Shown one piece after another: positions 1 through 64,000 of a DNA stretch of 64,000 nt. This DNA is from an uncultured Saccharofermentans sp. (GTDB lineage Bacteria > Bacillota > Clostridia > Saccharofermentanales > Saccharofermentanaceae): contig CAJOJI010000001.1 of assembly GCA_905234715.1 (NCBI GenBank), forward strand, positions 8,582 through 72,581. Reading direction: 5' to 3'. Below the pieces are notes generated by a model. That model saw only the letters and a program-made list of their open reading frames with translations, did not search any database and was not told where the DNA came from. Positions within the stretch are counted from its first letter, which is position 1. Every line of letters starts with the position of its first letter. Position numbers and translations under genes: made by a program.

Positions 1-950
1 TCTTCAAGCATCTCGAGAGTTGCCGGACGCTCTGTCTGATGGTATCTTGCCTTTGCAAGACACCTTACGGTTTCTCCTGCCTGCATCCCGGGAATGCTCA
101 GGAAATTCACTTCCCTGCAAAGAAATTCATCGCACATCAGTGCATCTTCTGTTCCCAACACAACGGTGTTGTTCTTCGTATCTATCTTGGTTACAAAAGC
201 GGGATAACCGAGTGCTATGCCGAGTCCTTTTCGCTGGCCGACGGTGTACTGGTAAATACCCTTATGTTTTCCCAAAATGTTGCCTTCTTCATCGACGAAG
301 TTTCCTTCTTCGGGAATCGGCTTGTCTGTATTCTCACAGATAAAATCAGAATATCTTCCTTCGGTCACGAAACATATCTCCTGCGAATCTTCTTTGTGTG
401 CGCAAGGCAGACCTGCTTCTTCAGCAATCTTTCTGACTTCGTCTTTGGTGTATTTTCCAAGTGGCATTAATGTGCGTGCGAGCTGCTCCTGAGAGAGCTT
501 ATAGAGCATATAAGTCTGATCTTTGGCAATGTGTGCAGCCTTGCGGACAGAGTATCTTCCGTTAGGAAGTTTCTCGATAAATGCGTAGTGGCCGGTCGCA
601 ACATACTCGGCCTCGAAAATATCGGCAAGCTCCATGAGCTTGGCCCACTTAACATATCTGTTGCATTCGATGCACGGATTCGGAGTGAGACCTTCAAGAT
701 ATGCGTCGACAAAAGGTGTTACGACCTTCTGCTTAAAAAGCGACGTGCAGTTATGCGGATGGTATTTGATGCCGAGAATATCAGAGATGCGTCTTGCTTC
801 GTCGATCTCGCAGCATCTGCTGTCGCCCTCTTCTTCAGAACCCCATGTACGCAGAGTAACGCCGATGACTTCATAGCCCTGCTGCTTCAATAGTAAAGCA
901 GCAACAGCGCTGTCAACTCCGCCCGACATTCCGACAATAACTTTAGTCAC
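1..950 (-). CDS. mnmA: tRNA 2-thiouridine(34) synthase MnmA, C-terminus runs off the left edge
   Basis: Not in the ORF track because it has no stop in the window. Manual translation from GTG 950: VTKVIVGMSGGVDSAVAALLLKQQGYEVIGVTL...PNPCIECNRYVKW...ATGHYA...KDQTYML...DSQEICF...YTVGQRKGLGI, the MnmA signature motifs. Confidence 0.95.
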   Translation of the reverse strand, partial: MTKVIVGMSGGVDSAVAALLLKQQGYEVIGVTLRTWGSEEEGDSRCCEIDEARRISDILGIKYHPHNCTSLFKQKVVTPFVDAYLEGLTPNPCIECNRYVKWAKLMELADIFEAEYVATGHYAFIEKLPNGRYSVRKAAHIAKDQTYMLYKLSQEQLARTLMPLGKYTKDEVRKIAEEAGLPCAHKEDSQEICFVTEGRYSDFICENTDKPIPEEGNFVDEEGNILGKHKGIYQYTVGQRKGLGIALGYPAFVTKIDTKNNTVVLGTEDALMCDEFLCREVNFLSIPGMQAGETVRCLAKARYHQTERPATLEMLE

Positions 951-1043
951 AGGTAACACTCTTTCTTTAAAGATTTTTCGCCTGTTATACTCTCACATTT
1001 ATCGGGATTGAGCAAATTTTCCGTCTTGAAAAATGCGTGTGAT

Positions 1044-1667
1044 TCACGCCTTGCTATAGTCCAGTCTGACAAGTGCTTTTCCGTTTGGAAGATCTTTTCT
1101 GTCCTGGAAGATAAGTGAATAACCGGTATCACTCATAGCTTCAGATAAAGCATTTTCTTCCATCTGGTGATGGACTTCATCGAGTCTGTCAAAGGCATGA
1201 AGATAAGGAGAATCAGATACCCACTGGTTCTCATCAGTGTTGATCTGGATAACACATGAAACATACTTAGGATCTATCTTGCTTATTGCATTCTTGAAAG
1301 CATCGTAACCGATATATTCTATAAGGAGATTTGTTATGACAAGCTCAGCATGAGGAAGCTTATCCGCATCTTTTGTCACGTCGATGCATAAGCATTTAAG
1401 AACACCGGCAAGATCTTTATAACGCTCTGATACCACACGGAGATAATCTACATTTATGTCTACGCCGTAGACGGTCTCATATTTATCCGGGCTTACGTGT
1501 TCCAAGCCGTTTCCGCCTGCGATACCGAGTACCATTGCAGTGGAAACAGGATATGCTTCAAACTGTTCCTTCATCAAAGAATTCATTGTCTGAAGCTGCA
1601 TTACGGAATCAAGTTTCATGTGATTCTCGTAGTCTTCGAGTTTAATTTCTTCCCATGGATTATTCAT
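1044..1667 (-). CDS. Class I SAM-dependent methyltransferase
   Basis: VLGIAGGNGL glycine-rich motif followed by VYGVDIN acidic motif. Confidence 0.75.
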   Translation of the reverse strand: MNNPWEEIKLEDYENHMKLDSVMQLQTMNSLMKEQFEAYPVSTAMVLGIAGGNGLEHVSPDKYETVYGVDINVDYLRVVSERYKDLAGVLKCLCIDVTKDADKLPHAELVITNLLIEYIGYDAFKNAISKIDPKYVSCVIQINTDENQWVSDSPYLHAFDRLDEVHHQMEENALSEAMSDTGYSLIFQDRKDLPNGKALVRLDYSKA

Positions 1668-1676
1668 AAGTCTAAA

Positions 1677-2354
1677 TCAGAAAGTAATTCCCTTAAGCCA
1701 TTCCCTGATCTCGTCTTCGGTTGCATCACCTGCAAATCTCTGACCTTCGATCCATCTTCCGCTGCCTGCATTTGCAGCAAGGTTGGTTGCACTGTCTCCG
1801 ATGCCGCTGCTGCCTGATGTGCAGAAAGGAATGACGACTGCATCGCCGAAATCGTAAGTCTCTACAAATGTATCCATTATCCTCGGAGCCTGTGAGAACC
1901 AGATGGGATAACCGATGAAGATCACTTTATATCCTTCAAGAGAGATAGGCTCGCTGCTTATCTGCGGTCTATACGAAGGATCGTTCTGTTCTATGGAACA
2001 TCTGCTGTTTGAATCTGTCCAGTCGCAGTCAGCTTCCGTATAAGGTTCGAAAGGAAGTATCTCATAGAAATCAGACTGGGTCATGGAGGCGATCTGTTCG
2101 GCAACTGCTTTTGTATTTCCAGTGCATGAGAAAACAACTACGAGCGTTTCTGAATGTGCCTGATAAGCAATGGTTGTTTCAGAAGATTCTTCTGTTGTCT
2201 CTTCAGATGAAGACTCTGAATCAGACATTTTCTCTTCAGAAGGAACATTTCCTCCCGCAGCATATTCTTCTGCCGGAACTTCTGCAGTTGCACATGAAGA
2301 TAAGGCAACACACAATACGAGTGAACAGACGATCAGTACCAGACGCTTAAACAT
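1677..2354 (-). CDS. Flavodoxin-domain lipoprotein
   Basis: Lipobox LSSC, S/E/T-rich linker, then VFSCTGNT, IFIGYPIWFSQAP and PFCTSGSSG flavodoxin motifs. Start moved to ATG 2354. Confidence 0.8.
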   Translation of the reverse strand: MFKRLVLIVCSLVLCVALSSCATAEVPAEEYAAGGNVPSEEKMSDSESSSEETTEESSETTIAYQAHSETLVVVFSCTGNTKAVAEQIASMTQSDFYEILPFEPYTEADCDWTDSNSRCSIEQNDPSYRPQISSEPISLEGYKVIFIGYPIWFSQAPRIMDTFVETYDFGDAVVIPFCTSGSSGIGDSATNLAANAGSGRWIEGQRFAGDATEDEIREWLKGITF

Positions 2355-2401
2355 AATTACCCCCAAAAACGCGCTGGATTTATTATAACGGCTCGCTCAC
2401 A

Positions 2402-2442
2402 AAAATATAAGACGAAATCGCTCAAAACAGGCGGTTTCGTCT
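2402..2442 (-). terminator. Intrinsic terminator ending the metQ-ADH-AhpD unit
   Basis: 12-bp stem 2410-2421/2431-2442 with one mismatch, followed on the minus strand by TATATTTTT. Confidence 0.6.
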
Positions 2443-2519
2443 AAATATTTAGGTTTCTGAATCTCCTAAAAACAATTTAAGTTTTTGTCAGATTTTCGAT
2501 AACGAATTGTCGTAGTTTA

Positions 2520-3074
2520 TTACTTGATGTTTTCTCTCCATGTTGCAGGCTTGAATTCGTCTATCAACGGGAGGAGTCTCTTATCAACGTCGATCTTGAA
2601 TACTGCATTGAAGTTGTTTGTTGCGATCATCTGACCTGCAAATCCTACGATGACAACGAGTTCCTGATCGTTAAAGAATTTTCTGAGTTTGTCGAAGAGC
2701 TCATCAGATACTGCAGTAGGATTCTTAACATATTGTTCAGCGAGTTCTGTGAGAACTGTTTCCTTCTCATCGTAAACGAGGTTAGCGGGATCCAAACCCA
2801 AACCCTTTACGTCACTGATGAAGAAGAGTGAGCAGAGCTGGCATGAGTTTGTTGTAGAGATCTTGTGAGCGTAGAGGATCGCATCCTTTTCGCCGATTAC
2901 TTCAACGAGTCTCTTCCAGGATGTGTACCAAGCCATGTATGCATCGTATGTTGCTGCATCGTTAAGAAGTCCCTTCTTCATGTTGGTAACTGCGTTTCTT
3001 CCTGCGAGCTCGTCATAGCGCTCCTTCTCTGCGCCTGTTGCTTCGTTCTGTTCTACCAATTTGATTCTTGCCAT
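2520..3074 (-). CDS. Carboxymuconolactone decarboxylase / AhpD-like protein with CxxC
   Basis: STTNSCQLC resembles the AhpD NxCxxC motif. The C-terminal half resembles CMD helical repeats. Start moved to ATG 3074 (RBS GGAG). Confidence 0.65.
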   Translation of the reverse strand: MARIKLVEQNEATGAEKERYDELAGRNAVTNMKKGLLNDAATYDAYMAWYTSWKRLVEVIGEKDAILYAHKISTTNSCQLCSLFFISDVKGLGLDPANLVYDEKETVLTELAEQYVKNPTAVSDELFDKLRKFFNDQELVVIVGFAGQMIATNNFNAVFKIDVDKRLLPLIDEFKPATWRENIK

Positions 3075-3115
3075 TTTTAGTAATCTCCTTTTTTGCAATT
3101 TAGTCCCGGTATTTT

Positions 3116-4276
3116 TTAAAGTGCGATCTTTAAGATCTCTACTATCTTTTGTGAGTCGAGCGGTTCATAGTGTCCTACGCTGCCGCCCTTTGTTGCGCGC
3201 TGTGCCATAACCTCAAAGTCCTTGTCAGTTATTCCGAGTTCGGACAGATGTGTCTTAAGTCCCAGTTTCTTAAAGAACTTCTCGAGTTCTTCCGATAACA
3301 GAAGCGCGCGTTCTTTTTCTGAATAGTCGTACGGATCCTTGCCGTAGACTCTGCTTGCGAGAAGTGCAAGTCTCCAGGGCTTGATGTCAGCAATGTACTT
3401 AGTCCAAGCTGTGAAGACGATAGCCATTCCTTCTCCGTGTGTGATGTTGTACTGTGCAGAGAGTTCATGCTCGATACGGTGTGATCCCCAGTCTGCCGAT
3501 CTTCCGGCATCAAGGAAATTATTGTGTGCTACTGATGCGAGCCACTGTATCTCTGCTCTTGCGTTGATGTTCGTAGGGTCTTCGATAAGTCTGTCTGCAT
3601 TGACGAGCAATGCTCTTACGGCGCCTTCGATAAGGTAGTCTGTCGTATCTGAATTCTTCTCATCAGAGAAATATCTTTCGAGAAGGTGTGACAACACGTC
3701 TGCGATTCCCACGAAGGTCTGATACGAAGGAAGGTTTACCGTGTACCTGGGGTTCATGATCGCGAACTTTGGGATAATGCGGTCATCTTCAAAACCTTTC
3801 TTCCACTCACCGTATGATAGGATCGCGCAGTTGGACGTCTCGGAACCGCTCGATGCCGTTGTCGCGATGACTCCGATGTTAAGAACGTGTTCGGGAGTAA
3901 CACCTTTATCGAAGAAATCCCAGACATCGCCATCGTACGGTATACCGAGAGCTATCGCTTTGGCGGTGTCGATGGAGCTGCCACCACCGACTGCGAGAAC
4001 GAAGTCAACTTTATCTTCCTTGCCCTTTGCGACAAGCTTTCTGACAAGCTCGATGGACGGATTTGGTACTACTTCACCACTCTCCGAGAACTTGATCCCG
4101 AGTTCCTTTACTGCGTCAGTGATGACGTCGTAAATACCCAGTGTTTTGATGAAGTCTCCGCTGTATACCAATAGGAGTGAACTGACTTTATGTTGCGATA
4201 AAAGAGACTTCAATTTCTTTTCGCTGTCCTCGCCGAAAACTATTTTCGCGGGGTTGTAATACTCAAATCCGATCAT
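3116..4276 (-). CDS. Iron-containing (group III) alcohol dehydrogenase, BdhA/YqhD-like
   Basis: VPNPS, AVGGGSSIDTAKAIA, TTASSGSE, and metal-binding H/D residues (DVLSH, SHRIEHELS, ITHGEG). Confidence 0.9.
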   Translation of the reverse strand: MIGFEYYNPAKIVFGEDSEKKLKSLLSQHKVSSLLLVYSGDFIKTLGIYDVITDAVKELGIKFSESGEVVPNPSIELVRKLVAKGKEDKVDFVLAVGGGSSIDTAKAIALGIPYDGDVWDFFDKGVTPEHVLNIGVIATTASSGSETSNCAILSYGEWKKGFEDDRIIPKFAIMNPRYTVNLPSYQTFVGIADVLSHLLERYFSDEKNSDTTDYLIEGAVRALLVNADRLIEDPTNINARAEIQWLASVAHNNFLDAGRSADWGSHRIEHELSAQYNITHGEGMAIVFTAWTKYIADIKPWRLALLASRVYGKDPYDYSEKERALLLSEELEKFFKKLGLKTHLSELGITDKDFEVMAQRATKGGSVGHYEPLDSQKIVEILKIAL

Positions 4277-4299
4277 CGTGCTTTTCTCCTGTTTATCTA

Positions 4300-5181
4300 T
4301 TAACCGAAGAGAGGTACTACTGCACCGTCGTATGTATCTTCGATGAACTTTGCAACTTCAGGTCCCTGAAGAACTTCTATGAGAGCCTTTACTGCAGGAT
4401 CGTTTGCCTTATCAGGTGATGTTGCAATGATGTTTCCGTATGTCTGTGCTGCAAGACCGTCGTTAGCTTCAACAGCAAGTGCCTGGCTTACGTGGAGGCC
4501 GCCTTCGATCGCATAGTTACCGTTAATGACTGCTACATCTACATCAGGGAGTGCTGCAACGAGCTGCTCAGGTGCAAGTTCCTTGAACTGAATGTTAAGA
4601 GGATTCTCTACGATGTCTTCTACCGTTGCATTGATTCCTGCATCGTCCTTAAGCTTGATGATGCCTTCCTGTGCGAGGAGGAGAAGTGCTCTTGCTTCGT
4701 TTGTTACATTGTTGGGAACTGCGATCACTGCGCCATCCTGGAGGTCCTTAAGATCTTTTACTCTGCCTGCATAGATGCCGAAAGGTTCATAGTGGACTGC
4801 GCCAACTGAAACAAGATCTGAACCGTTTTCTTTATTGAACTGTTCGAGGTAAGGAACGTGCTGGAAATAGTTTGCGTCAAGTGAGCCTTCGATAACGCCT
4901 GTGTTAGGTGTAACGGAATCTTCAAGTCTTACGATCTCGAGAGTGATTCCCTGCTCTGCGAGGATCGGCTTTGCAACTTCCAAGATCTCTGCGTGAGGTG
5001 TGATGTTTGCGCCTACCTTAAGTACTACATTAGCCTGTGCATCAGCCTGAGCTTCTGTCTGCGTATCGCTGCCTACATTTGTATTAACCTGTGTGGGCGC
5101 TGCTTTTCCGCATGCTGCGAATGATCCTGTGATTGCGAATAAAAGTCCTGCGGCAATAGCCTTCTTAATTATGTTTTTCAT
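4300..5181 (-). CDS. metQ: Methionine ABC transporter substrate-binding lipoprotein MetQ/NlpA
   Basis: Lipobox FAAC, PHAEILE, DANYFQHVPYL, AVPNNVTNEARALLLL, AVINGNYA. Confidence 0.92.
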   Translation of the reverse strand: MKNIIKKAIAAGLLFAITGSFAACGKAAPTQVNTNVGSDTQTEAQADAQANVVLKVGANITPHAEILEVAKPILAEQGITLEIVRLEDSVTPNTGVIEGSLDANYFQHVPYLEQFNKENGSDLVSVGAVHYEPFGIYAGRVKDLKDLQDGAVIAVPNNVTNEARALLLLAQEGIIKLKDDAGINATVEDIVENPLNIQFKELAPEQLVAALPDVDVAVINGNYAIEGGLHVSQALAVEANDGLAAQTYGNIIATSPDKANDPAVKALIEVLQGPEVAKFIEDTYDGAVVPLFG

Positions 5182-5246
5182 TTTGGTAATCTCCTTTAGA
5201 TGTGTTTTGTTTAGCTTTTCGCTTTAAGAATGATTTGTTTTGGCAT

Positions 5247-5280
5247 AAAAATGCCCGGTGAGTGATTTATCTCCCGGGCG
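5247..5280 (-). terminator. Attenuator terminator upstream of metQ
   Basis: mRNA GCCCGG-GAG...CUC-A-CCGGGC followed by AUUUUU. It lies between the leader stop and the metQ RBS. Confidence 0.8.
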
Positions 5281-5311
5281 CATGGCATATGTTCAAATGC
5301 AATTTACTGCT

Positions 5312-5437
5312 TTAACATCGATCGTTCTCAAGGCGTGAGGAATGTCTTCTTCCGCCCTGGGCCATATAGCGCACCCGGGAGCCGAGCATTCGACAACACA
5401 TCATCATGTTAGCTGTTGTATTAGTTGTTCTATACAT
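5312..5437 (-). CDS. Leader peptide A, 41 aa: MYRTTNTTANMMMCCRMLGSRVRYMAQGGRRHSSRLENDRC
   Basis: AAAGGAGG RBS 8 nt before ATG 5437, an MMMCCRM codon cluster, and a downstream terminator. Too short for the ORF track. Confidence 0.85.
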   Translation of the reverse strand: MYRTTNTTANMMMCCRMLGSRVRYMAQGGRRHSSRLENDRC

Positions 5438-5468
5438 TTCTCACTCCTCCTTTCGTTGTGATGGCGAT

Positions 5469-5503
5469 ACTTTACTACTCATAACCTACCATGTCAATAG
5501 GTT
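5469..5503 (-). promoter_or_regulatory. Sigma-A promoter (TTGACA-17-TAAAGT) with AACCTA-N9-TAGGTT operator
   Basis: -35 at 5492-5497, -10 at 5469-5474, perfect palindrome arms at 5483-5488 and 5498-5503. Confidence 0.75.
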
Positions 5504-5558
5504 TATTGAAATTTTTTTTCGCTTTCTTGAAAATTCCTGTTTTACTTGCTTTCGCGTA

Positions 5559-6122
5559 TTAAGAGATAACTGTCTTCTGCTTATTCTTATTTACTTCACT
5601 ATGCTGTGACAGCTGATACTTATCGAAAAGTTTTACGTACATAAGCGGTACTGCTCCGACGATCGCAGCACTTGCCTGGATACCGTTGGGAATAACCGAA
5701 CCCAATGCCGCTTCAACACCATACATAAACGGCAGTGATTCAAATGCAAAATAACCGGCGATCATGATGAGTTCGGCAATGAAAGATGCTGACAGTTTTC
5801 TTCCGAGGGAAACTTTTCCCTGAGCATTTCTCTTAAGCAGCAAACCTGCAATAAGGCCCATCACACCTTTGATGAGAAATGTAGCAACTGCATACTGCGG
5901 ATAACCGGCAAGAAGGTCTGCAAGTGTCGATCCGATCGCTGCGGGAACGAATGCAAAAGGTCCCATTATGTATGAAGTTACCAGTATCATAAGGTCACCT
6001 AAATTGATGTGTCCGATCGCTGTCGGAATGTGAAGTTCAGTGCCTACAAATATCAAGGCTGCGAGCACACCTGCGTATGCGATCTTCTTTAAATTGTTTC
6101 TGTTCTTGTCTTTACTGCTCAT
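5559..6122 (-). CDS. ECF transporter S component (HmpT/PdxU-like sequence family)
   Basis: About six hydrophobic helices, with AxxxA-type first helix, INLGD, GSTLADLLAGY and TFLIKG motifs. Confidence 0.85.
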   Translation of the reverse strand: MSSKDKNRNNLKKIAYAGVLAALIFVGTELHIPTAIGHINLGDLMILVTSYIMGPFAFVPAAIGSTLADLLAGYPQYAVATFLIKGVMGLIAGLLLKRNAQGKVSLGRKLSASFIAELIMIAGYFAFESLPFMYGVEAALGSVIPNGIQASAAIVGAVPLMYVKLFDKYQLSQHSEVNKNKQKTVIS

Positions 6123-6152
6123 GTTTTAATTCTCCTTTAACAATTATTTTTA

Positions 6153-6191
6153 CAAAAACAAAAACGGGAATTCTTTTTTAAGAACTCCCGT
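6153..6191 (-). terminator. Attenuator terminator upstream of the ECF S-component gene
   Basis: mRNA ACGGGAGUUCUU-AAAA-AAGAAUUCCCGU (12 bp, one G:U) followed by UUUUGUUUUUG. Confidence 0.85.
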
Positions 6192-6232
6192 ACAGTAACC
6201 ATTTTGCTTTGCGATCTTTATGTCATGGGTAA

Positions 6233-6310
6233 TCAGATCACTCCGGTCATATGCGGGAGGGTGACTAAAGCAGGGCACATGCAGATCATAGTGGCCTGAA
6301 TGCTTTTCAT
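6233..6310 (-). CDS. Leader peptide C, 25 aa: MKSIQATMICMCPALVTLPHMTGVI
   Basis: GGAGGAGGT RBS 7 nt before ATG 6310, an MICMC codon cluster, and a downstream terminator. Confidence 0.75.
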   Translation of the reverse strand: MKSIQATMICMCPALVTLPHMTGVI

Positions 6311-6339
6311 TGTCTTACCTCCTCCGATATGATGCGATA

Positions 6340-6374
6340 AAGTTAACATGTATTACCTATCGTGTCAATGGGTT
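6340..6374 (-). promoter_or_regulatory. Sigma-A promoter (TTGACA-17-TAACTT) with AACCCA-N9-TAGGTA operator variant
   Basis: -35 at 6363-6368, -10 at 6340-6345, palindrome variant at 6354-6374 in the same register as the other three sites. Confidence 0.7.
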
Positions 6375-6477
6375 TATTCTCAAGAATTCAAACATCAAGC
6401 ATAATTTAGTATGTCTTCATAAATATTGTTTTTTGCTATAATCTATCTCGATTTCGGGAAAGAAAAGGAATAACCAT

Positions 6478-7164
6478 ATGAAGAGATTAAAGATAGTATC
6501 AGTAATACTTACGGCATCTGTCCTCGCAGGAATCACGTCCTGCTCATCTGAACCTGCCGGAACAACTTCCTCTTCAATGGAACCTACAACTACGGCAGAA
6601 GTTGAAACAGAAGCAACAACGGCCGAACCTGAGATCACGGAAACCACACGCATCGATCCGCAGTCGACCGAACCTTTATGCCATATCTATTTTGAAGAAT
6701 ACGATTCTTTCGAAGTAACATCGACGGATCTTGTTGACGGCGTATGGGCAGACATAACATCCAACACATTCTTAGGCGAGAACCTTTCACCTCAGCTTTC
6801 ATGGGAGCCTGTCGAAGGCGCTGAAGAATACGTCATCTATATGGTCGACAGAAATTCAAACGGTTTTCTTCAGTGGAAATCTGCAGGAATCAAAACGACT
6901 GAACTCCCTCAGGGATGGACATCCAATCTTACCGAATATAACGGACCGCATCTCGGACACGGATATACACACATTTACGATATTTATGTAATAGCTTTAA
7001 GAGCACCGACGACAAGACTTAAAGGTGCATTAAACGCTGCCAATCCGAGACTTGAAGAATTCTTTGAAGAGATCGATACAGACACCGAAGGCAATACGGG
7101 AAACATCATTGCCTACGGAACAATATCCGGCATATTCACAGACGCAAGATACAGAAATATCTGA
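6478..7164 (+). CDS. YbhB/YbcL (PEBP/Raf kinase inhibitor-like) lipoprotein
   Basis: Lipobox ITSC, T/E-rich linker, GENLSPQLSW...YVIYMVD...YNGP..HGYTHIY.IYVIAL. Confidence 0.7.
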   Translation: MKRLKIVSVILTASVLAGITSCSSEPAGTTSSSMEPTTTAEVETEATTAEPEITETTRIDPQSTEPLCHIYFEEYDSFEVTSTDLVDGVWADITSNTFLGENLSPQLSWEPVEGAEEYVIYMVDRNSNGFLQWKSAGIKTTELPQGWTSNLTEYNGPHLGHGYTHIYDIYVIALRAPTTRLKGALNAANPRLEEFFEEIDTDTEGNTGNIIAYGTISGIFTDARYRNI

Positions 7165-7680
7165 TCAGGTTTTATTGTTCTGAATTTTTTTCGACTTGAT
7201 GATGAAGGTAATTACCGTCACCATGAAGAATGCAAAATAGACCATCATCACGGGTGATACAAGAAGACTCGTAACCATCGATAGAATATCGATGTTAAGT
7301 GAAGCATCCCGGCCGAAGATAAGTTTGTCGCCGCCGGCTACATAATAGATAAAACCAACCGAAATAGAAGCAAAGTAGTAAATTATCAGAGCAATTCCCG
7401 CACCTGTTTTGGTCTTCATTTTCTCACTCGATACCACGATTATGGTGGCAATAAGAAGGAGCACCCCAGAAAAAACAGTCGCAAACATATAGACAGGTAC
7501 AATAGTCTTGGGACTATAGCCTGAAGTTATCAGGGATGAATACTGCGGATTTCCCAGAATGAACTTACCGAACTGCCTGATAATTCCCTTCTGGCATAAG
7601 GTGCAGATGACTATTATCAGAAGCGAGACCAGTACAGGTATTGCCATTCCAATGATCTTTTTCTTATATGTCTTATCCAT
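7165..7680 (-). CDS. Hypothetical membrane protein
   Basis: 171-aa ORF with about four hydrophobic segments and an RBS. Confidence 0.6.
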   Translation of the reverse strand: MDKTYKKKIIGMAIPVLVSLLIIVICTLCQKGIIRQFGKFILGNPQYSSLITSGYSPKTIVPVYMFATVFSGVLLLIATIIVVSSEKMKTKTGAGIALIIYYFASISVGFIYYVAGGDKLIFGRDASLNIDILSMVTSLLVSPVMMVYFAFFMVTVITFIIKSKKIQNNKT

Positions 7681-7715
7681 AGCGTGATTCCTCTTAGTTT
7701 TGCTTCGGTACTATA

Positions 7716-8252
7716 TCACTTATTTTCAGCGTCTCTGAAAACCCTTGAACCGGTAGCGCCTCTTTGTCCCTGATACTTACCGTCGTAAGGATTGATAGCG
7801 TGATCATCCATCTCGGCGAAAACGAGCTGGCCTACTCTTCTTCCCGCCTTAAGCTCAATTGCGCATCTATTTGCATTATAAAGTTCAAGCGTGATCTCGC
7901 CCTTGAAGCCCGGATCTACCCATCCGGCATTCTGAATGAAAAGTCCCATTCTTCCGAGTGAGCTTCTTCCTTCAACAAATGCAGTCAGATTATCGGGGAG
8001 CTCGAAATATTCCATCGTGGTTGCGAGGACAAACTGTCCCGGCATTATGAGATATGTATCTGTCGTGATGGTCTTGTACTTGATCTCATTTTCTAATGTG
8101 ATGACGCTTGAAGGCGTATCATCAACAACGCTGAATGTGCGTCCCAAACGGATATCAACACTTGCAGGCTGGATCTGTTCCTTTGTAACAGGATCGATCA
8201 CAAGTGTTTTTTCTTCAAGCATCTTAAGTATTGTTCTGTCAGATAAGATCAT
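7716..8252 (-). CDS. dcd: dCTP deaminase
   Basis: [51 protein letters not shown]. Confidence 0.93.
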
Positions 8253-9061
8253 ATTTCGCCCTCACGATTCTTATTTAAATTACTTGCAGGAGTATAACAT
8301 ATAACGCTGTTCTCACTGCTGTATTTCTTTCCTTCCAAGAGGCTGAAAGCGTGCTGCTTTCCGACGCCTCCAAACCATTCGTACGGTTTATCCTCAGCGG
8401 TCTTGCCTTCGCATATCTCCCGGATTCCGTTGCGCATGCATCTGATAAGAGATATATCATCAAAATCCTGTGCATGACCGTGAAGGATGCGGTCAGCCCT
8501 GTCTTCAAGGAACATTATCCTGTCCAGAGCTTTTACGTATTCAGGCAGCGGCGAGCAGCCGTCAAGCTGCATCCAAAGATGGTGATTTATCGCATCACCC
8601 GTAAAGAGGATCCTGTCTTCTCTCAAAAGCAGTACGATGCTTCCGGGTGTATGTCCGGGCAGCTCGAAAACTTCCAATGTCTTTCCTCCGATATCGATTA
8701 CATCGCCTTCATTTATTGCTTTAAAAGGCGGCATCTTCAGACCGTATTTTTCGGTTTCTGTTATGAATTCAGGAAGCTTTGTGAACGATTCAGCAAGTTC
8801 AAAATCCTTGGGATCGAGATACGCCTCATCAAAATAAAGATTGCCGAAAATGTGATCCGGATGTCCGTGCGTGTTTACGACAACGATAGGCTTGTCAGTA
8901 ACTTTCCTTACTGCTTTTTTAAGGTCGTTTAAACCGTTCATCGTGTCGATGACACAGACCTTTTCTTCGCCTATAACAAAATAACCTGAAGCCATGTGTC
9001 CTTCATCCATCAAATAGATATCGGGTGTTAATTGCTTAACAAACAACTCAAGTTTTTCCAT
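8249..9061 (-). CDS. MBL-fold metallo-hydrolase
   Basis: [16 protein letters not shown] and LFTGD motifs. Confidence 0.88.
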
Positions 9062-9820
9062 TTAACATTCTCCTTTTATCCTCTTTGCGATCTCGATAGC
9101 AATGTCAAATTTATCGAGCGAATGATTAGCCTCATGCAGTCCCTCGGGAGTGTAATCAGGCTGATCGACAACGTCGCCCGCAACCAGGAAATCGTACAGT
9201 TCAAAACCGTGATAATCACACACGGCCTGAACACCAGCAAGCTCCATTTCGACTGCTATGCAGCCTTCGTCCTTACGCTGCTTTACGAGATCTCTGGTTT
9301 CTCTGTAAAGTGCGTCGGTCGTCCAGACTTTTCCTTTGATGAAAGGAAGTCCTTTTTCATCAAATAGGCCTGCAAGGAAATCCGCATTCTTTATGTCGAT
9401 GTAGTCTGCAGGAGGCGCATAATGATAAGACATTCCTTCATCGCGGTAAGCTTGTGTCGGAATGATATATCTGCCGTTGATCTTATCAGGATCCAATGCT
9501 CCGCACGATCCGAACAGAATAAACTTATCCGAGCCTATCTTCCAGTTGGCTTCCATTACATCCGTAGATGCCAGGCAGGATCCTACTTCAGAAAGATAAA
9601 ATCCGAGCTTCATGCCGTCAACATCGATCAAGTGGATCGGCCTTATCAGATTGCATGAACGGAACTCCTCGATCTTTTCGTTGGGATAGGTATTGAGCAC
9701 CGTCTCGAATATCTCACGTGAGAATGTGATAACTGTTGTATCTACTATCTTTTTCTGCTCTCCGAAAAAAGAAGCCGGAGAGATTATCGCTTCACTGTTA
9801 TCAAAAGAATCGGTTATCAT
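9062..9820 (-). CDS. Nucleoside phosphorylase family protein
   Basis: FGSCGAL, RDEGMSYHY, WTTDALYRET and AVEMELAG motifs. Confidence 0.85.
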   Translation of the reverse strand: MITDSFDNSEAIISPASFFGEQKKIVDTTVITFSREIFETVLNTYPNEKIEEFRSCNLIRPIHLIDVDGMKLGFYLSEVGSCLASTDVMEANWKIGSDKFILFGSCGALDPDKINGRYIIPTQAYRDEGMSYHYAPPADYIDIKNADFLAGLFDEKGLPFIKGKVWTTDALYRETRDLVKQRKDEGCIAVEMELAGVQAVCDYHGFELYDFLVAGDVVDQPDYTPEGLHEANHSLDKFDIAIEIAKRIKGEC

Positions 9821-10308
9821 TTTTCTTTCCTCTCATCAGTCACGAAATGCCTTACAGTTTCAGAAGGGCATTTCAGTTCGCTTCTGAAAAACTCAGGGTA
9901 CATGGTTTTCTCTTCTTCAGGAGATACCCACACAAGATGCTCTTTGCATCCGTCTTCGGTAAAGTCGCTTGATACAGGTTCAAAATCTTCAGGAACTTTC
10001 ATATAGAAGAAATACGACACCTCATATATCAGCTTTCCCCTCCTTGAAAGCAAATCACCGTAGAAATAATTCTCGTGAATAAAGCCAAGTCTGTCGACTT
10101 CCATCTTAATTCCTGTCTCTTCGAATACTTCACGGATCACTGCTTCTTCCGCAGTCTCTCCGAAACGGATCCTGCCGCCCACTGAATAAAGATAGTCGAC
10201 ACGGCTGTTGCCGACCATCAGGAACTTCCCGTTTTTCAGAATAATCGCCCCTACCCTGATGTTGATAAAACCATCATCACAGGGGACTGTCATGTCAGTA
10301 TTTTTCAT
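9817..10308 (-). CDS. NUDIX hydrolase
   Basis: Nudix box GGRIRFGETAEEAVIREVFEETG. Confidence 0.9.
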   Translation of the reverse strand: MKNTDMTVPCDDGFINIRVGAIILKNGKFLMVGNSRVDYLYSVGGRIRFGETAEEAVIREVFEETGIKMEVDRLGFIHENYFYGDLLSRRGKLIYEVSYFFYMKVPEDFEPVSSDFTEDGCKEHLVWVSPEEEKTMYPEFFRSELKCPSETVRHFVTDERKEK

Positions 10309-10379
10309 ATTGAATTCCTATATCCTCTCTGAGCATCCTGGCTCAGATAATTAAGGATTATAACATAAGGATCCCGGAA

Positions 10380-11621
10380 TTAAGGTGCCTCAAATCCGGC
10401 AACATCACTTGCGCCTGAAGACACGACTTCATAAGGTATTCCGTTCTCTTTAAGAAGTGCAAGGAAAGCATCTGCTACAGACGTTCCTTCAAATCTCTGC
10501 TGGACTGAAAGAGAAATATTACCGCCTGCCGCACCTAAAAGGACCATAAGGCTGAAAGTGCATGGCGGATGGGTCCAGAATTCCTTCATGTATTCTCCGA
10601 TCGAAGGATACTTCCATTTTCCCGGATAACTTACCAGATAACTTATAAATCCTTCACCGCCGTTGAACATCGCCGTAAAGATATTTTTTCTTTCCTGCAA
10701 AGATGGTGTCGATGACATTATTCCTTTAACAACTGATGCATTTACTGCAAGTCCTGATGCTACCTGCTCTTCCCTGCTCTGAACGAATGTCTTGCCGCGG
10801 TAAACCGTGCCCTGCATTTCAAGAGGCATCGACTTTACTACAGGAGAATAATCGAAAACCGACATGCCGAGACAGTTATGGTTTGTAGCTTCAGCACCGA
10901 CCATGGGACGCGCATTGATGACATATGCGCTGACGATAGGCTTGGTCCTTTCAGGATATAAAGAATCGATTGTTTTACCCATCAGGAGTTCGACCATCGT
11001 GCCCGGAGTCGAATCGTTTTCGCGCACAAATTTCACGAAGGCATCTTCAGGGATTATTATGTCCCAGATCAGAGGTGATGACTTAGTAAGTCCGCCGTCA
11101 GTCTCCAATGTAAAAGCAGGAGAATATGCCGCATCAGGAGCAGGCACTTCTTCCATCGTGTCCTGCGGATCTGCCATCTCGGCAGCGATATCTGAAGATT
11201 CAAGTTCAGGTATTTCATCTATTCCGTAAAACATCCTGCAGTAGTTATAAAGGATCACCGCAAGCACTCTGTACATTCCGGTGCCGTCCGTAATGCCATG
11301 GAAGAAATCCAGATAAATGAAGTCTTCTTTATATGACACAGACCAGACGTGAAAATTGGTTTCTTCAGAATTCAGGATTACACGAGAATCACCTTCACGT
11401 ACCACTATCGGAAGATCGTTATCCGCATATTCATAGGAGTCGCCTGTGCATACGAGGCGCCCCATGAAATAAGGGAATCTTGAAGATGCAAAAGATACAG
11501 CAGAGAACAACACAACAGGATCGACATTATCTTTAAGTCTGACCTTGAACCTGACCGTGTAATCAACACCTGCGCCGATCGCACCGTAAACATGCATTGT
11601 ATCTCCGGTAGTGATCTTCAT
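10380..11621 (-). CDS. CoA-dependent acyltransferase / condensation-like protein
   Basis: FFHGITDGTG matches the HxxxDG motif; VINARP and SYPG segments; 413 aa. Confidence 0.55.
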   Translation of the reverse strand: MKITTGDTMHVYGAIGAGVDYTVRFKVRLKDNVDPVVLFSAVSFASSRFPYFMGRLVCTGDSYEYADNDLPIVVREGDSRVILNSEETNFHVWSVSYKEDFIYLDFFHGITDGTGMYRVLAVILYNYCRMFYGIDEIPELESSDIAAEMADPQDTMEEVPAPDAAYSPAFTLETDGGLTKSSPLIWDIIIPEDAFVKFVRENDSTPGTMVELLMGKTIDSLYPERTKPIVSAYVINARPMVGAEATNHNCLGMSVFDYSPVVKSMPLEMQGTVYRGKTFVQSREEQVASGLAVNASVVKGIMSSTPSLQERKNIFTAMFNGGEGFISYLVSYPGKWKYPSIGEYMKEFWTHPPCTFSLMVLLGAAGGNISLSVQQRFEGTSVADAFLALLKENGIPYEVVSSGASDVAGFEAP

Positions 11622-11673
11622 GCCGTGTTCACCTCGTTTGAAGAATTGCTGTTCTTATTATACTAAACGCTGT

Positions 11674-12489
11674 TTATGCTTTTGTGGCAGAGATGATGAA
11701 ATGAGGGCTGATGCCCATCATGGATTCTTCGTGTTCCGTGGTCCTTATTATCTTTAAAAGTCTCTCGCGCTTATCGTCATCTTTCCACTTCTCAGCAATA
11801 TCGGGAGTGATCCATGAACAGCCTTCGACAGCAGCACTCTCTGTTACCTTAAAACCTGCTTCGCTGATCTCATCTCTTAATCCGTCGATGGTGTGGAAAT
11901 ATGCATTTGAGATAAAGTAAGGATATTCCTTAGGTCTTATGTGTTCACCTGTTTCCATCTCGCGCATTATCATGTCCATATAAATGTCATCGCTGATGAA
12001 TTCGTTGGCAGTTCCGTAAACAGTCAGAGCCCATGTTGCCGAACTGAATTTTGATATTCCGGCAGCGATCAGAATGCCGTTATCCTTAAGCACACGGTAC
12101 GCCTCCGAAAGAACAGTCAGTCTGTCTTCCTTACTCATCAGATGATAAAGAGGTCCCATGAGAAGCACCATGTCTGCACTGTTGTCAGGCTTGTCAATTT
12201 TACGTGCGTCTCCTACTTCAGCTTCATACGGAACCGTCATGTGTTCTTTTGCATAATCGACAGCCGTGGGAGCAAGCTCGATAAGTGTTACTTCATGTCC
12301 CATGGAAGCAAGCCATTCGGCATACTTTCCGATGCCTCCGCCGATATCGTAGATCTTCATCTTGCCGTTAAGATATCTGCTGATAATTTCTTTGCTTCTC
12401 CAGAACTCAACAACACCGAGGCCTCTTTCAAGACGTCCTATCTCAGCGCCGTTGTTATAAAATTCATATACTTCATCTATTCTTTCCAT
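11674..12489 (-). CDS. Class I SAM-dependent methyltransferase
   Basis: IYDIGGGIG, GDAR, DMVLLMGPLYHL. Confidence 0.88.
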   Translation of the reverse strand: MERIDEVYEFYNNGAEIGRLERGLGVVEFWRSKEIISRYLNGKMKIYDIGGGIGKYAEWLASMGHEVTLIELAPTAVDYAKEHMTVPYEAEVGDARKIDKPDNSADMVLLMGPLYHLMSKEDRLTVLSEAYRVLKDNGILIAAGISKFSSATWALTVYGTANEFISDDIYMDMIMREMETGEHIRPKEYPYFISNAYFHTIDGLRDEISEAGFKVTESAAVEGCSWITPDIAEKWKDDDKRERLLKIIRTTEHEESMMGISPHFIISATKA

Positions 12490-12503
12490 ATTCTTTTACT
12501 CCG

Positions 12504-13016
12504 TTAATCATTCAAGACCGAATCTATGGCCTGTTCGTAATCATCTTCTATCAATGTGACTGCCTGACCGAACCGCTGTCGGAATGTTTGATTGTCAGCT
12601 TTAATGCTTTCCATTGTGCAGTCATCATAAAGTCTCTTCTCGACAACAGACTCTTTATCCTTTATGTCGTCGAAATGCTTTTCGATGTAATCATCTGAAA
12701 ATGCGAGACAGATAAACCTTATAGATGATTGATATTGATCGTCAAAATCCTGCTGCCAGTTGTGCGGAACATAGCATCCTTCAATGATCATGTCCTGGCC
12801 ATTCTCGATCGCGGTCTTGATCATCTCTCTTACGACGGGCCAGAGGTAATCTGTAAGCTTGTCATCATCCATGGGAGTAAGATCAGTCATGCCGCTTCTT
12901 ATGAGGCCCATCTTCAGGTGGTCTATGGACATGCAGGGATAGTTATATTTCCCGATCAGCTTCTTAGCGAGAAATGTCTTTCCTGTATGTGTTGCACCTG
13001 TAATCAGTATGATCAT
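12504..13016 (-). CDS. P-loop kinase-like / AAA family protein
   Basis: Walker A GATHTGKT and IIEG motif. Confidence 0.7.
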   Translation of the reverse strand: MIILITGATHTGKTFLAKKLIGKYNYPCMSIDHLKMGLIRSGMTDLTPMDDDKLTDYLWPVVREMIKTAIENGQDMIIEGCYVPHNWQQDFDDQYQSSIRFICLAFSDDYIEKHFDDIKDKESVVEKRLYDDCTMESIKADNQTFRQRFGQAVTLIEDDYEQAIDSVLND

Positions 13017-13047
13017 TTATTATCTCCATATGTCTTTAGCGAAAAGT

Positions 13048-13947
13048 TTACCCCCAAGATTCGATCGCTTCAACAGAGAGATCCACAAGATGTTCGCCTT
13101 CCACTCCGTCCATTGTATGTGTAGCTCCTTCGATAACGAAAAACTGCACATTCGGGAACGCAGCTAATGCAGGCTTGAAGAAATCGGGATCTTCTCCGAA
13201 GCTTCCCTCAGTTCCCGTGAATATGATCACAGGTATCTTGCATGTCTCAAGGATCGGATAGAGGTCTCTGTCTATCAGGACTTCATCTTCGAACCACATG
13301 ATTTCGGGAGCATAAAAACTCGGATCGACAAGTATAAGTCCTTTGATCTCATCCTGCCTGTAGGTTCCCGCGTAGCATACAACGATGCCGCCCATACTGT
13401 GTCCGTACAGATAGATATTCGAAGTATCAACTTCAGGAAGATATTCACATGAATCAATAACGGCGTACAGGTCTTTTATCTGGTCCACAACAAAGTTGCC
13501 CAGAAACGCCGGATCCTCACCTGACTCAGGACGCGTGCCATTCTGACAGAGAAATTCGATTACCGCAAAACCGTGCTCGCTGTAATGCTCGGCTTTATCC
13601 GAATATCTTCCGAGAGGCGCATATAATCCGCTGGTAATTATGATCGTCTTAAAAGGCCCCTGACCCTGGGGAACTGTAAGCCTGGCGTAGATCTCGCCTC
13701 CGTCGCGGTAGAAGATTACTTCCTTCGTTCTGCCTTCACTCTTTGAAACCGCAGGCATTAATATCGAATACTCGATGGGCGGGAATTCTTCCACCTTGAC
13801 CAGTCTTGTCTTGATTGGCTGTCTATCGGCATTTTCATTCATCACTTTACCGGGCTTTACAGGCTGCGGTTTTGAACACGAAGCCAGAAGGCAGGCGGTA
13901 ACTACTATCAATATCAGACACTTTATTCTTGATGATCTTTTTCTCAT
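13048..13947 (-). CDS. Alpha/beta hydrolase lipoprotein
   Basis: Lipobox LASC, nucleophile elbow GHSMGG, C-terminal GATH. Confidence 0.8.
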   Translation of the reverse strand: MRKRSSRIKCLILIVVTACLLASCSKPQPVKPGKVMNENADRQPIKTRLVKVEEFPPIEYSILMPAVSKSEGRTKEVIFYRDGGEIYARLTVPQGQGPFKTIIITSGLYAPLGRYSDKAEHYSEHGFAVIEFLCQNGTRPESGEDPAFLGNFVVDQIKDLYAVIDSCEYLPEVDTSNIYLYGHSMGGIVVCYAGTYRQDEIKGLILVDPSFYAPEIMWFEDEVLIDRDLYPILETCKIPVIIFTGTEGSFGEDPDFFKPALAAFPNVQFFVIEGATHTMDGVEGEHLVDLSVEAIESWG

Positions 13948-15071
13948 TACTTCATGATAACAAGCTCGTAATCACGTGTTCCGATTCCGATCTTCTCTCC
14001 GTGTTCAAGTGTTTCTTCCCACGAAACATTCGGATTGCTGTTGTGCCAGACATCACCGTGATCGTGGAAATGATCACTGTTCATATTATCACCTAACTGG
14101 CTGTTTCTGACAGGCTCGGCCTTCTGGCAGAGATCAACGCACGCCTGGTCCAGAGCAACCGGATCAAATGAAGCGAGCATTCCGATATCAGGAAGGATGG
14201 GCGCATCGTTCTCACCGTGGCAGTCGCAGTTCGGCGAAACATCCGTGATAAGACTTATGTGGAAGTTCGGTCTGCCGCTGATGACAGCTGCCGTATACTC
14301 GGCCATCTTTCTTCCAAGCATCGATGCTGCATCCCAGTTATCGTTTTCGATGGCATCGAATGCGCATGCTCCGATGCAGCGGCCGCATCCCTTACACTTA
14401 TCGGGATCGATCCTCGCTTTGCCGTTCTCGTAGATAAATGCGTCTGAACCGCATTCCTTAGAGCATCTTCTGCACCCTTTGCAGCGTTCGGTGATAACAT
14501 GGGGATGGCCGCTCTGATGTTGCTGCATCTTACCCGCACGGGAACCGCAACCCATGCCGATGTTCTTTATACAGCCGCCGAAGCCGGCCTGCTCATGTCC
14601 TTTGAAATGCGTAAGGGAGATAAAGATATCGGCATCCATTACGGCACGGCCGATGTAAGCTTCCTTGCAGTACTCACCATTGGGAACAGGAACGATTATG
14701 TCGTCAGTTCCTCTAAGTCCGTCAGCGATGATTATCTGGCATCCGGTAGTTATCGTGTTAAAACCGTTGATATTAGCGCAGTCCAGGTGTTCGAGCGCAT
14801 GCTTACGGCTTCCGGGATAAAGCGTATTGCAGTCGGTTAAAAAAGGCATTCCGCCGAGTTCTTTAACAACGTCAGCTACAGCCTTCGCATAATTGGGTCT
14901 TAAATATGCGAGATTTCCAAGTTCGCCGAAATGCATCTTGATCGCAACAAACTTGTTGTCCATATCGATAGACTGGATTCCCGCAAGCCTTATGAGCTTT
15001 TGAAGCTTGGCAGTAAGAGGCGTACCAAGACCCGTACGAAAATCAGTAAAATACACTTTTGATTTATCCAT
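13947..15071 (-). CDS. DUF362 domain protein with two 4Fe-4S ferredoxin motifs
   Basis: VAIKMHFGE, HFKGHE, KNIGMG, and two CxxCxxCxxxC motifs. Confidence 0.85.
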   Translation of the reverse strand: MDKSKVYFTDFRTGLGTPLTAKLQKLIRLAGIQSIDMDNKFVAIKMHFGELGNLAYLRPNYAKAVADVVKELGGMPFLTDCNTLYPGSRKHALEHLDCANINGFNTITTGCQIIIADGLRGTDDIIVPVPNGEYCKEAYIGRAVMDADIFISLTHFKGHEQAGFGGCIKNIGMGCGSRAGKMQQHQSGHPHVITERCKGCRRCSKECGSDAFIYENGKARIDPDKCKGCGRCIGACAFDAIENDNWDAASMLGRKMAEYTAAVISGRPNFHISLITDVSPNCDCHGENDAPILPDIGMLASFDPVALDQACVDLCQKAEPVRNSQLGDNMNSDHFHDHGDVWHNSNPNVSWEETLEHGEKIGIGTRDYELVIMK

Positions 15072-15176
15072 TTAGCACCTCCCGGCAATAATCAGACTAT
15101 CGTTCAGATAGAAAAATTATAGCATTTTGGAGGTGCAAAAATGAATTATATTACGGTCTTATCTGTTCAGTTCCTT

Positions 15177-15830
15177 TTATGTCTTTCTGTGCTTCTTGGA
15201 CATCCAAATACCGATTTCCTGAATGAGCATTACCATGATTATCAGTAATGCAACCGTGGTAAAGAGAACATCTTTCTGGTAGCTGTAATAGCCGTACTGC
15301 AGTGCAATTGCACCGAGTCCGCCACCTCCGATGACGCCTGCCATTGCAGAGTAACCGAGTACGGTTGCAACGTTGATGGCGCCGCCCTGAAGAAGTGAAG
15401 GTGTTGCTTCAGGAATGATGAAATGAAGTATCGTATAAAGAGGTGATGCACCCATTGATGTGGCGGCTTCAATAATTCCCGGCTGTACTTCATTAAGCGA
15501 TGATTCGACCATTCGCGCAACGATCGGGATAGCGCCTATCGTGAGAGGTACGATTGCAGCCGTGGTACCGATGGACTGGCCTACGATAAATCTCGTAAAC
15601 GGGATGAGGAGCACGAGGAGGATCAGGAACGGCAATGACCGAGTGATGTTTACGATGGCTCCGATAATGAAGTTGACGGGCCTGTTCTCGAGCAGACGTC
15701 CTTTTGATGTCGCATAGAGCAGGACGCCCAAAGGCATTCCGACCGCATATGAAAAAAGCGAAGCGAAGAATGTCATTACAAACGTCTCCCAGACACCTGT
15801 TATTATTGCTTCTCTGATGTAATCACTCAT
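15177..15830 (-). CDS. metI: Methionine ABC transporter permease MetI
   Basis: VNITRSLPFLILLV, ARMVESSL, YSAMAGVIGGGGLG. Confidence 0.93.
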   Translation of the reverse strand: MSDYIREAIITGVWETFVMTFFASLFSYAVGMPLGVLLYATSKGRLLENRPVNFIIGAIVNITRSLPFLILLVLLIPFTRFIVGQSIGTTAAIVPLTIGAIPIVARMVESSLNEVQPGIIEAATSMGASPLYTILHFIIPEATPSLLQGGAINVATVLGYSAMAGVIGGGGLGAIALQYGYYSYQKDVLFTTVALLIIMVMLIQEIGIWMSKKHRKT

Positions 15831-16830
15831 ATCTGTTTACCTCCGACACCGACAGGCCGCCCTTTCTGAAAAAGTCGATGACAGTCTTACGGTCCTTTTC
15901 AGATTCAGGCAGTTCGATGATCATCTGACCGTAACCGATGCCGCCGACGCTTCTCGTGTTCGCACTCAGGATGTTTACCTTAAGGCCTGTCTCCTCAACG
16001 AGATTTGCAATGAACGGCACGTTCGACTGTGTGCCGTCGAAAACGATTCTTACAAGCTGTCCGTTCTCATCAGAAGGATCGAAAGGATTGCTCGGGAATA
16101 CGAGTTTTTTCGCTGCTTTCGACCGGGGATTTGAAAAGACTTCCTTAACATCGCCTATCTCTGCAAGAGTACCGTCATCTATAATGGCAACACGGTCGCA
16201 GATCTTTTCCACAACACTCATCTCGTGCGTAATTATGACGATCGTCAGTTTTCTTTCTTCGTTGATCTTCTTCAAAAGATCCAGTATCTCGCCCGTTATC
16301 TTCGGATCAAGAGCGCTCGTTGCCTCATCGCACAAAAGCACTTTCGGATCTACTGCAAGCGCTCTTGCTATGGCAACTCTCTGCTTCTGACCGCCCGAAA
16401 GACGTGCGGGATATTCATTTGCCTTCTCAAGAAGACCAACGATCTCAAGCATCTGTTTTGCCTTTTCGCGTCTGATATTGCGCGGTGTTCCGATGATCTT
16501 CAAAGACTGCTCAACGTTCTGGATAACAGTGCGCTGGTTGATAAGATTGAAGCCCTGGAAGATCATGGAGATCGAATGTCTTACTTCTCGAAGTTCTTTG
16601 GGCTTAAGTGCAGCAAGATCATCTCCGTAGAAATTAACCGTACCCGAGCTGACTTCCTCAAGTCTGTTCAGCGTTCGTACAAGTGTTGATTTGCCTGCAC
16701 CGCTCATGCCGATTATGCCGAATATCTCACCTTCATTTATGGTAAGACTTACATCCTTGAGCGCAGTGAATTCCTTGCCGTCGTTCTTATAAGTCTTGTA
16801 TACGTTTTTTAATTCATATACGTTTTCCAT
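15823..16830 (-). CDS. metN: Methionine ABC transporter ATP-binding protein MetN
   Basis: GMSGAGKST, LSGGQKQRV, LCDEATSALDP, C-terminal NIL domain. Confidence 0.93.
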   Translation of the reverse strand: MENVYELKNVYKTYKNDGKEFTALKDVSLTINEGEIFGIIGMSGAGKSTLVRTLNRLEEVSSGTVNFYGDDLAALKPKELREVRHSISMIFQGFNLINQRTVIQNVEQSLKIIGTPRNIRREKAKQMLEIVGLLEKANEYPARLSGGQKQRVAIARALAVDPKVLLCDEATSALDPKITGEILDLLKKINEERKLTIVIITHEMSVVEKICDRVAIIDDGTLAEIGDVKEVFSNPRSKAAKKLVFPSNPFDPSDENGQLVRIVFDGTQSNVPFIANLVEETGLKVNILSANTRSVGGIGYGQMIIELPESEKDRKTVIDFFRKGGLSVSEVNRYE

Positions 16831-17745
16831 TTAATCGAATAATCCTTTGCTTAAATATCTGTCTCCTCTGTCAGGGAAAACAGTTACTATGTTTCCTTCA
16901 TCAATTTCTTCCGCAAGCTTAAGTGCTGCCGCAAGTGCCGCACCTGATGAAGAACCGGCAAGAATGCCTTCGTGCTTTGCGAGTTCTCTTGAAGCATTGA
17001 ATGCTTCATCGTCATTGATCTTTATGACCTTATCAACAAGCGTGATATCCATCGTATCTGCTATAAAGTCGTTGCCGATACCTTCGATGTTGTAATCGAA
17101 ATGTTCTCCTCCGCCGATCGTTGAACCGTAAGGATCTGCAAGAACTCCGACGATATCCGGGTTTTGCTCCTTGAGATACTTAACGACTCCGGAGAATGTT
17201 CCGCCGCTTCCTGCGCCTGCTACAAAGTAATTGATATTACCGTCAAGCTGTGAATAGATTTCAGGTCCTGTTGTCTCATAGTGAGCAAGAGGGTTAGCGG
17301 GATTTCTGAACTGTCTTAATGAAACAGAACCTGGAATGGTCTTAAGTATTTCTTCGGCTTTCTGCTCTGCTCCGAGCATTCCGCCTTCTCTTGATGTGTG
17401 AACGATTTCGGCACCCAATGCCTTCATGACTTTCTGCTTCTCGACTGAGAACTTTTCAGGCACCGTGAATATTACTCTGTATCCCTGGTTAAGCGCTGCA
17501 ACTGCGATTCCGATACCGGTATTGCCCGCTGTGGCATCAACGATCGTTCCGCCTTCTTTAAGTATTCCTCTCTTTCTTGCGTCATCGATCATGTAAACGC
17601 CTACACGGTCTTTTACGCTTCCTGCGGGGTTCATAAGTTCAAGTTTTGCATAGATATTTACTCCGGGCTTAATGCCCATATGGGAGATCTTAAGGATCGG
17701 AGTATTACCGATCATCTGTCTTACATTTTCATATACGTTATTCAT
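16831..17745 (-). CDS. mccA: PLP-dependent cysteine synthase family, MccA-like (O-acetylserine-dependent cystathionine beta-synthase)
   Basis: NPAGSVKDR, TAGNTGIG, FSVEKQ and GAGSGGTF; adjacent to an mccB-like gene. Confidence 0.75.
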   Translation of the reverse strand: MNNVYENVRQMIGNTPILKISHMGIKPGVNIYAKLELMNPAGSVKDRVGVYMIDDARKRGILKEGGTIVDATAGNTGIGIAVAALNQGYRVIFTVPEKFSVEKQKVMKALGAEIVHTSREGGMLGAEQKAEEILKTIPGSVSLRQFRNPANPLAHYETTGPEIYSQLDGNINYFVAGAGSGGTFSGVVKYLKEQNPDIVGVLADPYGSTIGGGEHFDYNIEGIGNDFIADTMDITLVDKVIKINDDEAFNASRELAKHEGILAGSSSGAALAAALKLAEEIDEGNIVTVFPDRGDRYLSKGLFD

Positions 17746-17755
17746 TTCATTTACC

Positions 17756-18910
17756 TCACGCCTTAACGGAATTCTCGATTGCCTGCTTCAGATCTGCGAT
17801 CAGATCATCAACATCTTCAATGCCTACTGAAAGTCTGATGAGTTCATCAACGATTCCTACTTCTTTTCTGATGTCAGCAGGGATTGCTGCATGTGTCATC
17901 GTTGCAGGATGGCATACGAGTGATTCAACGCCGCCCAAACTTTCTGCAAGAGTAATGAGCTGAAGCTTCTCGAAAAACAACTTGTAATCGTACTTGTCGT
18001 TAAGAACAAATGAGATCATTGCGCCGGCACCGTCAGCCTGCTTTTTCTGGATCTCATAACCCGGATCAGTCTTAAGACCGGGATAGTAAACCTTGCTTAC
18101 ATAACCGCTGTCCACGAGCCACTCAGCAACCTTCTGCGCATTCGCAACATGTCTGTCCATACGGACACCTAAAGTCTTGATACCTCTTATGATGAGGAAG
18201 CTGTCCCAGGGTGCAAGCACTCCGCCGATTGCATTCTGCAGATAGTAAAGTCTGTCCGCAAGCTGCTTGTCGTTTACTACCACGAAGCCTGAAATCGTAT
18301 CAGAGTGACCGCCGAGATATTTTGTTCCGCTGTGGATTACGATGTCTGCACCGAGCGTCAAAGGTCTCTGAAGATAAGGTGTAAGGAATGTGTTGTCTAC
18401 GATAACGAGCTTGTCGTGCTTCTTGCCGATCTTGGATACCGCTTCGATATCAGTGATCGTGAGAAGCGGGTTTGCAGGTGTCTCGATATAGATTGCTTTT
18501 ACATCATCGTCGATCGCATTTTCGACAGCTTCAAGATCGGATGTATCAACGATCTTGTATGTGATATTGAAGTTCTTGAAAACGTTGTCGAGGATACGGA
18601 ACGTACCACCGTAAATGTTATCCGAAACGATGAGCTTATCGCCTGATTTAAAGAGCGAGAGAACCGTGTTGATGGCAGCAAGTCCTGATGCGAATGCAAG
18701 ACCGTACTGTCCTTCTTCGAGATCTGCAATGAGCTTCTCGAGTGCTGCTCTGGTGGGGTTGCCAGTTCTCGAATATTCCCAACCTCTGTTTTTGCCTAGA
18801 CCGTCCTGCTTATATGTAGATGTCTGGTATACGGGAATGTTTACCGCACCTGTTGTCTCGTCTCCGTCAATACCGCCGTGTATAAGTAAAGAATTTCTTT
18901 TGTAACTCAT
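17756..18910 (-). CDS. mccB: Cystathionine gamma-lyase, MccB-like (Cys/Met metabolism PLP family)
   Basis: PVYQTSTY, EYSRTGNPTR, HSGTKYLGGHSD, LAESLGGVESL. Confidence 0.75.
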   Translation of the reverse strand: MSYKRNSLLIHGGIDGDETTGAVNIPVYQTSTYKQDGLGKNRGWEYSRTGNPTRAALEKLIADLEEGQYGLAFASGLAAINTVLSLFKSGDKLIVSDNIYGGTFRILDNVFKNFNITYKIVDTSDLEAVENAIDDDVKAIYIETPANPLLTITDIEAVSKIGKKHDKLVIVDNTFLTPYLQRPLTLGADIVIHSGTKYLGGHSDTISGFVVVNDKQLADRLYYLQNAIGGVLAPWDSFLIIRGIKTLGVRMDRHVANAQKVAEWLVDSGYVSKVYYPGLKTDPGYEIQKKQADGAGAMISFVLNDKYDYKLFFEKLQLITLAESLGGVESLVCHPATMTHAAIPADIRKEVGIVDELIRLSVGIEDVDDLIADLKQAIENSVKA

Positions 18911-18936
18911 TTTATTTTCCTTCTTTCGTAATTTGC

Positions 18937-18972
18937 AAAAATTAAGCCCGGGATGAGCGATCTTCCCGGGCT
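18937..18972 (-). terminator. Attenuator terminator upstream of mccB
   Basis: mRNA AGCCCGGGA-(10-nt loop)-UCCCGGGCU followed by UAAUUUUU. Confidence 0.85.
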
Positions 18973-18999
18973 GTTGGTGGTTGATGTTTTATATTGAAG

Positions 19000-19098
19000 T
19001 CAACATCGCACATCGTCAAGGCGCATGTTCATGCAGTCAAACGCCAAGGCCGATTCAGCCCCTGGAATATGCATTCGACAACACATGATCATTAACAT
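19000..19098 (-). CDS. Leader peptide B, 32 aa: MLMIMCCRMHIPGAESALAFDCMNMRLDDVRC
   Basis: GGAGG RBS 8 nt before ATG 19098. Shares MxMCCRM and RLxxxRC-stop with leader A. Confidence 0.87.
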   Translation of the reverse strand: MLMIMCCRMHIPGAESALAFDCMNMRLDDVRC

Positions 19099-19138
19099 TT
19101 CGTTCGCCTCCGTTTTTGGTTTTCTATGGCATGCACAC

Positions 19139-19172
19139 ATTATGCCACATAAACCTACCTTGTCAATAGGTT
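19139..19172 (-). promoter_or_regulatory. Sigma-A promoter (TTGACA-16-TGnCATAAT) with AACCTA-N9-TAGGTT operator
   Basis: -35 at 19161-19166, -10 at 19139-19144, perfect palindrome at 19152-19172, immediately after the iscU stop. Confidence 0.75.
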
Positions 19173-19179
19173 ATTCAGA

Positions 19180-19560
19180 TTATTTTTCTTCCTGCCTGGA
19201 TTCATAGTCCTTGAGAGCAGCTTCAATTGCTTCCTGTGCAAGGACTGAACAGTGCATCTTATAGTCAGGCAGACCGTCCAAAGCTTCTGCAACTGCTTTG
19301 TTTGTAAGCTGTCTTGCTTCCTCAACGGGCTTGCCCTTGATGAGTTCAGTTGCCATTGAGCTTGATGCAATTGCGCTTCCGCATCCGAATGTCTCGAACT
19401 TAACATCCTTTACGATGTCATCTTCGATCTTGAGATACATCTTCATGATGTCTCCGCACTTAGCGTTACCTACTGTGCCTACACCGTTTGCGTCTTCAAG
19501 AACGCCTACGTTTCTCGGATTTCTGAAATGATCCATTACTTTCTCACTATATAAAGCCAT
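19180..19560 (-). CDS. iscU: Fe-S cluster scaffold IscU/NifU
   Basis: YSEKVMDHFRNPRNVG, CGD, FGCGSAIAS, KMHCS. Confidence 0.95.
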   Translation of the reverse strand: MALYSEKVMDHFRNPRNVGVLEDANGVGTVGNAKCGDIMKMYLKIEDDIVKDVKFETFGCGSAIASSSMATELIKGKPVEEARQLTNKAVAEALDGLPDYKMHCSVLAQEAIEAALKDYESRQEEK

Positions 19561-19572
19561 GTTGATGCCCCC

Positions 19573-20763
19573 TTATAAAATGAATTGTGTCTTTCCTGCT
19601 ACGAGGTCTCTCCAGACCGGCGAAAAACCTCTCAGGTATTCAACAACTTCTTTGACTGACTTGATTATGTAATCAGCTTCTTCATCAGTAATATCTTCAC
19701 CGATGCTCAGACGAAGTGAACCGTGCGCTACATCGTGCACTCTTCCGATCGCAAGAAGAACATGGCTCGGATCGAGTGATCCTGAAGTACATGCACTTCC
19801 CGAAGATGCCGCGATTCCCTTATCATCCAGCAGGAGCAAAAGCGACTCGCCTTCGATTCCTTCAAAACAGAAATTAATGTTGCTCGGAAGACGGCTATTT
19901 TCATCACCGTTCAATGCAGAATGAGGTATTTCCTTAAGGCCTGCAATGATCTTATTTCTTATCTTAGTAAGATGCTCTGTATTCTTGTCGATGTTATTTA
20001 CTGCATCGTTTAGAGCCGTTGCCATCGCAGCAATTCCGGGTACATTTTCCGTACCTGCTCTTTTGCCCTTTTCCTGAGCGCCGCCTTCGATAAGATTTGT
20101 AAGTCTGATTCCCTTCTTGAAGTAAAGGAATCCTACACCCTTAGGTCCGTGGAATTTATGTGCGGAAGCCGAGAGCATATCGATATTTTCTTCATTAACA
20201 TCGATATGAAGATGTCCGATTGCCTGTACAGCATCAGTGTGGAAGAGCACGCCCTTTTCTCTGCATACGGCACCGATACCCTTGATATCCTGGATGGTTC
20301 CGATCTCGTTATTTGCATACATTATCGTTACGAGAGCTGTGTCCTCACGGATCGCAGCCGCAACTTCCTCAGGCTTGATTATGCCGTTCTCGTGAACGTC
20401 CAGAAGTGTTATCTTAAAGCCTTCTTTTGCAAGTTTGTTCAATGTGTGAAGAACTGCGTGATGCTCGAACTTACTTGAGATGATGTGCTTCTTGCCATTC
20501 TTCTCTCCGAGTTTTGCAGCAGAGATAATTGCCTGGTTATCGGCTTCGCTTCCGCCGGAAGTAAAAAGGATCTCTTTGGGATCTGCGCCTATCGTCTTTG
20601 CGATATCCTCTCGGGCCTGCTCTAAGACTTCCTTAGCCTTCTGACCGAATTCGTAAAGGCTTGAAGGGTTTCCGTAAGTATCTCTGATAAGAGACGTCAT
20701 TGTATTTATCGCCGCTTCGCTCATCGCTGTGGTTGCAGCATTATCCGCATATATCATGTGCAC
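19573..20763 (-). CDS. iscS: Cysteine desulfurase IscS/NifS
   Basis: [32 protein letters not shown]. Confidence 0.95.
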
Positions 20764-20790
20764 TCATCCTCTCCTGAATAAGATGAACGT

Positions 20791-20825
20791 ATCATAATTC
20801 GTTTAACCCACCAAGTCAATAGGTT
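20791..20825 (-). promoter_or_regulatory. iscS promoter (TTGACT-17-TATGAT) with AACCTA-N9-TGGGTT operator variant
   Basis: -35 at 20814-20819, -10 at 20791-20796, palindrome at 20805-20825. Confidence 0.75.
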
Positions 20826-20845
20826 TATATGAAATCAATTTGATG

Positions 20846-20894
20846 TTGACAAGCTAATTCAGATTAGCTATAATCTGGCTAATTTGGATTAGCC
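20846..20894 (+). promoter_or_regulatory. Consensus sigma-A promoter with two GCTAAT-N4-ATTAGC TetR-type operators
   Basis: TTGACA 20846-20851, 17-bp spacer, TATAAT 20869-20874; palindromes at 20853-20868 and 20877-20894. Confidence 0.8.
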
Positions 20895-20914
20895 AACATT
20901 TTCGAGAGGTCAAT

Positions 20915-21532
20915 ATGGATACAAAGCAGAGAATTCTTGATGAAGCACTTACACTCTTTTCCGAGAAAGGTTACGCGAATGTCTTTGTCGGCGACATCGC
21001 TGAGCGGGTCGGAATTAAGGCGCCTTCACTATATAAACACTATAAGAATAAAAGAGCGATTTTCGACGCCATAATCGATCTGATGAATTCCAGATTTGCC
21101 GAGCAGGCCAAGGCACTTCAGATCAGCGGTACCGATGCTGCCGTGGATTCGAAAATATATCAGAACATGTCTGAAGAAAATCTTCTCAAACTAGGACGTG
21201 AATTCTTCCTCTTCTATCTTCATGACGACTACAACAAACGCTTCCGGAAAATGCTCACGTTAGAACAGTTCAGCAGCAAGGAACTTGCAGGGATCTACAC
21301 AAAACTTTATGTCGATGATCCGCTCTCATACCAGAGCATGCTTCTCGGAATGGTCGCAGCAGCAGGAATGCTTCACACGGATGACGTCGAGATAATGACT
21401 CTCCACTTCTACTCGCCCATCTACTACCTGCTAACGATATGCGACAGAGATCCTTCGAGAGAACCATGGGCATTGGAAACTCTGGACAAACACATCAAAC
21501 AATTTAATCGCCTTTACGGGAGGACAAAATAA
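20915..21532 (+). CDS. TetR/AcrR family regulator
   Basis: TKQRILDEALTLFSEKGY...IAERVGIKAPSLYKHY. Confidence 0.93.
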   Translation: MDTKQRILDEALTLFSEKGYANVFVGDIAERVGIKAPSLYKHYKNKRAIFDAIIDLMNSRFAEQAKALQISGTDAAVDSKIYQNMSEENLLKLGREFFLFYLHDDYNKRFRKMLTLEQFSSKELAGIYTKLYVDDPLSYQSMLLGMVAAAGMLHTDDVEIMTLHFYSPIYYLLTICDRDPSREPWALETLDKHIKQFNRLYGRTK

Positions 21533-22252
21533 ATGAAGATCACGGTAATTAACGGAACCGAAAAACACGGTATCACATATAGACTCAAAGAGATATTCCT
21601 TGAGCAGTTCAAAGGCAAAGCAGAGATAACAGAATTCTATCTGCCCAAAGACGGACCGGGATTCTGTATCGGATGCACTCAATGCTTCCGAGACAACCAG
21701 AACTTATGCAAGGACGCTGCATGTGTTCAGAAGATTGAGAAAGCACTCCTTGAAGCTGACCTGCTGGTTTTCACATCACCCGCTTACGTATTCCACACGA
21801 CAGGCGCAATGAAGGCACTGCTCGATCACTTCGGTTACAGATGGATGCCCCACCGCCCTGCAAAGGAAATGTTCGGCAAGCGTGCAGTAATAATCACGCA
21901 GTGTCTCGGTGCAGGTGCATCTTCCACAGTAAAAGATATTAAGGACAGTCTCTCCTGGTGGGGAATCAGCTATATAAAGAAATGTAGCTTCAAGCTCATG
22001 AGCGAAATCGTTTGGGACAATTTACCCGATAAAAAACGAGCACAGCTTACCAACTGCATTACTTCAATGGCGCGCAAATTCGCAGCCATCGACTACAGCA
22101 AGCCTGCCCGCACAAACCTGATCACTAAGGCCAAATTCTATATGGTCCGTGCCCTTCAGACAGACCTCGGAAAAGAAAATCCGGAATACACTGATTTTAA
22201 GTATTGGAAAGCAAACGGATGGCTGTATAAGACCAGACCGTGGAAAGCATAA
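21533..22252 (+). CDS. Flavodoxin-like NAD(P)H-dependent FMN reductase family protein
   Basis: CIGCTQC and ADLLVFTSPAY motifs; abuts the TetR gene. Confidence 0.8.
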   Translation: MKITVINGTEKHGITYRLKEIFLEQFKGKAEITEFYLPKDGPGFCIGCTQCFRDNQNLCKDAACVQKIEKALLEADLLVFTSPAYVFHTTGAMKALLDHFGYRWMPHRPAKEMFGKRAVIITQCLGAGASSTVKDIKDSLSWWGISYIKKCSFKLMSEIVWDNLPDKKRAQLTNCITSMARKFAAIDYSKPARTNLITKAKFYMVRALQTDLGKENPEYTDFKYWKANGWLYKTRPWKA

Positions 22253-22273
22253 AAATTCGGAACATAAATACAT

Positions 22274-22449
22274 CATCTGTTCGGCAGTAAACATAATCTG
22301 TTCGGCAGTAAACATAATCTGTTCGGCAGTAAACATAATCTGTTCGGCAATTGTTCGGCACTGCCGAACAGATGTAGTAACAAAAGTGCGATTTTGATCT
22401 TATTTTTACGATTTTTGTTCGGCTATACCGAACAGATGCCGAACAAAAA
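22274..22449. repeat. Tandem 21-bp repeats plus inverted copies of a TGTTCGG core
   Basis: ATCTGTTCGGCAGTAAACATA exact at 22275, 22296 and 22317, partial at 22338. Inverted CTGCCGAACAGATG at 22361-22374. Hairpin TTTTTGTTCGGC/GCCGAACAAAAA at 22412-22449. Confidence 0.95.
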
Positions 22450-22496
22450 CAAGACAAATACATAGCAAACACAGAAAAAATACATCATGCAGCATC

Positions 22497-23309
22497 TTAC
22501 GATGAAAGTAGTAAAGCATTACGGTCTTCTTTCCAAGCCAAAGCGTCATCAGGTATCAGACAATCGTATGCCGACCACACCATTTTCTTAAAGTATGCTT
22601 TGTCAAAGTTGTACTTATCATAGAGATGAACATAGATTACATCTCTGCCCGGCCTGTAGTTACCTTTTGAGTAACTGGAGATCTTAACGGTAGTTGAAGC
22701 AGCATAACTGAATTTGTCATTCATACCTAGTACTTCTAAATATGAGCATCTGTCTATCTCATAGAAATCCAGCAGAAAATCAGGATCGATAGTTTCTTTT
22801 GCTTCGTTAATGTACAGTTTTGTCTCGTACTTAAACGGGATGCCCATCTCCTTTAACGTATCAGCTGCAATCAATTCATTTTTGGATTTAAAAACCCCAT
22901 CATCACTTACAGTCGGATTTTCAGGCACATATCTTCCCTGGTAGTCTTTTTTCTTATCAAAGTACTCCTTATCCATTTTATGAGGGTTGTAAGAACTCTT
23001 TAGCGGAAGATTCACTTCAGGCGGAGCAAAGAGATATGTTTCATACCAGCTTTTAAGCAGGGAATCATATTCAGCTTTTATATCTAAATACCTGTTTATT
23101 AACTCAGAATACTTTTTCCCAAGTTTTGTATTTACAAACAGATATCGCGGACGCCTTGGAGTGAATTTAGGATTTTCAGGATCAAAAGTTATTACTACTG
23201 TCGGTTTTCTTCTGATACAAAAATAGCCATGTGGCATCTGTTCTATTAGCCGTCTTCGATATTCAATTTTTACTGCGTGAACTTTCATAGGGAGCTCTAT
23301 CTTTTTCAT
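22497..23309 (-). CDS. Hypothetical protein with a putative PD-(D/E)XK nuclease-like C-terminal domain
   Basis: KSKNE...IPFKYE...IDPDF...YLEVLGM pattern; visibly more AT-rich than its neighbours. Confidence 0.5.
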   Translation of the reverse strand: MKKIELPMKVHAVKIEYRRRLIEQMPHGYFCIRRKPTVVITFDPENPKFTPRRPRYLFVNTKLGKKYSELINRYLDIKAEYDSLLKSWYETYLFAPPEVNLPLKSSYNPHKMDKEYFDKKKDYQGRYVPENPTVSDDGVFKSKNELIAADTLKEMGIPFKYETKLYINEAKETIDPDFLLDFYEIDRCSYLEVLGMNDKFSYAASTTVKISSYSKGNYRPGRDVIYVHLYDKYNFDKAYFKKMVWSAYDCLIPDDALAWKEDRNALLLSS

Positions 23310-23573
23310 CGTAAGTACTCCTCCTATATGATTCCGTTGGTGTATTTATTATCAGCCCAACCCCAGTCTCATTCCATAGCCTAAAGTCTCAATTATTGGG
23401 GGTTAATAATGCATTTGCGGGGGGGTGCGCTTCATTCAGCGGTGTTACAGGCAACGCTTTCCGAATAATTTTTAACGATTATCGCTAAATTCTTGTTGAC
23501 AAAGATTAACTGCCAGCGTATAGTAAAGCCATCTTCGAAGGTGATAGATTAACATTTCAAGGAGTATGGCTTT

Positions 23574-24167
23574 ATGAACGAAGAAAAAGTAAAGATAGCA
23601 AGAATTAAGAAAAGCTGCCATGCCGGAAAGACAGTATCCTCAGTCGTTTTAGTATTTACACTGATCTTATTGCTGATCGGCATAATCGGCTCGATCAAAG
23701 TGCTGAGCATGGGCAAAGAATTCGATGACATGTTCAGCAGCGGAAGATTCGCAGGCATCATTTCCACATCAGATGAGATCGGCGAAGCATCAGCGATCAA
23801 GATCAACTTAGGTGCAATGCCCGGCGAGATCCACTCTGATATCCCTGCCGTACAGGCTGCAATAGACGACCACCCGTTAAGCGTGCTGTATGGTTCCTAC
23901 CTTCTTGGTGCAGGCATTATCTTCGCGATGATAGCGGTATTGATATTCCTGGTAAGATCAGTTTTCGCAATCATCGAAAAGGAACCCACACCCTTCACAC
24001 CTACGGTTAAGAAAAGAATCACGCTTGTACTCATCATCACATGCGTTATCTTATTCCTTACTTCAGGCACTGTGCCTACCCTGCTCTGCATCCTCCTCAC
24101 ATGGGCAGTCAATGCCATTCTCGATTACGGCTTGACCTTACAGGTTCAGTCTGACGAGACATTGTAA
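23574..24167 (+). CDS. DUF2975-like membrane protein
   Basis: Multi-TM protein with the PFT motif and C-terminal GLTLQVQSDETL, directly upstream of a small XRE gene. Confidence 0.75.
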   Translation: MNEEKVKIARIKKSCHAGKTVSSVVLVFTLILLLIGIIGSIKVLSMGKEFDDMFSSGRFAGIISTSDEIGEASAIKINLGAMPGEIHSDIPAVQAAIDDHPLSVLYGSYLLGAGIIFAMIAVLIFLVRSVFAIIEKEPTPFTPTVKKRITLVLIITCVILFLTSGTVPTLLCILLTWAVNAILDYGLTLQVQSDETL

Positions 24168-24179
24168 GGAGGAACAAAT

Positions 24180-24389
24180 ATGGGACAGATAATACTTAGA
24201 TTAGACAGAGTGATGGCCGACAGAAAAATGTCGCTTAATGAACTCTCAGAAAAGGTCGGCGTTTCAAACGTTAACTTATCCAAGATGAAAAACGGAAAGA
24301 TCTCAGCCATCCGCTTCTCGACTTTGGAAGCAATTTGCGATGCACTGGACTGCCAGCCGGGTGACATATTGGAATACAGAAAAGACTGA
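24180..24389 (+). CDS. XRE-family HTH regulator (YozG-like)
   Basis: IILRLDRVMADRKMSLNEL...AIRFSTLEAICDALDCQPGDILEY. Confidence 0.9.
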   Translation: MGQIILRLDRVMADRKMSLNELSEKVGVSNVNLSKMKNGKISAIRFSTLEAICDALDCQPGDILEYRKD

Positions 24390-24414
24390 CAAATAGCGGT
24401 AATAGGGATAGATA

Positions 24415-24444
24415 AAAGAAGCTGCCATAAAAGGCAGCTTCTTT
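24415..24444. terminator. Bidirectional intrinsic terminator
   Basis: AAAGAAGCTGCC/GGCAGCTTCTTT between convergent genes. Confidence 0.8.
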
Positions 24445-24453
24445 ATTGTTGTT

Positions 24454-25542
24454 TTATTCTTCAGGTGCCGTCAGGAACAATGCATTCAGCGCACTGTAAG
24501 CAGCCCCCGCATTCAGCATATGGTCTGTTGAAGTTCCGGCCATCTTCTCGCCGTCCCAGTAACTTACAGACTGACTGCCGCCCATAAGACCGGTCATATG
24601 TCCTTTATATTCCTCCCATTTATCGATCTCATATTCTCTGATTATATTCATGGCAGGCTCAATTACCTTAGCCGATATGAAGCGCAGATTACCGCCCTGC
24701 TCCAATATAAGCTGAGTATCAGAGAACTTCCATACTCTGAGACCATTGGATCTCGGAGGATTGGTCGTCATGTATTCGGAGAGTGCGAAAAGCATATCTT
24801 TCTTTATCTCTGCACCGCACTTGGTGCATTTATCTCCGGTCTGCAGTGTGGTCCCGCACTGGGAGCAAGTCCAGCCGGCACTTGGCAAAACAACCTTATT
24901 GTTATCAGAAGGCTCATTATTATCAGATGCCGCTTCAGCACAGGGCTTGCCGCATTCAGGACAGAATTTACTTAGCGGACCTGTATATCCGCAGCTGCAT
25001 GTGAAAGTCTTTGGTTCCTGGCGGGCTTTTCCGCAGTTAGGACAGAACTTACTGGAGAAGACACATCCGCATTCACAGCGGCATTCCCCTTCTTTCAAAG
25101 GCACAGCGGCAACAGAAACGGCTTCGCGCTTCAGAACGAGATAAAACAACGCGGCTGTCTTAACATTGGCTATTTCTAAATGAAGCTGATCTGAAGTATC
25201 GTGCCAGGCAGCGTTAACACAAAAAACTGTCTGACCATCAGTCTTGAGTAACCTGTCTCCGAGTTTTATCTGAATGTCCTCGTTGGGATGCTGCTGATAT
25301 GTCATTTCTCCCGGAGCAGTAGAAAAGCCCGGCATTCCTGCAAAGCCCATCATGGTCGGTGCAACGGGAGCCATCGAAGGATCTATTGCAACAACGCCGT
25401 AATTACCCTCAAGAACAGCACCGTCAAAACTGACGGTGATTCCCACTGTATCCGTGAGTGTGGCGACGCATTTGTCATCAAAAGTTTTCCATGTTCCCGC
25501 GAGCTGTTTATAATACTTATAGTCAGGGTTTGCCTGTGCCAT
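24454..25542 (-). CDS. Multi zinc-ribbon (double zinc ribbon) protein
   Basis: Repeated CxC/CxxC knuckles (CRCECG, FCPNCG, CSCG, FCPECG, CSQCG, CTKCG). Confidence 0.65.
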   Translation of the reverse strand: MAQANPDYKYYKQLAGTWKTFDDKCVATLTDTVGITVSFDGAVLEGNYGVVAIDPSMAPVAPTMMGFAGMPGFSTAPGEMTYQQHPNEDIQIKLGDRLLKTDGQTVFCVNAAWHDTSDQLHLEIANVKTAALFYLVLKREAVSVAAVPLKEGECRCECGCVFSSKFCPNCGKARQEPKTFTCSCGYTGPLSKFCPECGKPCAEAASDNNEPSDNNKVVLPSAGWTCSQCGTTLQTGDKCTKCGAEIKKDMLFALSEYMTTNPPRSNGLRVWKFSDTQLILEQGGNLRFISAKVIEPAMNIIREYEIDKWEEYKGHMTGLMGGSQSVSYWDGEKMAGTSTDHMLNAGAAYSALNALFLTAPEE

Positions 25543-25607
25543 TTATTGTCTCCTTCTTCAAGAAAATGCCGGAGCATTTCTTTGTTGTTTTTTCGCTGTA
25601 TAAAAGA

Positions 25608-25760
25608 TCAGAACAGATTCTTATCAGTGTATGCAGCAACATCAGTCCAGCTGTTTAACACCGGTTCATCACCTTCCCACTGAACAGTTCCAAAATAATG
25701 CTGAGCAAACCACTCTTTAGCATCGCCTGTTATCCCATACACTTTAAATACACTTGCCAT
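25608..25760 (-). CDS. Unannotated 50-aa ORF: MASVFKVYGITGDAKEWFAQHYFGTVQWEGDEPVLNSWTDVAAYTDKNLF
   Basis: Fills the intergenic gap in operon orientation, weak AAAGGCG RBS, protein-like composition. Confidence 0.4.
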   Translation of the reverse strand: MASVFKVYGITGDAKEWFAQHYFGTVQWEGDEPVLNSWTDVAAYTDKNLF

Positions 25761-25789
25761 ACTGATTGCGCCTTTCAAATATGAAGTTC

Positions 25790-26431
25790 TTAATTGATCT
25801 CTATACTTCCGGCATTAACAGTTATCTTTATGTAATCGATATCGCTGCCTTTGGAAATATACTCTTTTCCGTAACTTTCTTCGCCGATCCTTATATCACC
25901 CGTTTTGGCACGGCACTCAATAGTGTATTGATCAAGATCCTCTATGGCATCAAGCTTAACGCTGCCGACTTTTGCATCGATCACGACCATATTAAGATTA
26001 GTGTTACTGATGTTGATATTTCCTGCCTTTGTGCCGATCTCCGCTTTCAAAAAATTACTGTCGCTGATGCTGATATTTCCTGCATCGACAATCTCTGAAA
26101 ATAAGTCAGCCGATATGCCGTTCATGCTGATGTCGCCGGCAGCAATATGTACATCAAGATTATTCAGGAGCATATCTTTTCCGATGGTAACCATAAGCTT
26201 AGGCTTGCTGATTGCCATAATGCCTTTACGGATCCCGCTTACCGAATTTTGTGTAATCGTAAGAGTACCGTCTGCAAATGATGTTTCAGGAGTAAGATCC
26301 TTCGGTCCTTCATATTCAACGCCTGTAAGACCGCTGCCTTCACCGGCAGTAAAGCTCACCTGACACGCATCAAGATCCATCTTGACTGATTTGATTTCGC
26401 CGCTAAAACTTTCCATTACTATCTCCTTCAA
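25790..26431 (-). CDS. DUF4097-like beta-strand repeat protein
   Basis: Repeated (A/V)G(D/N/S)I motifs. Confidence 0.65.
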   Translation of the reverse strand: MKEIVMESFSGEIKSVKMDLDACQVSFTAGEGSGLTGVEYEGPKDLTPETSFADGTLTITQNSVSGIRKGIMAISKPKLMVTIGKDMLLNNLDVHIAAGDISMNGISADLFSEIVDAGNISISDSNFLKAEIGTKAGNINISNTNLNMVVIDAKVGSVKLDAIEDLDQYTIECRAKTGDIRIGEESYGKEYISKGSDIDYIKITVNAGSIEIN

Positions 26432-26439
26432 TAATTAAC

Positions 26440-26787
26440 TTATTCGGAATCGATTAGTCTTTTTAATTCATCCTTCAGCGAACCGATCTCTGAAAGCAAC
26501 GGAGAATAATCAGTATCCGTTCTTGCTCTGAGCAACTCGGTTATCTCACAGACTTTCTCATACAAAGGCGTGATCGACAGATTTGCAAGCACGCCCTTCA
26601 AAGCATGAGCAGCTTCAAAAGCGCTATTCAAATCACCTGAAGCAATGAAATCGTTTAACTTTGCAAACTCCGGCTGATCGGCAACAGTCGATGCCAGGCG
26701 GAGATACAGGGCTTCATTGCCCATGCATCTTGCAACACCTTCTGCCGTATTGGCTCCATACTCATTAAGTTTATCTATTGTCAGCAT
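26440..26787 (-). CDS. Hpt phosphotransfer protein
   Basis: AFEAAHALKGVLANL. Confidence 0.9.
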   Translation of the reverse strand: MLTIDKLNEYGANTAEGVARCMGNEALYLRLASTVADQPEFAKLNDFIASGDLNSAFEAAHALKGVLANLSITPLYEKVCEITELLRARTDTDYSPLLSEIGSLKDELKRLIDSE

Positions 26788-26799
26788 AGTATCCTCCGT

Positions 26800-28470
26800 T
26801 CAGCCGTTCTCCTGAACGATGAACTTCTCGAATTCATCTGCAGGAACAGGCTTTGAAAAATAGTAACCCTGAATTATCTGGCATCCCATGCACTTCAGCA
26901 TGTCGAGCTGTGCCTTGGTCTCAACACCTTCCGCAACAACGGGAACATCCAGGAATTTTGCAATGTCCAAAATTATCTCCACGAGTTTTAAATTCTTGTC
27001 GTTCTCTTCCATCTTTCTGACGAAACCCATGTCGAGTTTGAGGACGTCGATCGGTATCGTGGTGATCATGTTAAGAGAAGAATATCCCGCGCCGAAATCA
27101 TCCATCTCGATCTTGAATCCGGATTCACGGAGGCTGTTGGTTACTTCAGTAAGCGAGCCCGCATTGTCGGCATAAGCTGACTCGGTAATTTCCAGCATAA
27201 GTTCTTTCTCATCAAGACCGTTGCTTTCGATTATCTTTCTGAGTTTTTCTTTAAGCGCAGGATCAAAAATATCGATTCTCGAAACGTTGACAGACACTGA
27301 GATCGAACGGCCGAACTTTTCTTTCCATTCTTTTATCTGCTGTGCAGCTTTGCTCCAGACATAATTATCGACTTTCTGGATCAGTCCGTTGCTCTCGAAA
27401 AGAGGAATGAAATCACCCGGATGGACAATGCCGAGTTCCGGATGCACCCATCTGATAAGAGCCTCTGCGCTCCTGAGCTTCGGTTTAACATCCGTGATGT
27501 CGTAGACTTTCAGATCACCGTTTTCGATTGCCTGGTCGATATCCTTGATAAGTCTTTCCTGATAGATCGATCTTAAGTGAAGATCCTTGCTGTAATAAGA
27601 AACTGAAGCAGTAAAGTCTCCTCTTATCTTGTCGCATGCTGTTTTCGCGCGGTCAAAACGGATCTCGATATCTGTTTCCGCATCAGCGTTCAGATAAATG
27701 CCTGAACGCAGTCTGATCTTGGCAGAACCGGATGAATTGATGAACTTATCCTGAATCTCATTTATCAGAGGCGAATAGTCTTCAATGTGATCGCAGTAAA
27801 CATAGAACGTATCTGCTTCGGGTCTGCAGGCGATTATCGCGATATCCTTAAGTACTTCTCCGAGAGTATCGGCAACGCGCATCAGCACGGTGTTTCCGAC
27901 AGTTCTTCCGTACATTTCGTTGACCAGATGGAAACGGTCAATATTAAAGACCAGAACATCTGCAGGAGCTTTGCGGTGAGCCTCGATCCGCTTTATGTAT
28001 TCGAAGAAATAATCACGTGTGAAAAGGCCGGTAACATGATCCTTCTCAGTTGATTTGATAATGATGTTGTCTTCTGAAAGATGAATGATCCTCTCGCATC
28101 TTGCGAGGATGACTTCAGGCATGTCATAAGGTTTTGTAATGAAGTCGGCAGCACCAAGTTTGATGCTCTTTACTTCCGCTTCTTTCTCAGATGTCATGAC
28201 GATGATCGGAATACGCTTTAAGATCTCGTTTTCCTGGATCTTTTCAATGAACGTGAAGCCGTCCATGACCGGCATAAGAAGATCAAGGAGAATGAGTGAG
28301 ATATCGCTTTCATCACCCTGCAGTTTCTCCAGTGCTTCCTGACCGTTTTCGGCATAGACAACTTCGTAATGCTCAGCCAGCATATTGCCCAGCAACTCAC
28401 GGTTAATGAACTCATCGTCTATGACGAGAACGCGTCTTTTGAATCCACCTGCAAACAAAAATCTGTCCAT
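26800..28470 (-). CDS. REC-GGDEF(degenerate)-EAL response regulator
   Basis: REC domain with LLDLLMP; GGDEF site reads PEADTF; EAL domain with AEALIRW, LEITE, DDFGAGYSSL and AEGVET. Confidence 0.88.
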   Translation of the reverse strand: MDRFLFAGGFKRRVLVIDDEFINRELLGNMLAEHYEVVYAENGQEALEKLQGDESDISLILLDLLMPVMDGFTFIEKIQENEILKRIPIIVMTSEKEAEVKSIKLGAADFITKPYDMPEVILARCERIIHLSEDNIIIKSTEKDHVTGLFTRDYFFEYIKRIEAHRKAPADVLVFNIDRFHLVNEMYGRTVGNTVLMRVADTLGEVLKDIAIIACRPEADTFYVYCDHIEDYSPLINEIQDKFINSSGSAKIRLRSGIYLNADAETDIEIRFDRAKTACDKIRGDFTASVSYYSKDLHLRSIYQERLIKDIDQAIENGDLKVYDITDVKPKLRSAEALIRWVHPELGIVHPGDFIPLFESNGLIQKVDNYVWSKAAQQIKEWKEKFGRSISVSVNVSRIDIFDPALKEKLRKIIESNGLDEKELMLEITESAYADNAGSLTEVTNSLRESGFKIEMDDFGAGYSSLNMITTIPIDVLKLDMGFVRKMEENDKNLKLVEIILDIAKFLDVPVVAEGVETKAQLDMLKCMGCQIIQGYYFSKPVPADEFEKFIVQENG

Positions 28471-28477
28471 ATGTCAC

Positions 28478-31153
28478 CTATCCTTTCTTCCGGATAAACT
28501 TGGCTAATGTCTTAAACAGCGCTTCAGGCTGAACGGGTTTGCTCAGGTGTGCATTGAGACCTGCCTGAAGGCTCCTCTGTACATCCTCGTCAAACGCATT
28601 CGCCGTAAGTGCGATTATCGGAATATTCTTCGAATCTTTCTTATCCATTGCACGGATGACTCTCGTGGCTTCAAGGCCGTCCATCTCAGGCATTCTCATG
28701 TCCATAAGGATCGCATCGTAATAACCGTCTTCGTGCTGACTGTAGAGATCAACCGCGATCTTACCGTTCTCCGCGTGATCAACTTCGATCTCTTTGCTGC
28801 TTAAGATCATGGTCATGATCTCCGCATTGATCGGTACGTCTTCTGCCATGAGCACTCTTCTGCCCTTAAGTTCGACAGGCTCGAGGTTGCGTTCAGCTTC
28901 ACTTCGCTTGCTTGCCACCGCACTCTTGAACTCTTCCAAAACAGTTGAAGCAAACAAAGGCTTTGCAAGGAAACTGTCGACTCCGGCCTTTACTGCCTCT
29001 TCGAAAATATCATCCCACTTATATGCGGTAAGGATGATGATCGCAGAATCATTACCTGCAATCTCTCTTATCCTTTTCGTTGTTTCCACGCCGTCCATCT
29101 CAGGCATCTGCCAGTCGACAAGGATCAGGTTATAAGGATCCTGTCTTGCCTGACGAAGCTTAACAAGTTCGATCGCTTCAGCGCCGGATGTCACTGTTTC
29201 GGAAGCAATACCCGCTTTCTCCAAAACCAACTTTGCATGTTCGCAAGCGATCGGATCGTCATCGACGACAAGCACTTTGATCTCGCCGGGTTCAATGTCA
29301 TAACGGCATTCGCCGCCCTTATTCTCGGAGTCATCCAAAGTCAGGGTTACAAGGAAAGTCGCGCCGTTGCCCTTTGTACTCTTAACACTTATATCGCCGT
29401 TCATTATCTCAACGATATTCTTCGTTATCGCAAGGCCAAGGCCGGAACTTCCGTACTTATTCGTGGTCGAATTATCTTCCTGCGCAAACGGCTCGAAAAT
29501 CTTAGGCAGGAATTCCTCGCTGATTCCGATTCCGTTATCAGTGATCTTAAACTGCAGTGTGGTCTTGCCTTCAAACTGCGCTTTCTTATTAACGTCGAAA
29601 ATGATCTTTCCTTTTTCCGGAGTGAACTTTACGGCATTGCCCAGGATGTTTATCAGCACCTGGCGGATCTTCGTGTTATCGCCGATATAGCAGTCTGCGA
29701 TCTCCGGATCGATGTGGCACTGATATTCAATTCCCTTGTCGATGCACTGACCGGAGATCATGGTATTGATCGTTTCCATGAGCTTAGAGAATGAGAATTC
29801 TTCGTTCTTTACGATCATGCGTCCCGATTCGATCCTGGACATATCGAGGATGTCGTTGATAAGGCTTAACAGGTGTTCAGCAGAATCTCCGATCTTCCTT
29901 AAGTATTCTTTTGTCTTCTCAGGCGTATCGGGATCATTAAGAGCGATGTTATCCAGACCGATTATCGCATTCATCGGAGTCCTGATCTCATGAGACATGT
30001 TGGACAGGAATGCAGACTTGGCTTTATTGGCTCCCTCAGCGACATTAAGCGCATCAGAAAGAGCTGCAGACTGCTGCTCAAGCTGTTTCTGAAGGATATT
30101 GCTCTTATCAAGTTCCTCCTGCTTACCGCGGACTTCAGCCTGTGCTGTCTCAGTCTCGATCTGAAGCTTTGTGCTTCTCCTCGTCTCAGAAATAATGAAG
30201 AGGAACATTGCGGCCATCGCTACGACAGTAAGGACTGACTGTATAATGCCTCTGGTGATCATGCCGCTGGATATGCTGGTAATGTTATCGGAAATTACGC
30301 TTTCTCTTACAAGATATGTGAGGTTCCAGTCTGTAGAATCAACAGGAATAAAACTCAACGTCTCTTCCATGCCGTTATAAGTGAACGAGACCTCACCGCG
30401 CTTGCCGCTGCCGAATTCGTCTACAAATCTCTCGTAAGTATATCCGTCTTCGAACTCCGCATTCTTCATGGCCTCAAGGAGATTGTTCTCTGACGCGAGT
30501 CCGCCGAGAACGTGCTCAGTCAGAGAGACACCGTCTCTCGTATAGATGTTACAGAATGTGGTGTTATTTTCATCAGATTCCATGGAGACACCATTAAGCA
30601 TCTCATTCATATCGATCTCCAAGAAGCAGACTTTAAAGTCTTCATCACCAAACTTAAGCTCGACAGGGACTGCGATTACGACTTTTTTCTCACGTGTCTG
30701 AAGATTGAAAATGGATATCTCAGGTTCTGATATATTCAGATAATCGATTGCATATTCGTCAATATTATCCTGCGTTCCCAGGGAGGTATAGATAAGTCCG
30801 TCAGAATCAATAAATGCAAACTTATCAAGAACATAGAGCTTCTTCATACGTGCCTGATAAGCCTGGAGATGCTCCATGTCACTTAAGTCCTCATCGGACA
30901 TCAGGCTTACCGCTGTTCTTAAGTCACGGATCTTATTCTGGAGATTGTTTTCGACAACCTGCTCACGTCTTCCGGCAAGCTCGTCAAGATAGAGGACACT
31001 TACCGAACGTACGGCTTTCTCATTGTCACGCTGTGCACTTCGAACGACCCAAACTGTACCCAGCACCATTATGAGCGCAATTATCAAACTCCCGATTACA
31101 GCAATACGGGTAGTTTTGCTGTTCTTTGAAACAGAAGCTGTTTGCTTATCCAT
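28478..31153 (-). CDS. Hybrid sensor histidine kinase with Cache-like ectodomain and two REC domains
   Basis: Two TM segments, FLSNMSHEIRTPMNAI H-box, NAVKFT, GSSGLGL, and two receiver domains. Confidence 0.93.
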   Translation of the reverse strand: MDKQTASVSKNSKTTRIAVIGSLIIALIMVLGTVWVVRSAQRDNEKAVRSVSVLYLDELAGRREQVVENNLQNKIRDLRTAVSLMSDEDLSDMEHLQAYQARMKKLYVLDKFAFIDSDGLIYTSLGTQDNIDEYAIDYLNISEPEISIFNLQTREKKVVIAVPVELKFGDEDFKVCFLEIDMNEMLNGVSMESDENNTTFCNIYTRDGVSLTEHVLGGLASENNLLEAMKNAEFEDGYTYERFVDEFGSGKRGEVSFTYNGMEETLSFIPVDSTDWNLTYLVRESVISDNITSISSGMITRGIIQSVLTVVAMAAMFLFIISETRRSTKLQIETETAQAEVRGKQEELDKSNILQKQLEQQSAALSDALNVAEGANKAKSAFLSNMSHEIRTPMNAIIGLDNIALNDPDTPEKTKEYLRKIGDSAEHLLSLINDILDMSRIESGRMIVKNEEFSFSKLMETINTMISGQCIDKGIEYQCHIDPEIADCYIGDNTKIRQVLINILGNAVKFTPEKGKIIFDVNKKAQFEGKTTLQFKITDNGIGISEEFLPKIFEPFAQEDNSTTNKYGSSGLGLAITKNIVEIMNGDISVKSTKGNGATFLVTLTLDDSENKGGECRYDIEPGEIKVLVVDDDPIACEHAKLVLEKAGIASETVTSGAEAIELVKLRQARQDPYNLILVDWQMPEMDGVETTKRIREIAGNDSAIIILTAYKWDDIFEEAVKAGVDSFLAKPLFASTVLEEFKSAVASKRSEAERNLEPVELKGRRVLMAEDVPINAEIMTMILSSKEIEVDHAENGKIAVDLYSQHEDGYYDAILMDMRMPEMDGLEATRVIRAMDKKDSKNIPIIALTANAFDEDVQRSLQAGLNAHLSKPVQPEALFKTLAKFIRKKG

Positions 31154-31206
31154 ACCCTTGTTCCTTTCTGCTGTTCAGATCTCAACAAGGAAACCGTATG
31201 GACATA

Positions 31207-31965
31207 TTATAAATTATAATTTATTTTTTTACACCTGAAAAAGATGAAATCGGGCTGATGAATTACTCCGCCGAACTTGTCGGGATGCTTTTTTGCGATT
31301 TCATCGGGCACCATTGATTCCTGGCATTCTTCAATAACGAAACCTGCTGAAGCAATACAATTGATGAGAGTTGAGAGCTTTCTGTGATAAACCTCGTAGT
31401 CATCGACCACCCATTTGAAATGGCGCTCGCCTTCAATTCCGTAGTTATGGAGATTCGCATACAGCCTTACGCCGTCTTCAGTTCTCGTATATCTATCGTA
31501 GACACCGTCATAAGCAGTGGATATCGGATGAGACATCGAAAAGACAAGATATCCGCCATCGTTCAGGAGTGCATAAATGCTCCTCATCAATGCCAAGAAG
31601 TCTTCAGAATAATCGAAAGCAAGAGAACTCGTGATGACATCGAACTTCTCACCCAACTGGTCAAGATCTTCAAGTGCAAGTCTTTTGTATGTGATGTTAT
31701 CCGCACTATTGTTTTCGACAGCAAATGCGAGCATTTTTTCTGATATATCAGTGCCTAATACTGACTCAGCACCTGCCTTGGAATACTGCATCGCATGCTG
31801 GCCCATTCCGCATCCGACATCGAGCATCTTTTTACCCCTAAGATCAGGAAGCATTTTTGTGATTATCGGTGTCTCGATGACATCATTGAAATTGATCTCA
31901 TCGCTTCTTAAGCCTTTGAAGTTTTCATAAAACGTATCGTTATCGTAAATGTTTTGCTGTGCCAT
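31207..31965 (-). CDS. Class I SAM-dependent methyltransferase
   Basis: MLDVGCGMG and GTDISEKML. Confidence 0.9.
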   Translation of the reverse strand: MAQQNIYDNDTFYENFKGLRSDEINFNDVIETPIITKMLPDLRGKKMLDVGCGMGQHAMQYSKAGAESVLGTDISEKMLAFAVENNSADNITYKRLALEDLDQLGEKFDVITSSLAFDYSEDFLALMRSIYALLNDGGYLVFSMSHPISTAYDGVYDRYTRTEDGVRLYANLHNYGIEGERHFKWVVDDYEVYHRKLSTLINCIASAGFVIEECQESMVPDEIAKKHPDKFGGVIHQPDFIFFRCKKINYNL

Positions 31966-31985
31966 ATTATCCCCTTTAACGCCAA

Positions 31986-32359
31986 TCAGATCTGCCTCAG
32001 TATTTCCTCATAAGAAACTGCTCTTATCACACGGAAATTCTTCTCGATCTCTTTTGTCCAGAGATCTATCTCACCTTCGATATCAGATACTTCCGGAAGA
32101 ATGAATCCCCATATCTTACAACCCGTTTTCTTAAGTTCCGGAAGAAAGTATGTAAATCCCCATTCAACATCTTCTTTCACATCTTCAAAACCATTTCTGG
32201 CATCAACGATAAAGATGCTGTCATTGTGTTCTCTCAACATATCAAGCGATGCTTTTACAGGATCTCTGTAGTCATCGAAATGTGCTTCTTTTTCCATACA
32301 TGAAAAACGACATTATCATTTGCGATATATTCAGTTTTTGCAAAATCACTTTCGAACAT
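31986..32359 (-). pseudogene. Frameshifted hypothetical gene (one base missing in an A5 run), or a sequencing error
   Basis: Good RBS plus ATG 32359 gives MFESDFAKTEYIANDNVVFHVWK. The rest (EAHFDDYRDP..., ORF 31986-32297) is in another frame, joined at the run at 32289-32293. Confidence 0.6.
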
Positions 32360-32373
32360 CTTTATTCCTCCCG

Positions 32374-32847
32374 TCACTCAAAATCCAATCTCATAAATAC
32401 ATCTGCATAAACATTATCATTATATCTTTCCGTCATTTTAAAACCGGTCTTCTTATACAATCTTAAAGCATCTTTGTACGATGACATTGAATCAAGAACG
32501 ATACTCTTAAACCCAAGCCGCTTTGCTTCATCAACAACTTTATCCATCAGTCTTCTTCCGTGGCTCTTACCTCTGTAGTTACGATCGAGATACATTGCTT
32601 TGAGTTCAACAGTATAATCATCAACCTTTTTCAATGCAACTGTTCCAATAACCTTCTCCTGATCGACCAGGCAAAAGAACACTTCAAACTCATTCCCGAT
32701 GTCGTTATAAAAACTGTGTCTGCCTGATGGTTCGAACTTCTTTCCGAGCTCTTCAAAACAAGCACCGGTAAAATCGAAAACCTGCTGCTTATATGAATCG
32801 TTATACGGAATTAATTCTATAGCATGCTCCATAGTTTTTGCCTGCAA
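32374..32847 (-). CDS. GNAT N-acetyltransferase
   Basis: MYLDRNYRGKSHG and ALRLYKKTGF. Confidence 0.85.
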   Translation of the reverse strand: MQAKTMEHAIELIPYNDSYKQQVFDFTGACFEELGKKFEPSGRHSFYNDIGNEFEVFFCLVDQEKVIGTVALKKVDDYTVELKAMYLDRNYRGKSHGRRLMDKVVDEAKRLGFKSIVLDSMSSYKDALRLYKKTGFKMTERYNDNVYADVFMRLDFE

Positions 32848-32909
32848 TCTTGTCAGCGTTAAGTTATTACAAACACGGAACGAACCGCCTTTTCTTTACA
32901 GCGTTAAGA

Positions 32910-33368
32910 TTAGATGGTTTTCTCCATCTTGTCAAAGCAAAGATAATCGCCATATCCTGTGTCGAGGATATTGTATTCTATCTCCTTAAAGCCTCTTATA
33001 AGGTAGATCTTCTTAGCGGGAAGCGACGCGTGAATAACTATCACGTCATACTTTTCAGCAATCTTTTCTTCGGCAAGATCTATCAATGCTCTGCCGTATC
33101 CTTTGTGCTGATAAGATGGCAGTACAAACAGTCTGTCGATCTCATTATCAGATATTGTTACAGTACCTGCTGCATCACCTTCATCAGTTATAAGAAGATA
33201 TACGATTCCCAAATCAATATCACGCATTATTCTTTCATCTGAATGATGATCGTGAAAGAACTTTACTGCTCCTTCAGGATAGTATTTGGGATATACTTCA
33301 CCGATAGTTTTATGTGTGATTTCTTTTACTGTTTCAAAGTCATTTCTATCTGCAATTCTTATGTTCAT
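32910..33368 (-). CDS. GNAT N-acetyltransferase
   Basis: LFVLPSYQHKGYG. Confidence 0.88.
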   Translation of the reverse strand: MNIRIADRNDFETVKEITHKTIGEVYPKYYPEGAVKFFHDHHSDERIMRDIDLGIVYLLITDEGDAAGTVTISDNEIDRLFVLPSYQHKGYGRALIDLAEEKIAEKYDVIVIHASLPAKKIYLIRGFKEIEYNILDTGYGDYLCFDKMEKTI

Positions 33369-33374
33369 ATATAC

Positions 33375-33686
33375 TCACTTTTTCTTTGGCGCCGGAAGCT
33401 CAGGATACATTGCATCAAAGAGTTCTTTTAAGAATTCCTTATTGTCGACTTCATCTACCATGAGCATTTCTTTCGCGCCTTCATAAGGAAGTTCAAGTTC
33501 TGCATCCGGCATCAGTTTTAAGGATGATTTGGTCTGCTTAACAAGGAAACGTTCATCGTAGATACCGCCTACGATCTTTCCGCGGTAGTAGATAATGTAT
33601 TCGCCCATCATGGCTTTATATGTTATGTCTTCGAGAAGCGATAACTGTTCAAGAATAAATTCAAGATATTCTTTGCTTGATGCCAT
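33375..33686 (-). CDS. TfoX N-terminal domain protein
   Basis: YKAMMGEYIIYYRGKIVGGIYDERFLVK and PYEGAKEM. Confidence 0.8.
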   Translation of the reverse strand: MASSKEYLEFILEQLSLLEDITYKAMMGEYIIYYRGKIVGGIYDERFLVKQTKSSLKLMPDAELELPYEGAKEMLMVDEVDNKEFLKELFDAMYPELPAPKKK

Positions 33687-33687
33687 A

Positions 33688-33825
33688 TTAGTGTCCTTCG
33701 TCTTTTACGAGATACACATTGCTTGTATCTTCTGATTCTTTTATCTCAAAGCCAAGAACATCTCTGTAGAAACGAAGCATCTTAGGCATGTCTTCAACCA
33801 ATATACCAAAACCGTCTAATCTCAT
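33688..33825 (-). pseudogene. Truncated VOC/glyoxalase gene (N-terminal 45 codons only)
   Basis: RBS plus MRLDGFGILVEDMPKMLRFYRDVLGFEIK..., the canonical VOC beta-alpha start (FYRDVLG); stops after VKDEGH. Confidence 0.75.
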
Positions 33826-33842
33826 TTTGTATAACTTCCTGT

Positions 33843-34325
33843 TTAAATATTTTTCTCAAGATAACCGCATGTGAACGGAAAGAAATCGAATTTCTTTGTG
33901 CCTATATGAGTGAATCCGTGAGCTTCGTACCATGCTCTTAAAACAGTGTTTTCCTCTACGATGCTGAGATTCATTTTTGTGCATCCTAAAGACTTTGCAC
34001 GTTCTATTGAATCGTTTAAAAGTGCGTCTCCGATACCGTCATGTCTGTAATCGGGAAGAACGCATAAACTTCCCAATTCGCACTCGTTATCGCCTGGCAG
34101 ATAGAGATTATAGTAACCAACCAATTTGCCGTCTGAAAAGTATCCGTACATCGGGCGGTGCTGGTTATCCATCCAATGCAGGATCTTCGCTTCATCGGTA
34201 GCATAAGCAGTAAATGCCGGCGCATTTTCAGGCGTGATATCAAACTGCCTGGCAACCGTCATGAAACTTTCCCTGATAACACTGATGCATTCGGGAATAT
34301 CTTTCTTTTCGATCTGTCTAATCAT
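33843..34325 (-). CDS. GNAT N-acetyltransferase
   Basis: LCVLPDYRHDGIG and WYEAHGF. Start moved to ATG 34325, which overlaps the upstream stop. Confidence 0.88.
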   Translation of the reverse strand: MIRQIEKKDIPECISVIRESFMTVARQFDITPENAPAFTAYATDEAKILHWMDNQHRPMYGYFSDGKLVGYYNLYLPGDNECELGSLCVLPDYRHDGIGDALLNDSIERAKSLGCTKMNLSIVEENTVLRAWYEAHGFTHIGTKKFDFFPFTCGYLEKNI

Positions 34326-35323
34326 ACTGCACCAAATGATCCGAGGAAGAACAGTGCCGTCTTTTTCGCAAATGTACCGAACGACTTCGGCCACTGTCCG
34401 TCGATCTTACCTGTCTGTCCGTTGATAACTATCGTGTACAACCGGTTATCGTAGAAGAACGAATTGATCCAGACAGGAACGATAAGGTATTTATATCTGA
34501 GATTGTAATAGTCCGTAGCCATCTCGATTCCCATGATATAACGCGAATCGCCCTGCTTATTTACCTGCTGCTGGAGATGAAAATTCAAGTCATTACCGAG
34601 ACTGTTCCAGGCATCAGTCAGACCGATAGAATAGTGCTCGCATGGGAAACCCGCCAAAGCTTCAGGCGTATAAGGCTTAGCCTCTCTTGTTCTGTAATCC
34701 TTCAAGACGGATAGAATGAGTTTATCTGATGCAAGCTGCTTACTTGCAACAACAGGGAAATCATCAACCTGATACTGGAATTTTCCGCTCTTGAAAAGAG
34801 TTCTCCTGCTGTCTTCTGTGTAATGACCTGTATATCTGTTCTCAGTCAGAACATCGAAAGTGAACATAGGAACATAGATACCGTAGAACTGGTTAAGTCT
34901 TGCATTCTGTGCGAGAAGTTCAGGGGCAAGAAATCTGTCCTTGATCCAGTCTTTAAAGATATAGTATGCGCGCTCTTCAGTGATCTTAAACGGAATGACT
35001 CCGTTAGGCGCCATGATGTCCTGTTCAGGATCGCCTGATTCAACGGTCGTTGAACCGCAGAAAGGACATAGACCGGAAAGCTGAAGCTTGTTCTGAATCG
35101 TCGCTGCACCGCACTGCTTGCAGACGACTACCTTGGCTTCCATGCCCCAGTCGTGGCTTGCAGTATTCTGAGCGGTAAGGAAATCCATTTCCTCGACCGG
35201 GATCTTTGATACCAATTCGGGAATGATCTCCTTACGGCCGCAGGACTGACACAAAAGGCTGTCCCAGCCGGGTTTGAAGATCATTGTACCGCCGCATGAA
35301 GGACACTTTCTGGTTTGCTCCAT
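34322..35323 (-). CDS. Zinc-ribbon-containing hypothetical protein
   Basis: CPSCGG, CQSCG, CKQCGA and CPFCGS; C-terminal INGQTGKI.G..P. Confidence 0.7.
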   Translation of the reverse strand: MEQTRKCPSCGGTMIFKPGWDSLLCQSCGRKEIIPELVSKIPVEEMDFLTAQNTASHDWGMEAKVVVCKQCGAATIQNKLQLSGLCPFCGSTTVESGDPEQDIMAPNGVIPFKITEERAYYIFKDWIKDRFLAPELLAQNARLNQFYGIYVPMFTFDVLTENRYTGHYTEDSRRTLFKSGKFQYQVDDFPVVASKQLASDKLILSVLKDYRTREAKPYTPEALAGFPCEHYSIGLTDAWNSLGNDLNFHLQQQVNKQGDSRYIMGIEMATDYYNLRYKYLIVPVWINSFFYDNRLYTIVINGQTGKIDGQWPKSFGTFAKKTALFFLGSFGAV

Positions 35324-35393
35324 AGCGCTTATCCCCCTTATCTTTTTCCTGTCTGAATAAACTTAAATTGAAACACTGTAACATCTATTATAC

Positions 35394-35420
35394 AAAAAGA
35401 AGCAGCCTTATGACTGCTCC
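35394..35420 (-). terminator. Intrinsic terminator after the HD-GYP gene
   Basis: mRNA GGAGCAGU/GCUGCUUC followed by UUUUU. Confidence 0.6.
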
Positions 35421-38400
35421 TTCTTATCTTCATTTGCTTTTTCCTGCTTTTCCTGTTCCTGTTTCTCGAGTTCGGCTTTTTCGTGTTCTTTCTTTTCTTT
35501 TTCTTCCTTCTCGAACCTCTTATGGATGTTATCGATATCCTCAGTGGTTCCGCCGCCCACATCATCCGGAGCTCTGAATCCTCCGCGGTCGACGATCCTT
35601 AAGAATGCATCAACGACATCTTCTGTAAGCTGTGTGCCGGATGCACCCTTGATGATGGATACGACCTTCTCGAAATTCATTCTGTTTCTGTAAGGACGGT
35701 TGGAATACATCGCATCGAAAGCATCCGCAACACCGATTATCTGGGCAACACGGGGAATCTCATCGCCCTTTAAGCCGTTAGGATATCCCTTGCCGTCCGG
35801 TCTCTCGTGGTGAGCCTCGGCACCTACTGAAAGTTCAGGCATTATGCTGATGTCCTTCAGAACGTTATAACCCAAAACAGTATGTGACTGGATCGTTTTA
35901 TACTCTTCATCGTCAAGCTTTCCTGCTTTGTTGAGAACCTCTCCCGGAACACCGATCTTACCGATGTCGTGGAGGAGTGCGATGTTGTAGTACTTCTCAA
36001 CAGTCTCTTCATCGTAACCCAATTCACGCGTGAGAATCGCAGTGTATTCGGCAACTCTCTTGGAGTGACCGTTGGTGTACTTGTCCTTCATATCGATCGT
36101 CTTTGCAAATGCCTCAACGATCTCTCTGATGAGGATCTTGTCCTCTTCCTGTTTCTTTAAGAGCTTCTTGGTCTTCTTTCTTACATAGATGACAACAACA
36201 GTTGCGATAAGAGCGAGACCTAAAAGTCCGATGCATACCATGAACCACGAGTATTCATAGATCGCCATCTGCTTAACCAGCGTAATGGAATATTCATTGC
36301 TGCCGTATCCCATCGCATCGGAGATCGTCATGCGGAATGTGTATGTGCCGCCCTTAAGGTTGGTGTAGTCAATGGATGTAAGCTCATTTCTGTGAACAGT
36401 TGTATCGGCTGCTGCGAATCCGTCCAGTGCATAAGTAACGGTAGGATTCATGAGCGTGTATGTGCAGATGTGAGGATAGATCGTGATCTTCTTTACATCA
36501 CTTGGAACGTTAAAGACTCCGTTTGAATCCGGATAATATTTCTCACCGTCCGCATCGATATAAGGAATAGTCATCTTGATGTTATCGACATTCTCGAAAC
36601 GCTTCTCGATATTGACCTTCGCAACACCGGTGGAACCTGCAACATAGAGGACACCCGCATCAGTTACACAGCTGTATGAATTGGAAGTTGCAATTACCGG
36701 AAGGCCGTTGTCGATGCCGTAGAATACCGGATTGATCTCGCCGTTGGCGATAAGATCGTCTGCGCTTTCAACATAGATGCCGTTACTGCTCAATACCCAT
36801 ATCTCACCCTTTGAATTCTCACAAAGATCGAAGTTGTTGGAGAAAGGGAAATTCTCTATCGTGTGGATCTCATAATCAGCAGTCATGTACGCAAGCGAGT
36901 TACTTGTTACGATCCAGTAGACATCACGGTTAACATCCTTCTTGATCCTCATTACAACGTCAGACATCAGTCCGTTTGAAGTATCAAGGTGCTTCGTGCC
37001 GGATGCGCCGACAACATAGATTCCGTCGCCGTCGGTACCTGCAAGCATGTCTCCGTTTGTTCCTTCGGATACGGTCAGGATTTCGGTGTTGTTAATTCCG
37101 GAATCTGAATCGTAAACCTTCACAACCTGATCATCACGGATAACAGCCATACCGCCCGTGCAGGCAACGAGATATGAACCGTCAGAACACTCAGCGACAG
37201 CTCTTATTCTCTTTGAAGGCATTCCGTCTTCAACTCCGAATGTCATTACGTCACCATGATTGAATCTTACAAGGGCTTCATCGCCATATGTGGATATCCA
37301 CAATCTGTCTCTGCTGTCCTTGATTATCGACCTGATCCTGACACCTTTGAGCATCGATAAAAGTTCAAGATAGCCCTGATGTTCGCCTGATGCAGTCACT
37401 GCATAATTGATCCTGATGCTGTCAACTTTGCCGTCTTTATCAATTACTGTAAGGCCTGAGTCTGTACCGATAAAGAGCATGTCATCGCAATAACAGGTTG
37501 TGTTGACAACCGCTTCATCGAGATCATAAGCATCGAAAACATCGGTGAACTGATTCGGGACGATCTTCATGACACCCTGTCTTGCTGAAACAAACCAGAG
37601 ATTGCCCTGGTAGTCAGCCATGACGCCTTCAATTTTTGCGTTCATGGGAACATTCTCGAGAGGCTTTACCTCTTCATCCCTGTAAACACCGGCACCGTTA
37701 TTTGCACAGATCCAGAGGGCATCTCCTTCAAACGCAATATAGTTAACATACTCAAGATCTCCAAGATTGATTCGCTGATTCTTCGGGAAACCTTCTTCAA
37801 GGCTTCCGTACCATACCTTTGAGCCCTTGGTACCGAGATAGAGATAACCCGGATTATTAGGGTCAGTAGCAAGAGCGTGAACATCTTCGATGCCGAGTTT
37901 CTCGGGATCAAAGAACTTACCGAGTGCTCTGTCAGCAATAGTAAACACATCACCGTCCACGGTGAGTGCATAAATGATGCCGTCAGCACCCTTTTCGAGA
38001 CGTTTGACGTATTTATCATCGATCATGGAATCATCGATAATTGCAAGAGTTCCGTCGGCATTTGCATAAGCGACACCCTGCGTGGTCGCAATGTAGATCT
38101 CACCGTCATTGCCTTCTGCAAATGATCTTACGGAAGCTGAAGGAAGGCCTTCAGGCTTGCCGTACATCGTAACGTTGCCGTAGTTGTCCATGACTGCTGC
38201 GCCGTTATCATTCGTTCCGATCCAGAGTCTGTCGTGGCTGTCAACGAAAAGGCTTACGACGCTCGCGATACCCGTGGTGGATTTATATCTCTCGAAAGTA
38301 TTGCCGTCATATCTGATAAGTCCGCCGTAGCTTCCGATCCAGATAAAACCGTCAGCTGTCTCGGCAATGGCATTAGCTTCAGATGTGGGTAGACCGGTCG

Positions 38401-38575
38401 TGTTGTCATAGAGGTAAGCCGCATATTCCTCGCGCTTGCCCGTAGGATCAGCGATATGCGTGTCGTCATCAGCTCTTAAAAGACCTGGAGCTGCAGAGAA
38501 AACCACACAAAGTGACAGGACCATTCCCAGAACGGCCTTTAAAAGTCTGCCCTTGCTGTTCCGCTTCTCTGTCAT
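35408..38575 (-). CDS. Membrane HD-GYP phosphodiesterase with beta-propeller (Reg_prop) and Y_Y_Y sensor ectodomain
   Basis: Signal peptide, repeated G.IWIG(T/S) blades, YTNLKGGTYTF, a TM helix, then GHSKRV, LLHDIGK, HHERPDGKGYP and VADAFDAM. Confidence 0.9.
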   Translation of the reverse strand: MTEKRNSKGRLLKAVLGMVLSLCVVFSAAPGLLRADDDTHIADPTGKREEYAAYLYDNTTGLPTSEANAIAETADGFIWIGSYGGLIRYDGNTFERYKSTTGIASVVSLFVDSHDRLWIGTNDNGAAVMDNYGNVTMYGKPEGLPSASVRSFAEGNDGEIYIATTQGVAYANADGTLAIIDDSMIDDKYVKRLEKGADGIIYALTVDGDVFTIADRALGKFFDPEKLGIEDVHALATDPNNPGYLYLGTKGSKVWYGSLEEGFPKNQRINLGDLEYVNYIAFEGDALWICANNGAGVYRDEEVKPLENVPMNAKIEGVMADYQGNLWFVSARQGVMKIVPNQFTDVFDAYDLDEAVVNTTCYCDDMLFIGTDSGLTVIDKDGKVDSIRINYAVTASGEHQGYLELLSMLKGVRIRSIIKDSRDRLWISTYGDEALVRFNHGDVMTFGVEDGMPSKRIRAVAECSDGSYLVACTGGMAVIRDDQVVKVYDSDSGINNTEILTVSEGTNGDMLAGTDGDGIYVVGASGTKHLDTSNGLMSDVVMRIKKDVNRDVYWIVTSNSLAYMTADYEIHTIENFPFSNNFDLCENSKGEIWVLSSNGIYVESADDLIANGEINPVFYGIDNGLPVIATSNSYSCVTDAGVLYVAGSTGVAKVNIEKRFENVDNIKMTIPYIDADGEKYYPDSNGVFNVPSDVKKITIYPHICTYTLMNPTVTYALDGFAAADTTVHRNELTSIDYTNLKGGTYTFRMTISDAMGYGSNEYSITLVKQMAIYEYSWFMVCIGLLGLALIATVVVIYVRKKTKKLLKKQEEDKILIREIVEAFAKTIDMKDKYTNGHSKRVAEYTAILTRELGYDEETVEKYYNIALLHDIGKIGVPGEVLNKAGKLDDEEYKTIQSHTVLGYNVLKDISIMPELSVGAEAHHERPDGKGYPNGLKGDEIPRVAQIIGVADAFDAMYSNRPYRNRMNFEKVVSIIKGASGTQLTEDVVDAFLRIVDRGGFRAPDDVGGGTTEDIDNIHKRFEKEEKEKKEHEKAELEKQEQEKQEKANEDKKEQS

Positions 38576-38660
38576 AAGACAATTTTATCACTTTGTCAGA
38601 TTCTTTTGTCTTTTTTAAGTTAAATATATGTTAACTAAATGAGAAGAGAACAGTGGGTGA

Positions 38661-39113
38661 TCACCTGTGGATATAAAGTCTGGTCGGTTCAGGCTCGCCG
38701 TCGCCATGAGCCATGCAGTGGAATTCCCAGCCGTAACGCTCGTAAAAGCCCACGTGATCGGTTACGAGATATAGTGGTGTAACGCCCTTGGATCTCATAT
38801 CCTCAACAACAAGATTCAAAAGGTTGCCTGCGATTCCCTGCGAACGGTATTCCGGCTCGGTAAAAACGGCACAGACATTGGGATTTAAATCTTTTCTGTC
38901 ATGGAAGTCATTATCGATAACGCCCATGCCTCCGACGATCTTTTCGCCGTCAAGGCAGAGATACCAGCCGTATTCAGTCGATCCGTCAAGGTATGCGTTT
39001 ATGCATTCGAGATACGCTTCCTTAGGAACTCCCCAGCTCTTGTTAAACCATTCAGCCGCAGCCTCATTCAGTTCGGGGCGTTCTCTTAACGTGATATATG
39101 TAAATTCGGACAT
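38661..39113 (-). CDS. GNAT N-acetyltransferase
   Basis: VFTEPEYRSQGIA and FYERYGW. Confidence 0.88.
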   Translation of the reverse strand: MSEFTYITLRERPELNEAAAEWFNKSWGVPKEAYLECINAYLDGSTEYGWYLCLDGEKIVGGMGVIDNDFHDRKDLNPNVCAVFTEPEYRSQGIAGNLLNLVVEDMRSKGVTPLYLVTDHVGFYERYGWEFHCMAHGDGEPEPTRLYIHR

Positions 39114-39135
39114 AGTGTCCTCCTTATATGCAGGA

Positions 39136-40032
39136 TTATGTTTTAACTATACACCTGTCGTCGATATCGGCAATAGCAGAAAAACCCGTACAGCTCATGA
39201 CAAACCTCAGTTCGTCATTGACGTTCCTGATAAACTTCGATACACCTTCTACACCGCCTTCTTCAAGAGAAGGAAGCATAGATCTTCCGACAGCTGCCGC
39301 ATCCGCTCCAAGAGCAAGACACTTATATACATCAGAGCCGCTTGCAATACCGCAGTCCACGATTATCTTCACATCTCTTCCTTCAAGAGCTTTCTTTATC
39401 GAAGGAAGGACCATCATGGGAGGAACGGCATAAGGAAGCCTGCCGTGATGGTGGCTTACGATAATCGCCTTGGCGCCGAGATCGGCACACTTTATAGCCT
39501 CTTCTTCGCTTAACACGCCCTTGATAACAAACGGAAGCTTTGTAGATTCAATATAAGATCTGATCATGTCTGAAGTCTGGACTGCCATAGGCTCTCCGAC
39601 AACGACATCCAGTCCGTCATTTCCGAAGATATGGTCGATGTCCATACCGACACCGAACGCACCGCAGTCTTCAGCGAACTTAAACTGGTCTCTAATCTTT
39701 TCGTTATCAGCATAAGGCTTTACGATTCGGACAGTTTTCGCTCCGGTATCGGCAATGCGCTTGAACATGTCATTCTCCATCATGCCGACGAAGTTTAGGA
39801 TATTCAGGTTTTTCGCAGCAATGGAATACTCCTCAAGGCCTGTCAACTCACGGCCTCCGAATTCCTTGAGATGCGAGAATGCAGGGGTCATTACAGGGCT
39901 CGAAAACTTCGCGCCGAACATTTCGATACTTGTATCTGCAACCACAGAATCTATCAGGCGCTCATTGATAAGGATGCTGTCCATATAGCGTGCCGTGATC
40001 TCATTTGCGTCAGAAATCCTACTGTATGCCAT
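39136..40032 (-). CDS. FMN-dependent alpha-hydroxy acid oxidase/dehydrogenase family
   Basis: PFVIKGV, IIVSHHHGR, DCGIASGSDVYKCLALGA. Confidence 0.85.
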   Translation of the reverse strand: MAYSRISDANEITARYMDSILINERLIDSVVADTSIEMFGAKFSSPVMTPAFSHLKEFGGRELTGLEEYSIAAKNLNILNFVGMMENDMFKRIADTGAKTVRIVKPYADNEKIRDQFKFAEDCGAFGVGMDIDHIFGNDGLDVVVGEPMAVQTSDMIRSYIESTKLPFVIKGVLSEEEAIKCADLGAKAIIVSHHHGRLPYAVPPMMVLPSIKKALEGRDVKIIVDCGIASGSDVYKCLALGADAAAVGRSMLPSLEEGGVEGVSKFIRNVNDELRFVMSCTGFSAIADIDDRCIVKT

Positions 40033-40843
40033 CCAGCACCTCCTTGAGGTAATTCATGTAAGTTATGTATTCTTCATCGGTGTTCAGGTGTTCGAGAATA
40101 ACGGGCATTTCATTATCTATGGAATTCATTTTCTCCACATAATGGCGAAGAGGATATTCGCCTTTGCCCGGAGCACATTCTTCAAGCTGGAAAGTGTATT
40201 CTTCCTTTAGGTGCACGTCCTTGATATGGCAGCTTCTTATCCTTTTTCCAAGTAGTTCTGCGCAGCGGTCGACAAAGGCTTCGGCCTCATAATATCTCTC
40301 GAGAGAATTGGTCATGTTGATAATGTCCATGTGAACTGCGAACCTGTCGCGGTCAACCTCTTCAATGAGTCTTATATAATCTTCAGGTCCCGTCGGAATC
40401 ATCCAGGGCATCGGTTCTAAAGTGAAATAAGTGTTTGTCACTTCCGCCCTGTCTATTATCTCCTGAACCATCTTTACGATCTGTTCTCTTGTATCTTTGG
40501 AGAAGTTTTCCTTATAGTGTCCGTCCCACCTGGGACCCAACGCACCTGCAACATTTACGGCACAGCGTGCGCCTATCCTGTCTGCAAGCTGAAGCTGCCT
40601 TACGCAATAATCGCGCTGAGCTTTTCTGTCTTCAGGATCGACAGACATGGCATTTCTCCAGATGCCGACTTCAGCGATAAGAAGGCCGTGCTTTTTAGCA
40701 GCATCGACATACTCTTGTATCTTTTCTTCGGGATCGTTTGACGAGAGCGGGAAGACAACCGCACGGCAACCCAAGGCCGTCTGATTCTTTGCCCATTCTT
40801 CTGCCGAATCGTGTTTAAGCGGACTTGATGTTCCGAGTCTCAT
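40019..40843 (-). CDS. Sugar-phosphate isomerase/epimerase TIM-barrel protein
   Basis: LEPM, HMDIIN, CHIKD and ILEHL metal-ligand pattern. Confidence 0.8.
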   Translation of the reverse strand: MRLGTSSPLKHDSAEEWAKNQTALGCRAVVFPLSSNDPEEKIQEYVDAAKKHGLLIAEVGIWRNAMSVDPEDRKAQRDYCVRQLQLADRIGARCAVNVAGALGPRWDGHYKENFSKDTREQIVKMVQEIIDRAEVTNTYFTLEPMPWMIPTGPEDYIRLIEEVDRDRFAVHMDIINMTNSLERYYEAEAFVDRCAELLGKRIRSCHIKDVHLKEEYTFQLEECAPGKGEYPLRHYVEKMNSIDNEMPVILEHLNTDEEYITYMNYLKEVLDGIQ

Positions 40844-40956
40844 GGTGCCTCCTTCACAAAAAGCAGCAGGTACTGCAAGGAAGTTATCATTTACAAGCCG
40901 ATTATAGCAAAACCCGGAAAATGCTTATGTCAAATGTCAGACTTCAATTTCGCTTA

Positions 40957-42024
40957 TTATTTCAGATCTGCAAGAGCTCTTTTGCACTCTTCTACAATGA
41001 TGGTCTTTTCCGTCATGTCCATCCTCTTATTTTCGGATGTGCGCTTCATGATCCTTTTGATCCCCGCTTTATTTCCGTGAACATAACAGTCATTGATCGC
41101 GTTTATGCGTCCCATTATGTTCTGTGCAAGAAGAGTATATCTGTTGTCTTCAAGCTTGATTACCGTCGCATTTTTCTTCTCGAAATGACGTCTCCACTTA
41201 TCGACGTTAATATCACGGAACGTCGTGTCGGCAGCATATATTCCGAAGTCGAAAAATCTGTCCAGAGACGTCGAGATATTATTCCCGGATTCTCTTATCA
41301 TCCTTCTGAACTTTGATTTAACAAGCGATGTGCCTTTCATGAAAACAGCATAGCCGTCGAACTTGGAAGGATCGTCAAAAAACAGATAGGTCCATATTCC
41401 TTCGAGAATGAATCTCTTATCTTTATGTTCTGCGGCGTATCCGCATGCAAACTTAATGAACTCCACGAACACTTCCCCGTGATTTCCAAACACGGGACGT
41501 TCATCACGCGTGATATAGTATTTAGAACCCTCTCCGGTGAAGAATGAATAGAGGAGATCACCCATGTCCTTAAGCTGTTTCAGGGTAAAGTGGTCCTTGG
41601 CACAGACAAGATCGTCGAGCTCAACTTTCTCTATTCCTTCACCCTCGTATTCTCTTGTGAGATGTGACTTGCCCGAGCCGGAATAACCGATGACAAAACA
41701 GAGATTCACATCACCGTCGTCAAACGCTTTCTTGTTGTAATAAAGGTCAGGCTCTGATACCAGGAACGTCTCGTTAACCGGAACCGGTGATTCAAACTTG
41801 AAGCGGTAGCTCATCGTAAAGAACATATTCGGAACGGTGCATCCGAATAGTTTTACGGAATAGTAATCCGAGAATCTTCTGTTACCTCTTGAAAGCTTAA
41901 GATATTTCATGAAAGACTCGATCAGTTCTTCACGTGAACCGACCTCGTCGCTTATCAAAGCAACCTCAGGATCGTCCTGAAGCGCTTCAAATGTAAGATC
42001 CTCATCTGCTATCAACTTATTCAT
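40957..42024 (-). CDS. Hypothetical P-loop NTPase-like protein
   Basis: Internal Walker A VIGYSGSGKS, then ELDDL and ILEG. Confidence 0.55.
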   Translation of the reverse strand: MNKLIADEDLTFEALQDDPEVALISDEVGSREELIESFMKYLKLSRGNRRFSDYYSVKLFGCTVPNMFFTMSYRFKFESPVPVNETFLVSEPDLYYNKKAFDDGDVNLCFVIGYSGSGKSHLTREYEGEGIEKVELDDLVCAKDHFTLKQLKDMGDLLYSFFTGEGSKYYITRDERPVFGNHGEVFVEFIKFACGYAAEHKDKRFILEGIWTYLFFDDPSKFDGYAVFMKGTSLVKSKFRRMIRESGNNISTSLDRFFDFGIYAADTTFRDINVDKWRRHFEKKNATVIKLEDNRYTLLAQNIMGRINAINDCYVHGNKAGIKRIMKRTSENKRMDMTEKTIIVEECKRALADLK

Positions 42025-42075
42025 AAGATGATTTTAGTCTTCATGAAAGGGATTATCAACAAGGCCCGTTTCAGC

Positions 42076-42657
42076 TCATTTTGACGCTGTTTCCTCATCA
42101 TAATGAGAAAGGTATTCCAACAAAAACGAGTGCCTCGATTCAGCAAGTTTTTTGGCTGTCTCTGTATTCATCTCATCTTTGAGCAAAAGGAGCTTGTCGT
42201 GAAAATGCTGAACTGATTCTACGATGCTTCTTCCGTGTTCTCCGCCGTAAGCAAAAGTGCGCGCAATTCCAATCGCGCCCATGGCATCCAGCCTGTCGGC
42301 ATCCTGAACTATCATGCTCTCAATTGTCTCAGGCTTCTTCCCGCGGTTTTTGCTGAAAGACACCGAATTAATTGCACGGCAGATTTCTTCTGTCAGCTCA
42401 TCCGAAACACCGTTCTCCTTCAGAAATTCACGTGTGTTTTCATTGTTCTCATGATCAAACAGTTTATGGTCATCTGCATCGTGAAGAATGGCAGCCAGAG
42501 ACACGACTGTCAGATTGCAGCCGGGTTCATTTTCTGCGATAGCAAGCGCGTTATTATACACGCGCAAAGAATGAGCGGCATCGTGTCCGCCGGCATTATT
42601 TTCCAGCAGTTTTGAAACGTATTCTATTGCATCTTTTATCAGTTTTTCGTTGTCCAT
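42076..42657 (-). CDS. HD domain phosphohydrolase
   Basis: GHDAAHSLRV, ILHDADD, VQDADRLDAMGAIGIARTF. Start moved to ATG 42657. Confidence 0.88.
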   Translation of the reverse strand: MDNEKLIKDAIEYVSKLLENNAGGHDAAHSLRVYNNALAIAENEPGCNLTVVSLAAILHDADDHKLFDHENNENTREFLKENGVSDELTEEICRAINSVSFSKNRGKKPETIESMIVQDADRLDAMGAIGIARTFAYGGEHGRSIVESVQHFHDKLLLLKDEMNTETAKKLAESRHSFLLEYLSHYDEETASK

Positions 42658-42667
42658 ATTTCTACCT

Positions 42668-43843
42668 TTAGTCTTCTGATTCAAATAAAGGGTTCAGATA
42701 TTTATATATCATAAACGCGGTATTTTCCTTCTGATTTGCAAACATTATTATGTAAAGATGTTTGCCGTTGCGTTCTATGACGTAGTTCTCCGTATGGAAT
42801 CCGTGAGTCGAACCGCCGTGATTGATAAGGTCTTCCTTCTCCTTGAAAAAGCCGCATGCATAACCGTCGATCTGATAGAAGAATTCTTCCATGGTCTTAT
42901 CGTTCAAAAGATAACCTCCGAACAATGCACGGTCGTATCTCAGAAGATCCACAACTGTTGAATGGATGTCGCCGCAGCCTTTGGTCTGGCACGGCTCGAT
43001 ATACCATGCATCATCCTTGATCGAAGCTGTTATATCGCCAAAGCTCATCGAGGTGGTATCCTTCATTCCGCAAGGCTCGAATATCTCTTCCGTCAAATAC
43101 TCTTCATAGGATCTGCCTGTAACTCTTTCGAGTATTACCGCCAGAATAAAATAGTTCGTATTTGAGTATTGGAACTCCGTATCAGGTTCGTTATTAGGCC
43201 TGCATGAGAACACACTCCTCATGATTGTATCATCGTCAACCGAGTTATACAGTTGATGAACTATGCTTTCTTCGGACATAAACTCTGCGTCATATCCAAG
43301 AGCATTCATTATCGTCTCGGCATCGAAAAACAGTGTCGGCTCATTAACATAATCCGGAATGCCGGAACGAATATGAAGCATATTGCTTATGGTTACCTTG
43401 GATGTCCTGTCGTAATAAGCGCAGTCGCTGTATTCAGGGAAATACTTTTCGAGCGTGTCATCCAAGGAAACCTTGCCTTCCTGGACAAGTTTCATGATTG
43501 ATACAGCAGTAAAAGATTTTGTTATGGAACCTATTTCATATGTCGTGTAGAGCGAGACTTCGTTACCATCATTATCGAGAAGCCCCGTGCCTGATGCAAA
43601 GATGACTTCATCATCAGTCGCAACTATCAAAGAACCTCTGAGCTCAGTTTCCTGTGCCTGATAAAGAAGAACATCTACCATGTTCTCATATTCCTTATCG
43701 GTATTTATCCATATGTTTCCGTCAACGGTCTGAAGCTTAGAGATCTCATTCTCAATATTGGTCTTAGTCTTCAGGTCTTTCTTGCAGGAAGTTATTCCAA
43801 GCACCATGACTGCCGTCATGAGAGCGGCTATTACTTTTTTCAT
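42668..43843 (-). CDS. Serine hydrolase (beta-lactamase class C-like) lipoprotein
   Basis: Lipobox ITSC, SITK (SxxK), YSN and HGG. Start moved to ATG 43843. Confidence 0.85.
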   Translation of the reverse strand: MKKVIAALMTAVMVLGITSCKKDLKTKTNIENEISKLQTVDGNIWINTDKEYENMVDVLLYQAQETELRGSLIVATDDEVIFASGTGLLDNDGNEVSLYTTYEIGSITKSFTAVSIMKLVQEGKVSLDDTLEKYFPEYSDCAYYDRTSKVTISNMLHIRSGIPDYVNEPTLFFDAETIMNALGYDAEFMSEESIVHQLYNSVDDDTIMRSVFSCRPNNEPDTEFQYSNTNYFILAVILERVTGRSYEEYLTEEIFEPCGMKDTTSMSFGDITASIKDDAWYIEPCQTKGCGDIHSTVVDLLRYDRALFGGYLLNDKTMEEFFYQIDGYACGFFKEKEDLINHGGSTHGFHTENYVIERNGKHLYIIMFANQKENTAFMIYKYLNPLFESED

Positions 43844-43922
43844 TCCTTTGATCCCCCGATCGTCATTCCTTATATATCCAAGACCCATTATACAATTTAC
43901 TTGTTTCTTTACAGCATCAGGC

Positions 43923-43948
43923 AAAATAAAAGGCGGAAATACCGCCTT
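43923..43948 (-). terminator. Intrinsic terminator
   Basis: AAGGCGG/CCGCCTT stem followed on the minus strand by TTTATTTT. Confidence 0.6.
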
Positions 43949-43987
43949 AGAGATTTGCTCTTTTACGCAGGCACCCGAAGTGCAAAT

Positions 43988-44758
43988 TTATAGTTTTCTG
44001 GCCTTAATGCAAAACGAGATCGGCAGCATTTCCGCTTTTCTGGTTTTCAGGTCTGTTTTGTCTGCTGCTTCTTCAGAATCGGTATCACTTTCTTCAACGA
44101 GCTGTTCTATTACAAACCCGGCTTTTGCCAGTGCGTTTATATACGTGGATATCTTACGGTTGCACAGCACGATCTCACTGTCATGGACCGGCATTTTAAA
44201 ATACGATTCGTCGAAATAACTTCTGGTCATCACAAACTTATCATTCTCTATGACATCACTTCTCTCATCACAGGACCATGCGATACAGTAATGAAGTGTG
44301 TGATGCCAGCTGAAGATAAAGATGCCGTCCTTCTTAAGATAAGATGCAATCTTATCAAGAGTTCCCTGAAGATCCGTTGTCCATCCTATACCGTAGATAG
44401 AATAAACATAATCGAAATAATGCTTCGGAACATCTAAATCATCTTCCATCTTTGCGCAGATCAACTTTGCACTGTAACCGTTTTCTCCAAGCAGTTTTGA
44501 AGCATTATCCAGCTGCTTTTGAGACAGGTCGACACCCCATAATTCACCTGTGCCTTTTGCCGCGTTATAGAGAAGTGAATGGCCGCTTCCGCAGCAAATC
44601 TCGAGCATCTTCTTGCCGCTTACGTCGCCGAACAAATGAAGGTCATCTTCTGTAGGAAAACGCACTCCGTATTTGGGAAGCGCCGTCGTGCCAAACCAAA
44701 GATCAGCGTGCTGATCCCAATAGGCTTTATTTATCTCAATGATTTCTTCATTATCCAT
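43988..44758 (-). CDS. Class I SAM-dependent methyltransferase
   Basis: MLEICCGSG and GVDLSQKQL. Confidence 0.88.
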   Translation of the reverse strand: MDNEEIIEINKAYWDQHADLWFGTTALPKYGVRFPTEDDLHLFGDVSGKKMLEICCGSGHSLLYNAAKGTGELWGVDLSQKQLDNASKLLGENGYSAKLICAKMEDDLDVPKHYFDYVYSIYGIGWTTDLQGTLDKIASYLKKDGIFIFSWHHTLHYCIAWSCDERSDVIENDKFVMTRSYFDESYFKMPVHDSEIVLCNRKISTYINALAKAGFVIEQLVEESDTDSEEAADKTDLKTRKAEMLPISFCIKARKL

Positions 44759-44767
44759 TTAGTTAAG

Positions 44768-45262
44768 TTAAATACGCTTGCCGCGGATCTCGCAATCCTG
44801 GATCCTTGTGCCGTCTTTTTTGATCATGACGTTTTCCCATTTGAAACTGTTTTCTGTGATATCCGAAAAGATCCAATAGGTATCCTCCTGATCAAGAACT
44901 ATTCCTACGAGCTTATCTCCTTCTTTTGTAAAGGTAAGTCTCTTCATGCAGTGATCGCACGTATAGCAGACGTCATAACACTTATCTTTTGCATTGAACA
45001 TACGGAACGAAGAACCGTATTCGCCGTCAGGCTGCGGCTGTCCCTCCTTAGTTGCTCTCGAAGGGAAGATAAAAACATCCTGGATGCCTGCGCCCTCAAG
45101 AACTCTCCTGAAGATCCACTCGCCTTTTACAAATCTTTTCCGGCCGCCGTACTCGTCGAAATAATCGCAGTCCCAGTCACCTAAGAGCGGTGCGAACCAA
45201 TCGTACTCATCAGGTATCTTATCCGTCTTCTCACTCAGTAAAGCATCAATAAAACTATCCAT
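44768..45262 (-). CDS. Hypothetical protein
   Basis: 164-aa ORF with RBS, in operon orientation. Confidence 0.65.
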   Translation of the reverse strand: MDSFIDALLSEKTDKIPDEYDWFAPLLGDWDCDYFDEYGGRKRFVKGEWIFRRVLEGAGIQDVFIFPSRATKEGQPQPDGEYGSSFRMFNAKDKCYDVCYTCDHCMKRLTFTKEGDKLVGIVLDQEDTYWIFSDITENSFKWENVMIKKDGTRIQDCEIRGKRI

Positions 45263-45283
45263 TTCCTTCTCCCCATTTTTTGA

Positions 45284-45595
45284 TCAATACATCTCGCCTT
45301 CATCGCCTTGTATTACGGCGCCCAGAGCCTGTGCAAGAGGTCTTATGGTCTCAACGGCATCTTCATTACGGGCAGCAACAGTAAGCATTCCCTTCCTTAA
45401 CCTTATTGCAGCACCGTTATACGAAAACATATCGTTTGCATTCATCTTAATTGAAACACCCGACTGAGGATTAACATTTGAGATCTCGCCCATTTTTTCA
45501 ACACCGCTGACTGAAAGCAATTCCGTTTCGGTAACCGGTGCATTTGTTCCTTCCCACCAGTTGGTTCCTCTGAAAATGTGCAGATCGTATGCCAT
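45284..45595 (-). CDS. Hypothetical protein
   Basis: 103-aa ORF with GGAGG RBS. Confidence 0.65.
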   Translation of the reverse strand: MAYDLHIFRGTNWWEGTNAPVTETELLSVSGVEKMGEISNVNPQSGVSIKMNANDMFSYNGAAIRLRKGMLTVAARNEDAVETIRPLAQALGAVIQGDEGEMY

Positions 45596-45609
45596 ACAGC
45601 ACCTCCGGA

Positions 45610-46248
45610 TTATTTAGTTTTCTTCTGTTTGCTGAAAAACAGTTTACCCACAAGACTTATTGCAGGCCCCAAGAAGATTGCCATTAATAATATTCCCACA
45701 ACAGGTGTTCCTCCTGCAAGGATTCCGACAAGAATGGCCGCAAAATCCCACCCCATACGGACAAGCATCTTAGGGAACTTCGGAAATCTGTCGGCAACCT
45801 TTTGCGTGATTATCTTCGGCAGTGCATCGTAAGGTGCAACACCCATATCTGAATTTATGTATACGGCCGCGCTGATGATAAAGCACAAAAGCGCACCGAG
45901 AAATACAGGCCACCTTGTAATGTTATCTGTGAATATATGAGAAGGAATCGTCTTACTCCATACCCAGTCAAAGAAGTCCACGTAATAACCTACAAGGACC
46001 ATGTTAAATACTGTTCCGAAACCAAGACTCGATCTGTCCCAGAATATGACGATTACGAGCATGACGGCATTAATGATAAGCTGCCATGTGCCGAAGAGCA
46101 TTCCTATCTTAAGGGAGATTGCTTTGTTCATAAAGGAACAAGGGTCTGTACCGAGTCCGCACAGCATCAGAAACGAGAGAAAGAATCCCATCCCGAACAC
46201 GGCAAGAAAACAAATAATTATCCGCTTAATATCAAGCTTGAACTTCAT
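45610..46248 (-). CDS. YczE/YyaS-like membrane protein
   Basis: LGTDP, G.GTVFNMVLVG and GVAPYD repeats. Confidence 0.8.
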   Translation of the reverse strand: MKFKLDIKRIIICFLAVFGMGFFLSFLMLCGLGTDPCSFMNKAISLKIGMLFGTWQLIINAVMLVIVIFWDRSSLGFGTVFNMVLVGYYVDFFDWVWSKTIPSHIFTDNITRWPVFLGALLCFIISAAVYINSDMGVAPYDALPKIITQKVADRFPKFPKMLVRMGWDFAAILVGILAGGTPVVGILLMAIFLGPAISLVGKLFFSKQKKTK

Positions 46249-46261
46249 ATTCTGCCTCTAT

Positions 46262-46738
46262 TCATGACTCGTTTACCAGCTTGCCGGTCATGTGTTCAGG
46301 AATCAGTTCGAGGCATTGAGCTCTCGGAAGCGCAAATTCAACCTCATGCTTTATGTATTCTTCATCATCAGAGAATTTTCGGCACAAATTTGTTCCTATC
46401 TTCACTTTCAGTTCCTGATCTGTAACAAATCTGATTCTGCCGAAAACGACGACCGAGGTTATGTTCAGAGCCCATTCGCCTTCTTTTCGAAAACCTTCAT
46501 CCATAACGCAATAGCTGACCTTGTCGCATTTGGTTATTGCATCGATCTTATGACCTTCTTTGGCGCCGTGATAATAAAGCCTGCCATTCTCTTCGCAATA
46601 CCAGTGATCAAGAGGAATGCCATAAGGATATCCGTCATCGCCTATCATCGAAAGGACTCCTCTGGGCTGTTCCTTTAAGACACGGATACACTCCTCTTCA
46701 CTTACCTGCTGTTTGAATCGTCTCATCTCTCTGAACAT
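46262..46738 (-). CDS. Pyridoxamine 5'-phosphate oxidase-like (NimA-type) flavoprotein
   Basis: MRRFKQQ, PYGIPL, YYHGAKEGHK, SVVVFG, TGK. Start moved to ATG 46738. Confidence 0.85.
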   Translation of the reverse strand: MFREMRRFKQQVSEEECIRVLKEQPRGVLSMIGDDGYPYGIPLDHWYCEENGRLYYHGAKEGHKIDAITKCDKVSYCVMDEGFRKEGEWALNITSVVVFGRIRFVTDQELKVKIGTNLCRKFSDDEEYIKHEVEFALPRAQCLELIPEHMTGKLVNES

Positions 46739-46861
46739 AGAACAGCCCCCTAATAATTGATTGAATAATATTACCACACCCTCAAGGTTTGTATTAATCC
46801 TCCAATTCTTCTGAATTAAGGATAGAATATATTCAATCTGTCACGAAGGAATCAGGATCTG

Positions 46862-47803
46862 ATGAAGATATATTTCGCGCCGCTCGAAGGCATTACAAAT
46901 CATAGATTCCGCAATATCTATGAGGGACTCTACGGTCACATAGACAAGTATTTTGCGCCGTTTATCTCGCCTTCCGAAAAATGCCCGCTGACACCGCGCG
47001 ACAGAAAAGAGCTCACTCCCGAAAACAACACCGGACTCAATCTTGTCCCCCAGATCCTTTCATGTAAATCACAGTACTTTATTGAAGCCGCAAAAGAGCT
47101 TAAGGCAATGGGATATAACGAATTGAACCTTAATCTCGGTTGCCCTTCAGGAACTGTCTGTGCGAAAGGCAGAGGCGCGGGGTTCCTTCCCGAGACATTG
47201 GCACTTCAAAAGTTTTTAGATGACATCTATGCTTATGCCGAATCTGACGGAATGAAGATATCCATTAAAACGAGGCTCGGCTACTACGATCCTGACGAGT
47301 TTTACGATCTTGTTGAGATCTTCAATGCTTTCCCCGTAAGCGAGTTGATAGTACACCCAAGGATAAGATCAGACTTCTATAAAGGAGAACCCAGAAGAGA
47401 ATACTTTGAATATGCTCTGGAGCACGCCAAATGTCCTCTCGTATACAACGGAAACATCTTTACCGTTAAAGACTACGACGAGCTTACAGGCCGTTTTAAA
47501 AGCGGTCTTGACCCCGTAATGCTGGGAAGAGGTCTCATATCCGATCCGTCTCTTGCTGACAAGCTCAAAGGATTCACAACAGAGACTGACTTCACAAAAC
47601 TCAGGAAACTTCATGACACCCTTTACCATGAGTATCAGAAGAACATCTCACCCGATATTAATGTCCTTTATAAGATGAGGGAACTCTGGACTTACTGGCA
47701 GTTCCTTTTCGACGGCAACGAACGTGATATCAAGCGCCTTTTGAAAGCAAAGAAATACGCGGAATACGAAGATATCGTATACCGCGCACTGCTGACTGAT
47801 TAA
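46862..47803 (+). CDS. dus: tRNA-dihydrouridine synthase family protein
   Basis: FAPLEGIT, NLNLGCPS, SIKTRLG, IVHPR, YNGNI, MLGRG. Confidence 0.88.
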   Translation: MKIYFAPLEGITNHRFRNIYEGLYGHIDKYFAPFISPSEKCPLTPRDRKELTPENNTGLNLVPQILSCKSQYFIEAAKELKAMGYNELNLNLGCPSGTVCAKGRGAGFLPETLALQKFLDDIYAYAESDGMKISIKTRLGYYDPDEFYDLVEIFNAFPVSELIVHPRIRSDFYKGEPRREYFEYALEHAKCPLVYNGNIFTVKDYDELTGRFKSGLDPVMLGRGLISDPSLADKLKGFTTETDFTKLRKLHDTLYHEYQKNISPDINVLYKMRELWTYWQFLFDGNERDIKRLLKAKKYAEYEDIVYRALLTD

Positions 47804-47812
47804 GATTAACTT

Positions 47813-48547
47813 TTATATAGTGTATTCAGCTAATTCATTTTCGTTTCCGGAAAAGACATTCATATCGATATAAACTTCTTTACCGTCGTAACCTTTGAGC
47901 CTGTGTCTGTTCGAATACTGCCAGAACACCCAATCGACATCAACAGGTATACCGGAGTAAACACTCCTGTACCACAAACCGCAGTCTTCAAAATAACCCT
48001 GAACAATTGTCCTGTAAGAACTCTCGCTGACATAGATAATCGGTTTTACGCCGTACTCATCTGTCAGGATATCGACCATTATCCTGAGTTCTTTCCTGAC
48101 CGCATCAACATCGATAGTTTCTGCCGAAGTGAAAATTCCGTAGTATTCAACATCTATTGCAGGAGGCAGCATATCATCAGCAGTTCCGACCGTATCGATA
48201 AAATTCTTAGCCTGTGTAGAACCTGCAGATTCAAAACTGAAGAAATGATAAGCGCCAACTTTGATATTTGTTTTCGACGCACCCTGCCGGTTATGACTGA
48301 AATACGGGTCCTGTGAAGATGAACCTTCAGTAGCTTTTATATAAGCAAAATCTACATCCTGAGCGGCCAGCACAGGCCAATCGACATTTCCCTGATAGGA
48401 AGAAACATCAACACCACGTACCGTAAGTCCTTTTATTTCAGGGTTATTGATATGTATCACTCCGAAATAAAGCAGACAAGCTAAGAGCACTGCGAGAGCG
48501 AGCAAAAAACTTGCAGTAAGTATTACAACCTTAAGTTTTTTCTTCAT
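47813..48547 (-). CDS. GH25 lysozyme/muramidase with N-terminal membrane anchor
   Basis: GVDVSSYQG, YIKATEG, GAYHFF, IDVE, FWQYS, DMN. Confidence 0.9.
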   Translation of the reverse strand: MKKKLKVVILTASFLLALAVLLACLLYFGVIHINNPEIKGLTVRGVDVSSYQGNVDWPVLAAQDVDFAYIKATEGSSSQDPYFSHNRQGASKTNIKVGAYHFFSFESAGSTQAKNFIDTVGTADDMLPPAIDVEYYGIFTSAETIDVDAVRKELRIMVDILTDEYGVKPIIYVSESSYRTIVQGYFEDCGLWYRSVYSGIPVDVDWVFWQYSNRHRLKGYDGKEVYIDMNVFSGNENELAEYTI

Positions 48548-48556
48548 GCAACCCTA

Positions 48557-49495
48557 TTACGAATCTTGAATTACATATTCGCATTCAGTGCTGTCGTCAC
48601 CTGCCCAAATAGGATCGAAGAAATAGTGGTAGTCATAAGTGATCGTTGCCTGATGTCTGGAATTGGGATTAAAACCATCGTAGGATTCTGCAACTGCAGC
48701 AGCAAAGTCTGTATCATCACTTAATTCCATCCACTTGATCTCACAGGAAGACTGCTTCTCATAATCATCCCAGAATGTGTTCAAGTGTTCCAGATATGAC
48801 TCATCGCTGTCGAATAAGACATACGGTGCCCGCAGCCATGTGTTAACAACAGTCTTATCATCAACCAGCTCGGCGCTGAATTCGCAGCCGCCGACAAAAT
48901 TTCTGGTAACACCGTTGGTGAATGAATAAGCATAATACATCAGGAACTTGTAGGACCATCCGCCGTTGTAAACGTCTTCCAACAGATAATAGTATTCGCC
49001 GTCTTTCATATAACAGGCATATAACGACGTATGGTCTTCATTGTTTTGGGACATGAGAAAATCTCCGGCTTCATCTGACTTGTCTTCGCCGTCAACCCTG
49101 AGTCTTTCCAATGTCGAATAGTCTTCTGAAATCTCATAATAGAACGTATTTGATAACGCACCCGAAGTTGTAATTGCGGAAACGATAACCTCCAACCTTC
49201 CGTTGTGATTCAGATCCGCAACCGCAAACGACGGTAATGAATATGCTTCTAAATACGCTGAATAATCAGATTTTATGAAACCATAACTGTTGGCTATGAT
49301 CTCAATCTGAGCATCAACATCAGAAGAATACTGCTTTTCAGTGTCAGGTACATAAGCAGACTCTTCACTTTGCGTTGTTGATGTTACGGTTGTTTCCGGT
49401 TGAGTTTCCTTTTGTTTTTCCACAGGTGCTTTAGAGCATGATGTTGCCGTCAGCAACATGCCTGCCGCCACAAAGACTGCAATCCTCTTTTTCAT
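48557..49495 (-). CDS. Hypothetical lipoprotein
   Basis: Lipobox ATSC, T/S/E-rich linker, acidic ectodomain. Confidence 0.7.
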   Translation of the reverse strand: MKKRIAVFVAAGMLLTATSCSKAPVEKQKETQPETTVTSTTQSEESAYVPDTEKQYSSDVDAQIEIIANSYGFIKSDYSAYLEAYSLPSFAVADLNHNGRLEVIVSAITTSGALSNTFYYEISEDYSTLERLRVDGEDKSDEAGDFLMSQNNEDHTSLYACYMKDGEYYYLLEDVYNGGWSYKFLMYYAYSFTNGVTRNFVGGCEFSAELVDDKTVVNTWLRAPYVLFDSDESYLEHLNTFWDDYEKQSSCEIKWMELSDDTDFAAAVAESYDGFNPNSRHQATITYDYHYFFDPIWAGDDSTECEYVIQDS

Positions 49496-49648
49496 TATTT
49501 TATCCTCCCTTTATTCCGAAGTTTTCCAAACTTCTCGCAAAAATACTTTATTATTATAAACCAGAATTCCGCCTTCTACAAAATATCGGTTGGACGAAAC
49601 CTTCTTAGACAGTGTTTGCTCACGAGAAGAACATGGTATATTAAGAAT

Positions 49649-50017
49649 ATGGATAGATTAAAAAGTACGATGCTTAAAGCCTTAAGATTTGTAAGAACCA
49701 AACTGCCGATCATATGCACAGCCGTCTTCGGACTGTGCTGGCTTGCTTACCTTATAAATGCTGAAATCCACGGACATTCTTTTGACGGTGCTCCGCCGGC
49801 TTTTTGGAATACGCTGGAAGCCATAAGCAATGTCATGCTTATTAATTCATTGGTCTTCGTCATCAGCTTTTCGGCTTTTATGATGATAAAACCGTTGCCT
49901 AAAAAATTGAAATTGTTAAGGGTCTTTCTGAGACTGATCATTACTTTGATCGTATCAGTGTTCTTCCTTGGCTGTACCTACTTATCTGTGGGCGCATTCT
50001 ACGGGTTCGGCGGTTAA
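49649..50017 (+). CDS. Hypothetical membrane protein
   Basis: Three hydrophobic segments; start uncertain. Confidence 0.5.
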   Translation: MDRLKSTMLKALRFVRTKLPIICTAVFGLCWLAYLINAEIHGHSFDGAPPAFWNTLEAISNVMLINSLVFVISFSAFMMIKPLPKKLKLLRVFLRLIITLIVSVFFLGCTYLSVGAFYGFGG

Positions 50018-50136
50018 ACATTCTCTTTACATCCCCACAGGAAATAATGATATGAATTCTTCATATGAATTACTATAAAAGCAATATCTTTCTTTATCTT
50101 CTCCAGATAGTAATGATCATTCTTAGTATTATCCAT
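50014..50136 (-). pseudogene. Truncated HEPN/DUF86 (HepT-like) toxin gene, 40 codons
   Basis: ATG 50136 overlaps the antitoxin stop (ATGGATAA). MDNTKNDHYYLEKIKKDIAFIVIHM resembles HepT N-termini from memory. No RxxxxH motif before the stop. Confidence 0.6.
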
Positions 50137-50602
50137 AAATTCTAATACCATCCCTTAGTATTTCATCAGTTAGTTTAAGATTATCCTTAAGCTGATCCAA
50201 ATTAAGTACATCTACTTTCTTATGTAAGGCTAATCTGAGTTTTTCAACTAACCCATAAAACTTAAGTCCTTTCACATCAGATGAAATCAAAAGGTCCAAA
50301 TCACTAGATTCAGTTGCTTTTCCTTTGGCATAAGATCCAAACAAAATACAATAGTGCACGGGATATTCATCAAATACTTCTTTGCACTTATCTCTGATGA
50401 AATCCATATCCAGAATGCCGTGTTCCTCATCTATAGGATTCAAAGCTTTGAGCTTATCCAAAATGTAAGCATATTTGATAGTGCCTTCTTTATCTTTATC
50501 GTTCTCATACGATTTATATGACCTAAGCGAAATACCTACCAGATCTGCCACTTGCTGTTGTGTTAACTTTTTTTCTAATCTCAGTTCTTTAACCTTACTC
50601 AT
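50129..50602 (-). CDS. XRE-HTH fused to a minimal nucleotidyltransferase (MntA-like antitoxin)
   Basis: LTQQQVADLVGISLRSYKSYE HTH plus LFGSYAKG...SDLDLL...KVDVL MNT motif. Confidence 0.88.
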   Translation of the reverse strand: MSKVKELRLEKKLTQQQVADLVGISLRSYKSYENDKDKEGTIKYAYILDKLKALNPIDEEHGILDMDFIRDKCKEVFDEYPVHYCILFGSYAKGKATESSDLDLLISSDVKGLKFYGLVEKLRLALHKKVDVLNLDQLKDNLKLTDEILRDGIRIYG

Positions 50603-50625
50603 CTTGCACCTCGCCCAACAATCGA

Positions 50626-50704
50626 ATGCACAGTTTGCACCAGTTTCATTTTAATAGTGCAATATTTGCACCAGCTTGTCAAGTTTTGGTGCAAATATTG
50701 CACC
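50626..50704. promoter_or_regulatory. Phased GTGCAA-N3-TTGCAC operators upstream of HTH-MNT
   Basis: Perfect copies at 50657-50671 and 50689-50703, degenerate copy at 50626-50640 (31-32 bp apart). TTGACA on the minus strand lies between the two perfect copies. Confidence 0.7.
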
Positions 50705-50796
50705 CGCTTAACACTATGCAGGCAAGTTATATATACCTGCCAAATTCATCAGTAAGGTATGCCAAGCTCCTCACCTATGCAGTTGAATAGAATCAG

Positions 50797-51414
50797 TTAT
50801 TGCAATTGCTTTGGCAGTTTAAACTTTCTAATATTCTGGTTTATTATTTCCGTGAAATCTTCTTCGCTGTCTAACGCATCCAACCAATAACAGTAATGCT
50901 CAGCATCTCCTCCATAGCTCTCGCGTATCTTATTCTTACGCAACAGTTCTTCCTTAAGTGATTCTCCGGATTCCATTTTTTCAAACCATGGCAACAAAAA
51001 TATTTCTATTGCATCCATGACATTTCGAAAACTGATCTCAGCAATCTCATCATCTGCGTAATCCCACCAGGTATCCCTGTTCCTGATCAGTTTTCCGAGC
51101 CTGTCTGTCAAATCATAATAAAAGAAGTCATGAGGCGTGTATAAGGGTATAAGTGCATAATTGACCGTAAATGTTTTCGAGCCAAAGTGGTCTTTCTGCA
51201 GACCGATAAATTCCAATATATCAAGCTTATTTCTTCTTAAGTATGAACCGGTCTTGTATTTTACAAAGCCCTTTTTACACAGGAAATCATCCATCTTCTT
51301 TTTCTGAGTCTTAAAGGCTTCGTCAGCTTTTTCTTTGTCTATTAATTCCAGTTCTTCTTCAGACCGTAAAGCTCCGTCCCACGTTCCTTTTAGCTCAAAC
51401 ATTTCACTTTTCAT
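50797..51414 (-). CDS. Hypothetical protein (DUF4304-like)
   Basis: 205-aa ORF with FL..KGF.KYK and FTVNYA segments. Confidence 0.55.
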   Translation of the reverse strand: MKSEMFELKGTWDGALRSEEELELIDKEKADEAFKTQKKKMDDFLCKKGFVKYKTGSYLRRNKLDILEFIGLQKDHFGSKTFTVNYALIPLYTPHDFFYYDLTDRLGKLIRNRDTWWDYADDEIAEISFRNVMDAIEIFLLPWFEKMESGESLKEELLRKNKIRESYGGDAEHYCYWLDALDSEEDFTEIINQNIRKFKLPKQLQ

Positions 51415-51441
51415 CTTTCTTTATTCAAACAATCTGCTGAT

Positions 51442-51521
51442 TTAACTTTCTGCAACAAACCACTGATCCATTGCAGGTTCATATATTCTTCTGCTGTAAT
51501 CTGATCAACGTATCTTATCAT
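51442..51521 (-). pseudogene. Internally deleted gene remnant, probably a GNAT
   Basis: RBS plus MIRYVDQITAEEYM, joined out of frame to EPAMDQWFVAES-stop; 80 nt total. Confidence 0.45.
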
Positions 51522-51564
51522 CCTCTGATTGCCTCACATAATGATCTTTATCCGCTCCAGCGGC

Positions 51565-52494
51565 TCACTTTGTATGATGTCCGATGTTTTTCCAGTACGA
51601 AAAATGGAATCCTTTTCCATATCCGATTTTCTCATAAAACGGATCTCCGCCACCTGACATATGTGTCGCGCCGAGAGATTTCATTCTGCGGTAGTGCTTT
51701 GTGAGAGCAGCTGCGGCAAGTCCCTTTCTGCGGTGCTCAGGAGCGGTGCATAACGGTTCCATATAAGCCAGCTTATTTTGCGGAATCCACCACATTCCGG
51801 AAAAGCATGCATACTCACCGTTTTCATCCGCAATAACCACGTCGTACTCATGTGTTGAATGAGGTGACGGCGCCATCCATTCTGCTACGCAGTCCTTATG
51901 CGATTTTGCGGGCGTCCAGTCATTGCTGTCATCATACTTATCCCAATCAGTAAAAGCTTGGTTCTCGCCGTGGTCAAACCCATACCAGCACAGCTTGGAC
52001 AGCTTTAAAACATCAACATCCTCAGGCTCAACAAAATGATATCCATCAGTCAGTTCGTAATTCAGTTCATTCTCAAAACCAAACACACGGCTCTCGTATT
52101 CAAATACCATACTGTATCCGTGCTTTTTAGCAGACTCCATTAAGAATTCCTGTCCGTTGAAAAGAACAAATTGCTGGTTGCCGTCGAAATTTGGCATAGT
52201 CGTAACTGCATACTCCATCAGATCGTCGGCAAGAGATTCGTAACCTTTTCGAACTGCGAAATAAATGTCAGTTACAGGTGCCTCATAATAAACAAAAGCA
52301 ACTACCTTATCACCATCAAACCACAATCTGTCCAGATGCGAATAAGATGCATCCATCCATGACGCACGGATCGCATGCTCAAAAAACGGAGCAGGCATAC
52401 CGCTGCCATTTTTCCTGTCGTAAATATCAACCAGAAAATCCCATACAAGATTTATATCCGTCAATATTTGAAATTGTTTTGTTGTTATAGCCAT
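51565..52494 (-). CDS. GNAT family protein
   Basis: EPLCTAPEHRRKGLA and FYEKIGY. Confidence 0.8.
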   Translation of the reverse strand: MAITTKQFQILTDINLVWDFLVDIYDRKNGSGMPAPFFEHAIRASWMDASYSHLDRLWFDGDKVVAFVYYEAPVTDIYFAVRKGYESLADDLMEYAVTTMPNFDGNQQFVLFNGQEFLMESAKKHGYSMVFEYESRVFGFENELNYELTDGYHFVEPEDVDVLKLSKLCWYGFDHGENQAFTDWDKYDDSNDWTPAKSHKDCVAEWMAPSPHSTHEYDVVIADENGEYACFSGMWWIPQNKLAYMEPLCTAPEHRRKGLAAAALTKHYRRMKSLGATHMSGGGDPFYEKIGYGKGFHFSYWKNIGHHTK

Positions 52495-52517
52495 ATCCTA
52501 TTTCCCCATTTTTCAGT

Positions 52518-53075
52518 CTAATTCATTTCCTGCTTTAAGATCGAGAAAACCATTCTTCCTTCATAGTGATCTTTACGCCAGAAGAAATCACGGAATGTGC
52601 CTTCATATGTCAGTCCGCACTTTTCGATTACTCTTCGTGATGCTTCGTTTTCCGTCCTGCAGTCGATCTCAATCCTGTGAAGATTCAGCTTTTCAAAACC
52701 AAATGCAATAACAGCTTTCGTCATCTCGGTAGCATATCCTTTTCCTTGGAATGTAGGTCCGATAACATACTCGATCTCAGCATGTCTGTTGTTTGTATCC
52801 ATGGTGAAAAACGCGATCTGTCCGATGCATTCTTTTGTCTCTTTTTCTATTACTGCCCAGCGGTAATAATCATCCTTTGAATAGGAAACAATATACTTCG
52901 TATCGAAAAGTTCACGCACTGCATCAGGAGTAGAATAATACGGTTCGCCGTAATCCCATTGTGTCTTTTCATCAGCAATCCAGTTGCGGAGCATTGAATC
53001 AATATCCGAGTATTCAAACCTGCGGAGTATCAAACGTTCCGTCTCGATCGTTTGAGTTCCTGTATGTGTAATCAT
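52518..53075 (-). CDS. GNAT N-acetyltransferase, RimJ/RimL type
   Basis: ETERLILRRF, FQGKGYATE, NEASRRVIEKCG. Confidence 0.9.
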   Translation of the reverse strand: MITHTGTQTIETERLILRRFEYSDIDSMLRNWIADEKTQWDYGEPYYSTPDAVRELFDTKYIVSYSKDDYYRWAVIEKETKECIGQIAFFTMDTNNRHAEIEYVIGPTFQGKGYATEMTKAVIAFGFEKLNLHRIEIDCRTENEASRRVIEKCGLTYEGTFRDFFWRKDHYEGRMVFSILKQEMN

Positions 53076-53089
53076 CTATCCTGTCTCCT

Positions 53090-53512
53090 TCAAGCTTCCA
53101 AAGGTTTAGCCAAAAAATATTTGCTGAGTTTTGGATCCTTATCGACGCGGACAAACTCTGTTTCATACCCGAGTTTTTTATAAAACCCAGGAGCCTGAAA
53201 ACCAAATGTGGTCAGAGTGATCTTTTCGTAGCCTTTGCCGCTATAAGCATTTTCGACCGCTTTAACGAGTTGGCTTCCGATTCCTGACTTTCTATTGTCC
53301 TTACCTATGATCAGATCTCCGATATGGACTTCGTTATAGTATGCGCGTCCGGTTATCGCACCGAGAAGCTGACCATCATCATCCTCAGCCACAAAACAGA
53401 ATTCATCGAAGTTAAGAACAACTCCGCTTTCTTCTGCAAAAACAGTGAATTCACGATTAATGAATTCACCGATCCTGTCATCTATTTCATCAACACGTTT
53501 TACCTGTATCAT
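53090..53512 (-). CDS. GNAT N-acetyltransferase
   Basis: RKSGIGSQL and FQAPGFYKKLGY. Start ATG 53512 or 53545. Confidence 0.85.
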   Translation of the reverse strand: MIQVKRVDEIDDRIGEFINREFTVFAEESGVVLNFDEFCFVAEDDDGQLLGAITGRAYYNEVHIGDLIIGKDNRKSGIGSQLVKAVENAYSGKGYEKITLTTFGFQAPGFYKKLGYETEFVRVDKDPKLSKYFLAKPLEA

Positions 53513-53544
53513 TTCCTGAATTCCTTTATCTGTTATTTTTCTCA

Positions 53545-53751
53545 TTAACCTTGACCTATGCCGTATGCGAATATTTCGAACAGCATAAACATAAGGAAGA
53601 TAATGACAAAGATCAAAGAGATTCCAAGCTGCTTCTTTCCCCTTGCAGTATCAGAGGTAAAAGTTCCCAATATTGCAAAGATCAAACTTATCAGCAATAA
53701 ACCGGCCTGAATGTACGTGTCTGTTTCGCCAAACAAGTATTGAAAAGTCAT
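53545..53751 (-). CDS. Small two-TM membrane protein
   Basis: 68 aa, GGAGG RBS, two hydrophobic helices. Confidence 0.55.
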   Translation of the reverse strand: MTFQYLFGETDTYIQAGLLLISLIFAILGTFTSDTARGKKQLGISLIFVIIFLMFMLFEIFAYGIGQG

Positions 53752-53790
53752 GTTTTAATCCTCCCCATTTTTTAAGATCAGCAAGGGGGC

Positions 53791-54207
53791 TCAGTGCCCC
53801 CTGTGCTTCTCTTTTTTCTTTTGCTGTTTCAGTTCAAACTCACGCTTCTCGTCTGCCAGTTTCTGTTCACGGCTTCTGGTCTTACGTTCCTGTTTGTTCT
53901 GCTCCTGCTGTAATTTGATCGCCTGCTGCGACTTGGTACCGATACCGGTCTCCAAAGTCTGCTTTCGTGCTTCTCGCTGAATCCTTTTGGGATTCTTTGC
54001 AATGTCTTTTACAACAGTGTCCACAGCCGGGCTGAAATGAAGTCCTGTGTAGTATCTGAGAACATATTCATACAGTTCGCAATCTTTCGGTTCAGCACCA
54101 AAAACCACACGTGCTGCAGAAATTTTCCGGTTCTCGATCAGTTCGAAAACGCCTACCCAAAAGGGCTCCTCAAAATACACCGTCAGGCTGCAACGTATCT
54201 TGCCCAT
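53791..54207 (-). CDS. yjdF: YjdF family protein (DUF2992)
   Basis: LTVYFEEPFWVG...FGAEPKD...NPKRIQR...KKEKHRGH. True start is ATG 54207 with AAAGGAGG RBS. Confidence 0.9.
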   Translation of the reverse strand: MGKIRCSLTVYFEEPFWVGVFELIENRKISAARVVFGAEPKDCELYEYVLRYYTGLHFSPAVDTVVKDIAKNPKRIQREARKQTLETGIGTKSQQAIKLQQEQNKQERKTRSREQKLADEKREFELKQQKKKEKHRGH

Positions 54208-54233
54208 GACAATCCCTCCTTTAAGATTGATGA

Positions 54234-54345
54234 GCAAAGAACGGACAACCCGGAGGGGCAGGTTACTTACCCTGTATAACAGGACGGCCGGGCTACCTAC
54301 CGGCTCTGGCATATCTTACGGTATGCGTTGCGTTTTTATCTTTGC
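54234..54345 (-). ncRNA. yjdF (azaaromatic-sensing) riboswitch
   Basis: GCAAAGA/UUCUUUGC closing stem, CCGGUAGGUAGCCCGG and AGUAACCUGCCCCUCCGGGUUGUCC motifs, directly upstream of the yjdF RBS. Confidence 0.9.
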
Positions 54346-54403
54346 ATGTTACGGGATAATTATATCACCTGTGATATCTGTAAAAACATCACAGAGAAAC
54401 ACT

Positions 54404-54556
54404 CTACTTTATCGCCCAGAATCCCGCCTGTAAGTAGGATGTCCACAAGACATTCACAGAGCGGAAACCGCATTTCTTCAGCAGTTCTAAATGCTGTGCG
54501 ATCGTAATGGGAAATACTTCCACGCCGCGTCTTTCGATATGCATCTTAACGTCCTC
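54404..54556 (-). pseudogene. Orphan 3' end of a class I methyltransferase gene
   Basis: EDVKMHIERRGVEVFPITIAQHLELLKKCGFRSVNVLWTSYLQAGFWAIK-stop begins 2 nt after the kinase stop; matches the typical L..CGF..V..W......F.A.K methyltransferase tail. Confidence 0.6.
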
Positions 54557-54558
54557 TT

Positions 54559-57500
54559 TCAACCTATCAATTCTTTCAGTGTTTTCATGATCGCAGGAAC
54601 ATCGTATGGCTTCGCAAGATGGCCGTTCATGCCTGCATCCATAGCGATCTGACGGTCCTCTTCAAAGGCGTTCGCCGTAACGGCTACTATCGGAATTGAA
54701 GACTTCGTTTTATCGTCCAGAGCACGAATCTTACGAGTCGCCTCATAACCGTCCATCTTGGGCATTTGAATGTCCATGAGGATAATGTCATAGTAACCTG
54801 CAGGAGAGGATATCATCTTTTCGACTGCCTCTGTTCCGTCACCGGCGATGTCGACATCAAGACCTACATTCTTCAGGATGTTTTCAGCAAGGATCTGATT
54901 CATCTGATTATCTTCAGCAAGCAAAACACGTTTGCCTGAAAAATCAGGCATTGATTCCTGTTCACTATTCTCATTTGCCGTTTCTTCATTATCTGCCATA
55001 AACGGCTGAGCCATGACTCTTCTCAGCTCTGACATAAACAGCGGCTTGGAACAGAATGCGGTTACGCCTGCTTCTCTTGCTTCATCTTCTATATCAGCCC
55101 AATCGTATGCAGTCAGGATGATGATCGGCGTGCTGTCTCCAATAACTTTTCGAATTCTGCGCACTGTTTCAATACCGTTAAGATCAGGCATCTGCCAGTC
55201 GATAATATAAGCCTTGAATTCATCAGCCTGATTCATTGCATCCTTGGCACGAATAACAGCTTCTTTTCCATAATTTGTCCAGTCAGGTCTCATGCCGATC
55301 TCACGAAGCATGGAGCAGACAGAAAGGCATGTATCCACGTCATCGTCAGCCACAAGCGCACGAAGGCCCTGCAGTTCCGGAAGCGGTTCAAACTTTTGAG
55401 AGACGTTGCTGATCTTACACGGAATCTCAACAATGAATTCGCTGCCCTTGCCCTCAACAGAATTAACCGTAATCTCGCCGCCCATCATGTCCACGATATT
55501 CTTGGCGATCGCCATGCCGAGACCCGTACCCTGAATACCGCTGACAGTGCTTGTCTTCTCACGGGAGAAAGCTTCAAACAAAGTCTTCTGGAATTCTTCG
55601 CTCATGCCGATTCCGTTGTCTTTAATACGGAATTCAAAATCAGCAATATTTTCCTTTGACGAAGGTTTCTCAATAACACGGAAACTGATCGTACCGCCTT
55701 CAGGAGTGAACTTGATCGCGTTGGACAGGATATTCAGAAGCACCTGATTAAGTCTGAGTTTATCAGCAATGATATCCTCATGGATAACATCCTGAGTATC
55801 GATAAACAGCTCCATTTGCTTGGATGCAATGTTGGACTGGATGATCGTTCTCAGATCGTGGATAACATCCGGAAGATGCACTTCTGTCTCTTCGATATTT
55901 ACTTTTCCGCTTTCGATCCTGCTCATGTCCAATACATCGTTTATGAGCGCCAGAAGGTGCTGGCTGGATACCGATATCTTTCCTAGATAATCCTGCACCT
56001 GTTCCTTGTTATCGATGTGGGAAGCGGCCAGCGCGGTAAAACCAACAATGGCATTCATCGGAGTACGAATATCGTGGGACATGTTGTTAAGGAACGCTGT
56101 CTTCGCGCGGTTTGCATGTTCGGCGGAGATAAGTGCATCAGACAAAGCTTTCTGGCTGTCAGCAAGCTCCGTGTTTTTAGCCTCGAGTTCCTTACGTGCC
56201 GTTTCCTTTTCTTCAACTTCATGTTTCTTGCGCTGAACGTCACGGAACAACAGGAATACGATCACTGCGGCAACTAAAAGAATTAAGGTGCCGACCAGAG
56301 CCATGTTGTCGCGCAGTGCATCGAGAAAACTGTATGAATACAATCCTCTTGTATACCTGTACGATATGCTCGGTGCGTAATCGTCTCCGAGCACGTTTAC
56401 TCCGCGGTTGAGGAGCTTGAGAAGTCCTTCATTACCGATCTTTACACCGAAGCATCTGGCATCGTTATAACTTGTCTGATAAAGAGATAAGTCTTCGTAT
56501 TTTTTGTTGCGCAAAATATCGTTTGCTCTTAATCCGTTCAGCGTGGCGCAGCCTGCTTTGCCTGCGAGCACGGCATCAAGACATTCTTCGCTTGACTGAT
56601 AGAAAGTGATCTCCGCATCAGGATAATTCGTAAGCACAAAATAATACTGCATGCGGTTATTCTCGTTAACGGCAAAATGCTCCGTCGTCTTTTCGCTGAA
56701 TTCGCCCCTGTAAACAAGCTCCGCAGGAGATGATGAAACCGGGTTTGACAGATAGATTCCGTTCTCTTCTGAATAGTACAGACCGCCGCCTACAGGGAAA
56801 GCCACGTCGATCTCATCCGCGCACACAGCGGCAACCATATCATCGTAGCTTTTATATCCTATGTAGATTACCTCGATATCCTGAAGTCCGAGCGGATTCA
56901 TTATCGCAGGAATAATGTCTTTGACTATACCCGTAACTTCACCTTTATCGTTCGTGTCGCTGTAAGGCAGATAGTTCTCGAGATAGCCGACACGCAGCGT
57001 GGTGTGCTCATTCATCCATTCACGTTCAGTCTGCGAAAAAGCTCTCGCCGTAACGCTGACGGAATAATATTTGGCACGAAGCGTATTAAGATAGTTGGGT
57101 TCTTCCGCAGCCAAAAGTGTCTGTGCGGAATTCAATTCGGCCAGCAGATCAGGACGTTTGATGCTTACGCAAAGGTAGTAATCTGACGTTCCGAAAACAG
57201 TCAGGACTTCAGCATGCTCTCTTCCGTGAGCACCGTCGCTCTCTGCAGCAAGAACATCAACCTCACGAGAATCGAAGGCATCGAACAGCTGCGTGTAATC
57301 AGGATAAACAACCACCTCGGCTGTTACATGATTATTCTCAAGATACTGCTCAAGAACACCGACCATTGCACTGTCCAGGACACCGATCCTGCATCCGTTT
57401 AAAGTGACCGGATCAGCCGTGATATCCGCATTGTCATCAGACTTAACAAGGTAATAAGATTCATTACCCATAACCGCATTCGGATAACCGATTATCGAAG

Positions 57501-57840
57501 CACGGTTTTCTCTCCATGCAAGTCCTGCAAGCAGATCTATATCACCGTCTAAAAGCATCTGGTACAGGTCGCTGAAATCACCGTAAACATATTCATATTC
57601 CCAGCCGGTATATTCGGAAAGTTTGCGGTAGTACTCGTAGGCATAACCGTTCTTTACAACACCTTCCTGCGCACCTTCCTGGAAGACTTCATTCTCATAA
57701 TATCCAACACGGACAACCTGCGGATCCGTATCTGCATATACTGCATAAGGAAGACTGACGATAACGAGCATGACCGCACAGATGAACAGGACCAGCCTGC
57801 ACAACGCCGTCTTACAATGTTTGTTCTTTATCAGCTCCAT
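54559..57840 (-). CDS. Hybrid sensor histidine kinase with tandem periplasmic-binding-protein sensor domains and two REC domains
   Basis: Signal peptide, two VRVGY/LRVGY PBP repeats, TM, FLNNMSHDIRTPMNAI, QGTGLG, two receivers. Confidence 0.93.
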   Translation of the reverse strand: MELIKNKHCKTALCRLVLFICAVMLVIVSLPYAVYADTDPQVVRVGYYENEVFQEGAQEGVVKNGYAYEYYRKLSEYTGWEYEYVYGDFSDLYQMLLDGDIDLLAGLAWRENRASIIGYPNAVMGNESYYLVKSDDNADITADPVTLNGCRIGVLDSAMVGVLEQYLENNHVTAEVVVYPDYTQLFDAFDSREVDVLAAESDGAHGREHAEVLTVFGTSDYYLCVSIKRPDLLAELNSAQTLLAAEEPNYLNTLRAKYYSVSVTARAFSQTEREWMNEHTTLRVGYLENYLPYSDTNDKGEVTGIVKDIIPAIMNPLGLQDIEVIYIGYKSYDDMVAAVCADEIDVAFPVGGGLYYSEENGIYLSNPVSSSPAELVYRGEFSEKTTEHFAVNENNRMQYYFVLTNYPDAEITFYQSSEECLDAVLAGKAGCATLNGLRANDILRNKKYEDLSLYQTSYNDARCFGVKIGNEGLLKLLNRGVNVLGDDYAPSISYRYTRGLYSYSFLDALRDNMALVGTLILLVAAVIVFLLFRDVQRKKHEVEEKETARKELEAKNTELADSQKALSDALISAEHANRAKTAFLNNMSHDIRTPMNAIVGFTALAASHIDNKEQVQDYLGKISVSSQHLLALINDVLDMSRIESGKVNIEETEVHLPDVIHDLRTIIQSNIASKQMELFIDTQDVIHEDIIADKLRLNQVLLNILSNAIKFTPEGGTISFRVIEKPSSKENIADFEFRIKDNGIGMSEEFQKTLFEAFSREKTSTVSGIQGTGLGMAIAKNIVDMMGGEITVNSVEGKGSEFIVEIPCKISNVSQKFEPLPELQGLRALVADDDVDTCLSVCSMLREIGMRPDWTNYGKEAVIRAKDAMNQADEFKAYIIDWQMPDLNGIETVRRIRKVIGDSTPIIILTAYDWADIEDEAREAGVTAFCSKPLFMSELRRVMAQPFMADNEETANENSEQESMPDFSGKRVLLAEDNQMNQILAENILKNVGLDVDIAGDGTEAVEKMISSPAGYYDIILMDIQMPKMDGYEATRKIRALDDKTKSSIPIVAVTANAFEEDRQIAMDAGMNGHLAKPYDVPAIMKTLKELIG

Positions 57841-57853
57841 CAGTATTCTCCCT

Positions 57854-58213
57854 TCAAACAGACGGCGACTCTATTGCTTCGTATACCCGTTCTATCTCCT
57901 CATCCGTTAACTGTGAAAGCGGGTGATCATAATCAACATGTGCATCGTTATAGACTTCTATTCCAAAGATTTTAACGATGGTGCCGATCTCATAGTACGT
58001 GTTTCCGTTTTCATTATGCAAGGAGTGACGGTTCTCAATAGAATAAACAATACCCACACCCCATGGGAAACTGGAAATGATTTCAGTACCGCCATCTTTA
58101 AGATGACACTTTCTGGGGAACAAAAAGAATACCAGAACTGCTATTACAACAATAAGCACCACTGTTTTTACAACACTATGTTTTTTCCTGCTCATGACAT
58201 TACCCCATATCAT
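57854..58213 (-). CDS. Hypothetical membrane-anchored protein
   Basis: N-terminal TM then LKDGGT...TIVKIFGIEVY. Confidence 0.6.
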   Translation of the reverse strand: MIWGNVMSRKKHSVVKTVVLIVVIAVLVFFLFPRKCHLKDGGTEIISSFPWGVGIVYSIENRHSLHNENGNTYYEIGTIVKIFGIEVYNDAHVDYDHPLSQLTDEEIERVYEAIESPSV

Positions 58214-58283
58214 TACCTGTAATGCTCAACTTGAGACAAATAAATTATAACATGCCTGTTTTATTTGATTAATCCGAAAAGAA

Positions 58284-58313
58284 ATATGCCCGAAGCATTT
58301 GCTCCGGGCATAT
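58284..58313. terminator. Hairpin after the TetR gene
   Basis: ATATGCCCG/CGGGCATAT stem with T-rich sequence after it on the minus strand. Confidence 0.6.
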
Positions 58314-58346
58314 GTGGTTTTATCTTTTCGCGATTAAGCTAAAGGA

Positions 58347-58961
58347 TTAAGCCTTGTGCTTGATTGCAGCCTGAGGGGCCTTAAAGCATTCCGAGAGCAC
58401 GTATCCCGTCTGGATGCCATGGTAATTAACGATCATGAACTGAATGATCTCATCGACAGATGATGCGGGTTTGAGCTTGTTGTGTTTTACAACGTCTTTT
58501 AAAAACTTTTCAGTTGCCACCGTCGCATAGAGAAGCGGGCTCTGTTCGTCTTTGCCGAGTCTTCGCGCGATGTTCATGGCTCTTTCAGGATCAGTCATGG
58601 CGAGCATGTCACTGTATATCGACACCTTCAGAAGATCCGTTCCGACTTCCTTCATGTAATCTGCCTGCATGGCGCAAATCTCGTATATAGTTTTCTCCCA
58701 CCTGTCCGTCCCGGCCCTGCCCAATATCTCATCGAGCTTATCGTCGATCCTGTTGTTCTCATTGATCGTGATGACCAGGTCCTTAAGGACTTCATCAAGA
58801 TCCTTGTAATATCTGTATACGACACCGTGCGAGAAACCCGTCTCCTCTATGATGTCCTTCATCTCAACAGACGAGATAGGCTTTTTTGTGCACACACGGT
58901 ATGCGGCATCAACTATCTCCTTACGCTTGTTCTTATAGTATTCTTCACTGACCTTGGGCAT
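58347..58961 (-). CDS. TetR/AcrR family regulator
   Basis: MPKVSEEYYKNKRKEIVDAA...MKDIIEETGFSHGVVYRYY. Start moved to ATG 58961. Confidence 0.88.
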   Translation of the reverse strand: MPKVSEEYYKNKRKEIVDAAYRVCTKKPISSVEMKDIIEETGFSHGVVYRYYKDLDEVLKDLVITINENNRIDDKLDEILGRAGTDRWEKTIYEICAMQADYMKEVGTDLLKVSIYSDMLAMTDPERAMNIARRLGKDEQSPLLYATVATEKFLKDVVKHNKLKPASSVDEIIQFMIVNYHGIQTGYVLSECFKAPQAAIKHKA

Positions 58962-59100
58962 GGTATTTCCTCCGCGCCTTGTTCTGCGTTTTATCAAAAT
59001 GACACAGCGTCGTTTTATTATGCATTAATCATGATGTCAATAATCCGGAATTAATTACTCATGATCATCGGGAGATAAACACCAGGTACATCAAGGCCTC

Positions 59101-59129
59101 ATTCCCGGCATTAGAATAACGCCGGGAAT
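59101..59129 (-). terminator. Hairpin after the lipoprotein gene
   Basis: ATTCCCGGC/GCCGGGAAT 9-bp stem; no clear U-tract. Confidence 0.45.
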
Positions 59130-59149
59130 GGTTTCGTTGCAGGCACGGA

Positions 59150-59908
59150 TCAGGTATAGACCAATCTGTCATATGATCCAAACTCGATCATCTTAAGCAC
59201 AAACGGTCCTGTCTCGTTGACAAAGTGTGCGAATGAGAAACAGTATGCATTTCCTGCCTTATCCGTATAGTAGTAAACATGCCCCATTTCACGTAAGTCA
59301 AGCTCGTAAGCAGGAGTACCCAGGATTGATAACACCTCGTCTTCGGTCATTCCATTCTTAACACCATTGAAATCATATTGAGGAAATTCTCCGTAAACAT
59401 TTATAGCTACTACGAGCATATCATCAGGAAGATCCTTTACATCCTCTTCGTCAACTTCCAATTCCGGGTCTTCGAACATGACGCGGATGTCAAACTCCGG
59501 TTCTCCGTTCAGCATATAGTCCATTTCCAAGTCGCCCATATATACATCCATATATGGCTCGTAACCTAATGCCTTAAGGTCTCCCAGTGTGCACGGCAAC
59601 ATTATCTCCGTGCCATAGATAGTGACGCTATGCTCGAAAAATGTTGTATCAGGATCGATATTTTCTTCAAAAACAAATTCATGACCAATGTATTCATCAC
59701 CGGTATCTTCTGGTGTATCTGTGACCTGCTCCGTGCTTGCAGATTCTGAAGTTGCAGGAGCTTCAGTTTCAATCTCACTTTCAACTTCATTTTCAACTTC
59801 AGAAGCGGTCTCACCAGGTCCATTTGACCCGGTTTCTTTTGAGCATCCTGCAGCTCCCAAGAGCATTGCCATAATCAAAACTGCTGATAAGATTTTTACT
59901 TTTTTCAT
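59150..59908 (-). CDS. Lipoprotein sharing its ectodomain with the upstream sigma factor
   Basis: Lipobox AAGC, E/T/S linker, domain with GTEIMLPCTLGDL...DFNGV...GTPAY. Confidence 0.75.
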   Translation of the reverse strand: MKKVKILSAVLIMAMLLGAAGCSKETGSNGPGETASEVENEVESEIETEAPATSESASTEQVTDTPEDTGDEYIGHEFVFEENIDPDTTFFEHSVTIYGTEIMLPCTLGDLKALGYEPYMDVYMGDLEMDYMLNGEPEFDIRVMFEDPELEVDEEDVKDLPDDMLVVAINVYGEFPQYDFNGVKNGMTEDEVLSILGTPAYELDLREMGHVYYYTDKAGNAYCFSFAHFVNETGPFVLKMIEFGSYDRLVYT

Positions 59909-59994
59909 TGTCTTTTCTCCCTTATTTTGACGTAGTTTAGACAGACGCGGATTTGCCGCGCCAAATACTGATTACTATTTTTTGTGATTTGAGA

Positions 59995-61425
59995 TCAGGT
60001 CGCTTCTGCAAGATCTCTGTTACTTGCCATGTATTCCTTCGTACCGATCATCAGCATGTTCAGCTTCAGATTTTCGGGGTAATCAGTAAGATTCATGAAA
60101 TAGAATTCATAAGCCATGCCGTTATCACCCATGTAATAACTGTAGTGCCCGTAATAAAGCGCCTTCTCGGATACATATGCCGGCATTCCTATCATGGGTG
60201 CAAAATCTTTCTCATCCATTTCCATCACTATGCCGTGAAAATCCAACGGCGTATCCATGAACAGTTCGATTGCAACTACTTCATCGTTATCGGATGCAAT
60301 GTCACCTTCTTGCTTTGTTCCGGACAGATAACAAGTAAACGCATAGTAGTCATCACCGTCGTAGCACATCATGATAGAACTGCCTTCCATGACCATTCCG
60401 CCATCTTCAACGCTAAAGCCTTTTGCTTTCAGATCAGCAACCGAACAAGGCAATAATATTTCTTGTCCACCGATCTTAGGCACTCCTGTCAGTACAGCCG
60501 CATTAGGACCTGACAAGATATCTGCCGATGCCGTCTCATCGGTATCTGAAGCAACAACACTCTTATCAGGAATATTGTCAGACATTACGGAAGACTCCTC
60601 TTCCTCTGACACAGCAACCGGGTTTATATTTTCCTCAGCAGAGTTCTGATTTGCAAAATATATGATTCCGGCAGTTGCCGCGCCGATAACCAACACGCCA
60701 GCAACACTTCCTAATATTATCTTAAACATTGCACCTGTTCCTTTCTTCGCTGCTGACACAGCAATCTTAGTTCCGGCTCCCTGCGTGGAAGCCTTTGCTG
60801 ATGCGGACAGGTTCATGAGCCTTACAGGCATAGGCTTAAAAGCCACCTGCTCAGCTTCTTTCATAAAGAGCTTGCTCAGGAATGGCATAGCCATACTGAA
60901 CAACTTCGTATTGTTTTCTTTCTCATACTTCTCGACCTCCTTTTTAATCTTGTTTCTGGCAAAATTAAGACGGCTCAGAACAGAACCTTGAGGAATGCCC
61001 AATCTTTCAGAAATCTCCTTTGTGCTCATCTCATCAAAATAGAACAACACGAGTGTCCTTCTGACATCATCAGACAATGAGCTGCAGATAATGTCCATGA
61101 CGATCTTGCGCATTGCGTCTGATTCAATGATCGAATCAGGCAGGAAATCCTCCGGAACGGCCTCAACGGCATCAAAGAACTCTTCATCCATATTGTCTGT
61201 TTTCGCGAGCTTAATACGATCCAGACACTTATTTGCAGCGATCTTCTTGAGCAAAGCCACAGCCTTACTTGTATCCTTGATATCCGAATACGATTCGATA
61301 AAAGCGATAAAGGTATCCTGGACAACATCTTCAGCATCCACTTCATTCTTAAGAAGCTGCATGGCTGTCCAGTAAACGGGCTTATAGGCTTCGTTATAGA
61401 GCTGCTCGAGTTCTCTGCCGGTCAT
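59995..61425 (-). CDS. ECF-type sigma factor fused to a TM helix and an extracytoplasmic domain
   Basis: Region 2 (DAEDVVQDTF...IAANKCLD), region 4 (MSTKEISERLGIPQGSVLSRL), TM MFKIILGSVAGVLVIGAATAGIIYFA, acidic linker, ectodomain. Confidence 0.85.
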   Translation of the reverse strand: MTGRELEQLYNEAYKPVYWTAMQLLKNEVDAEDVVQDTFIAFIESYSDIKDTSKAVALLKKIAANKCLDRIKLAKTDNMDEEFFDAVEAVPEDFLPDSIIESDAMRKIVMDIICSSLSDDVRRTLVLFYFDEMSTKEISERLGIPQGSVLSRLNFARNKIKKEVEKYEKENNTKLFSMAMPFLSKLFMKEAEQVAFKPMPVRLMNLSASAKASTQGAGTKIAVSAAKKGTGAMFKIILGSVAGVLVIGAATAGIIYFANQNSAEENINPVAVSEEEESSVMSDNIPDKSVVASDTDETASADILSGPNAAVLTGVPKIGGQEILLPCSVADLKAKGFSVEDGGMVMEGSSIMMCYDGDDYYAFTCYLSGTKQEGDIASDNDEVVAIELFMDTPLDFHGIVMEMDEKDFAPMIGMPAYVSEKALYYGHYSYYMGDNGMAYEFYFMNLTDYPENLKLNMLMIGTKEYMASNRDLAEAT

Positions 61426-61523
61426 CTTTTTTGCCTCCTTTCTATCCGCATCTACTTACTTAACGAATAACTGATACGGATTATTCGATGGTCGGGAAAA
61501 ATTTTTTGGACATTTTTATAATA

Positions 61524-61655
61524 TCATTTGCCGGCAAATTCTTTGATTGTTTTAGTCTTTCCGACTTGGCGCGCACCTTTAACAATGAGAGGCTTTCTGT
61601 CCGGATTCTTATACCAAGCCTCTAAATATTCATCTGTTTTGCGCTTCAAATACAT
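61524..61655 (-). pseudogene. Truncated AAA_14/DUF4143-type ATPase (first 43 codons)
   Basis: GGAGG RBS, MYLKRKTDEYLEAWYKNPDRKPLIVKGARQVGKT (Walker A), then a premature TGA. Confidence 0.8.
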
Positions 61656-61706
61656 AATTAGAGCCCTCCAACAGCTTCACTCCAACAAAGAAATCAACGA
61701 TGGTCA

Positions 61707-61790
61707 ACATTTTTATGAGCCACTTTTATTCCAATCTTACATTTTTATGAGCCACTTTTTAGCTCGGATTACATTTTTGTGAGCCACTTT
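61707..61790. repeat. Three 20-bp direct repeats with a 32-bp period
   Basis: ACATTTTT(A/G)TGAGCCACTTT at 61707, 61739 and 61771, separated by 12-nt variable linkers. Confidence 0.9.
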
Positions 61791-61939
61791 GTACCTGTCA
61801 ATAAAAGTGGACACCAAAAATATTTTTCTTTAATTCTTTTTTCTGCCGGTAGACACCGGCGATATATTTTGTCCTGATTCATTTCTGAAAGTAGACACTT
61901 AAGACATTTTTTCTGTATTATAATTTATAAAAAATAGAG

Positions 61940-62506
61940 GTGCTCACCATGGCAGTCAGAACAAAACAATATATTTGTGATGCTTTCATGACTTTATTGG
62001 AGAACGAACCGGTCAGCAAGATCACCGTTCAGAACATAGTTGATCAATGTAATATCAACCGTAATACTTTTTACTACCATTTTGAAGATATTCCGGCTCT
62101 TATAGAATACATCGTGGAACAGAAAGCGGATGAACTGATCGCTAGGTACCCTTCTGTTGATTCAATCAATTCAGCCATGCTCGCTATCATGGAATTCGCT
62201 GAACAGAACAGAAAGATAATATGGCATGTCTGCAGTTCGGCAGACAGAGCACTCTTTGAGCTGCATCTCTGGCGCATATGCGAATATGTTATCTCAGAAT
62301 ACGGAAAAGTACTCTTCAAAGCTGACGATATATCAGAAGAAGACCGCATGATAATCCTTCACTCTTATGAAGATGAATGCTTCGGCAAAGTTATGGGATG
62401 GATCAACCGCGGCATGAAGACCGATGAACGTGACAGACTCATCAGATTTCTGGAACTCCGTTCGGGTGTTGCCGAGATGATGCTCGACAGAGCCAAAAAC
62501 ACCTGA
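61940..62506 (+). CDS. TetR family regulator
   Basis: TKQYICDAFMTLL...ITVQNIVDQCNINRNTFYYHFEDI. Confidence 0.9.
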   Translation: MLTMAVRTKQYICDAFMTLLENEPVSKITVQNIVDQCNINRNTFYYHFEDIPALIEYIVEQKADELIARYPSVDSINSAMLAIMEFAEQNRKIIWHVCSSADRALFELHLWRICEYVISEYGKVLFKADDISEEDRMIILHSYEDECFGKVMGWINRGMKTDERDRLIRFLELRSGVAEMMLDRAKNT

Positions 62507-62642
62507 CCGGTTTTCGAACAAAAAACGCAAAATGTCTGATTTTTGTATACTCACGGTCTAATGACCATTCATTTCGTATGAAATAAATACGATACTTCCA
62601 ATCGATAAAGGGCTAATGCCCGCAAGAAAGGAAGTAACGTGA

Positions 62643-64000
62643 ATGAAAACGGGAAAGATTATCGTTAAATACCGTTTCCCGGTACTGATCCTGACATTAC
62701 TGTTAATGATTCCCGCCTTACTCGGTATGGTAAACACGCGCATCAACTATGATATGCTCAACTACCTTCCGGAAGACATGGAAACAGTTAAGGGCCAGAA
62801 CGAACTCTTATCCAATTTTGGTAAAGGCGCATTCTCTATGATCATATTGGAGGACATGGCTCCTGAAGATGTCAGCCGGTTAAAGGCTGAGATCGAACAG
62901 GTCGATCATGTTGATTCTGTTGTCTGGTACGATTCTTTTGCAGACATGTCAGTCCCTATGGAAATGCTGCCGGACAGACTCTATAACGCTTTTAACACAG
63001 ACAATTCAACTATGATGGCTGTCTTCTTTGACACATCGACGTCTGATGATCTTACCATGGATGCCATACGTGAGATCCGCGGCATCTGCGGAAAACAGTG
63101 TTTTGTGGCAGGCATGTCAGCCCTTGTCACAGACCTTAAGGATCTGTGCGAGAAAGAAGAGCCGATATATGTCGGCATTGCAGTAGCTCTCGCTCTTGCA
63201 GCAATGATCTTATTGCTGGATAACTGGCTGATACCTCTCGTATTCCTGGCATCCATAGGAATGATGATACTTTTAAACCTCGGAAGCAATTACTTTTTCG
63301 GTGAGGTAAGTTACATCACAAAAGCGCTGTCTGCCGTACTGCAGCTTGCAGTAACAATGGATTACTCGGTATTCCTCTGGCACAGCTACAATGAACAGTT
63401 AACCCTGAACCAAGATCACAAAGCCGCAATGGCTCAGGCAATCAATGAGACATTGACTTCCGTATTGGGAAGTTCGGTTACGACCGTTGCGGGATTTATG
63501 GCGCTGTGCTTCATGACTTTCACGATGGGGCGTGATCTCGGCATCGTCATGGCCAAGGGTGTCATATTAGGAGTCATCGGATGCGTTACGGTCCTCCCTG
63601 CTCTGATACTGATGCTGGATAAACCGTTAAGCAAAGTATCACACCGTTCCCTTATTCCCGACACACGAAAGTTTGCCGGTCACCTGATCAAGGGGTTCCC
63701 TGTATTTCTCATTGTTTTCGCGCTTCTTATTCCGCCTGCATTCTACGGTTACAAAAAGACGGAGAATGAAGTTTACTATGACATGGGAGAATGCCTTCCC
63801 AAAGACATGGAATATGTTATCGCGAATTCCAAACTCCGTGACGAGTATGATATCGCATCAACACACATGATCCTTGTCGACTCTTCTCTGGATGAAGGAA
63901 CAAAGAGAGAGATGATCCGTGAGATGGAAAAAGTTAACGGTGTCAAAACAATACTCGGATTCGAGAGCCTGTTAGGTTCTGACGTTCCTTCAGACATTAT
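62643..64000 (+). CDS. MMPL/RND family transporter, runs off the right edge
   Basis: Not in the ORF track. Manual translation: MKTGKIIVKYRFPVLILTLLLMIPALLGMVNTRINYDMLNYLPEDMETVKGQ..., later LQLAVTMDYSVFLWHSY and GRDLGIVMAKGV. Confidence 0.88.
   Translation, partial: MKTGKIIVKYRFPVLILTLLLMIPALLGMVNTRINYDMLNYLPEDMETVKGQNELLSNFGKGAFSMIILEDMAPEDVSRLKAEIEQVDHVDSVVWYDSFADMSVPMEMLPDRLYNAFNTDNSTMMAVFFDTSTSDDLTMDAIREIRGICGKQCFVAGMSALVTDLKDLCEKEEPIYVGIAVALALAAMILLLDNWLIPLVFLASIGMMILLNLGSNYFFGEVSYITKALSAVLQLAVTMDYSVFLWHSYNEQLTLNQDHKAAMAQAINETLTSVLGSSVTTVAGFMALCFMTFTMGRDLGIVMAKGVILGVIGCVTVLPALILMLDKPLSKVSHRSLIPDTRKFAGHLIKGFPVFLIVFALLIPPAFYGYKKTENEVYYDMGECLPKDMEYVIANSKLRDEYDIASTHMILVDSSLDEGTKREMIREMEKVNGVKTILGFESLLGSDVPSDI

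Follow-up and report, generated by a model that had tools for sequence, protein, structure and literature searches.

An AACCYA-N9-TRGGTT palindrome at four sulfur promoters of an uncultured Saccharofermentans sp., probable operator of an Rrf2-family repressor

Four transcription units, their promoters and leaders

The window, a 64-kb stretch of DNA from an uncultured Saccharofermentans sp. (rumen Clostridia), contains four transcription units on the minus strand that are relevant here. The iscS-iscU operon (19180..20757) comprises iscS, encoding a NifS/IscS-type cysteine desulfurase (19573-20757), and iscU (19180-19560). The mccB-cysK-like-metNI operon (15177..18910) comprises four genes, namely mccB, encoding a cystathionine gamma-lyase/synthase-type PLP enzyme (17756-18910), a gene for a cysK/mccA-like PALP enzyme (16831-17745), metN (15823-16830) and metI (15177-15830). 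The metQ-adh operon (3116..5181) encodes a metQ/NlpA lipoprotein (4300-5181) and an iron-containing alcohol dehydrogenase (3116-4276), and an ECF-transporter S-component gene (5559..6122) stands as a single target gene. The label of sulfur promoters used in the first-pass annotation is fair from these downstream genes, leaving aside the substrate of the ECF S component. Expression of the sulfur genes was seen in rumen metatranscriptomes (Logan contigs, fragmentary, from 92-99% relatives, and giving no 5' ends).

That annotation had reported one palindrome at four promoters, and all four sites were found on the minus strand as claimed. Operator 1 (AACCTATTGACATGGTAGGTT, 5483..5503) lies at the metQ promoter (-35 TTGACA at 5497-5492, -10 TAAAGT at 5474-5469), operator 2 (AACCCATTGACACGATAGGTA, 6354..6374) at the ECF S-component promoter (-35 at 6368-6363, weak -10 TAACTT at 6345-6340), operator 3 (AACCTATTGACAAGGTAGGTT, 19152..19172) at the mccB-cysK-like-metNI promoter (-35 at 19166-19161, TG-extended -10 CATAAT at 19144-19139), starting 8 nt after the iscU stop codon, and operator 4 (AACCTATTGACTTGGTGGGTT, 20805..20825) at the iscS-iscU promoter (-35 TTGACT at 20819-20814, -10 TATGAT at 20796-20791). 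The pattern AACCTATTGACNNGGTAGGTT, searched with up to 3 mismatches, has exactly four matches in the 64 kb, all on the minus strand (0.02 expected), with 0, 3, 0 and 1 mismatches at operators 1 to 4 respectively, and four sites were reached in 0/100 shuffles of the window. When the arms alone were used (AACCYA-N9-TRGGTT, up to 1 mismatch), the same four sites and no others were recovered in the 64-kb window, with 0.43 expected. The dyad AACCyA-N9-TrGGTT spans 21-23 bp as an imperfect palindrome and fits the operator size of a winged-helix dimer; for ScNsrR, a 23-bp consensus operator has been described (PMC9338935). In four related genomes the arms of operator 1 are invariant, and among five related genomes changes fall at N positions and just outside the arms.

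Every operator encloses a -35 hexamer, and the register to TTGAC(A/T) is identical in 4/4, as had been claimed, which places the operator on promoter elements of Fe-S assembly and cysteine genes with the -35 and spacer overlapped at all four. The accompanying claim of a -10 box 16-17 nt downstream held for the three sigma-70-type promoters called by the promoter scan (TTGACA-17-TAAAGT, TTGACA-16-CATAAT with a TG before it, and TTGACT-17-TATGAT); at operator 2 (TTGACA-17-TAACTT) the -10 matches at 3/6 positions, which is under the rule of the scan. AACCTACC-N5-GGTAGGTT seems to be the ideal site; relative to it, the four promoters have TT for the inner CC in the left arm, so that the operator contains the -35 hexamer TTGACA.

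Three of the promoters are followed by leaders with a Met/Cys-rich reading frame and a terminator, all on the minus strand. The metQ leader (5246..5437) contains a 41-codon Met/Cys-rich ORF (5437-5312), the antiterminator strand CTCCCGGGTGCGC (5381-5369) and a terminator (5281-5246); the mccB leader (18936..19098) contains a 32-codon Met/Cys-rich ORF (19098-19000) and a terminator (18972-18936); and the ECF-S leader (6164..6310) contains a 25-codon Met/Cys ORF (6310-6233), within which CTCCCG is complementary to CGGGAG of the 5' arm of the terminator (6191-6164). Covariation was found in the conserved antiterminator helix of this Met/Cys leader-ORF class. The iscSU leader measures only about 30 nt from the end of the -10 box to the ATG. 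An initiation layer above the attenuators, as first suggested, is applicable to the metQ, mccB and ECF-S promoters and not to iscSU. At the sulfur leaders no Rfam family, SAM riboswitch and T-box included, was found when the leaders and the whole window were searched at gathering and permissive thresholds; the sole Rfam match in the window is an azaaromatic riboswitch at 54225-54349.

Distribution of the motif and its linkage to rrf2 genes

The motif was scanned over 185,579 species genomes using a pattern in which TTGAC was required, yielding at least 119 loci, nearly all from gut/rumen Clostridia among the matches listed, of which about four GC-rich matches resemble chance. Carriers include Lachnospiraceae, Oscillospiraceae, Christensenellales and Saccharofermentans-like lineages; some Treponema also carry the motif, without a linked rrf2. 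A -10 box lies 16-18 nt past the TTGAC hexamer in 106/119 loci listed, and iscS, iscU, metY, cysK, metNIQ or mccAB is found within the first three downstream ORFs in 93/119. The remaining targets in the loci listed are mostly a CysD-like PAPS_reduct protein, GCS2, FeoA, NifH, a radical-SAM protein and a solute-binding protein. The pairing of metQ/NlpA with an Fe-ADH gene downstream of the operator recurs in one of the loci (L063). Conservation of the arms in the 119-locus set is partly by construction because the scan required TTGAC; evidence for the arms that is free of TTGAC was taken from extra sites at rrf2 promoters, from second sites and from loci selected by Rrf2 protein. Of the loci listed, 13 contain a second site 32-50 bp downstream of the first one, where about 0.1 would be expected.

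An Rrf2 gene lies within 8 kb of the motif in 44-45/119 loci listed, and no other regulator family is enriched in them. The rrf2 gene either ends 0-90 bp before the operator, is divergent from it or lies inside the regulated operon, and each of these arrangements implies a functional link. Upstream of rrf2 genes there are also extra sites, without TTGAC, that span the -10 box. For a reverse test, 80 metagenome loci were picked by Rrf2 protein homology alone and the 300 bp upstream of rrf2 were scanned. Arms with a 9-bp spacer were found in 54/80, where they lie across the -10 box, showing the arms to be independent of TTGACA, and control spacers of 6, 7 and 10-13 gave 0-6 matches in the same loci, many of which come from the same few human-gut species (72 distinct upstream sequences, 31 distinct site sequences). 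The proposal of an Rrf2-type repressor encoded elsewhere is supported by two independent comparisons, one of the motif-selected and one of the Rrf2-selected loci.

Genomic linkage together with a site on the cognate rrf2 promoter was found in related genomes and not in the window itself. A profile of the linked Rrf2 proteins, run against all frames of the 64 kb, gave no match, and neither an rrf2 gene nor further sites were present in the 10 kb to the left (104-kb ENA scaffold), in agreement with the statement that no rrf2 precedes iscS here. Among the genes of that flank is mnmA/trmU.

Three cysteines spaced as Fe-S cluster ligands, C-x6/7-C-x5-C, occur in 44/45 motif-linked Rrf2 proteins, and C92, C100 and C106 are invariant in an alignment of 22 diverse linked members. 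The linked proteins score above the cut-off of TIGR00738 (Rrf2 superfamily), and they score about equally on the NCBIfam IscR and CymR equivalog models, below both cut-offs. Of the solved structures, 4cic (an Rrf2/BadM-family regulator) is closest to the family; E. coli IscR (4hf0/4hf1/4chu) and the CymR proteins of B. subtilis and S. aureus come next.

Comparison with IscR, CymR and other candidate regulators

E. coli IscR is an Rrf2-family [2Fe-2S] regulator of Fe-S cluster biogenesis, of which Thermincola potens IscR is a Gram-positive example. The system proposed here would share with IscR the Rrf2 winged-helix dimer, three cluster-ligating cysteines, autoregulation and repression of iscSU from palindromic operators overlapping the promoter; the gene order rrf2-iscS-iscU is seen in many related motif loci. 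The system differs in that the IscR cysteines are spaced C-x5-C-x5-C, that the regulon here is wider, including also cysK, metY, mccAB and Met transporters, and that the regulator gene is not beside iscS in this organism. In B. subtilis and S. aureus, cysteine metabolism is under the master repressor CymR, also of the Rrf2 family, which lacks cluster cysteines and acts through a complex with CysK. CymR resembles the proposed system in being an Rrf2 protein, often encoded beside cysK, that represses cysK, mccAB and genes for the uptake of sulfur compounds, but the three cysteines are kept in the motif-linked proteins, whereas the B. subtilis CymR sequence, in the form we take to be correct, lacked them in the alignment. 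In Clostridium acetobutylicum a CymR-type gene lies beside cysK (CAC2236-CAC2235), and similarity of the IscR and CymR motifs as well as a conserved element ahead of CAC1675 in Clostridia have been noted (PMC3828012; the supplements give regulon members without site sequences). For Clostridium perfringens Cpe1786, 50% identity to CymR and induction along with iscSU under cysteine limitation have been described (PMC2940859). RegPrecise-style IscR/CymR reconstructions use the same inference, a conserved palindrome at isc/cys genes plus a linked Rrf2 gene.

The type-2 site of E. coli IscR is given as xxWWWWCCxYAxxxxxxxTRxGGWWWWxx (PMC4055776). The likeness of the CC-N13-GG spacing to type-2 sites, noted in the first-pass annotation, extends to the frame with A/T-rich flanks in 4/4 sites (e.g. 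ATAACC-N13-GGTTTA) and not to the specific inner bases, as the sites read CCTAT...GTAGG in place of CCxYA...TRxGG. With up to 3 mismatches the type-2 pattern has 102 matches in the window against 63 expected, and these include just 2/4 operators. With up to 3 mismatches allowed, nothing in the window matched the E. coli IscR type-1 consensus, which we take to be ATASYYGACTRWWWYAGTCRRSTAT (25 bp). The B. subtilis CymR box, presumably TAAWNCN2ANTWNAN3ATMGGAATTW (27 bp), was matched twice in the window with 3 mismatches, in both cases away from the four operators; no consensus appears in the text of the S. aureus CymR paper. All three consensus sequences were rejected as the identity of the site, since none picks out the four operators. 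Among the papers searched, none had AACCTATTGAC in this context, or GGTAGGT along with Rrf2.

Readings in which another regulator occupies the sites were also considered. A LysR-type sulfur regulator (of the CysL/YtlI/CmbR/MetR kind) is quite improbable: the core CTA-N9-TAG is a generic LTTR T-N11-A box present in every site, a LysR-family gene is first downstream of the operator in three loci (L024, L036 and L113) and LTTRs control Cys/Met genes in other Firmicutes (PMC2940859), but LysR genes occur in just 3/119 motif loci listed versus 44-45 for Rrf2, those three genes look like targets, each with a divergent rrf2, the Rrf2-selected loci bear the motif on the rrf2 promoter itself, and sites over -35, -10 and +1 are repressor positions, the usual LTTR position being near -65. 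That the TetR-family regulator divergent from iscS (20915-21532), or some other window-encoded regulator, binds the palindrome is hardly credible. The tetR gene is 90 bp from operator 4 and is kept beside iscS in other assemblies of this organism; however, palindromes of its own, different from the operators, surround the -10 of its promoter (AGCTAAT-N4-ATTAGCT at 20852-20869 and GGCTAAT-N4-ATTAGCC at 20877-20894), the remaining operators, all three at unrelated promoters, lie at distances of 1.6-15 kb, and the TetR family is not enriched in the 119 motif loci listed. The local TetR was rejected as binder on account of its own palindromes and this lack of enrichment elsewhere.

It is very improbable that the sites have no dedicated regulator and reflect a shared strong-promoter architecture (extended -35/UP-like flank), descent from a duplicated promoter or an RNA/DNA hairpin. 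Close relatives do conserve the whole promoter and 5' leader rather than the arms alone, and as RNA the sites can form weak 8-bp hairpins with G-U pairs (-3.2 to -6.9 kcal/mol). Against this, the same arms with the same spacing recur at -10 boxes and transcription starts without TTGAC, and across families, even in Treponema, the motif keeps to sulfur/Fe-S genes. The predicted transcription start is downstream of the sites, and the RNA hairpin was rejected because it does not significantly outdo shuffled sequences (z -1.7 to -2.2) and has no T-run behind it. Unlikely, though less so, is an Rrf2 protein that binds and activates, or one that in a CymR-like complex with CysK senses O-acetylserine instead of an Fe-S cluster. 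In many loci rrf2 belongs to metY-cysK-rrf2 operons or lies beside cysK, the near-equal scores on the IscR and CymR models would suit such a protein, and some type-2 sites serve E. coli IscR for activation (PMC4055776). Activation is opposed by the overlap of the operators with -35, -10 and +1, which are repressor positions, and by the consensus or near-consensus -35 and workable -10, which mean that the promoters need no activator. The CymR-like variant is opposed by the three cysteines, invariant in the linked proteins and missing from B. subtilis CymR in the sequence assumed above.

Proposed regulation and its significance

The best explanation, which we consider probable, is that (w)AACCyA-N9-TrGGTT(w) is the operator of a dimeric Rrf2-family repressor of an IscR-like clade, most likely encoded outside the 64-kb window. 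That clade is most likely one of gut/rumen Clostridia whose members carry three cysteines with Fe-S-ligand spacing. The analysis shows the sites and their significance, how they sit in the promoters, how the motif is conserved, which sulfur/Fe-S genes make up its regulon and that it is linked in genomes to Rrf2 genes; that this genome has the regulator gene, and that the protein binds, represses and responds to an Fe-S signal, we infer from sequence. The bound dimer would cover about -38 to -18 and would exclude RNA polymerase from iscSU, mccB-cysK-like-metNI, metQ-adh and the ECF S-component gene. By analogy with IscR, the regulator would hold its cluster and repress when cysteine and Fe-S assembly capacity are sufficient, and when cysteine or Fe-S clusters are short the cluster would be lost and the regulon derepressed. 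Three of the four transcripts would then meet a second checkpoint in the form of the Met/Cys leader-ORF transcription attenuator.

A four-promoter Rrf2 regulon is well supported and fairly ordinary; repression of isc and cys promoters by an Rrf2 protein is a textbook mechanism that is already known. The conserved Met/Cys leader-ORF attenuator is the more unusual element and is framed here as the second tier of the same circuit. More tentatively, and with the balance slightly against it, a single Fe-S-cluster Rrf2 regulator in gut/rumen Clostridia may join the roles that IscR and CymR have separately in model bacteria. Through a core-promoter operator it would make Fe-S assembly and the synthesis and uptake of cysteine/methionine depend on Fe-S status, along with nitrogenase genes and Feo iron uptake in some lineages, and it would act in series with a widespread Met/Cys leader-ORF attenuator of no Rfam family, so as to give two-tier sulfur control. 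For sulfur amino acid and Fe-S homeostasis in rumen/gut Clostridia, which are largely uncultured and whose regulation of this kind has so far been inferred mainly by analogy, the results provide a concrete operator and regulon, and the consensus is usable for regulon annotation in thousands of metagenome-assembled genomes. They suggest that in these bacteria a cluster-bearing Rrf2 protein controls cysteine/methionine supply besides Fe-S assembly.

Putative operators and promoters of the sulfur genes

The four palindromes quoted in the first-pass annotation were all found on the minus strand, at 5483-5503 (site 1), 6354-6374 (site 2), 19152-19172 (site 3) and 20805-20825 (site 4), where their sequences were confirmed and their common register to TTGAC(A/T) was verified by reading. 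A pattern search of the 64 kb with AACCTATTGACNNGGTAGGTT, allowing up to three mismatches, matched exactly these four sites (0.02 expected), and AACCYA-N9-TRGGTT with up to one mismatch likewise matched them and nothing else (0.43 expected). The looser 5+5 arms pattern ACCTA-N9-TAGGT with two mismatches gave a chance-level count, from which sites 1-4 alone stood out. The palindrome is real and statistically solid. Three promoters were called by the promoter scan (TTGACA-17-TAAAGT, TTGACA-16-CATAAT, which is TG-extended, and TTGACT-17-TATGAT), and the -10 box of site 2, TAACTT, is weaker; the -35 and -10 positions at the four promoters place the operator at roughly -38 to -18.

Site 4 lies upstream of iscS, which encodes a NifS/IscS-type cysteine desulfurase, and of iscU; the leader there measures about 30 nt from the end of the -10 box to the ATG. 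Site 3 precedes genes for a cystathionine-lyase/synthase-type PLP enzyme (mccB), a CysK-like PALP enzyme, MetN and MetI, site 1 those for MetQ/NlpA and an iron-containing alcohol dehydrogenase, and site 2 an ECF S component of unassigned substrate. Operator 3 starts 8 nt past the iscU stop codon (19172-19182) with no terminator between, so that iscSU transcripts may continue into the mccB leader, and a repressor bound at operator 3 could act as a roadblock. The locus, which belongs to an uncultured member of the Clostridia from rumen or gut, is also present on ENA and Logan metagenome contigs. Judged by promoter and leader sequence, its closest named relatives are Ruminococcaceae RUG13376 and MAGs of Saccharofermentans, such as those of loci L052 and L063. 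On the ENA scaffold that extends the window leftward (L206), a gene for an mnmA/trmU-type tRNA 2-thiouridylase is located at 10718-11785, some 100 bp beyond the left end of the window; mnmA/trmU often follows iscSU in Clostridium operons.

Distribution of the motif and linkage to rrf2

One genome per species was scanned with AACCYATTGACNNGRTRGGTT across 185,579 species, yielding at least 119 loci. Among the 119 listed, a -10 hexamer follows the TTGAC hexamer by 16-18 nt in 106, and IscS, IscU, MetY (O-acetylhomoserine sulfhydrylase), CysK, MetNIQ or MccAB is encoded within the first three downstream ORFs in 93. Most of the others likewise concern sulfur, iron or Fe-S clusters and encode FeoA, NifH, a CysD-like PAPS_reduct protein, a member of glutamate-cysteine ligase family 2, a NifB-like radical-SAM protein, a solute-binding protein of family 3 or a pyridine-nucleotide disulfide oxidoreductase. 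Since the listed loci concentrate on sulfur and Fe-S genes in this way, the scatter over random promoters that the first-pass annotation had named as counting against a regulon was not observed. Nearly all listed loci belong to Lachnospiraceae, Oscillospiraceae/Ruminococcaceae, Christensenella, Guopingia and unclassified Clostridia, the minority comprising a few Treponema/Spirochaetaceae, one Anaerovibrio and one Vampirovibrio; about four GC-rich matches that have no -10 box look like chance. Lachnospiraceae bacterium C6A11 (L008), Guopingia tenuis NSJ-63 (L053, L062) and Anthropogastromicrobium aceti (L015) are carriers available in culture. The gut Treponema/Spirochaetaceae loci (L016, L026, L044, L048, L068) carry the operator within a promoter, frequently with another site past the -10 box, ahead of a CysD-like gene, nifH or a gene for a methyl-accepting protein, and no rrf2 was found within them; at locus L118 the operator is followed by a gene for a NifB-like radical-SAM protein. 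These sites suggest that the regulon, or its horizontal transfer, is not confined to Clostridia and takes in Fe-S proteins of nitrogenase.

Clustering of all ORFs from the 119 listed loci identified Rrf2 as the sole regulator family recurring in many of them (44), and phmmer searches using CymR and IscR query sequences detected an Rrf2 ORF in 45. The same queries and a profile search found no Rrf2 ORF in the window, and the 10 kb to its left (L206) contained neither rrf2 nor the operator. The rrf2 gene lies on the same strand and ends 0-90 bp ahead of the operator in 23 listed loci, is divergent with its start 23-137 bp from the operator in 12, and is inside the operon governed by the operator in nine. 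At three loci (L024, L036, L113) a LysR-family gene is first downstream of the operator with rrf2 divergent from it, and in some Lachnospiraceae Rrf2 may control a LysR-type sulfur regulator in a regulatory cascade.

Evidence independent of TTGAC was obtained from extra sites upstream of rrf2 in the listed motif loci, which have the same arms and spacer without TTGAC and straddle the -10 box (e.g. AACCTTGTGATACAGTAGGTT; 11 against about 0.5 expected). In 13 listed loci the first site is followed after 32-50 bp by a second that covers -10/+1, against about 0.1 expected. The sequences of this second set point to AACCTACC-N5-GGTAGGTT as the ideal dyad, the left inner CC changing to TT where the site doubles as a -35 box. 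In a reverse test, 80 metagenome loci were picked purely by Rrf2 protein homology, and in 54 of them the 300 bp ahead of rrf2 contained the arms at a spacing of 9 bp (up to two mismatches), although many loci came from the same few human-gut species, so that independent lineages number fewer than 54, with 31 distinct site sequences. The arms were present in 49 of 72 distinct upstream sequences; control spacers of 6, 7 and 10-13 gave 0-6 loci of the 80, and matches with spacers of 5 and 8 were identical sites in a shifted register.

The candidate repressor and its rivals

The proposal of the first-pass annotation that an Rrf2-type repressor binds the palindrome is well supported by comparative genomics, through the motif-rrf2 linkage and the reverse test. 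All but one of the linked proteins contain C-x6/7-C-x5-C near residues 92/100/106, and C92, C100 and C106 are invariant in a 22-member Rrf2 alignment, as is the recognition-helix motif S38-x-K40-Y41-x-E43. NCBIfam places these proteins in the Rrf2 superfamily with approximately equal IscR and CymR scores, both below cut-off; among solved structures 4cic, of an Rrf2/BadM-family regulator, is nearest, and next come IscR of E. coli and the CymR proteins of B. subtilis and S. aureus. As the sequence clusters are not split by neighbouring gene (iscS or metY/cysK), a single Rrf2 family appears linked to both gene sets. Because the sites lie on -35, -10 and +1 of promoters already carrying consensus hexamers, the repressor would act by occluding these elements. 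The invariant cysteine triad points to an Fe-S cluster as the signal, and if the protein behaves as IscR does, its holo form would repress and loss of the cluster would lift repression, a scheme in agreement with the reported induction of rrf2-iscSU in C. perfringens by cysteine limitation (PMC2940859). The protein may instead work through a CymR-like partnership with CysK, rrf2 being frequently part of metY-cysK-rrf2 operons.

Sites 1-4 fit the generic T-N11-A box of LysR-type regulators, but such a binder is very improbable, since only three of the listed motif loci have a LysR gene, and there it looks like a target. Sites that surround -10 and +1 and have no TTGAC contradict a shared promoter architecture or hairpin with no dedicated regulator, as do the weak and non-significant folds of the sites. 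The TetR protein encoded next to iscS (20915-21532, plus strand, with an FMN-reductase/flavodoxin-like gene) was rejected as the binder, having its own distinct palindromes and belonging to a family not enriched in the other listed loci. Within 20846-20894 (plus strand) the two genes have a perfect sigma-70 promoter, TTGACA-17-TATAAT, flanked by two copies of another palindrome, AGCTAAT-N4-ATTAGCT (20852-20869) and GGCTAAT-N4-ATTAGCC (20877-20894), which are probably a TetR autoregulatory operator unrelated to the sulfur palindrome.

The likeness to IscR type-2 sites put forward in the first-pass annotation held in part. The E. coli motif is xxWWWWCCxYAxxxxxxxTRxGGWWWWxx (PMC4055776); sites 1-4 have its CC-N13-GG frame and A/T flanks but differ in the specific inner bases, reading CCTAT...GTAGG, and the motif at three mismatches matched two of them among 102 such matches in the window. 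Neither the E. coli IscR type-1 consensus nor the CymR box matched sites 1-4. Judged by sequence, the palindrome is a putative operator acting like those of IscR and CymR, outside those specific motif classes. The IscR and CymR regulons of Clostridium have been reconstructed comparatively (PMC3828012, citing RegPrecise), and the palindrome string was not found in this context in the searchable literature.

Probable leader attenuators behind three promoters

Behind three of the four promoters, the minus-strand leaders of metQ (5437-5246), mccB (19098-18936) and the ECF S component (6310-6164) each contain a Shine-Dalgarno sequence, a short ORF in which Met and Cys codons form a run (e.g. ..MMCCRMxxSR..RLExDRC) and an RNA switch with a terminator. 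No Rfam family matched the sulfur leaders; the only family above gathering score in the window is an azaaromatic (yjdF) riboswitch aptamer at 54225-54349 (minus strand, 73 bits). After the codon run, 19 leaders of several families share an invariant CGAATG-N6-CTCCCGGGCA..ATGGC inside the ORF, of which CTCCCGGGCA..ATGGC pairs with GCCAT.TGCCCGGGAG, the second strand doubling as the 5' arm of the terminator. Pairing in this antiterminator helix reaches 96% in the alignment of sulfur leaders (A3), and 8 of its 15 pairs show compensatory changes; none of 500 shuffles scored as high and slid controls were 23-49% paired. Arg is always encoded by CGA and Ser-Arg by TCC-CGR, indicating that the RNA sequence itself is under constraint. 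This class was also found in L007, L008, L011, L023, L034, L047, L052, L053, L062-L064, L066, L073, L077, L079, L096, L115 and L117, and another leader-ORF type, MKQRTN..MMMEMCMWTCRxC.., in L019, L028 and L045.

If the ribosome stalls at the Cys/Met codons, the 5' strand would stay available and the antiterminator could form; the leader is likely a Cys/Met attenuator of the ribosome-mediated type and is widespread among both Lachnospiraceae and Oscillospiraceae. The suggestion that the palindrome adds an initiation layer above attenuators is supported by these leaders for the three promoters that feed them, and does not extend to iscSU with its short leader. The Rrf2 repressor proposed for the palindrome is a further case of a known kind of regulator, and within this region the Met/Cys leader attenuator is the less ordinary of the two.

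Follow-up and report, generated by a model that had tools for sequence, protein, structure and literature searches.

The window analysed here, a 64,000-nucleotide stretch of DNA from an uncultured Saccharofermentans sp., carries on its minus strand (5559–6122) a gene for a 187-aa ECF S-component of the PdxU/PdxU2-HmpT type with the six-helix S-component fold. Its product matched PF07155 in a Pfam profile search at 95.5 bits (cut-off 26.7), while no NCBIfam model scored above its cut-off; TIGR04002, TIGR04522 and FolT identities were rejected on the same grounds. The sole significant PDB relative by sequence was 4HZU chain S (E 4e-8), which is the L. brevis HmpT/PdxU2 protein (COG4720, PF07155) from which pyridoxamine was recovered by mass spectrometry (PMC4860826). 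The same chain ranked first by fold (TM 0.73/0.83, rmsd 1.8 Å) in a Foldseek comparison with an AlphaFold model of the protein (pLDDT 88, pTM 0.84), ahead of FolT, RibU, ThiT, BioY and PanT, and the top 27 matches were all S-components. An HmpT/PdxU-like ECF S-component had been proposed for this gene in an earlier sequence-only reading, and the PF07155 score and the leading rank of 4HZU chain S by both sequence and fold bear this out. Close homologues come from Saccharofermentans and from related MAGs and bear the name ‘ECF transporter S component’.

The gene is solitary, with no T or A genes adjoining it, a hallmark of group II S-components, and helix 1 of its product carries two (A/G)xxxA motifs (A17xxxA21 and G18xxxA22). 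An ecfA'-ecfT-type module was located near truA on contig C26, where an ATPase-like partial ORF precedes EcfT at the contig edge; the S-component presumably uses a shared EcfAA'T module. Pocket positions were mapped by sequence alignment to HmpT rather than from a liganded structure, with the HmpT pocket residues taken from PMC4860826: D43, Y77, K85, M88, Y124, S142, N146 and Q149 align to HmpT E41, W76, H84, Q87, Y120, S136, N140 and Q143, respectively. Four of the eight are identical, two are conservative replacements (E41>D43, W76>Y77) and two are changed (H84>K85, Q87>M88). Both changes hold throughout the Clostridia subfamily, and K85 was invariant in the class sample.

Read 5' to 3', the region ahead of the gene consists of a palindrome over TTGACA, an SD, a 25-codon ORF, a terminator and the SD of the S-component itself. 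The palindromic operator, ACC(T/C)A-N9-TAGGT, was located by pattern and matrix scan at 6352–6375 (minus strand), where it straddles the -35 box of a sigma-A-type promoter (6340–6368, minus strand) made up of TTGACA at 6368–6363, 17 nt, and a TG-extended, weak -10 at 6345–6340. This -10 fell below the promoter scan threshold; its TG, TA and final T are retained in 15 orthologues. Three further pattern matches on the minus strand precede a leader and metQ (operator 5481–5504; metQ 4300–5181), a leader followed by mccB (17756–18910), mccA (16831–17745), metN and metI (operator 19150–19173), and iscS/nifS (19573–20763) with nifU/iscU (19180–19560; operator 20803–20826). The four matches within the window compare with none in 100 shuffles, and the pattern was derived from two sites, so that the independent matches are those at 19150–19173 and 20803–20826. 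When the genome was scanned with a matrix built from the four window sites, metY-cysK on contig C55 was the only other unit preceded by a strong match (27 bits; next score 20.7). MccA, MccB and IscS/NifS are PLP enzymes. The sequence-only reading had assigned the S-component a sulfur operator and a Met/Cys leader; both are present (operator 6352–6375, leader 6310–6233), and the MccA-, MccB- and IscS-type genes that it had linked to the transporter were found within the window behind the same operator.

The leader ORF (6233–6310, minus strand) has 25 codons, a strong SD and the run M-I-C-M-C at codons 8–12. Such a Met/Cys cluster occurs in just 4 of the 510 short SD-led ORFs of the genome, and all four follow an operator. 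Among 15 orthologous leaders at least two Cys codons are retained at codons 10–15, whereas the neighbouring Met can be lost, and cysteine is therefore the better-supported candidate for the attenuator signal. Directly before the S-component SD, an intrinsic terminator with its U-tract (6154–6191, minus strand) has a 12-bp stem (6191–6164) whose 5' arm core, CGGGAG at 6190–6185, is complementary to the predicted antiterminator strand CTCCCG within the leader ORF (6254–6259, minus strand); both motifs are invariant in 15 of 15 leaders. Folding of the nascent RNA with the first Cys codon masked as if occupied by a ribosome gave a CTCCCG-CGGGAG pairing probability of 0.97–1.0 (the value of 0 for a ribosome at the stop codon is a product of the mask and not evidence). 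Covariation of the antiterminator/terminator pairs was not significant, with 54–178 of 500 shuffles scoring as high, because the core pairs are invariant. With an SD-led ORF, regulatory codons, mutually exclusive hairpins and the right spacing, the leader at 6233–6310 has the layout of a predicted leader-peptide attenuator. Classical trpL/hisL-type attenuators and the amino-acid leaders of Actinobacteria (PMC1262725) likewise combine clustered codons in a short ORF, an antiterminator strand inside that ORF and an intrinsic terminator; unlike them, this one belongs to a Clostridia lineage, is predicted to sense Cys and would control a transporter for a cofactor, not a gene of an amino-acid pathway. 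The leader peptides matched no NCBIfam model, and an Rfam scan of the locus returned no SAM, T-box or TPP element. The only Rfam match in the window was an azaaromatic (yjdF) riboswitch at 54225–54349 (minus strand, 73 bits), 48 kb from the locus. No terminator was called in 5505–5558, which separates the S gene from the metQ promoter, so that S transcripts may continue into the metQ leader.

A single Rrf2 gene is carried by the genome (contig C28), and its product has three Cys and scores below the family cut-offs (IscR, 107 against 207.55; CymR, 99 against 195). Since a conserved variant of the palindrome lies over the -10 box of this gene's own promoter (L102:1420-1470, G000:C28), this Rrf2 protein is the likely regulator binding the palindrome. 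Palindromes over the own -10 box were also seen in Rrf2 loci L120, L122, L124, L126 and L135, and at several Rrf2 loci a complete operator for a divergent gene lies on the opposite strand as well. The arrangement resembles the CymR/IscR (Rrf2) regulons of Bacillota (e.g. C. acetobutylicum, PMC3828012) in its palindromes over iscS-iscU, mccBA, cysK/metY and amino-acid ABC transporter promoters and in having just one Rrf2 gene, whose own promoter bears a conserved site; it differs from them in the sub-threshold scores and three cysteines of the Rrf2 protein. We found no paper, within an incomplete coverage of the literature, that places a B6 transporter in a CymR/IscR-type regulon.

Conservation of the sulfur link was assessed across 100 genomes of the Saccharofermentans-like genus, 85 of which contain the PF07155 S-component family. 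The gene at 5559–6122 belongs to a monophyletic clade of 31 loci (70–100% identity; SH-aLRT 98–99), and 30 of these lie in the sulfur regulon or in sulfur contexts: 15 carry an operator and leader of their own, eight sit inside an operator-mccB-mccA-metN-metI operon, and seven follow a glutamate-cysteine-ligase-like and EgtC-like pair, with the operator seen in two and the other five located downstream of mcc/met genes. The remaining orthologue (G007) lies behind an IS at a contig edge. The placement in a Cys/Met regulon first suggested for the window gene alone is thus supported and conserved, and because sulfur regulation was kept through several gene orders, it has outlasted a number of rearrangements and is no chance feature of this one genome. 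The glutamate-cysteine-ligase-like and EgtC-like (class II amidotransferase) genes, both below cut-offs, recur beside the S gene in L049, L046, L053, L054, L056, L064 and L066–L068; the pair was not found in this genome. A Fe-ADH and a YciW/AhpD-like gene (window 2520–4276, minus strand) follow metQ in most orthologous loci.

In trees from quick searches, run with no bootstrap, the 31-member clade is nested among copies divergent from PdxR (support 91–93), on a stem of 0.22–0.28 changes per column, and the PdxR-facing sister copies are 63–74% identical to the sulfur-clade copy. The operator also controls S-components outside this clade; in G070, for example, an S-component of the HAD-linked clade lies between metY and mccB, behind an operator and leader. 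The three operator-controlled groups were rejected as one clade (AU p=0.00045), which means that the link was either acquired repeatedly or is old and has been lost several times; the differing architectures of the groups favour repeated recruitment. An operator on three non-sister lineages fits a cofactor supply matched to PLP-dependent IscS, MccA/B, MetY and CysK. Every genome with a sulfur-clade copy also holds another S-component copy, which in this genome lies on C79 (54–56% identical) behind a HAD phosphatase, while G004, G092 and G100 retain a PdxR-facing copy besides the sulfur-regulated one. A division of regulatory labour would explain the extra paralogue, although such redundancy might also have allowed the function to change. 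The C79 paralogue (G000:C79:7313-8490, L031) is of a type that shares a transcript with a HAD phosphatase gene at about 18 loci, and this enzyme could be a PLP/PMP phosphatase.

Judging from these sequence comparisons, the S-component at 5559–6122 probably imports vitamin B6, the likely cargo given its nesting among PdxR-facing copies, the operator-led S-component/kinase operons, the unchanged pocket and B6 auxotrophy. Of the PdxR-type regulators opposite an S-component, the two that were scanned reached 390 and 382 bits against NF052282, for which the cut-off is 320. The S-component/PdxR divergon was found at 15 loci of the genus and at 4 in other genera; the core genes of PdxR regulons include pdxU and pdxK (PMC5320631). 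In G018, G042, G059 and G093 the same operator (24–31 bits) lies 34–69 nt before an S-component and a pyridoxamine kinase (NF005491, 288 and 291 bits, cut-off 231), so that elsewhere in the genus it controls an unmistakable B6 salvage unit. The eight pocket positions are identical in 31 of 31 sulfur-clade copies, 14 PdxR-linked copies and 4 kinase-linked copies, bar one S142G. PdxS was found in none of the 100 genus genomes and PdxJ had no match in this genome, from which this bacterium is predicted to be a B6 auxotroph. The genomic link to PdxR/PdxK is present in the sister and cousin clades and not at 5559–6122 itself, no PdxR scored above the cut-off in this genome, and identity to HmpT, the single characterised relative, is only 24%; the substrate of PdxU is a prediction and has not been verified (PMC9997740).

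The headline suggestion of the sequence-only reading, a possible new substrate, finds no support here, as the same operator drives an S-component with pyridoxamine kinase elsewhere and the pocket is unchanged. It had offered a choice between a sulfur compound and B6 for MccA, MccB and IscS, and only the latter is well supported: PdxR nesting, kinase operons, pocket and auxotrophy speak for B6, while the clade-specific residues lie off the pocket and speak against a sulfur compound. Relative to L. brevis PdxU2/HmpT, the protein shares the Pfam family, the fold, the solitary group II S gene and the counterparts of Y120, S136, N140 and Q143, but differs in overall sequence, in the H84>K85 and Q87>M88 positions, and in lying under an Rrf2 box and a predicted Cys leader attenuator. 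Compared with PdxU in PdxR regulons (Suvorova and Rodionov 2016, PMC5320631), its sister copies do form PdxR divergons and its relatives are co-transcribed with pyridoxamine kinase, whereas the copy at 5559–6122 has lost the PdxR link and sits in a sulfur regulon. A second, distant PF07155 subfamily, 27–36% identical, with HLGN and WAPFT motifs and lacking the pocket Lys, was observed in pdxK-S-aminotransferase operons (L172–L176, L040, L041), and in G012 an operator lies at the end of a pdxK-S-aminotransferase unit, following it.

As regards phosphorylation of the vitamin, this genome has no dedicated pyridoxal kinase, and ThiD in the thi operon is the only candidate. A divergent ThiD-like protein was recovered from L179–L189 (G064, G082, G105, G011, G044, G110, G020, G010, G045, G043 and G068) as open frames of 340–530 aa that score 60–86 bits on TIGR00097 and are 22–30% identical to ThiD; it occurs in genomes without canonical ThiD and PdxK, was not found in this genome by blastp, and is a candidate non-canonical B6 kinase. 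A count of 15 of 42 genomes with no B6 kinase was accordingly rejected as stated, at least 11 of the 15 holding the divergent protein. Three near-complete genomes (G007, G057 and G047) have a PLP pathway hole, and their combination of transporter, no PdxS and no candidate kinase makes direct PLP/PMP import possible.

Such import would be a special case of B6 uptake, in which the phosphorylated cofactor, held by the invariant pocket lysine K85, bypasses the kinase. For the S-component family we consider it unlikely. A PRK07105-type kinase is present in only 11 of 100 genomes, and G007, G057 (100% complete) and G047 (95%) have the S-component family without PdxS or a PF08543 kinase at E<=1e-15; K85, moreover, stands in place of HmpT H84 throughout the class sample, and PLP import is an open hole in current knowledge (PMC9997740). 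Against this, the kinase-linked copies share the same pocket, K85 included, ThiD is present in 24 of 42 near-complete genomes including this one, with the divergent ThiD-like candidate kinase in at least 11 others, and absence from MAGs is weak evidence. Import of PLP/PMP is nevertheless slightly likelier, and less radical, than a change of specificity in the duplicate toward a sulfur compound (cysteine, homocysteine, S-methylmethionine, MTA or gamma-glutamylcysteine) or a pyridoxal-cysteine adduct, which we regard as very unlikely. The sulfur contexts of 30 of the 31 orthologues, often beside metN-metI, metQ or the glutamate-cysteine-ligase-like/EgtC-like pair, would suit such a cargo, as would the constant status of the clade copy as an extra paralogue, the stem of 0.22–0.28 changes per column and the clade-specific residues T66, V79, A80, S113, G147, S151 and M161. 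All of these residues, however, lie outside the known pocket positions, and two of them, A80 and G147, occur commonly in distant homologues from Clostridia, so that the change, itself very doubtful, would have to act through residues beyond the eight mapped positions, after duplication from a PdxR-controlled B6 transporter. The same operator governs an S-component with pyridoxamine kinase elsewhere, and MetNIQ already serves methionine. Nor did the protein match PRK13661/UPF0397, which we take to be the methionine-linked MtsT-type S-component; the two are alike in broad Pfam family and in sulfur-amino-acid-linked regulation, but the gene at 5559–6122 has no NF010182 match, adjoining T/AA genes or SAM riboswitch.

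The original HmpT label would imply HMP or another thiamine precursor as cargo, and this appears highly improbable. A homologue with 46% identity in G032, from another family, does follow a TPP riboswitch-thiT (L025:713-2001), and ThiD is the only PdxK/ThiD-family kinase in this genome; yet no TPP riboswitch was found in the window or the scanned genus loci, the genome carries thiW-thiM-thiD-thiC, with ThiC for HMP synthesis of its own, PdxR-facing copies are the nearest relatives, and HmpT itself co-purified with pyridoxamine (PMC4860826). We also give very little credence to the idea that the regulatory placement arose incidentally through gene shuffling and carries no selective meaning. Gene order around the S gene is indeed highly variable, and the G007 orthologue lies behind an IS at a contig edge, but sulfur control was kept through at least three gene orders (15 with their own leader, 8 in the mccBA-metNI operon and 7 with the ligase/amidotransferase pair) and is also found in two further non-sister lineages.

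Returning to vitamin B6 as the cargo, the model that we infer for the ligand, vitamer, regulator, direction of regulation and use of the shared module is as follows. A group II S-component would bind a B6 vitamer outside the cell and import it via the shared EcfAA'T module. It would descend from PdxR-facing copies and, after duplication or relocation, have been rewired so as to join the sulfur regulon, where two putative switches would act in series, Rrf2 repression followed by cysteine attenuation. In the first, an Rrf2 protein resembling IscR and CymR would sit on the palindrome across the -35 box and repress initiation. When charged tRNA-Cys (perhaps tRNA-Met too) is scarce, the ribosome would stall at leader codons 10–12, leaving CTCCCG free to pair with the 5' arm of the terminator and allowing read-through; with no stall, the terminator would form. 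The outcome would be extra B6 uptake while a B6 auxotroph raises its PLP-dependent IscS, MccA, MccB, MetY and CysK.

The transporter is of a known type, and its regulatory wiring was described in no paper that we found, the literature being incompletely covered. Bacterial B6 transport is poorly characterised, with only two verified substrates (PMC9997740). The sulfur-regulated and PdxR-facing copies, about 70% identical and found together in three genomes, offer a matched pair for the study of specificity, including possible PLP import. The locus would also serve as a counter-example where regulatory elements alone are used to predict what an S-component carries, the regulon in this case showing the use of the cofactor and not the cargo. 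Finally, our data suggest that in rumen Clostridia auxotrophic for B6 the uptake of the vitamin is tied to cysteine and Fe-S status, a connection that may have been wired in up to three separate gene lineages.

Follow-up and report, generated by a model that had tools for sequence, protein, structure and literature searches.

A candidate cysteine-codon attenuator upstream of an ECF-transporter S-component gene in an uncultured Saccharofermentans

Introduction

Leader-peptide attenuation is textbook knowledge, yet it is rare in Firmicutes, where T-boxes and riboswitches are the usual amino-acid sensors. To our knowledge, mycobacteria are the only group with experimentally demonstrated cysteine-sensing leaders, and these act on translation. 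The trpL, hisL, leuL and thrL leaders of Enterobacteria and the his leader of Bacillus hisS/hisZ (PMC2965389) consist of a small open reading frame (sORF) that is led by a Shine-Dalgarno (SD) sequence and contains codons for the sensed residue. In trpL-type attenuators the RNA has four segments with exclusive 1:2, 2:3 and 3:4 pairings, the terminator lies before the first structural gene, and the position of the ribosome decides the outcome. The mycobacterial polycysteine sORFs of the 'Cys ribulon' (bioRxiv 10.1101/834739; predicted earlier in PMC1262725) are runs of Cys codons before cysteine-metabolism operons at several loci, and stalling on these codons turns expression on. They are leaderless and act on translation, as the stalled ribosome opens a duplex that hides the SD of the next gene, with no terminator involved. 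In Rhodobacterales, uORFC-8-2 has been predicted upstream of cysS as a ribosome-mediated attenuator; it has two Cys codons in tandem and a terminator stem (PMC8632094). The Cys T-boxes of Clostridium (ubiG-mccBA, cysK, cysP; PMC2940859) respond to uncharged tRNA-Cys with a terminator or antiterminator, and the RNA binds the tRNA directly via the specifier codon and the T-box. The mccAB genes encode the conversion of methionine to cysteine, and their response to cysteine runs via CymR in B. subtilis and via a Cys T-box in C. perfringens (PMC2940859, PMC3828012).

The locus analysed here, leader C, lies on the minus strand of a 64-kb stretch of DNA (the window) from an uncultured Saccharofermentans, before a gene for an ECF-transporter S component. 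It shares with the trpL-type attenuators the SD-led sORF with codons of the sensed residue, the four segments with predicted exclusive pairings, the terminator before the first structural gene and the proposed role of ribosome position. It differs from them in several respects: cysteine would be sensed, with no more than 2-3 regulatory codons; the 5' end with the SD region would serve as segment 1, in place of the region of the regulatory codons; the genes concerned are transporter and salvage genes and not a biosynthetic operon, with a conserved operator in the promoter; and the host belongs to the Clostridia, where T-boxes and S-boxes are the norm. Like the mycobacterial sORFs, leader C carries a signal common to several loci and would switch on when ribosomes stall at its Cys codons, but unlike them it is preceded by a predicted 5' UTR that includes an SD and is followed by a canonical terminator and its U-tract. 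It resembles uORFC-8-2 in its Cys codons and terminator stem, whereas uORFC-8-2 is found in another phylum before a cysteinyl-tRNA synthetase gene, carries its Cys codons inside the first stem, has no sequence relationship to leader C and no operator, and is also only a prediction. The Clostridium Cys T-boxes share with leader C the signal, the type of output and part of the pathway, but leader C would use a translated sORF as the sensor. The two would be a clean natural example of a sensor swap, Cys T-box versus Cys leader, on one pathway. In the literature we found no Cys leader described in Clostridia, and a cysteine leader for this gene set and for these gut and rumen bacteria appears not to have been described before.

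Results and discussion

Layout of leader C

The sequence-only reading of this locus had proposed an attenuator-like leader before the S-component gene. All sequence statements on leader C were verified, and the elements are as follows.

6356 to 6372, minus strand: operator-like inverted repeat CCCATTGACACGATAGG (motif ACCTA-N9-TAGGT) over the -35 element (TTGACA, 6368-6363)
6340 to 6348, minus strand: promoter -10, extended TGTTAACTT, 17 nt past the -35, read from the sequence
6318 to 6332, minus strand: segment 1, the transcript 5' end including the SD GGAGGAGG (6325-6318), from folds
6233 to 6310, minus strand: leader sORF of 25 codons plus stop (ATG 6310-6308, TGA 6235-6233), peptide MKSIQATMICMCPALVTLPHMTGVI
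6275 to 6283, minus strand: regulatory codons UGC-AUG-UGC (Cys10, Met11, Cys12), with TGC at 6283-6281 and 6277-6275
6245 to 6259, minus strand: segment 2, antiterminator 5' arm CUCCCGCAUAUGACC, within the sORF, from its pairing with 6200-6185
6211 to 6241, minus strand: small hairpin GUGAUCU ... AGAUCGC round the sORF stop, enclosed by the antiterminator, in all folds
6185 to 6200, minus strand: segment 3, antiterminator 3' arm GGUUACUGUACGGGAG, its last 7 nt being the start of the terminator 5' arm
6153 to 6191, minus strand: intrinsic terminator with a 12-bp stem (6191-6164), a loop of 4 and -16.3 kcal/mol, followed by the U-tract TTTTTGTTTTT (6163-6153)
5559 to 6122, minus strand: ECF-transporter S component, PF07155, 187 aa (Pfam 4.8e-27; SD 6136-6132)

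Judged from the promoter sequence, transcription would start at about 6333-6335. With an SD in front of it and the predicted -10 element 30 nt before its AUG, the sORF is not leaderless. The third position of the Cys run is CCU (Pro) in the window copy, which has two Cys codons split by Met, and with only these two its dynamic range may be small. The Cys codons are outside the regulatory helix. The terminator, a stem with a U-tract, lies 41 nt before the S-component gene, the SD of which is outside every predicted helix. The small hairpin round the stop may act as a pause site; in group-2 orthologues a different hairpin (GGCAU...AUGCC) is found at the same position.

Among the SD-preceded sORFs of 10-60 aa in the window, CC or CxC occurred in 3/42, and these were exactly leader C and two further leaders, A and B. 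Cys makes up 1.6% of residues, and the probability of CC or CxC in 24 random residues was 0.011. Rfam searches at the gathering score across the whole window gave no T-box, SAM or leader family at leader C, and the sole riboswitch in the window was yjdF (54225-54349). At E<=10, the region 5100-6500 gave no riboswitch, T-box or leader family. A match to the L20 leader was rejected, with 19 bits against a threshold of 58.7 bits. The fit of a known vitamin riboswitch, which had been named as evidence against an attenuator, was thus not found with any of the Rfam models.

Folding of the leader transcript

Segments 2 and 3 formed 14 pairs with one mismatch and one bulge at -18.2/-18.4 kcal/mol (RNAduplex), in agreement with the approximately 14 bp noted earlier for these arms. 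The alternative helix and the terminator 5' arm have 7 nt (6191-6185) in common. The duplex energies were comparable, with -18.2 for 2:3, -15.1 for 1:2 and -16.3 kcal/mol for the terminator. When the nascent transcript was folded at lengths that stop short of segment 3, the pairing of segments 1 and 2 (anti-antiterminator) was the MFE pairing. RNAalifold recovered the SD:CUCC helix with one compensatory pair (G-C in four, A-U in four and A.C in two sequences). The 1:2 helix is largely SD:anti-SD complementarity, and any arm containing CUCC would yield such pairing.

Equilibrium folds of the full leader always gave the terminator and did not discriminate between states, and we therefore used truncated transcripts with the ribosome masked. 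With the ribosome masked at the Cys codons the truncated transcript adopted the 2:3 helix, whereas masking at the stop codon made this helix impossible. At equilibrium the full-length RNA favoured the terminator (-53.1 vs -40.3 kcal/mol with the antiterminator forced), so the attenuation model depends on kinetics.

The antiterminator arm of these leaders begins 13-16 nt downstream of the last Cys codon, and 10-14 nt separate its end from the stop. This spacing fits ribosome-mediated attenuation, in which a ribosome stalled at the Cys codons would leave segment 2 free and one at the stop would cover it. For the single window sequence the antiterminator complementarity had P=0.03 in 2000 dinucleotide shuffles, and P=0.007 with the arm start confined to 8-18 nt past the Cys codons; 24/901 tiles of the window paired as well. 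The complementarity of the single sequence is thus only modestly unusual, and the strength of the case lies in context and conservation.

Proposed mechanism

We consider leader C to be a classical ribosome-mediated transcription attenuator that senses the supply of charged tRNA-Cys, with a probability of roughly 0.8. Transcription would run from a sigma-70-type promoter at about 6333, with the -35 inside the operator-like repeat as a probable second, repressor-based layer, and a ribosome would translate the 25-codon sORF. When Cys-tRNA is plentiful, the ribosome would reach the stop (6235-6233) and mask segment 2 while segments 3 and 4 emerge from the polymerase. The 12-bp terminator would then form and leave the S-component gene untranscribed. 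When Cys-tRNA is scarce, the ribosome would stall at UGC-AUG-UGC (6283-6275) with its footprint just short of segment 2, which would pair with segment 3, take 7 nt of the terminator 5' arm and allow read-through. In the absence of translation, segment 1 (6332-6318) would pre-pair with segment 2, giving termination by default. Most likely, this mini-gene before the transporter gene switches the transporter on when cysteine is short. Leader C and its relatives would then be a classical terminator-based cysteine attenuator in Clostridia.

Conservation in orthologous loci

In ten orthologous loci, which come from Saccharofermentans-like MAGs of the rumen, the leader is retained from the promoter, with its TGnTAAnTT -10 element, through the SD, AUG, frame and Cys codons to the antiterminator and the terminator, while other codons vary and length differences of the sORF are in-frame. 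Together with the elements listed above, these loci support the early proposal of an attenuator-like leader. No orthologue had a terminator without the sORF: the S gene was found either with the full leader (10 loci) or leaderless, directly after metI in the metNI operon (6 relatives). This place beside the methionine-uptake genes fits control by cysteine, in view of the known conversion of methionine to cysteine by mccAB. In the more distant S-component homologues there was no Cys leader and the contexts were others, e.g. a divergent GntR-like gene. The S-component homologues carry only generic database names, and the leader is a functional clue for this uncharacterised ECF transporter; we regard its substrate as linked to Met/Cys metabolism. 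One assembled metatranscriptome contig, which could be DNA, covers leader C from promoter to gene.

The helix of segments 2 and 3 had 91% of cells paired in 11 sequences, compared with 27-43% in slid controls. The terminator had 93% of cells paired in the orthologues, with G-C/G-U and U-A/U-G changes; for the two helices together the slid controls gave 27-56%. The wobble positions in the segment 2 arm were invariant. Two-sided covariation was absent from the two key helices in these 11 sequences, which come from two close clades only and are too similar to show it. Leader B, the closest paralogue, was used for covariation in place of leader C, and its antiterminator was 100% paired in 12 sequences with a compensatory change from G-C to A-U through a G-U intermediate.

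The sequence-only reading had described an MICMC leader and noted TGC in leader C where leaders A and B use TGT. The codons are as it described, with TGT TGT in A and B, and the difference carries no weight because orthologues mix both. Cys-Cys or Cys-Met-Cys(-Cys) was invariant in 11/11 C-type leaders while flanking residues varied, and among the core variants (MICMCC, MILMCC, HTMCC, HHKCC, HLTCC) Met was not kept. As only the Cys codons are invariant across orthologues, we take the sensed residue to be Cys and not the whole motif. A dual sensor, in which adjacent Met codons are also regulatory and the leader reports shortage of either amino acid, is unlikely. It would fit the import of methionine by regulated genes and the Met codons that are common next to the Cys codons of many family members (MMMCCRM, MIMCCRM, MICMCC, MKCMCCCM). 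However, Met is absent from the C-type cores HHKCC, HLTCC and YHKCC and from RRNCCCCCE and NSVCCC in Lachnospiraceae / Fibrobacter leaders. The conserved 'RM' after the Cys codons falls in a fixed 12-nt spacer, the later Met (MAG) belongs to the AUGGC helix, and limitation of Met-tRNA would hit initiation as well.

Relation to a wider leader family

Leaders A and B belong to a leader family with the consensus MCCRMLNSRA..MAG, which as found here comprises the two and more than 45 relatives. Their terminators were read from folds.

5312 to 5437, minus strand: leader B sORF MYRTTNTTANMMMCCRMLGSRV...RC, upstream of metQ, with the operator at 5485-5501; closest paralogue of C
19000 to 19098, minus strand: leader A sORF MLMIMCCRMHIPG...RC, before mccB-like, cysK/mccA-like, metN and metI, with the operator at 19154-19170

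The family is widespread in gut and rumen Firmicutes upstream of genes for conversion of methionine to cysteine and for uptake (metNIQ, mccB-like, cysK/mccA-like). In Saccharofermentans-like MAGs, Lachnospiraceae and Fibrobacter, mccB orthologues have poly-Cys sORFs upstream, with 2-6 Cys each. The leader would mark a regulon for obtaining cysteine from methionine, with metNIQ, mccB-like, cysK/mccA-like and the ECF S component, and it offers a sequence signature to annotate sulfur-metabolism genes in uncultured rumen and gut genomes.

Leader C carries the family features: the operator/-35 motif, Cys codons at about residues 10-15, a YCCCG arm 12-13 nt downstream and a terminator that begins ...CCCGGGAG/CGGGAG. 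Counted from the last core Cys codon, the YCCCG arm starts after 13 nt in 10/11 C-type leaders, after 16 nt in the window copy, and after 12 nt in 34/40 other family leaders.

An independent origin of leader C had been suggested from its lack of obvious similarity to leaders A and B. The observation held for pairwise alignments, which outside the -35 motif were not significant (z 0.7 and -0.8), but not for the -35 region, which is nearly identical in the three leaders (CCYATTGACANNNTRGG), nor for profiles. A family profile of 45 other leaders, made without the promoter, recognised leader C: it matched 7/11 C-type sequences with 3.7-13 bits, whereas the best of 550 shuffles reached -0.2 bits, and a profile of B leaders only matched leader C with E=1.3e-4. 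The similarity runs through the SD, AUG, Cys codons and arm. The elements are collinear (SD, AUG, Cys codons at residues 10-13, CUCCCG arm, AUAUG(A/G)CC) with a clean 7-nt gap, and in the alignment the C-type arm is the family arm minus 7 nt, translated in a shifted frame relative to the family. Convergence, which would also fit the shorter sORF of C (25 vs 32-41 codons) and its different C-terminal peptide, is therefore improbable in view of these profile matches, the collinear elements and the operator and -35 motif common to A, B and C. In relatives leader B stands immediately downstream of the S gene (metN-metI-S-leaderB-metQ), and for this reason leader C is most simply a diverged copy, a paralogue within the family.

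The alternatives to ribosome-mediated attenuation were also considered in the light of the family. An RNA-only element (a riboswitch or protein-binding leader with an untranslated sORF), or control by the repressor only with an incidental sORF and terminator, is very unlikely. Such control would agree with the high nucleotide conservation around AUGUGUUGUCGAAUG, with the single core Cys codon in 9/45 family leaders and with the operator that, without a leader, precedes many regulon genes (iscS, cysK). Against this, every member has retained the SD, the AUG and a frame that is open through the Cys codons; the N-terminal part varies in sequence and, by multiples of three, in length; and the Cys run of 1-6 codons expands in-frame. 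No conserved aptamer-like structure was found, in line with the negative Rfam results.

One RNA motif in the arm encodes Ser-Arg in the rest of the family and Leu-Pro in the C-type leaders, and the constraint is therefore on the RNA and not on the peptide. A TnaC-type arrest, in which the ribosome would stall close to the stop on the conserved C-terminal LPxMTG(V)I(C) in response to a small molecule, is likewise very unlikely. It would agree with the stronger conservation of C-terminal than of N-terminal residues in the 11 C-type leaders and with the Cys codon right before the stop, which recurs in A, B and 8/11 of them. However, the Ser-Arg nucleotides of the family lie at equal distance from the Cys codons, the arm wobble positions do not vary, the helix position with H/R/N substitutions is the unpaired one, and the window copy has no terminal Cys.

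Operator-like repeat and a possible second layer

The ACCTA-N9-TAGGT motif occurred at 4 sites in the window, compared with 0.06 expected, and all C orthologues retain it. It is widespread in front of sulfur genes, also stands before three Rrf2 genes, and is found in Treponema as well. The leader family was present at 25/80 of the operator sites analysed. These occurrences suggest that the repeat is probably the binding site of an Rrf2-type repressor, with the following DNA as its putative target.

Operator DNA, putative Rrf2 target: ACCTATTGACATAGTAGGT

The 64-kb window itself has no Rrf2 gene.

A broader reading, to which we would give slightly less than even odds, is a two-layer cysteine regulon, apparently undescribed so far, that is spread among gut and rumen bacteria. 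An Rrf2-type (CymR/IscR-like) repressor would act on ACCTA-N9-TAGGT across the -35 element, and the conserved Cys-codon leader would add tRNA-Cys sensing on a subset of operons, replacing the Cys T-box/S-box of other Firmicutes. The cassette would have been copied to new genes and moved between Oscillospirales and Lachnospiraceae, with the operator alone in Treponema. If this holds, the compound imported by the PF07155 S component would be related to cysteine or methionine and would form a new substrate class for ECF transporters.

The divergent TetR gene (20915-21532) was also considered as the regulator of the operator and was rejected, since that gene comes with palindromes of its own and since the operator is found before Rrf2 genes at other loci.

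Parts of leader C

The region that the sequence-only reading had marked upstream of an ECF-transporter S-component gene proved to hold a complete regulatory leader, here leader C, with all parts on the minus strand. Two other Cys leaders, A and B, lie in the window.

Leader C and related features (coordinates, strand, feature)
6368-6363, minus: -35 box TTGACA of a sigma-70-type promoter recognised from the sequence; spacer 17 nt
6348-6340, minus: extended -10 TGTTAACTT of the same promoter
6332-6318, minus: segment 1, 5' end of the leader plus Shine-Dalgarno (SD)
6325-6318, minus: strong SD GGAGGAGG
6310-6233, minus: sORF, 25 codons, peptide MKSIQATMICMCPALVTLPHMTGVI
6259-6245, minus: segment 2, CUCCCGCAUAUGACC, antiterminator 5' arm
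6241-6211, minus: small hairpin at the sORF stop codon
6200-6185, minus: segment 3, GGUUACUGUACGGGAG, antiterminator 3' arm
6191-6164, minus: intrinsic terminator, 12 bp, followed by TTTTTGTTTTT
5559-6122, minus: S-component gene, 187 aa, PF07155 (E=4.8e-27), start 41 nt past the terminator
5437-5312, minus: leader B, upstream of metQ
19098-19000, minus: leader A, upstream of mccB-like, cysK/mccA-like, metN and metI genes

The proposed alternative helix between segments 2 and 3 was confirmed, with 14 pairs, one mismatch and one bulge, and it takes 7 nt from the 5' arm of the terminator. Its duplex energy (-18.2 kcal/mol) is comparable to those of the segment 1:segment 2 pairing (-15.1 kcal/mol) and the terminator (-16.3 kcal/mol). 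No Rfam family fitted leader C when the whole window was searched at gathering thresholds and positions 5100-6500 at E<=10. The sole above-threshold Rfam family in the window was a yjdF (azaaromatic) riboswitch aptamer at 54225-54349 (minus, 73 bits).

Conservation among orthologues

MAGs from the rumen, which carry the labels Saccharofermentans, Ruminococcaceae or Oscillospiraceae, contain orthologues of the S component at 81-89% identity. Leader C is present at ten of these loci, in two subclades (L001, L003, L005-L007 and L010-L014), and promoter, SD, AUG, open frame, terminator and antiterminator are retained in all ten. Six other orthologous loci (L002, L004, L008, L015-L017) are leaderless, so that no orthologue kept the terminator while lacking the sORF. 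At these six the S gene directly follows metI within the metNI operon, which ties the transporter to Met/Cys uptake; metagenome contigs gave the gene order metN-metI-S-[leader B]-metQ-Fe-ADH.

The orthologous peptides include MKRITATMICMCCTEVVLPNMTGVIC, MRHIQATMILMCCTKVTLPHMTGVIC, MNGITTTKTHTMCCFEVTLPRMTGIC and MNSITTTTMYHKCCFEVTLPRMTGIC. In the N-terminal two-thirds of the C-type peptides (window leader C and its ten orthologues), Cys-Cys is the sole invariant, written Cys-Met-Cys in the window. The MICMC motif first proposed as the signal was therefore not upheld: Met codons vary, and Cys would be the residue sensed. The use of TGC rather than TGT, to which weight had also been given, carries none, since both codons are mixed among the orthologues.

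A 77%-identical homologue of the S component (L133) follows GCS2 (glutamate-cysteine-ligase-like) and GATase_4 genes, a context suggestive of a gamma-glutamyl or cysteine-related substrate. The same genomes also carry a paralogue (66-72% identical, L018-L021) with no leader and with a divergent gene labelled GntR-like from its ORF and a shared CATCTGGTTATAT box.

In the alignment of the 11 C-type leaders the terminator was 93% and the antiterminator 91% paired, as compared to 27-56% in controls with the 3' partner moved by 1-3 columns. The helices show one-sided G-C/G-U and U-A/U-G changes; no two-sided covariation was found among these 11 sequences, as they are too similar. The terminator was also recovered independently by RNAalifold, together with pairing of the SD (GGAGG or GGAGA) to segment 2 (CCUCC or UCUCC). 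One pair of this second helix is compensatory, being G-C and A-U in four sequences each and A.C in two. The 16-bp antiterminator of leader B was 100% paired in 12 sequences, with a G-C to A-U change and a G-U intermediate.

Taken alone, the antiterminator complementarity in the window is mildly unusual (P=0.03, dinucleotide shuffles), or P=0.007 when the arm has to start 8-18 nt past the Cys codons. The context is a much stronger argument against chance than this single-sequence complementarity: CC or CxC occurs in 3 of the 42 SD-preceded sORFs (10-60 aa) of the 64-kb window, namely leaders A, B and C only, with Cys making up 1.6% of residues here and a probability of 0.011 for CC or CxC in a random 24-mer.

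Predicted mechanism and known systems

Co-transcriptional folds of leader C resemble a four-segment attenuator. The 1:2 pairing is the MFE structure before segment 3 is synthesized, and 2:3 forms once segment 3 is made with segment 2 free, as it does when a ribosome occupies the Cys codons; a ribosome placed at the stop codon prevents 2:3 and leaves segment 3 to the terminator. As the full-length RNA favours the terminator at equilibrium, switching has to depend on kinetics, like that of trp. The distance from the last core Cys codon to the start of the YCCCG arm is 13 nt in 10/11 C-type leaders; in the window, where the third Cys codon became CCU, it is 16 nt. It is 12 nt in 34/40 other leaders of the A/B-like family. 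The spacing is right and conserved, just past the 3' footprint of the ribosome. From the folds and this spacing we read leader C as a putative sensor of charged tRNA-Cys, in which a ribosome stalled at UGC-AUG-UGC would give read-through, and full translation of the sORF, or no translation at all, would give termination. The stop-codon hairpin has the same position but a different sequence in the two subclades, and could serve to pause polymerase and so couple it to the ribosome.

Leader C would in this way work like trpL, hisL and their relatives, and at the sequence level it has all the testable features of such classical attenuators except two-sided covariation. Polycysteine sORFs of mycobacteria are leaderless and translational and have no terminator (10.1101/834739; PMC1262725), which places leader C outside that class; in 2020 their authors stated that uORF-mediated attenuation for cysteine was previously undescribed (10.1101/834739). 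For cysS of Rhodobacterales, a Cys uORF of the terminator type was predicted (PMC8632094); it is unrelated to leader C by sequence, gene and phylum. In Clostridium species the genes of this same pathway, ubiG-mccBA, cysK and cysP, are under Cys-specific T-boxes (PMC2940859), and leader C therefore looks like a sensor swap with signal and output unchanged. The literature searches turned up no account of a Cys leader from Clostridia.

Relation to leaders A and B

Leader C had been described as having no obvious similarity to A and B. This holds pairwise, as similarity outside the -35 motif was not significant; however, all three have in common a 17-nt motif that surrounds the -35 box, CCYATTGACANNNTRGG, and profiles detect further likeness. 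A leader B profile gave a collinear match to a C-type leader that runs from the 5' UTR to CUCCCG (E=1.3e-4). A profile built on 45 further family leaders, promoter excluded, matched 7/11 C-type leaders with scores of 3.7-13 bits; among 550 shuffled C sequences the highest score was -0.2 bits. The family arm CUCCCGGgcatgtAAUAUGGCCGG aligns to C-type CUCCCG-------AAUAUGACCGG, in which this arm has lost 7 nt by deletion, and consequently UCC CGG (Ser-Arg) in the family is read as CUC CCG (Leu-Pro) in C-type leaders, equidistant from the Cys codons. This frame-shifted reading at equal distance argues that leader C is a diverged paralogue, most simply copied from neighbouring leader B, and that the conserved 'peptide' past the Cys codons reflects RNA pairing rather than a functional or arrest peptide. 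Of the original interpretation, the attenuator still looks functional, judged by its sequence; Cys has replaced MICMC, and the common motif, profile matches and shared arm speak against independent invention.

A probable common operator

The inverted repeat ACCTA-N9-TAGGT encloses the -35 TTGACA upstream of the three Cys leaders and of iscS-iscU, giving four sites in the window against 0.06 expected.

Operator-like sites (coordinates, strand)
5485-5501, minus
6356-6372, minus
19154-19170, minus
20807-20823, minus, upstream of iscS

The 19-mer operator ACCTATTGACATRRTAGGT has at least 120 sites in a species-representative genome collection, with about 17 chance matches estimated from the pattern and the collection size; the matches listed fall in gut and rumen Firmicutes (Lachnospiraceae, Oscillospirales and Christensenellaceae) and in Treponema. 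Downstream genes include metY/mccB-like PLP enzymes, cysK, iscS, metQ, metN, a cystine-type binding protein (SBP_bac_3, tcyA-like), GCS2, a cysD-like gene and three Rrf2-family regulators (PF02082). The sulfur genes together with the Rrf2 genes suggest that the operator is the predicted site of an autoregulated CymR/IscR-like repressor. No Rrf2-type regulator gene is encoded in the 64-kb window.

A TetR-family gene (20915-21532, plus) is divergent from iscS. Two palindromes, both near-perfect (TGGCTAATCCAAATTAGCCA and AGCTAATCTGAATTAGCT), lie in the intergenic region 20830-20915; they are probably operators of the TetR gene itself, with no relation to the Cys operator. The operons behind the Cys leaders also include candidates for the cysteine regulon whose role is not obvious, namely a DUF362 plus 4Fe-4S protein (13947-15071, minus, after metI) and an Fe-alcohol dehydrogenase with a YciW/AhpD-like protein (2520-4276, minus, after metQ).

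The wider leader family

A Cys leader was found at 25/80 operator sites analysed. The consensus of the family reads ..(M)MCC(C)RM(L)NSRA..MAG...RC; its NSRA and MAG parts correspond to the two segments that make up the antiterminator helix in leader B. Upstream of mccB orthologues, a scan detected poly-Cys sORFs in Saccharofermentans-like MAGs (MKCMCCCMSY...), in Lachnospiraceae (..RRNCCCCCE, ..NRICCCCCCRD) and in Fibrobacter (MNFLFNSFNSVCCC, MNQKMMNMCCCCWS). Wherever the automated search located a terminator for these, an antiterminator arm was located too. This widespread family and the operator that goes with it are apparently undescribed.

The Fibrobacter sORFs (e.g. MNQKMMNMCCCCWS; L073, L077, L078, L084, L086, L092) are short, lie with terminators upstream of an mccB-like gene and lack the Firmicute operator; the same logic may have arisen separately there. 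A Cys codon directly before the stop (..RC*, ..IC*) occurs in leaders A (19000-19005) and B (5312-5317), in the majority of wider-family members and in 8/11 C-type leaders (L001, L003, L005, L010-L014), and is absent from leader C of the window; this codon may act as a second checkpoint, or may just belong to the RNA structure. Additionally, a second type of leader peptide, ..FEKLVRENYRFGRM..CC(C), with C-terminal Cys codons, was observed behind the same operator in Treponema and some Clostridia (L167, L179, L202, L251, L147).

Follow-up and report, generated by a model that had tools for sequence, protein, structure and literature searches.

The Escherichia coli trp and Salmonella his attenuators are the classical leader-peptide attenuators of amino-acid operons, and in the Bacillota it is usually T-boxes that sense tRNA. 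In Firmicutes, leader peptides are regarded as rare (PMC2965389), and Clostridium perfringens, C. botulinum and C. acetobutylicum have a Cys-specific T-box ahead of ubiG-mccB-mccA (PMC2940859). The polycysteine small ORFs described in mycobacteria have no leader of their own and control translation through sequestration of the Shine-Dalgarno (SD) sequence (bioRxiv 10.1101/834739). Actinobacterial cys/cbs leaders, without a recognisable terminator, were predicted in 2005 (PMC1262725), and the uORFC-8-2 motif is found in Rhodobacterales upstream of cysS (PMC8632094). Searching the literature, we found cysteine leaders only for Actinobacteria and for Rhodobacterales cysS, and no description of poly-Cys leaders upstream of mccB, metQ or OAH sulfhydrylase genes in Clostridia or Fibrobacter.

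Here we report on a leader, designated Leader B, located upstream of an mccB-mccA-metN-metI operon in a window of 64,000 nucleotides (the whole stretch of DNA that was analysed), which is very probably a classical ribosome-mediated (leader-peptide) transcription attenuator sensing charged tRNA-Cys. Like the E. coli trp and Salmonella his attenuators, Leader B has mutually exclusive anti-antiterminator, antiterminator and terminator helices and an intrinsic terminator upstream of biosynthetic genes. Unlike these, it would sense cysteine, it belongs to a rumen Clostridia lineage (Bacillota), it is combined with a conserved promoter operator, and its ORF runs about 55 nt beyond the antiterminator arm, so that the arm would be sequestered by a hairpin re-forming behind the ribosome and not by a ribosome parked at the stop codon. 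With the Clostridium Cys T-box it shares the pathway (methionine to cysteine by MccA/MccB), the proposed signal (tRNA-Cys charging) and the terminator/antiterminator output; whereas the T-box is untranslated and binds uncharged tRNA directly, Leader B carries a putatively translated poly-Cys ORF and no T-box was detected in it. In four Clostridium loci (L027, L030, L049 and L059) Rfam places T-boxes some 0.9–1.1 kb ahead of mccB, in agreement with the published Cys T-box control of ubiG-mccBA (PMC2940859), and it places none at Leader B, which suggests that the rumen lineages use a different sensor on the same operon, in what looks like a sensor switch on orthologous mccB genes between T-box and translated leader. 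Rfam also places an antisense SAM riboswitch downstream of mccB in C. ljungdahlii. The mycobacterial and actinobacterial leaders have in common with Leader B a run of Cys codons in an upstream small ORF and Cys-related operons, which at Leader B too would be Cys-responsive, but Leader B is SD-led and followed by a canonical intrinsic terminator. The uORFC-8-2 motif is likewise a predicted upstream ORF in which two Cys codons stand in tandem, with a terminator stem and U run downstream, but it is alphaproteobacterial, occurs only upstream of cysS and has its Cys codons at about positions 14–15 inside the first stem; in gene context and phylum it does not resemble Leader B.

The mechanism proposed for Leader B is textbook leader-peptide attenuation; what appears to be new is the existence of cysteine leaders in Clostridia and Fibrobacter. 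These form a well-supported, cysteine-specific addition, in Bacillota and Fibrobacterota, to the small set of amino acids sensed through leader peptides, and appear to document the swap of a T-box for a translated leader on orthologous mccB operons. They also provide an annotation signature, consisting of an SD-led poly-Cys ORF, a CCCGGG-type arm and a terminator, for the cysteine regulon of uncultured rumen bacteria, which when so marked comprises methionine uptake, reverse transsulfuration, OAH/OAS sulfhydrylase and cystine transport.

Results and Discussion

Anatomy of Leader B and its operon

The operon and the predicted elements of Leader B, all on one strand, are the following.

15177..18910, minus strand: controlled operon with genes for an mccB-like cystathionine gamma-lyase, an mccA/cysK-like PLP enzyme, metN and metI, which abut or overlap (NCBIfam)
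18937..18972, minus strand: intrinsic terminator with a 9-bp GC-rich stem, a 10-nt loop and U tract UAAUUUUU
18963..18973, minus strand: CAGCCCGGGAA, shared by the antiterminator (as its 3' strand) and the terminator (as its 5' arm)
19000..19098, minus strand: Leader ORF B, MLMIMCCRMHIPGAESALAFDCMNMRLDDVRC, 32 codons plus UGA
19036..19044, minus strand: 3' strand of the lower stem of P1 (GCGUUUGAC, A-F-D codons)
19056..19067, minus strand: arm a (UUCCAGGGGCUG), 5' strand of the antiterminator
19071..19079, minus strand: 5' strand of the anti-antiterminator hairpin P1 (GUCGAAUGC), within the footprint of a ribosome stalled at Cys6/Cys7
19078..19083, minus strand: tandem regulatory codons UGU UGU (Cys6, Cys7)
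19107..19111, minus strand: SD sequence GGAGG, 8 nt upstream of the leader ATG at 19098
19139..19166, minus strand: sigma-70-type promoter (TTGACA, 16 nt, TG-n-CATAAT), 11/12 positions matching, with extended -10
19153..19171, minus strand: palindromic operator-like motif ACCTATTGACAAGGTAGGT, overlapping the -35 hexamer of the Leader B promoter

As can be seen, the order of the elements is canonical, running from promoter through SD, ORF and tandem Cys codons to the terminator. Transcription is predicted from the promoter to start near 19131, which would give a 5' UTR of about 33 nt containing the SD. The leader peptide has 4 Cys among its 32 residues, and its tandem Cys codons number two, with up to six in relatives. 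The terminator is composed of AGCCCGGGA (18972–18964), the 10-nt loop, UCCCGGGCU (18953–18945) and UAAUUUUU (18944–18937) and has a predicted energy of −18.9 to −19.5 kcal/mol. Counted from the first base of Cys7, arm a starts 13 nt further on, where the front edge of a stalled ribosome would lie, and pairs with the terminator 5' arm in a duplex UUCCAGGGGCUG:CAGCCCGGGAA of 4 bp, a 2×1 internal loop and 6 bp (−17.0 kcal/mol); within P1, the core of arm a has CGGCCUUGG (19052–19044) as its partner in the upper hairpin. The original prediction of a 32-residue ORF with CC at codons 6 and 7, and of an arm at 19067–19056 that pairs with the 5' side of the terminator, is borne out by these data, and its core reading that a Cys-codon leader controls a terminator upstream of mccB-mccA-metN-metI finds strong support in both the comparative and the folding evidence given below.

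The mccB-like gene has its start codon at 18910 and its SD outside the Leader B structure. At the family level, NCBIfam identifies the first enzyme as cystathionine gamma-lyase/homocysteine desulfhydrase-like, the second as a CysK/MccA-family PLP enzyme and the transporter genes as MetN and MetI. Both PLP enzymes score slightly under the equivalog cut-offs, and for that reason their exact activities are putative. The closest genome, whose MccB is 97% identical, is a MAG from the rumen that bears the label Oscillospiraceae bacterium SIG422; Saccharofermentans and Mageeibacillus MAGs come after it.

Fold switch and proposed mechanism

When the complete leader is folded to equilibrium the terminator forms every time, with or without a ribosome mask, which is uninformative, so we folded nascent Leader B RNA up to the terminator loop, that is, truncated before the terminator 3' arm, with a ribosome mask spanning −15 to +13 at Cys6 or Cys7 in the A site. 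Nascent RNA that is free of ribosomes, or that carries one at the stop codon, adopts P1 and leaves the terminator arm unpaired (−44.2 kcal/mol), whereas masking at Cys6 or Cys7 yields a minimum-energy fold that contains the antiterminator (−36 kcal/mol). In this constraint-folding model the expected number of antiterminator base pairs rises from 0.36 to 8.6 upon masking. The switch is robust to mask ends from +10 to +17 for Cys6 and from +10 to +14 for Cys7; with a mask ending at +15 or more from Cys7, the largest footprint assumed, the antiterminator is lost. In several relatives, Leader A (see below) among them, the free nascent RNA already holds the antiterminator at equilibrium, so there the decision must be kinetic or dependent on ribosome occupancy.

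We propose the following mechanism, in which the translation of Leader B, the stalling and the Cys-dependent readthrough are inferred. Transcription would start from the promoter at 19166–19139, and a ribosome would load onto the 32-codon ORF. With Cys-tRNA plentiful, the ribosome would pass codons 6 and 7 and P1 would form behind it, its lower stem GUCGAAUGC:GCGUUUGAC and the upper hairpin holding GGGCU together locking arm a away; the terminator (18972–18945 plus U tract) would then form and transcription would end upstream of mccB. With Cys-tRNA scarce, the ribosome would stall when Cys6 or Cys7 reaches its A site and would cover the 5' strand of P1, with a footprint stopping just short of arm a, which would be free to pair with the terminator 5' arm as the antiterminator, and the polymerase would continue into mccB-mccA-metN-metI. 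The products of the operon would serve methionine uptake and the conversion of methionine to cysteine.

Related leaders in the window and in metagenomes

The window contains two more leaders of this kind, with the following targets.

4300-5181, minus strand: metQ, target of Leader A
5244..5502, minus strand: Leader A, a paralogue of Leader B with operator, ORF and terminator, upstream of metQ
5437-5312, minus strand: Leader A ORF, MYRTTNTTANMMMCCRM...DRC
5559-6122, minus strand: ECF S-component gene, target of Leader C
6153..6373, minus strand: Leader C, with operator, ORF and terminator, upstream of the ECF S-component gene
6310-6233, minus strand: Leader C ORF, MKSIQATMICMCPALVTLPHMTGVI, with Cys pattern C-M-C

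The metQ gene encodes the binding protein that is absent from the metNI operon, and Leaders A and B share the block AUGUGUUGUCGAAUGC at the nucleotide level. A metagenome scan with the pattern ATGTGTTGTCGAATG-N78-108-GCCCGG returned at least 120 loci with a Leader B-type leader, almost all from rumen or gut samples; L092 and L134, chance-like matches from high-GC soil, and L108 were excluded. The first gene downstream of the leader encodes, among the matches listed, an OAH/OAS sulfhydrylase (TIGR01326) at 41 loci, MetQ at 28, MccB at 7, MccA at 2 and another product at 29 (cystine-type binding proteins or permeases, a PepT-like peptidase and others), with no ORF within reach at a further 16. 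The targets identified among these listed matches all import or make sulfur amino acids.

Covariation was analysed in a gapless alignment (A1) of 61 distinct sequences among the matches listed. In the family, the 5' strand of the antiterminator corresponds to the S-R-A codons (UCCCGGGCN) and its partner UGCCCGGGAG is the terminator 5' arm; the search pattern had fixed only GCCCGG on the 3' side of this helix and had left the 5' arm free. Antiterminator cells are paired in 84.5% of cases, versus 21–46% when the partner is slid by 1–3 columns, and 10 antiterminator pairs show two-sided changes. The cells with such changes amount to 58, versus 28.9 ± 4.4 in shuffles, with none of 500 shuffles reaching 58. 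A second helix, AUGGCY (M-A codons) with RGCCAU immediately upstream of the terminator, has compensatory changes in 6/6 pairs in the same 61 sequences. In a set of 24 leaders that includes all types, the mean energy of arm:terminator duplexes is −14.8 kcal/mol when the partners are cognate and −11.0 kcal/mol when they are not (permutation p < 1e-4). The stretch from the Cys codons to arm a is free of indels in the 61 sequences among the matches listed.

The family also preserves P1: GUCGAAUGC follows directly on the Cys codons, and together with its partner GCGUUCGAC (A-F-D codons) it makes up the base of a hairpin that encloses arm a and pairs part of it. P1 cells are paired in 69% of cases versus 34–44% in slid controls, and the covariation is mostly one-sided because the search pattern had fixed the 5' strand. 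The partial conservation of the peptide (SRA, MAG, AFD) is accounted for by the position of these codons in RNA pairings.

Leader B itself falls in a sub-branch (L007, L014, L102, L176, L177 and L197) in which the second antiterminator helix is missing. For these closest leaders duplexes and hairpins were calculated per sequence; in a MAFFT alignment of eight, one was shifted by a column at the terminator arm. Every member of the sub-branch keeps P1, with its 9-bp lower stem and GGGCU-holding upper hairpin, at −14 to −18 kcal/mol. Each also keeps GGGCUG:CAGCCC as the core of the antiterminator (−13 to −20 kcal/mol), within which L014 carries a G:C to U:A change. This core is all that the nearest relatives keep of the arm a pairing, the UUCC:GGAA extension being specific to the window strain and not conserved.

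Recurrence upstream of mccB

For 77 relatives, each species being represented by a single genome, we took 330 nt upstream of mccB. Of these, 26/77 have an SD-led ORF with CC that is 6–70 codons long, compared to 1 in the reverse complements and a mean of 0.8 in dinucleotide shuffles; for three Cys within four codons the numbers are 23 versus 0.2, and of all amino-acid triplets only that of Cys (CCC) is enriched upstream of these 77 genes. The recurrence of SD-led CC ORFs upstream of mccB exceeds chance. The hosts of poly-Cys ORFs are Oscillospiraceae relatives, Lachnospiraceae and Fibrobacter. Relatives of the window organism and Lachnospiraceae show the Cys patterns MCCRM, MCCCM, CCCC, CCCCC and CCCCCC, and Fibrobacter shows CCC and CCCC in peptides that are otherwise unrelated. 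Cys runs in relatives measure 2–6 codons, with UGU and UGC interchangeable, and a hairpin plus U tract follows 12–45 nt downstream of nearly all the poly-Cys ORFs upstream of mccB. Orthologues of the Leader B ORF occur at L007, L014, L102, L177 and L197; outside the Cys run, no residue is conserved across lineages. Many relatives also have a conserved Cys codon adjoining the stop, as in a C-terminal R-C, a feature for which the attenuator model does not account.

Other readings of the leader

An RNA that acts as a ligand-, tRNA- or protein-binding switch, with the ORF incidental, would explain why the block AUGUGUUGUCGAAUGC is conserved in nucleotides between Leaders A and B and in at least 120 loci, though these were found by searching for that very block, and part of the peptide conservation (SRA, MAG, AFD) does amount to RNA pairing. 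We consider such a switch very unlikely, as the P1 stem accounts for the conserved nucleotides downstream of the Cys codons, ORF, SD and Cys run persist in Lachnospiraceae and Fibrobacter amid unrelated nucleotides and with synonymous UGU/UGC, and no Rfam family matches the leader, even at E ≤ 10. Rfam likewise gave no relevant match for the whole window at gathering threshold. The T-box (RF00230) was rejected at Leader B for want of a match at either threshold and the SAM (S-box) riboswitch (RF00162) for want of any Rfam match; a leaderless translational small ORF of the mycobacterial type was rejected on the grounds that an SD is present, the Cys-proximal RNA pairs inside the leader and a terminator follows. 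That the ORF encodes a functional Cys-rich micropeptide, such as a metal-binding peptide or RiPP precursor, could be read from its four cysteines and from the C-terminal R-C kept in many relatives, but is extremely improbable: conservation across lineages is limited to the Cys run, the conserved residues map to RNA helices, a terminator and then sulfur-amino-acid genes always come downstream of the ORF, and the neighbourhood of the Leader B ORF contains no maturation genes.

Control could also be left entirely to a regulator bound at the operator, the hairpin being a constitutive leaky terminator or an RNA-stability element. The operator motif does occupy a fixed position in 71/118 leaders among the matches listed and is present at nifS without a leader, yet such sole control leaves the enrichment of Cys codons, the covarying antiterminator and the fixed spacing between Cys codons and arm a without an explanation, and the leader is kept in the 47/118 among the matches listed that have no strict motif, which makes this reading highly unlikely as well.

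Operator motif and the link to Fe-S cluster assembly

The nifS and nifU genes and the operator-like motif at their promoter are positioned as follows.

19560-19180, minus strand: nifU, clostridial-type NifU (NCBIfam)
20763-19573, minus strand: nifS, clostridial-type NifS (NCBIfam)
20806..20824, minus strand: operator-like motif ACCTATTGACTTGGTGGGT at the nifS-nifU promoter, without a leader downstream

A 19-bp palindromic motif ACCTATTGACAnnGTAGGT (ACCTAY-N7-RTAGGT) lies over the -35 hexamer at 4 sites in the window versus 0.07 expected, namely at the promoters of Leaders A, B and C and at that of nifS. Its core, CCTAY-N7-RTAGG, is found 70–150 nt (mostly 80–110 nt) upstream of the Cys codons in the 71 motif-bearing family leaders. 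A DNA-binding regulator probably acts on this palindrome, and it is likely to form a second, independent layer of control. Since cysteine depletion induces iscSU together with an Rrf2 regulator in C. perfringens (PMC2940859), an Rrf2-type protein is a reasonable guess for the regulator by analogy; none of the ten ORFs of 150–170 aa tested in the window encodes one. The motif points to a regulator that links sulfur-amino-acid genes with Fe-S cluster assembly, and as a link between Fe-S and Cys supply the shared motif ACCTATTGACAnnGTAGGT is a better candidate than transcriptional readthrough, to which we now turn.

The original prediction, which called the genes upstream iscS and iscU, held that no terminator separates iscU from the leader and that one attenuator, through readthrough from iscS-iscU, couples Cys supply to Fe-S demand. 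The first of these statements stands: a simple scan, which misses terminators with loops of more than 8 nt and for this reason missed that of Leader B, finds no terminator-like site between the nifU stop (19180) and Leader B, and because of this, readthrough from nifU into the attenuator is possible. The genomic association of the leader with nifSU is real as well, since nifU occurs upstream at a frequency far above chance: it lies directly upstream of 14/103 family leaders among the matches listed (by target, and again among the matches listed, MccB 2/6, OAH sulfhydrylase 8/35, other 4/37 and MetQ 0/23), and directly upstream of 6/80 mccB relatives in the genome set, these being only the closest relatives, L007 and L009–L013. 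The coupling itself is in doubt, as Leader B has its own promoter and nifU is upstream in a minority of cases.

Taken to its full extent, the idea is that the attenuator serves mainly as the conditional end of a nifS-nifU transcript and that readthrough couples the demand for Fe-S clusters and thiolation to Cys supply. It draws on the gap without a terminator, on the frequency of nifU upstream, in particular at OAH sulfhydrylase leaders, and on contigs, from runs labelled metatranscriptomic, that reach 28–44 nt upstream of the predicted start. We nevertheless hold it to be rather unlikely. A near-consensus dedicated promoter fills the 48-nt gap between nifU and Leader B; most family members have no nifU upstream, including each of the 23 metQ leaders whose upstream sequence is long enough; the same type of leader precedes metQ and many genes without nifU nearby; the contigs may derive from DNA and end before nifU; and the shared operator at the nifS promoter is a simpler account of co-regulation. 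As to the contigs, those assembled from rumen metatranscriptomes span mccB, terminator and leader in a form in which RNA is inseparable from DNA carry-over and terminated from readthrough transcripts, and the ones that extend beyond the predicted start come from two runs of uncertain RNA status. The attenuator does not depend on nifU.

More broadly, one may speculate that in rumen and gut Clostridia, and independently in Fibrobacter, the Cys T-box was replaced by a widespread and so far undescribed family of poly-Cys attenuators, combined with a palindromic promoter operator that nifS-nifU share, and that in genomes such as this one, in which nifSU adjoins the leader and no terminator intervenes, the attenuator doubles as the conditional end of the Fe-S operon, a scenario that we likewise hold to be rather unlikely. 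If it were true, the charging of Cys-tRNA would decide whether Fe-S transcripts are extended into cysteine-salvage genes. Readthrough from nifSU would add to the attenuator model of Leader B and not replace it.

Leader Architecture and a Shared Promoter Motif

The predicted cysteine-codon attenuator upstream of mccB-mccA-metN-metI (Leader B) is accompanied in the window by two further leaders of the same type, Leaders A and C, and the promoters of all three share with the nifS promoter a 19-bp palindromic motif that overlies the −35 hexamer. Four such sites are present in the window versus 0.07 expected, and among 118 related leaders 71 have the motif conserved upstream. A putative cysteine/Fe-S regulator probably uses this motif as its operator.

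Leaders, motif sites and neighboring elements (window positions)
20806-20824, minus strand, palindromic motif, nifS promoter
19153-19171, minus strand, palindromic motif, Leader B promoter
6355-6373, minus strand, palindromic motif, Leader C promoter
5484-5502, minus strand, palindromic motif, Leader A promoter
5244-5502, minus strand, Leader A: promoter/operator like that of Leader B, ORF, antiterminator, terminator
6153-6373, minus strand, Leader C: operator variant ACCCATTGACACGATAGGT, ORF, arm/terminator, U tract
19003-19005, R-C end of the Leader B ORF, also found at the ends of related leader ORFs
13947-15176, minus strand, DUF362/4Fe-4S protein gene, 105 nt after metI
54225-54349, minus strand, azaaromatic (yjdF) riboswitch aptamer

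Leader A precedes metQ, which lies 10 kb from metNI, the latter being under Leader B. Its ORF comprises 41 codons (…MMMCCRM…DRC*), and its antiterminator is covarying, with helix CUCCCGGGUGCGC:GCGCCCGGGAG and a second helix, AUGGCC:GCCAU. Leader C, with an ORF of 25 codons and Cys pattern C-M-C, carries a terminator (ACGGGAG…) complementary to the arm CUCCCG and followed by a U tract; the gene downstream encodes an ECF-type S component (PF07155/TIGR04002), the substrate of which is possibly a sulfur compound.

Most leaders of this family have ORFs ending in R-C-stop or R-C-C-stop (CGAUGUUGA), and this end sits within a small hairpin spanning the stop codon. In the short-type leaders (L008-L013) it is directly preceded by AUUCGAU, the partner of GUCGAAU.

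Downstream of metI, terminator prediction returned no terminator in the 105-nt gap before the DUF362/4Fe-4S gene. Because this gene order is kept in related loci L001-L004, the DUF362/4Fe-4S gene may share the metI transcript. The azaaromatic riboswitch aptamer (73.2 bits; gathering cutoff 45) is unrelated to the cysteine leaders.

Variant Leader Loci in Close Relatives

In a Mageeibacillus sp. MAG (L012, about 3780-4000), the promoter and Cys-codon portion of the leader are absent and the nifU reading frame apparently continues into a leader remnant (…CGAUGUUAC…), with mccB still preceded by a terminator-like hairpin. This locus looks like a natural deletion variant. One strain with identical MccB (L002, about 2260-2330) bears a 40-nt insertion with an inverted repeat between nifU and the leader promoter; its leader also carries M9K (AUG to AAG), a substitution that makes the lower stem of P1, the anti-antiterminator hairpin, weaker (−13.7 versus −17.6 kcal/mol).

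Other Regulatory Designs Upstream of mccB

In Clostridium spp. (L027, L030, L049, L059) the mccB region is preceded by a T-box, to which C. ljungdahlii adds a downstream antisense SAM riboswitch, a layout that has been reported for the ubiG operon of C. acetobutylicum.

Riboregulator sites in L027
2840-3091, plus strand, T-box
8673-8793, minus strand, SAM riboswitch

In Fibrobacter MAGs (L031, L035, L036, L042, L044, L047, L050), mccB is preceded by short poly-Cys leaders (e.g., MTQNLMNICCCCWGRCRTGD) with a conserved terminator of their own (UCCCGCUCGG…) and with the antiterminator arm within the ORF end, as in a trp-like design. These leaders and the clostridial family probably have separate origins.
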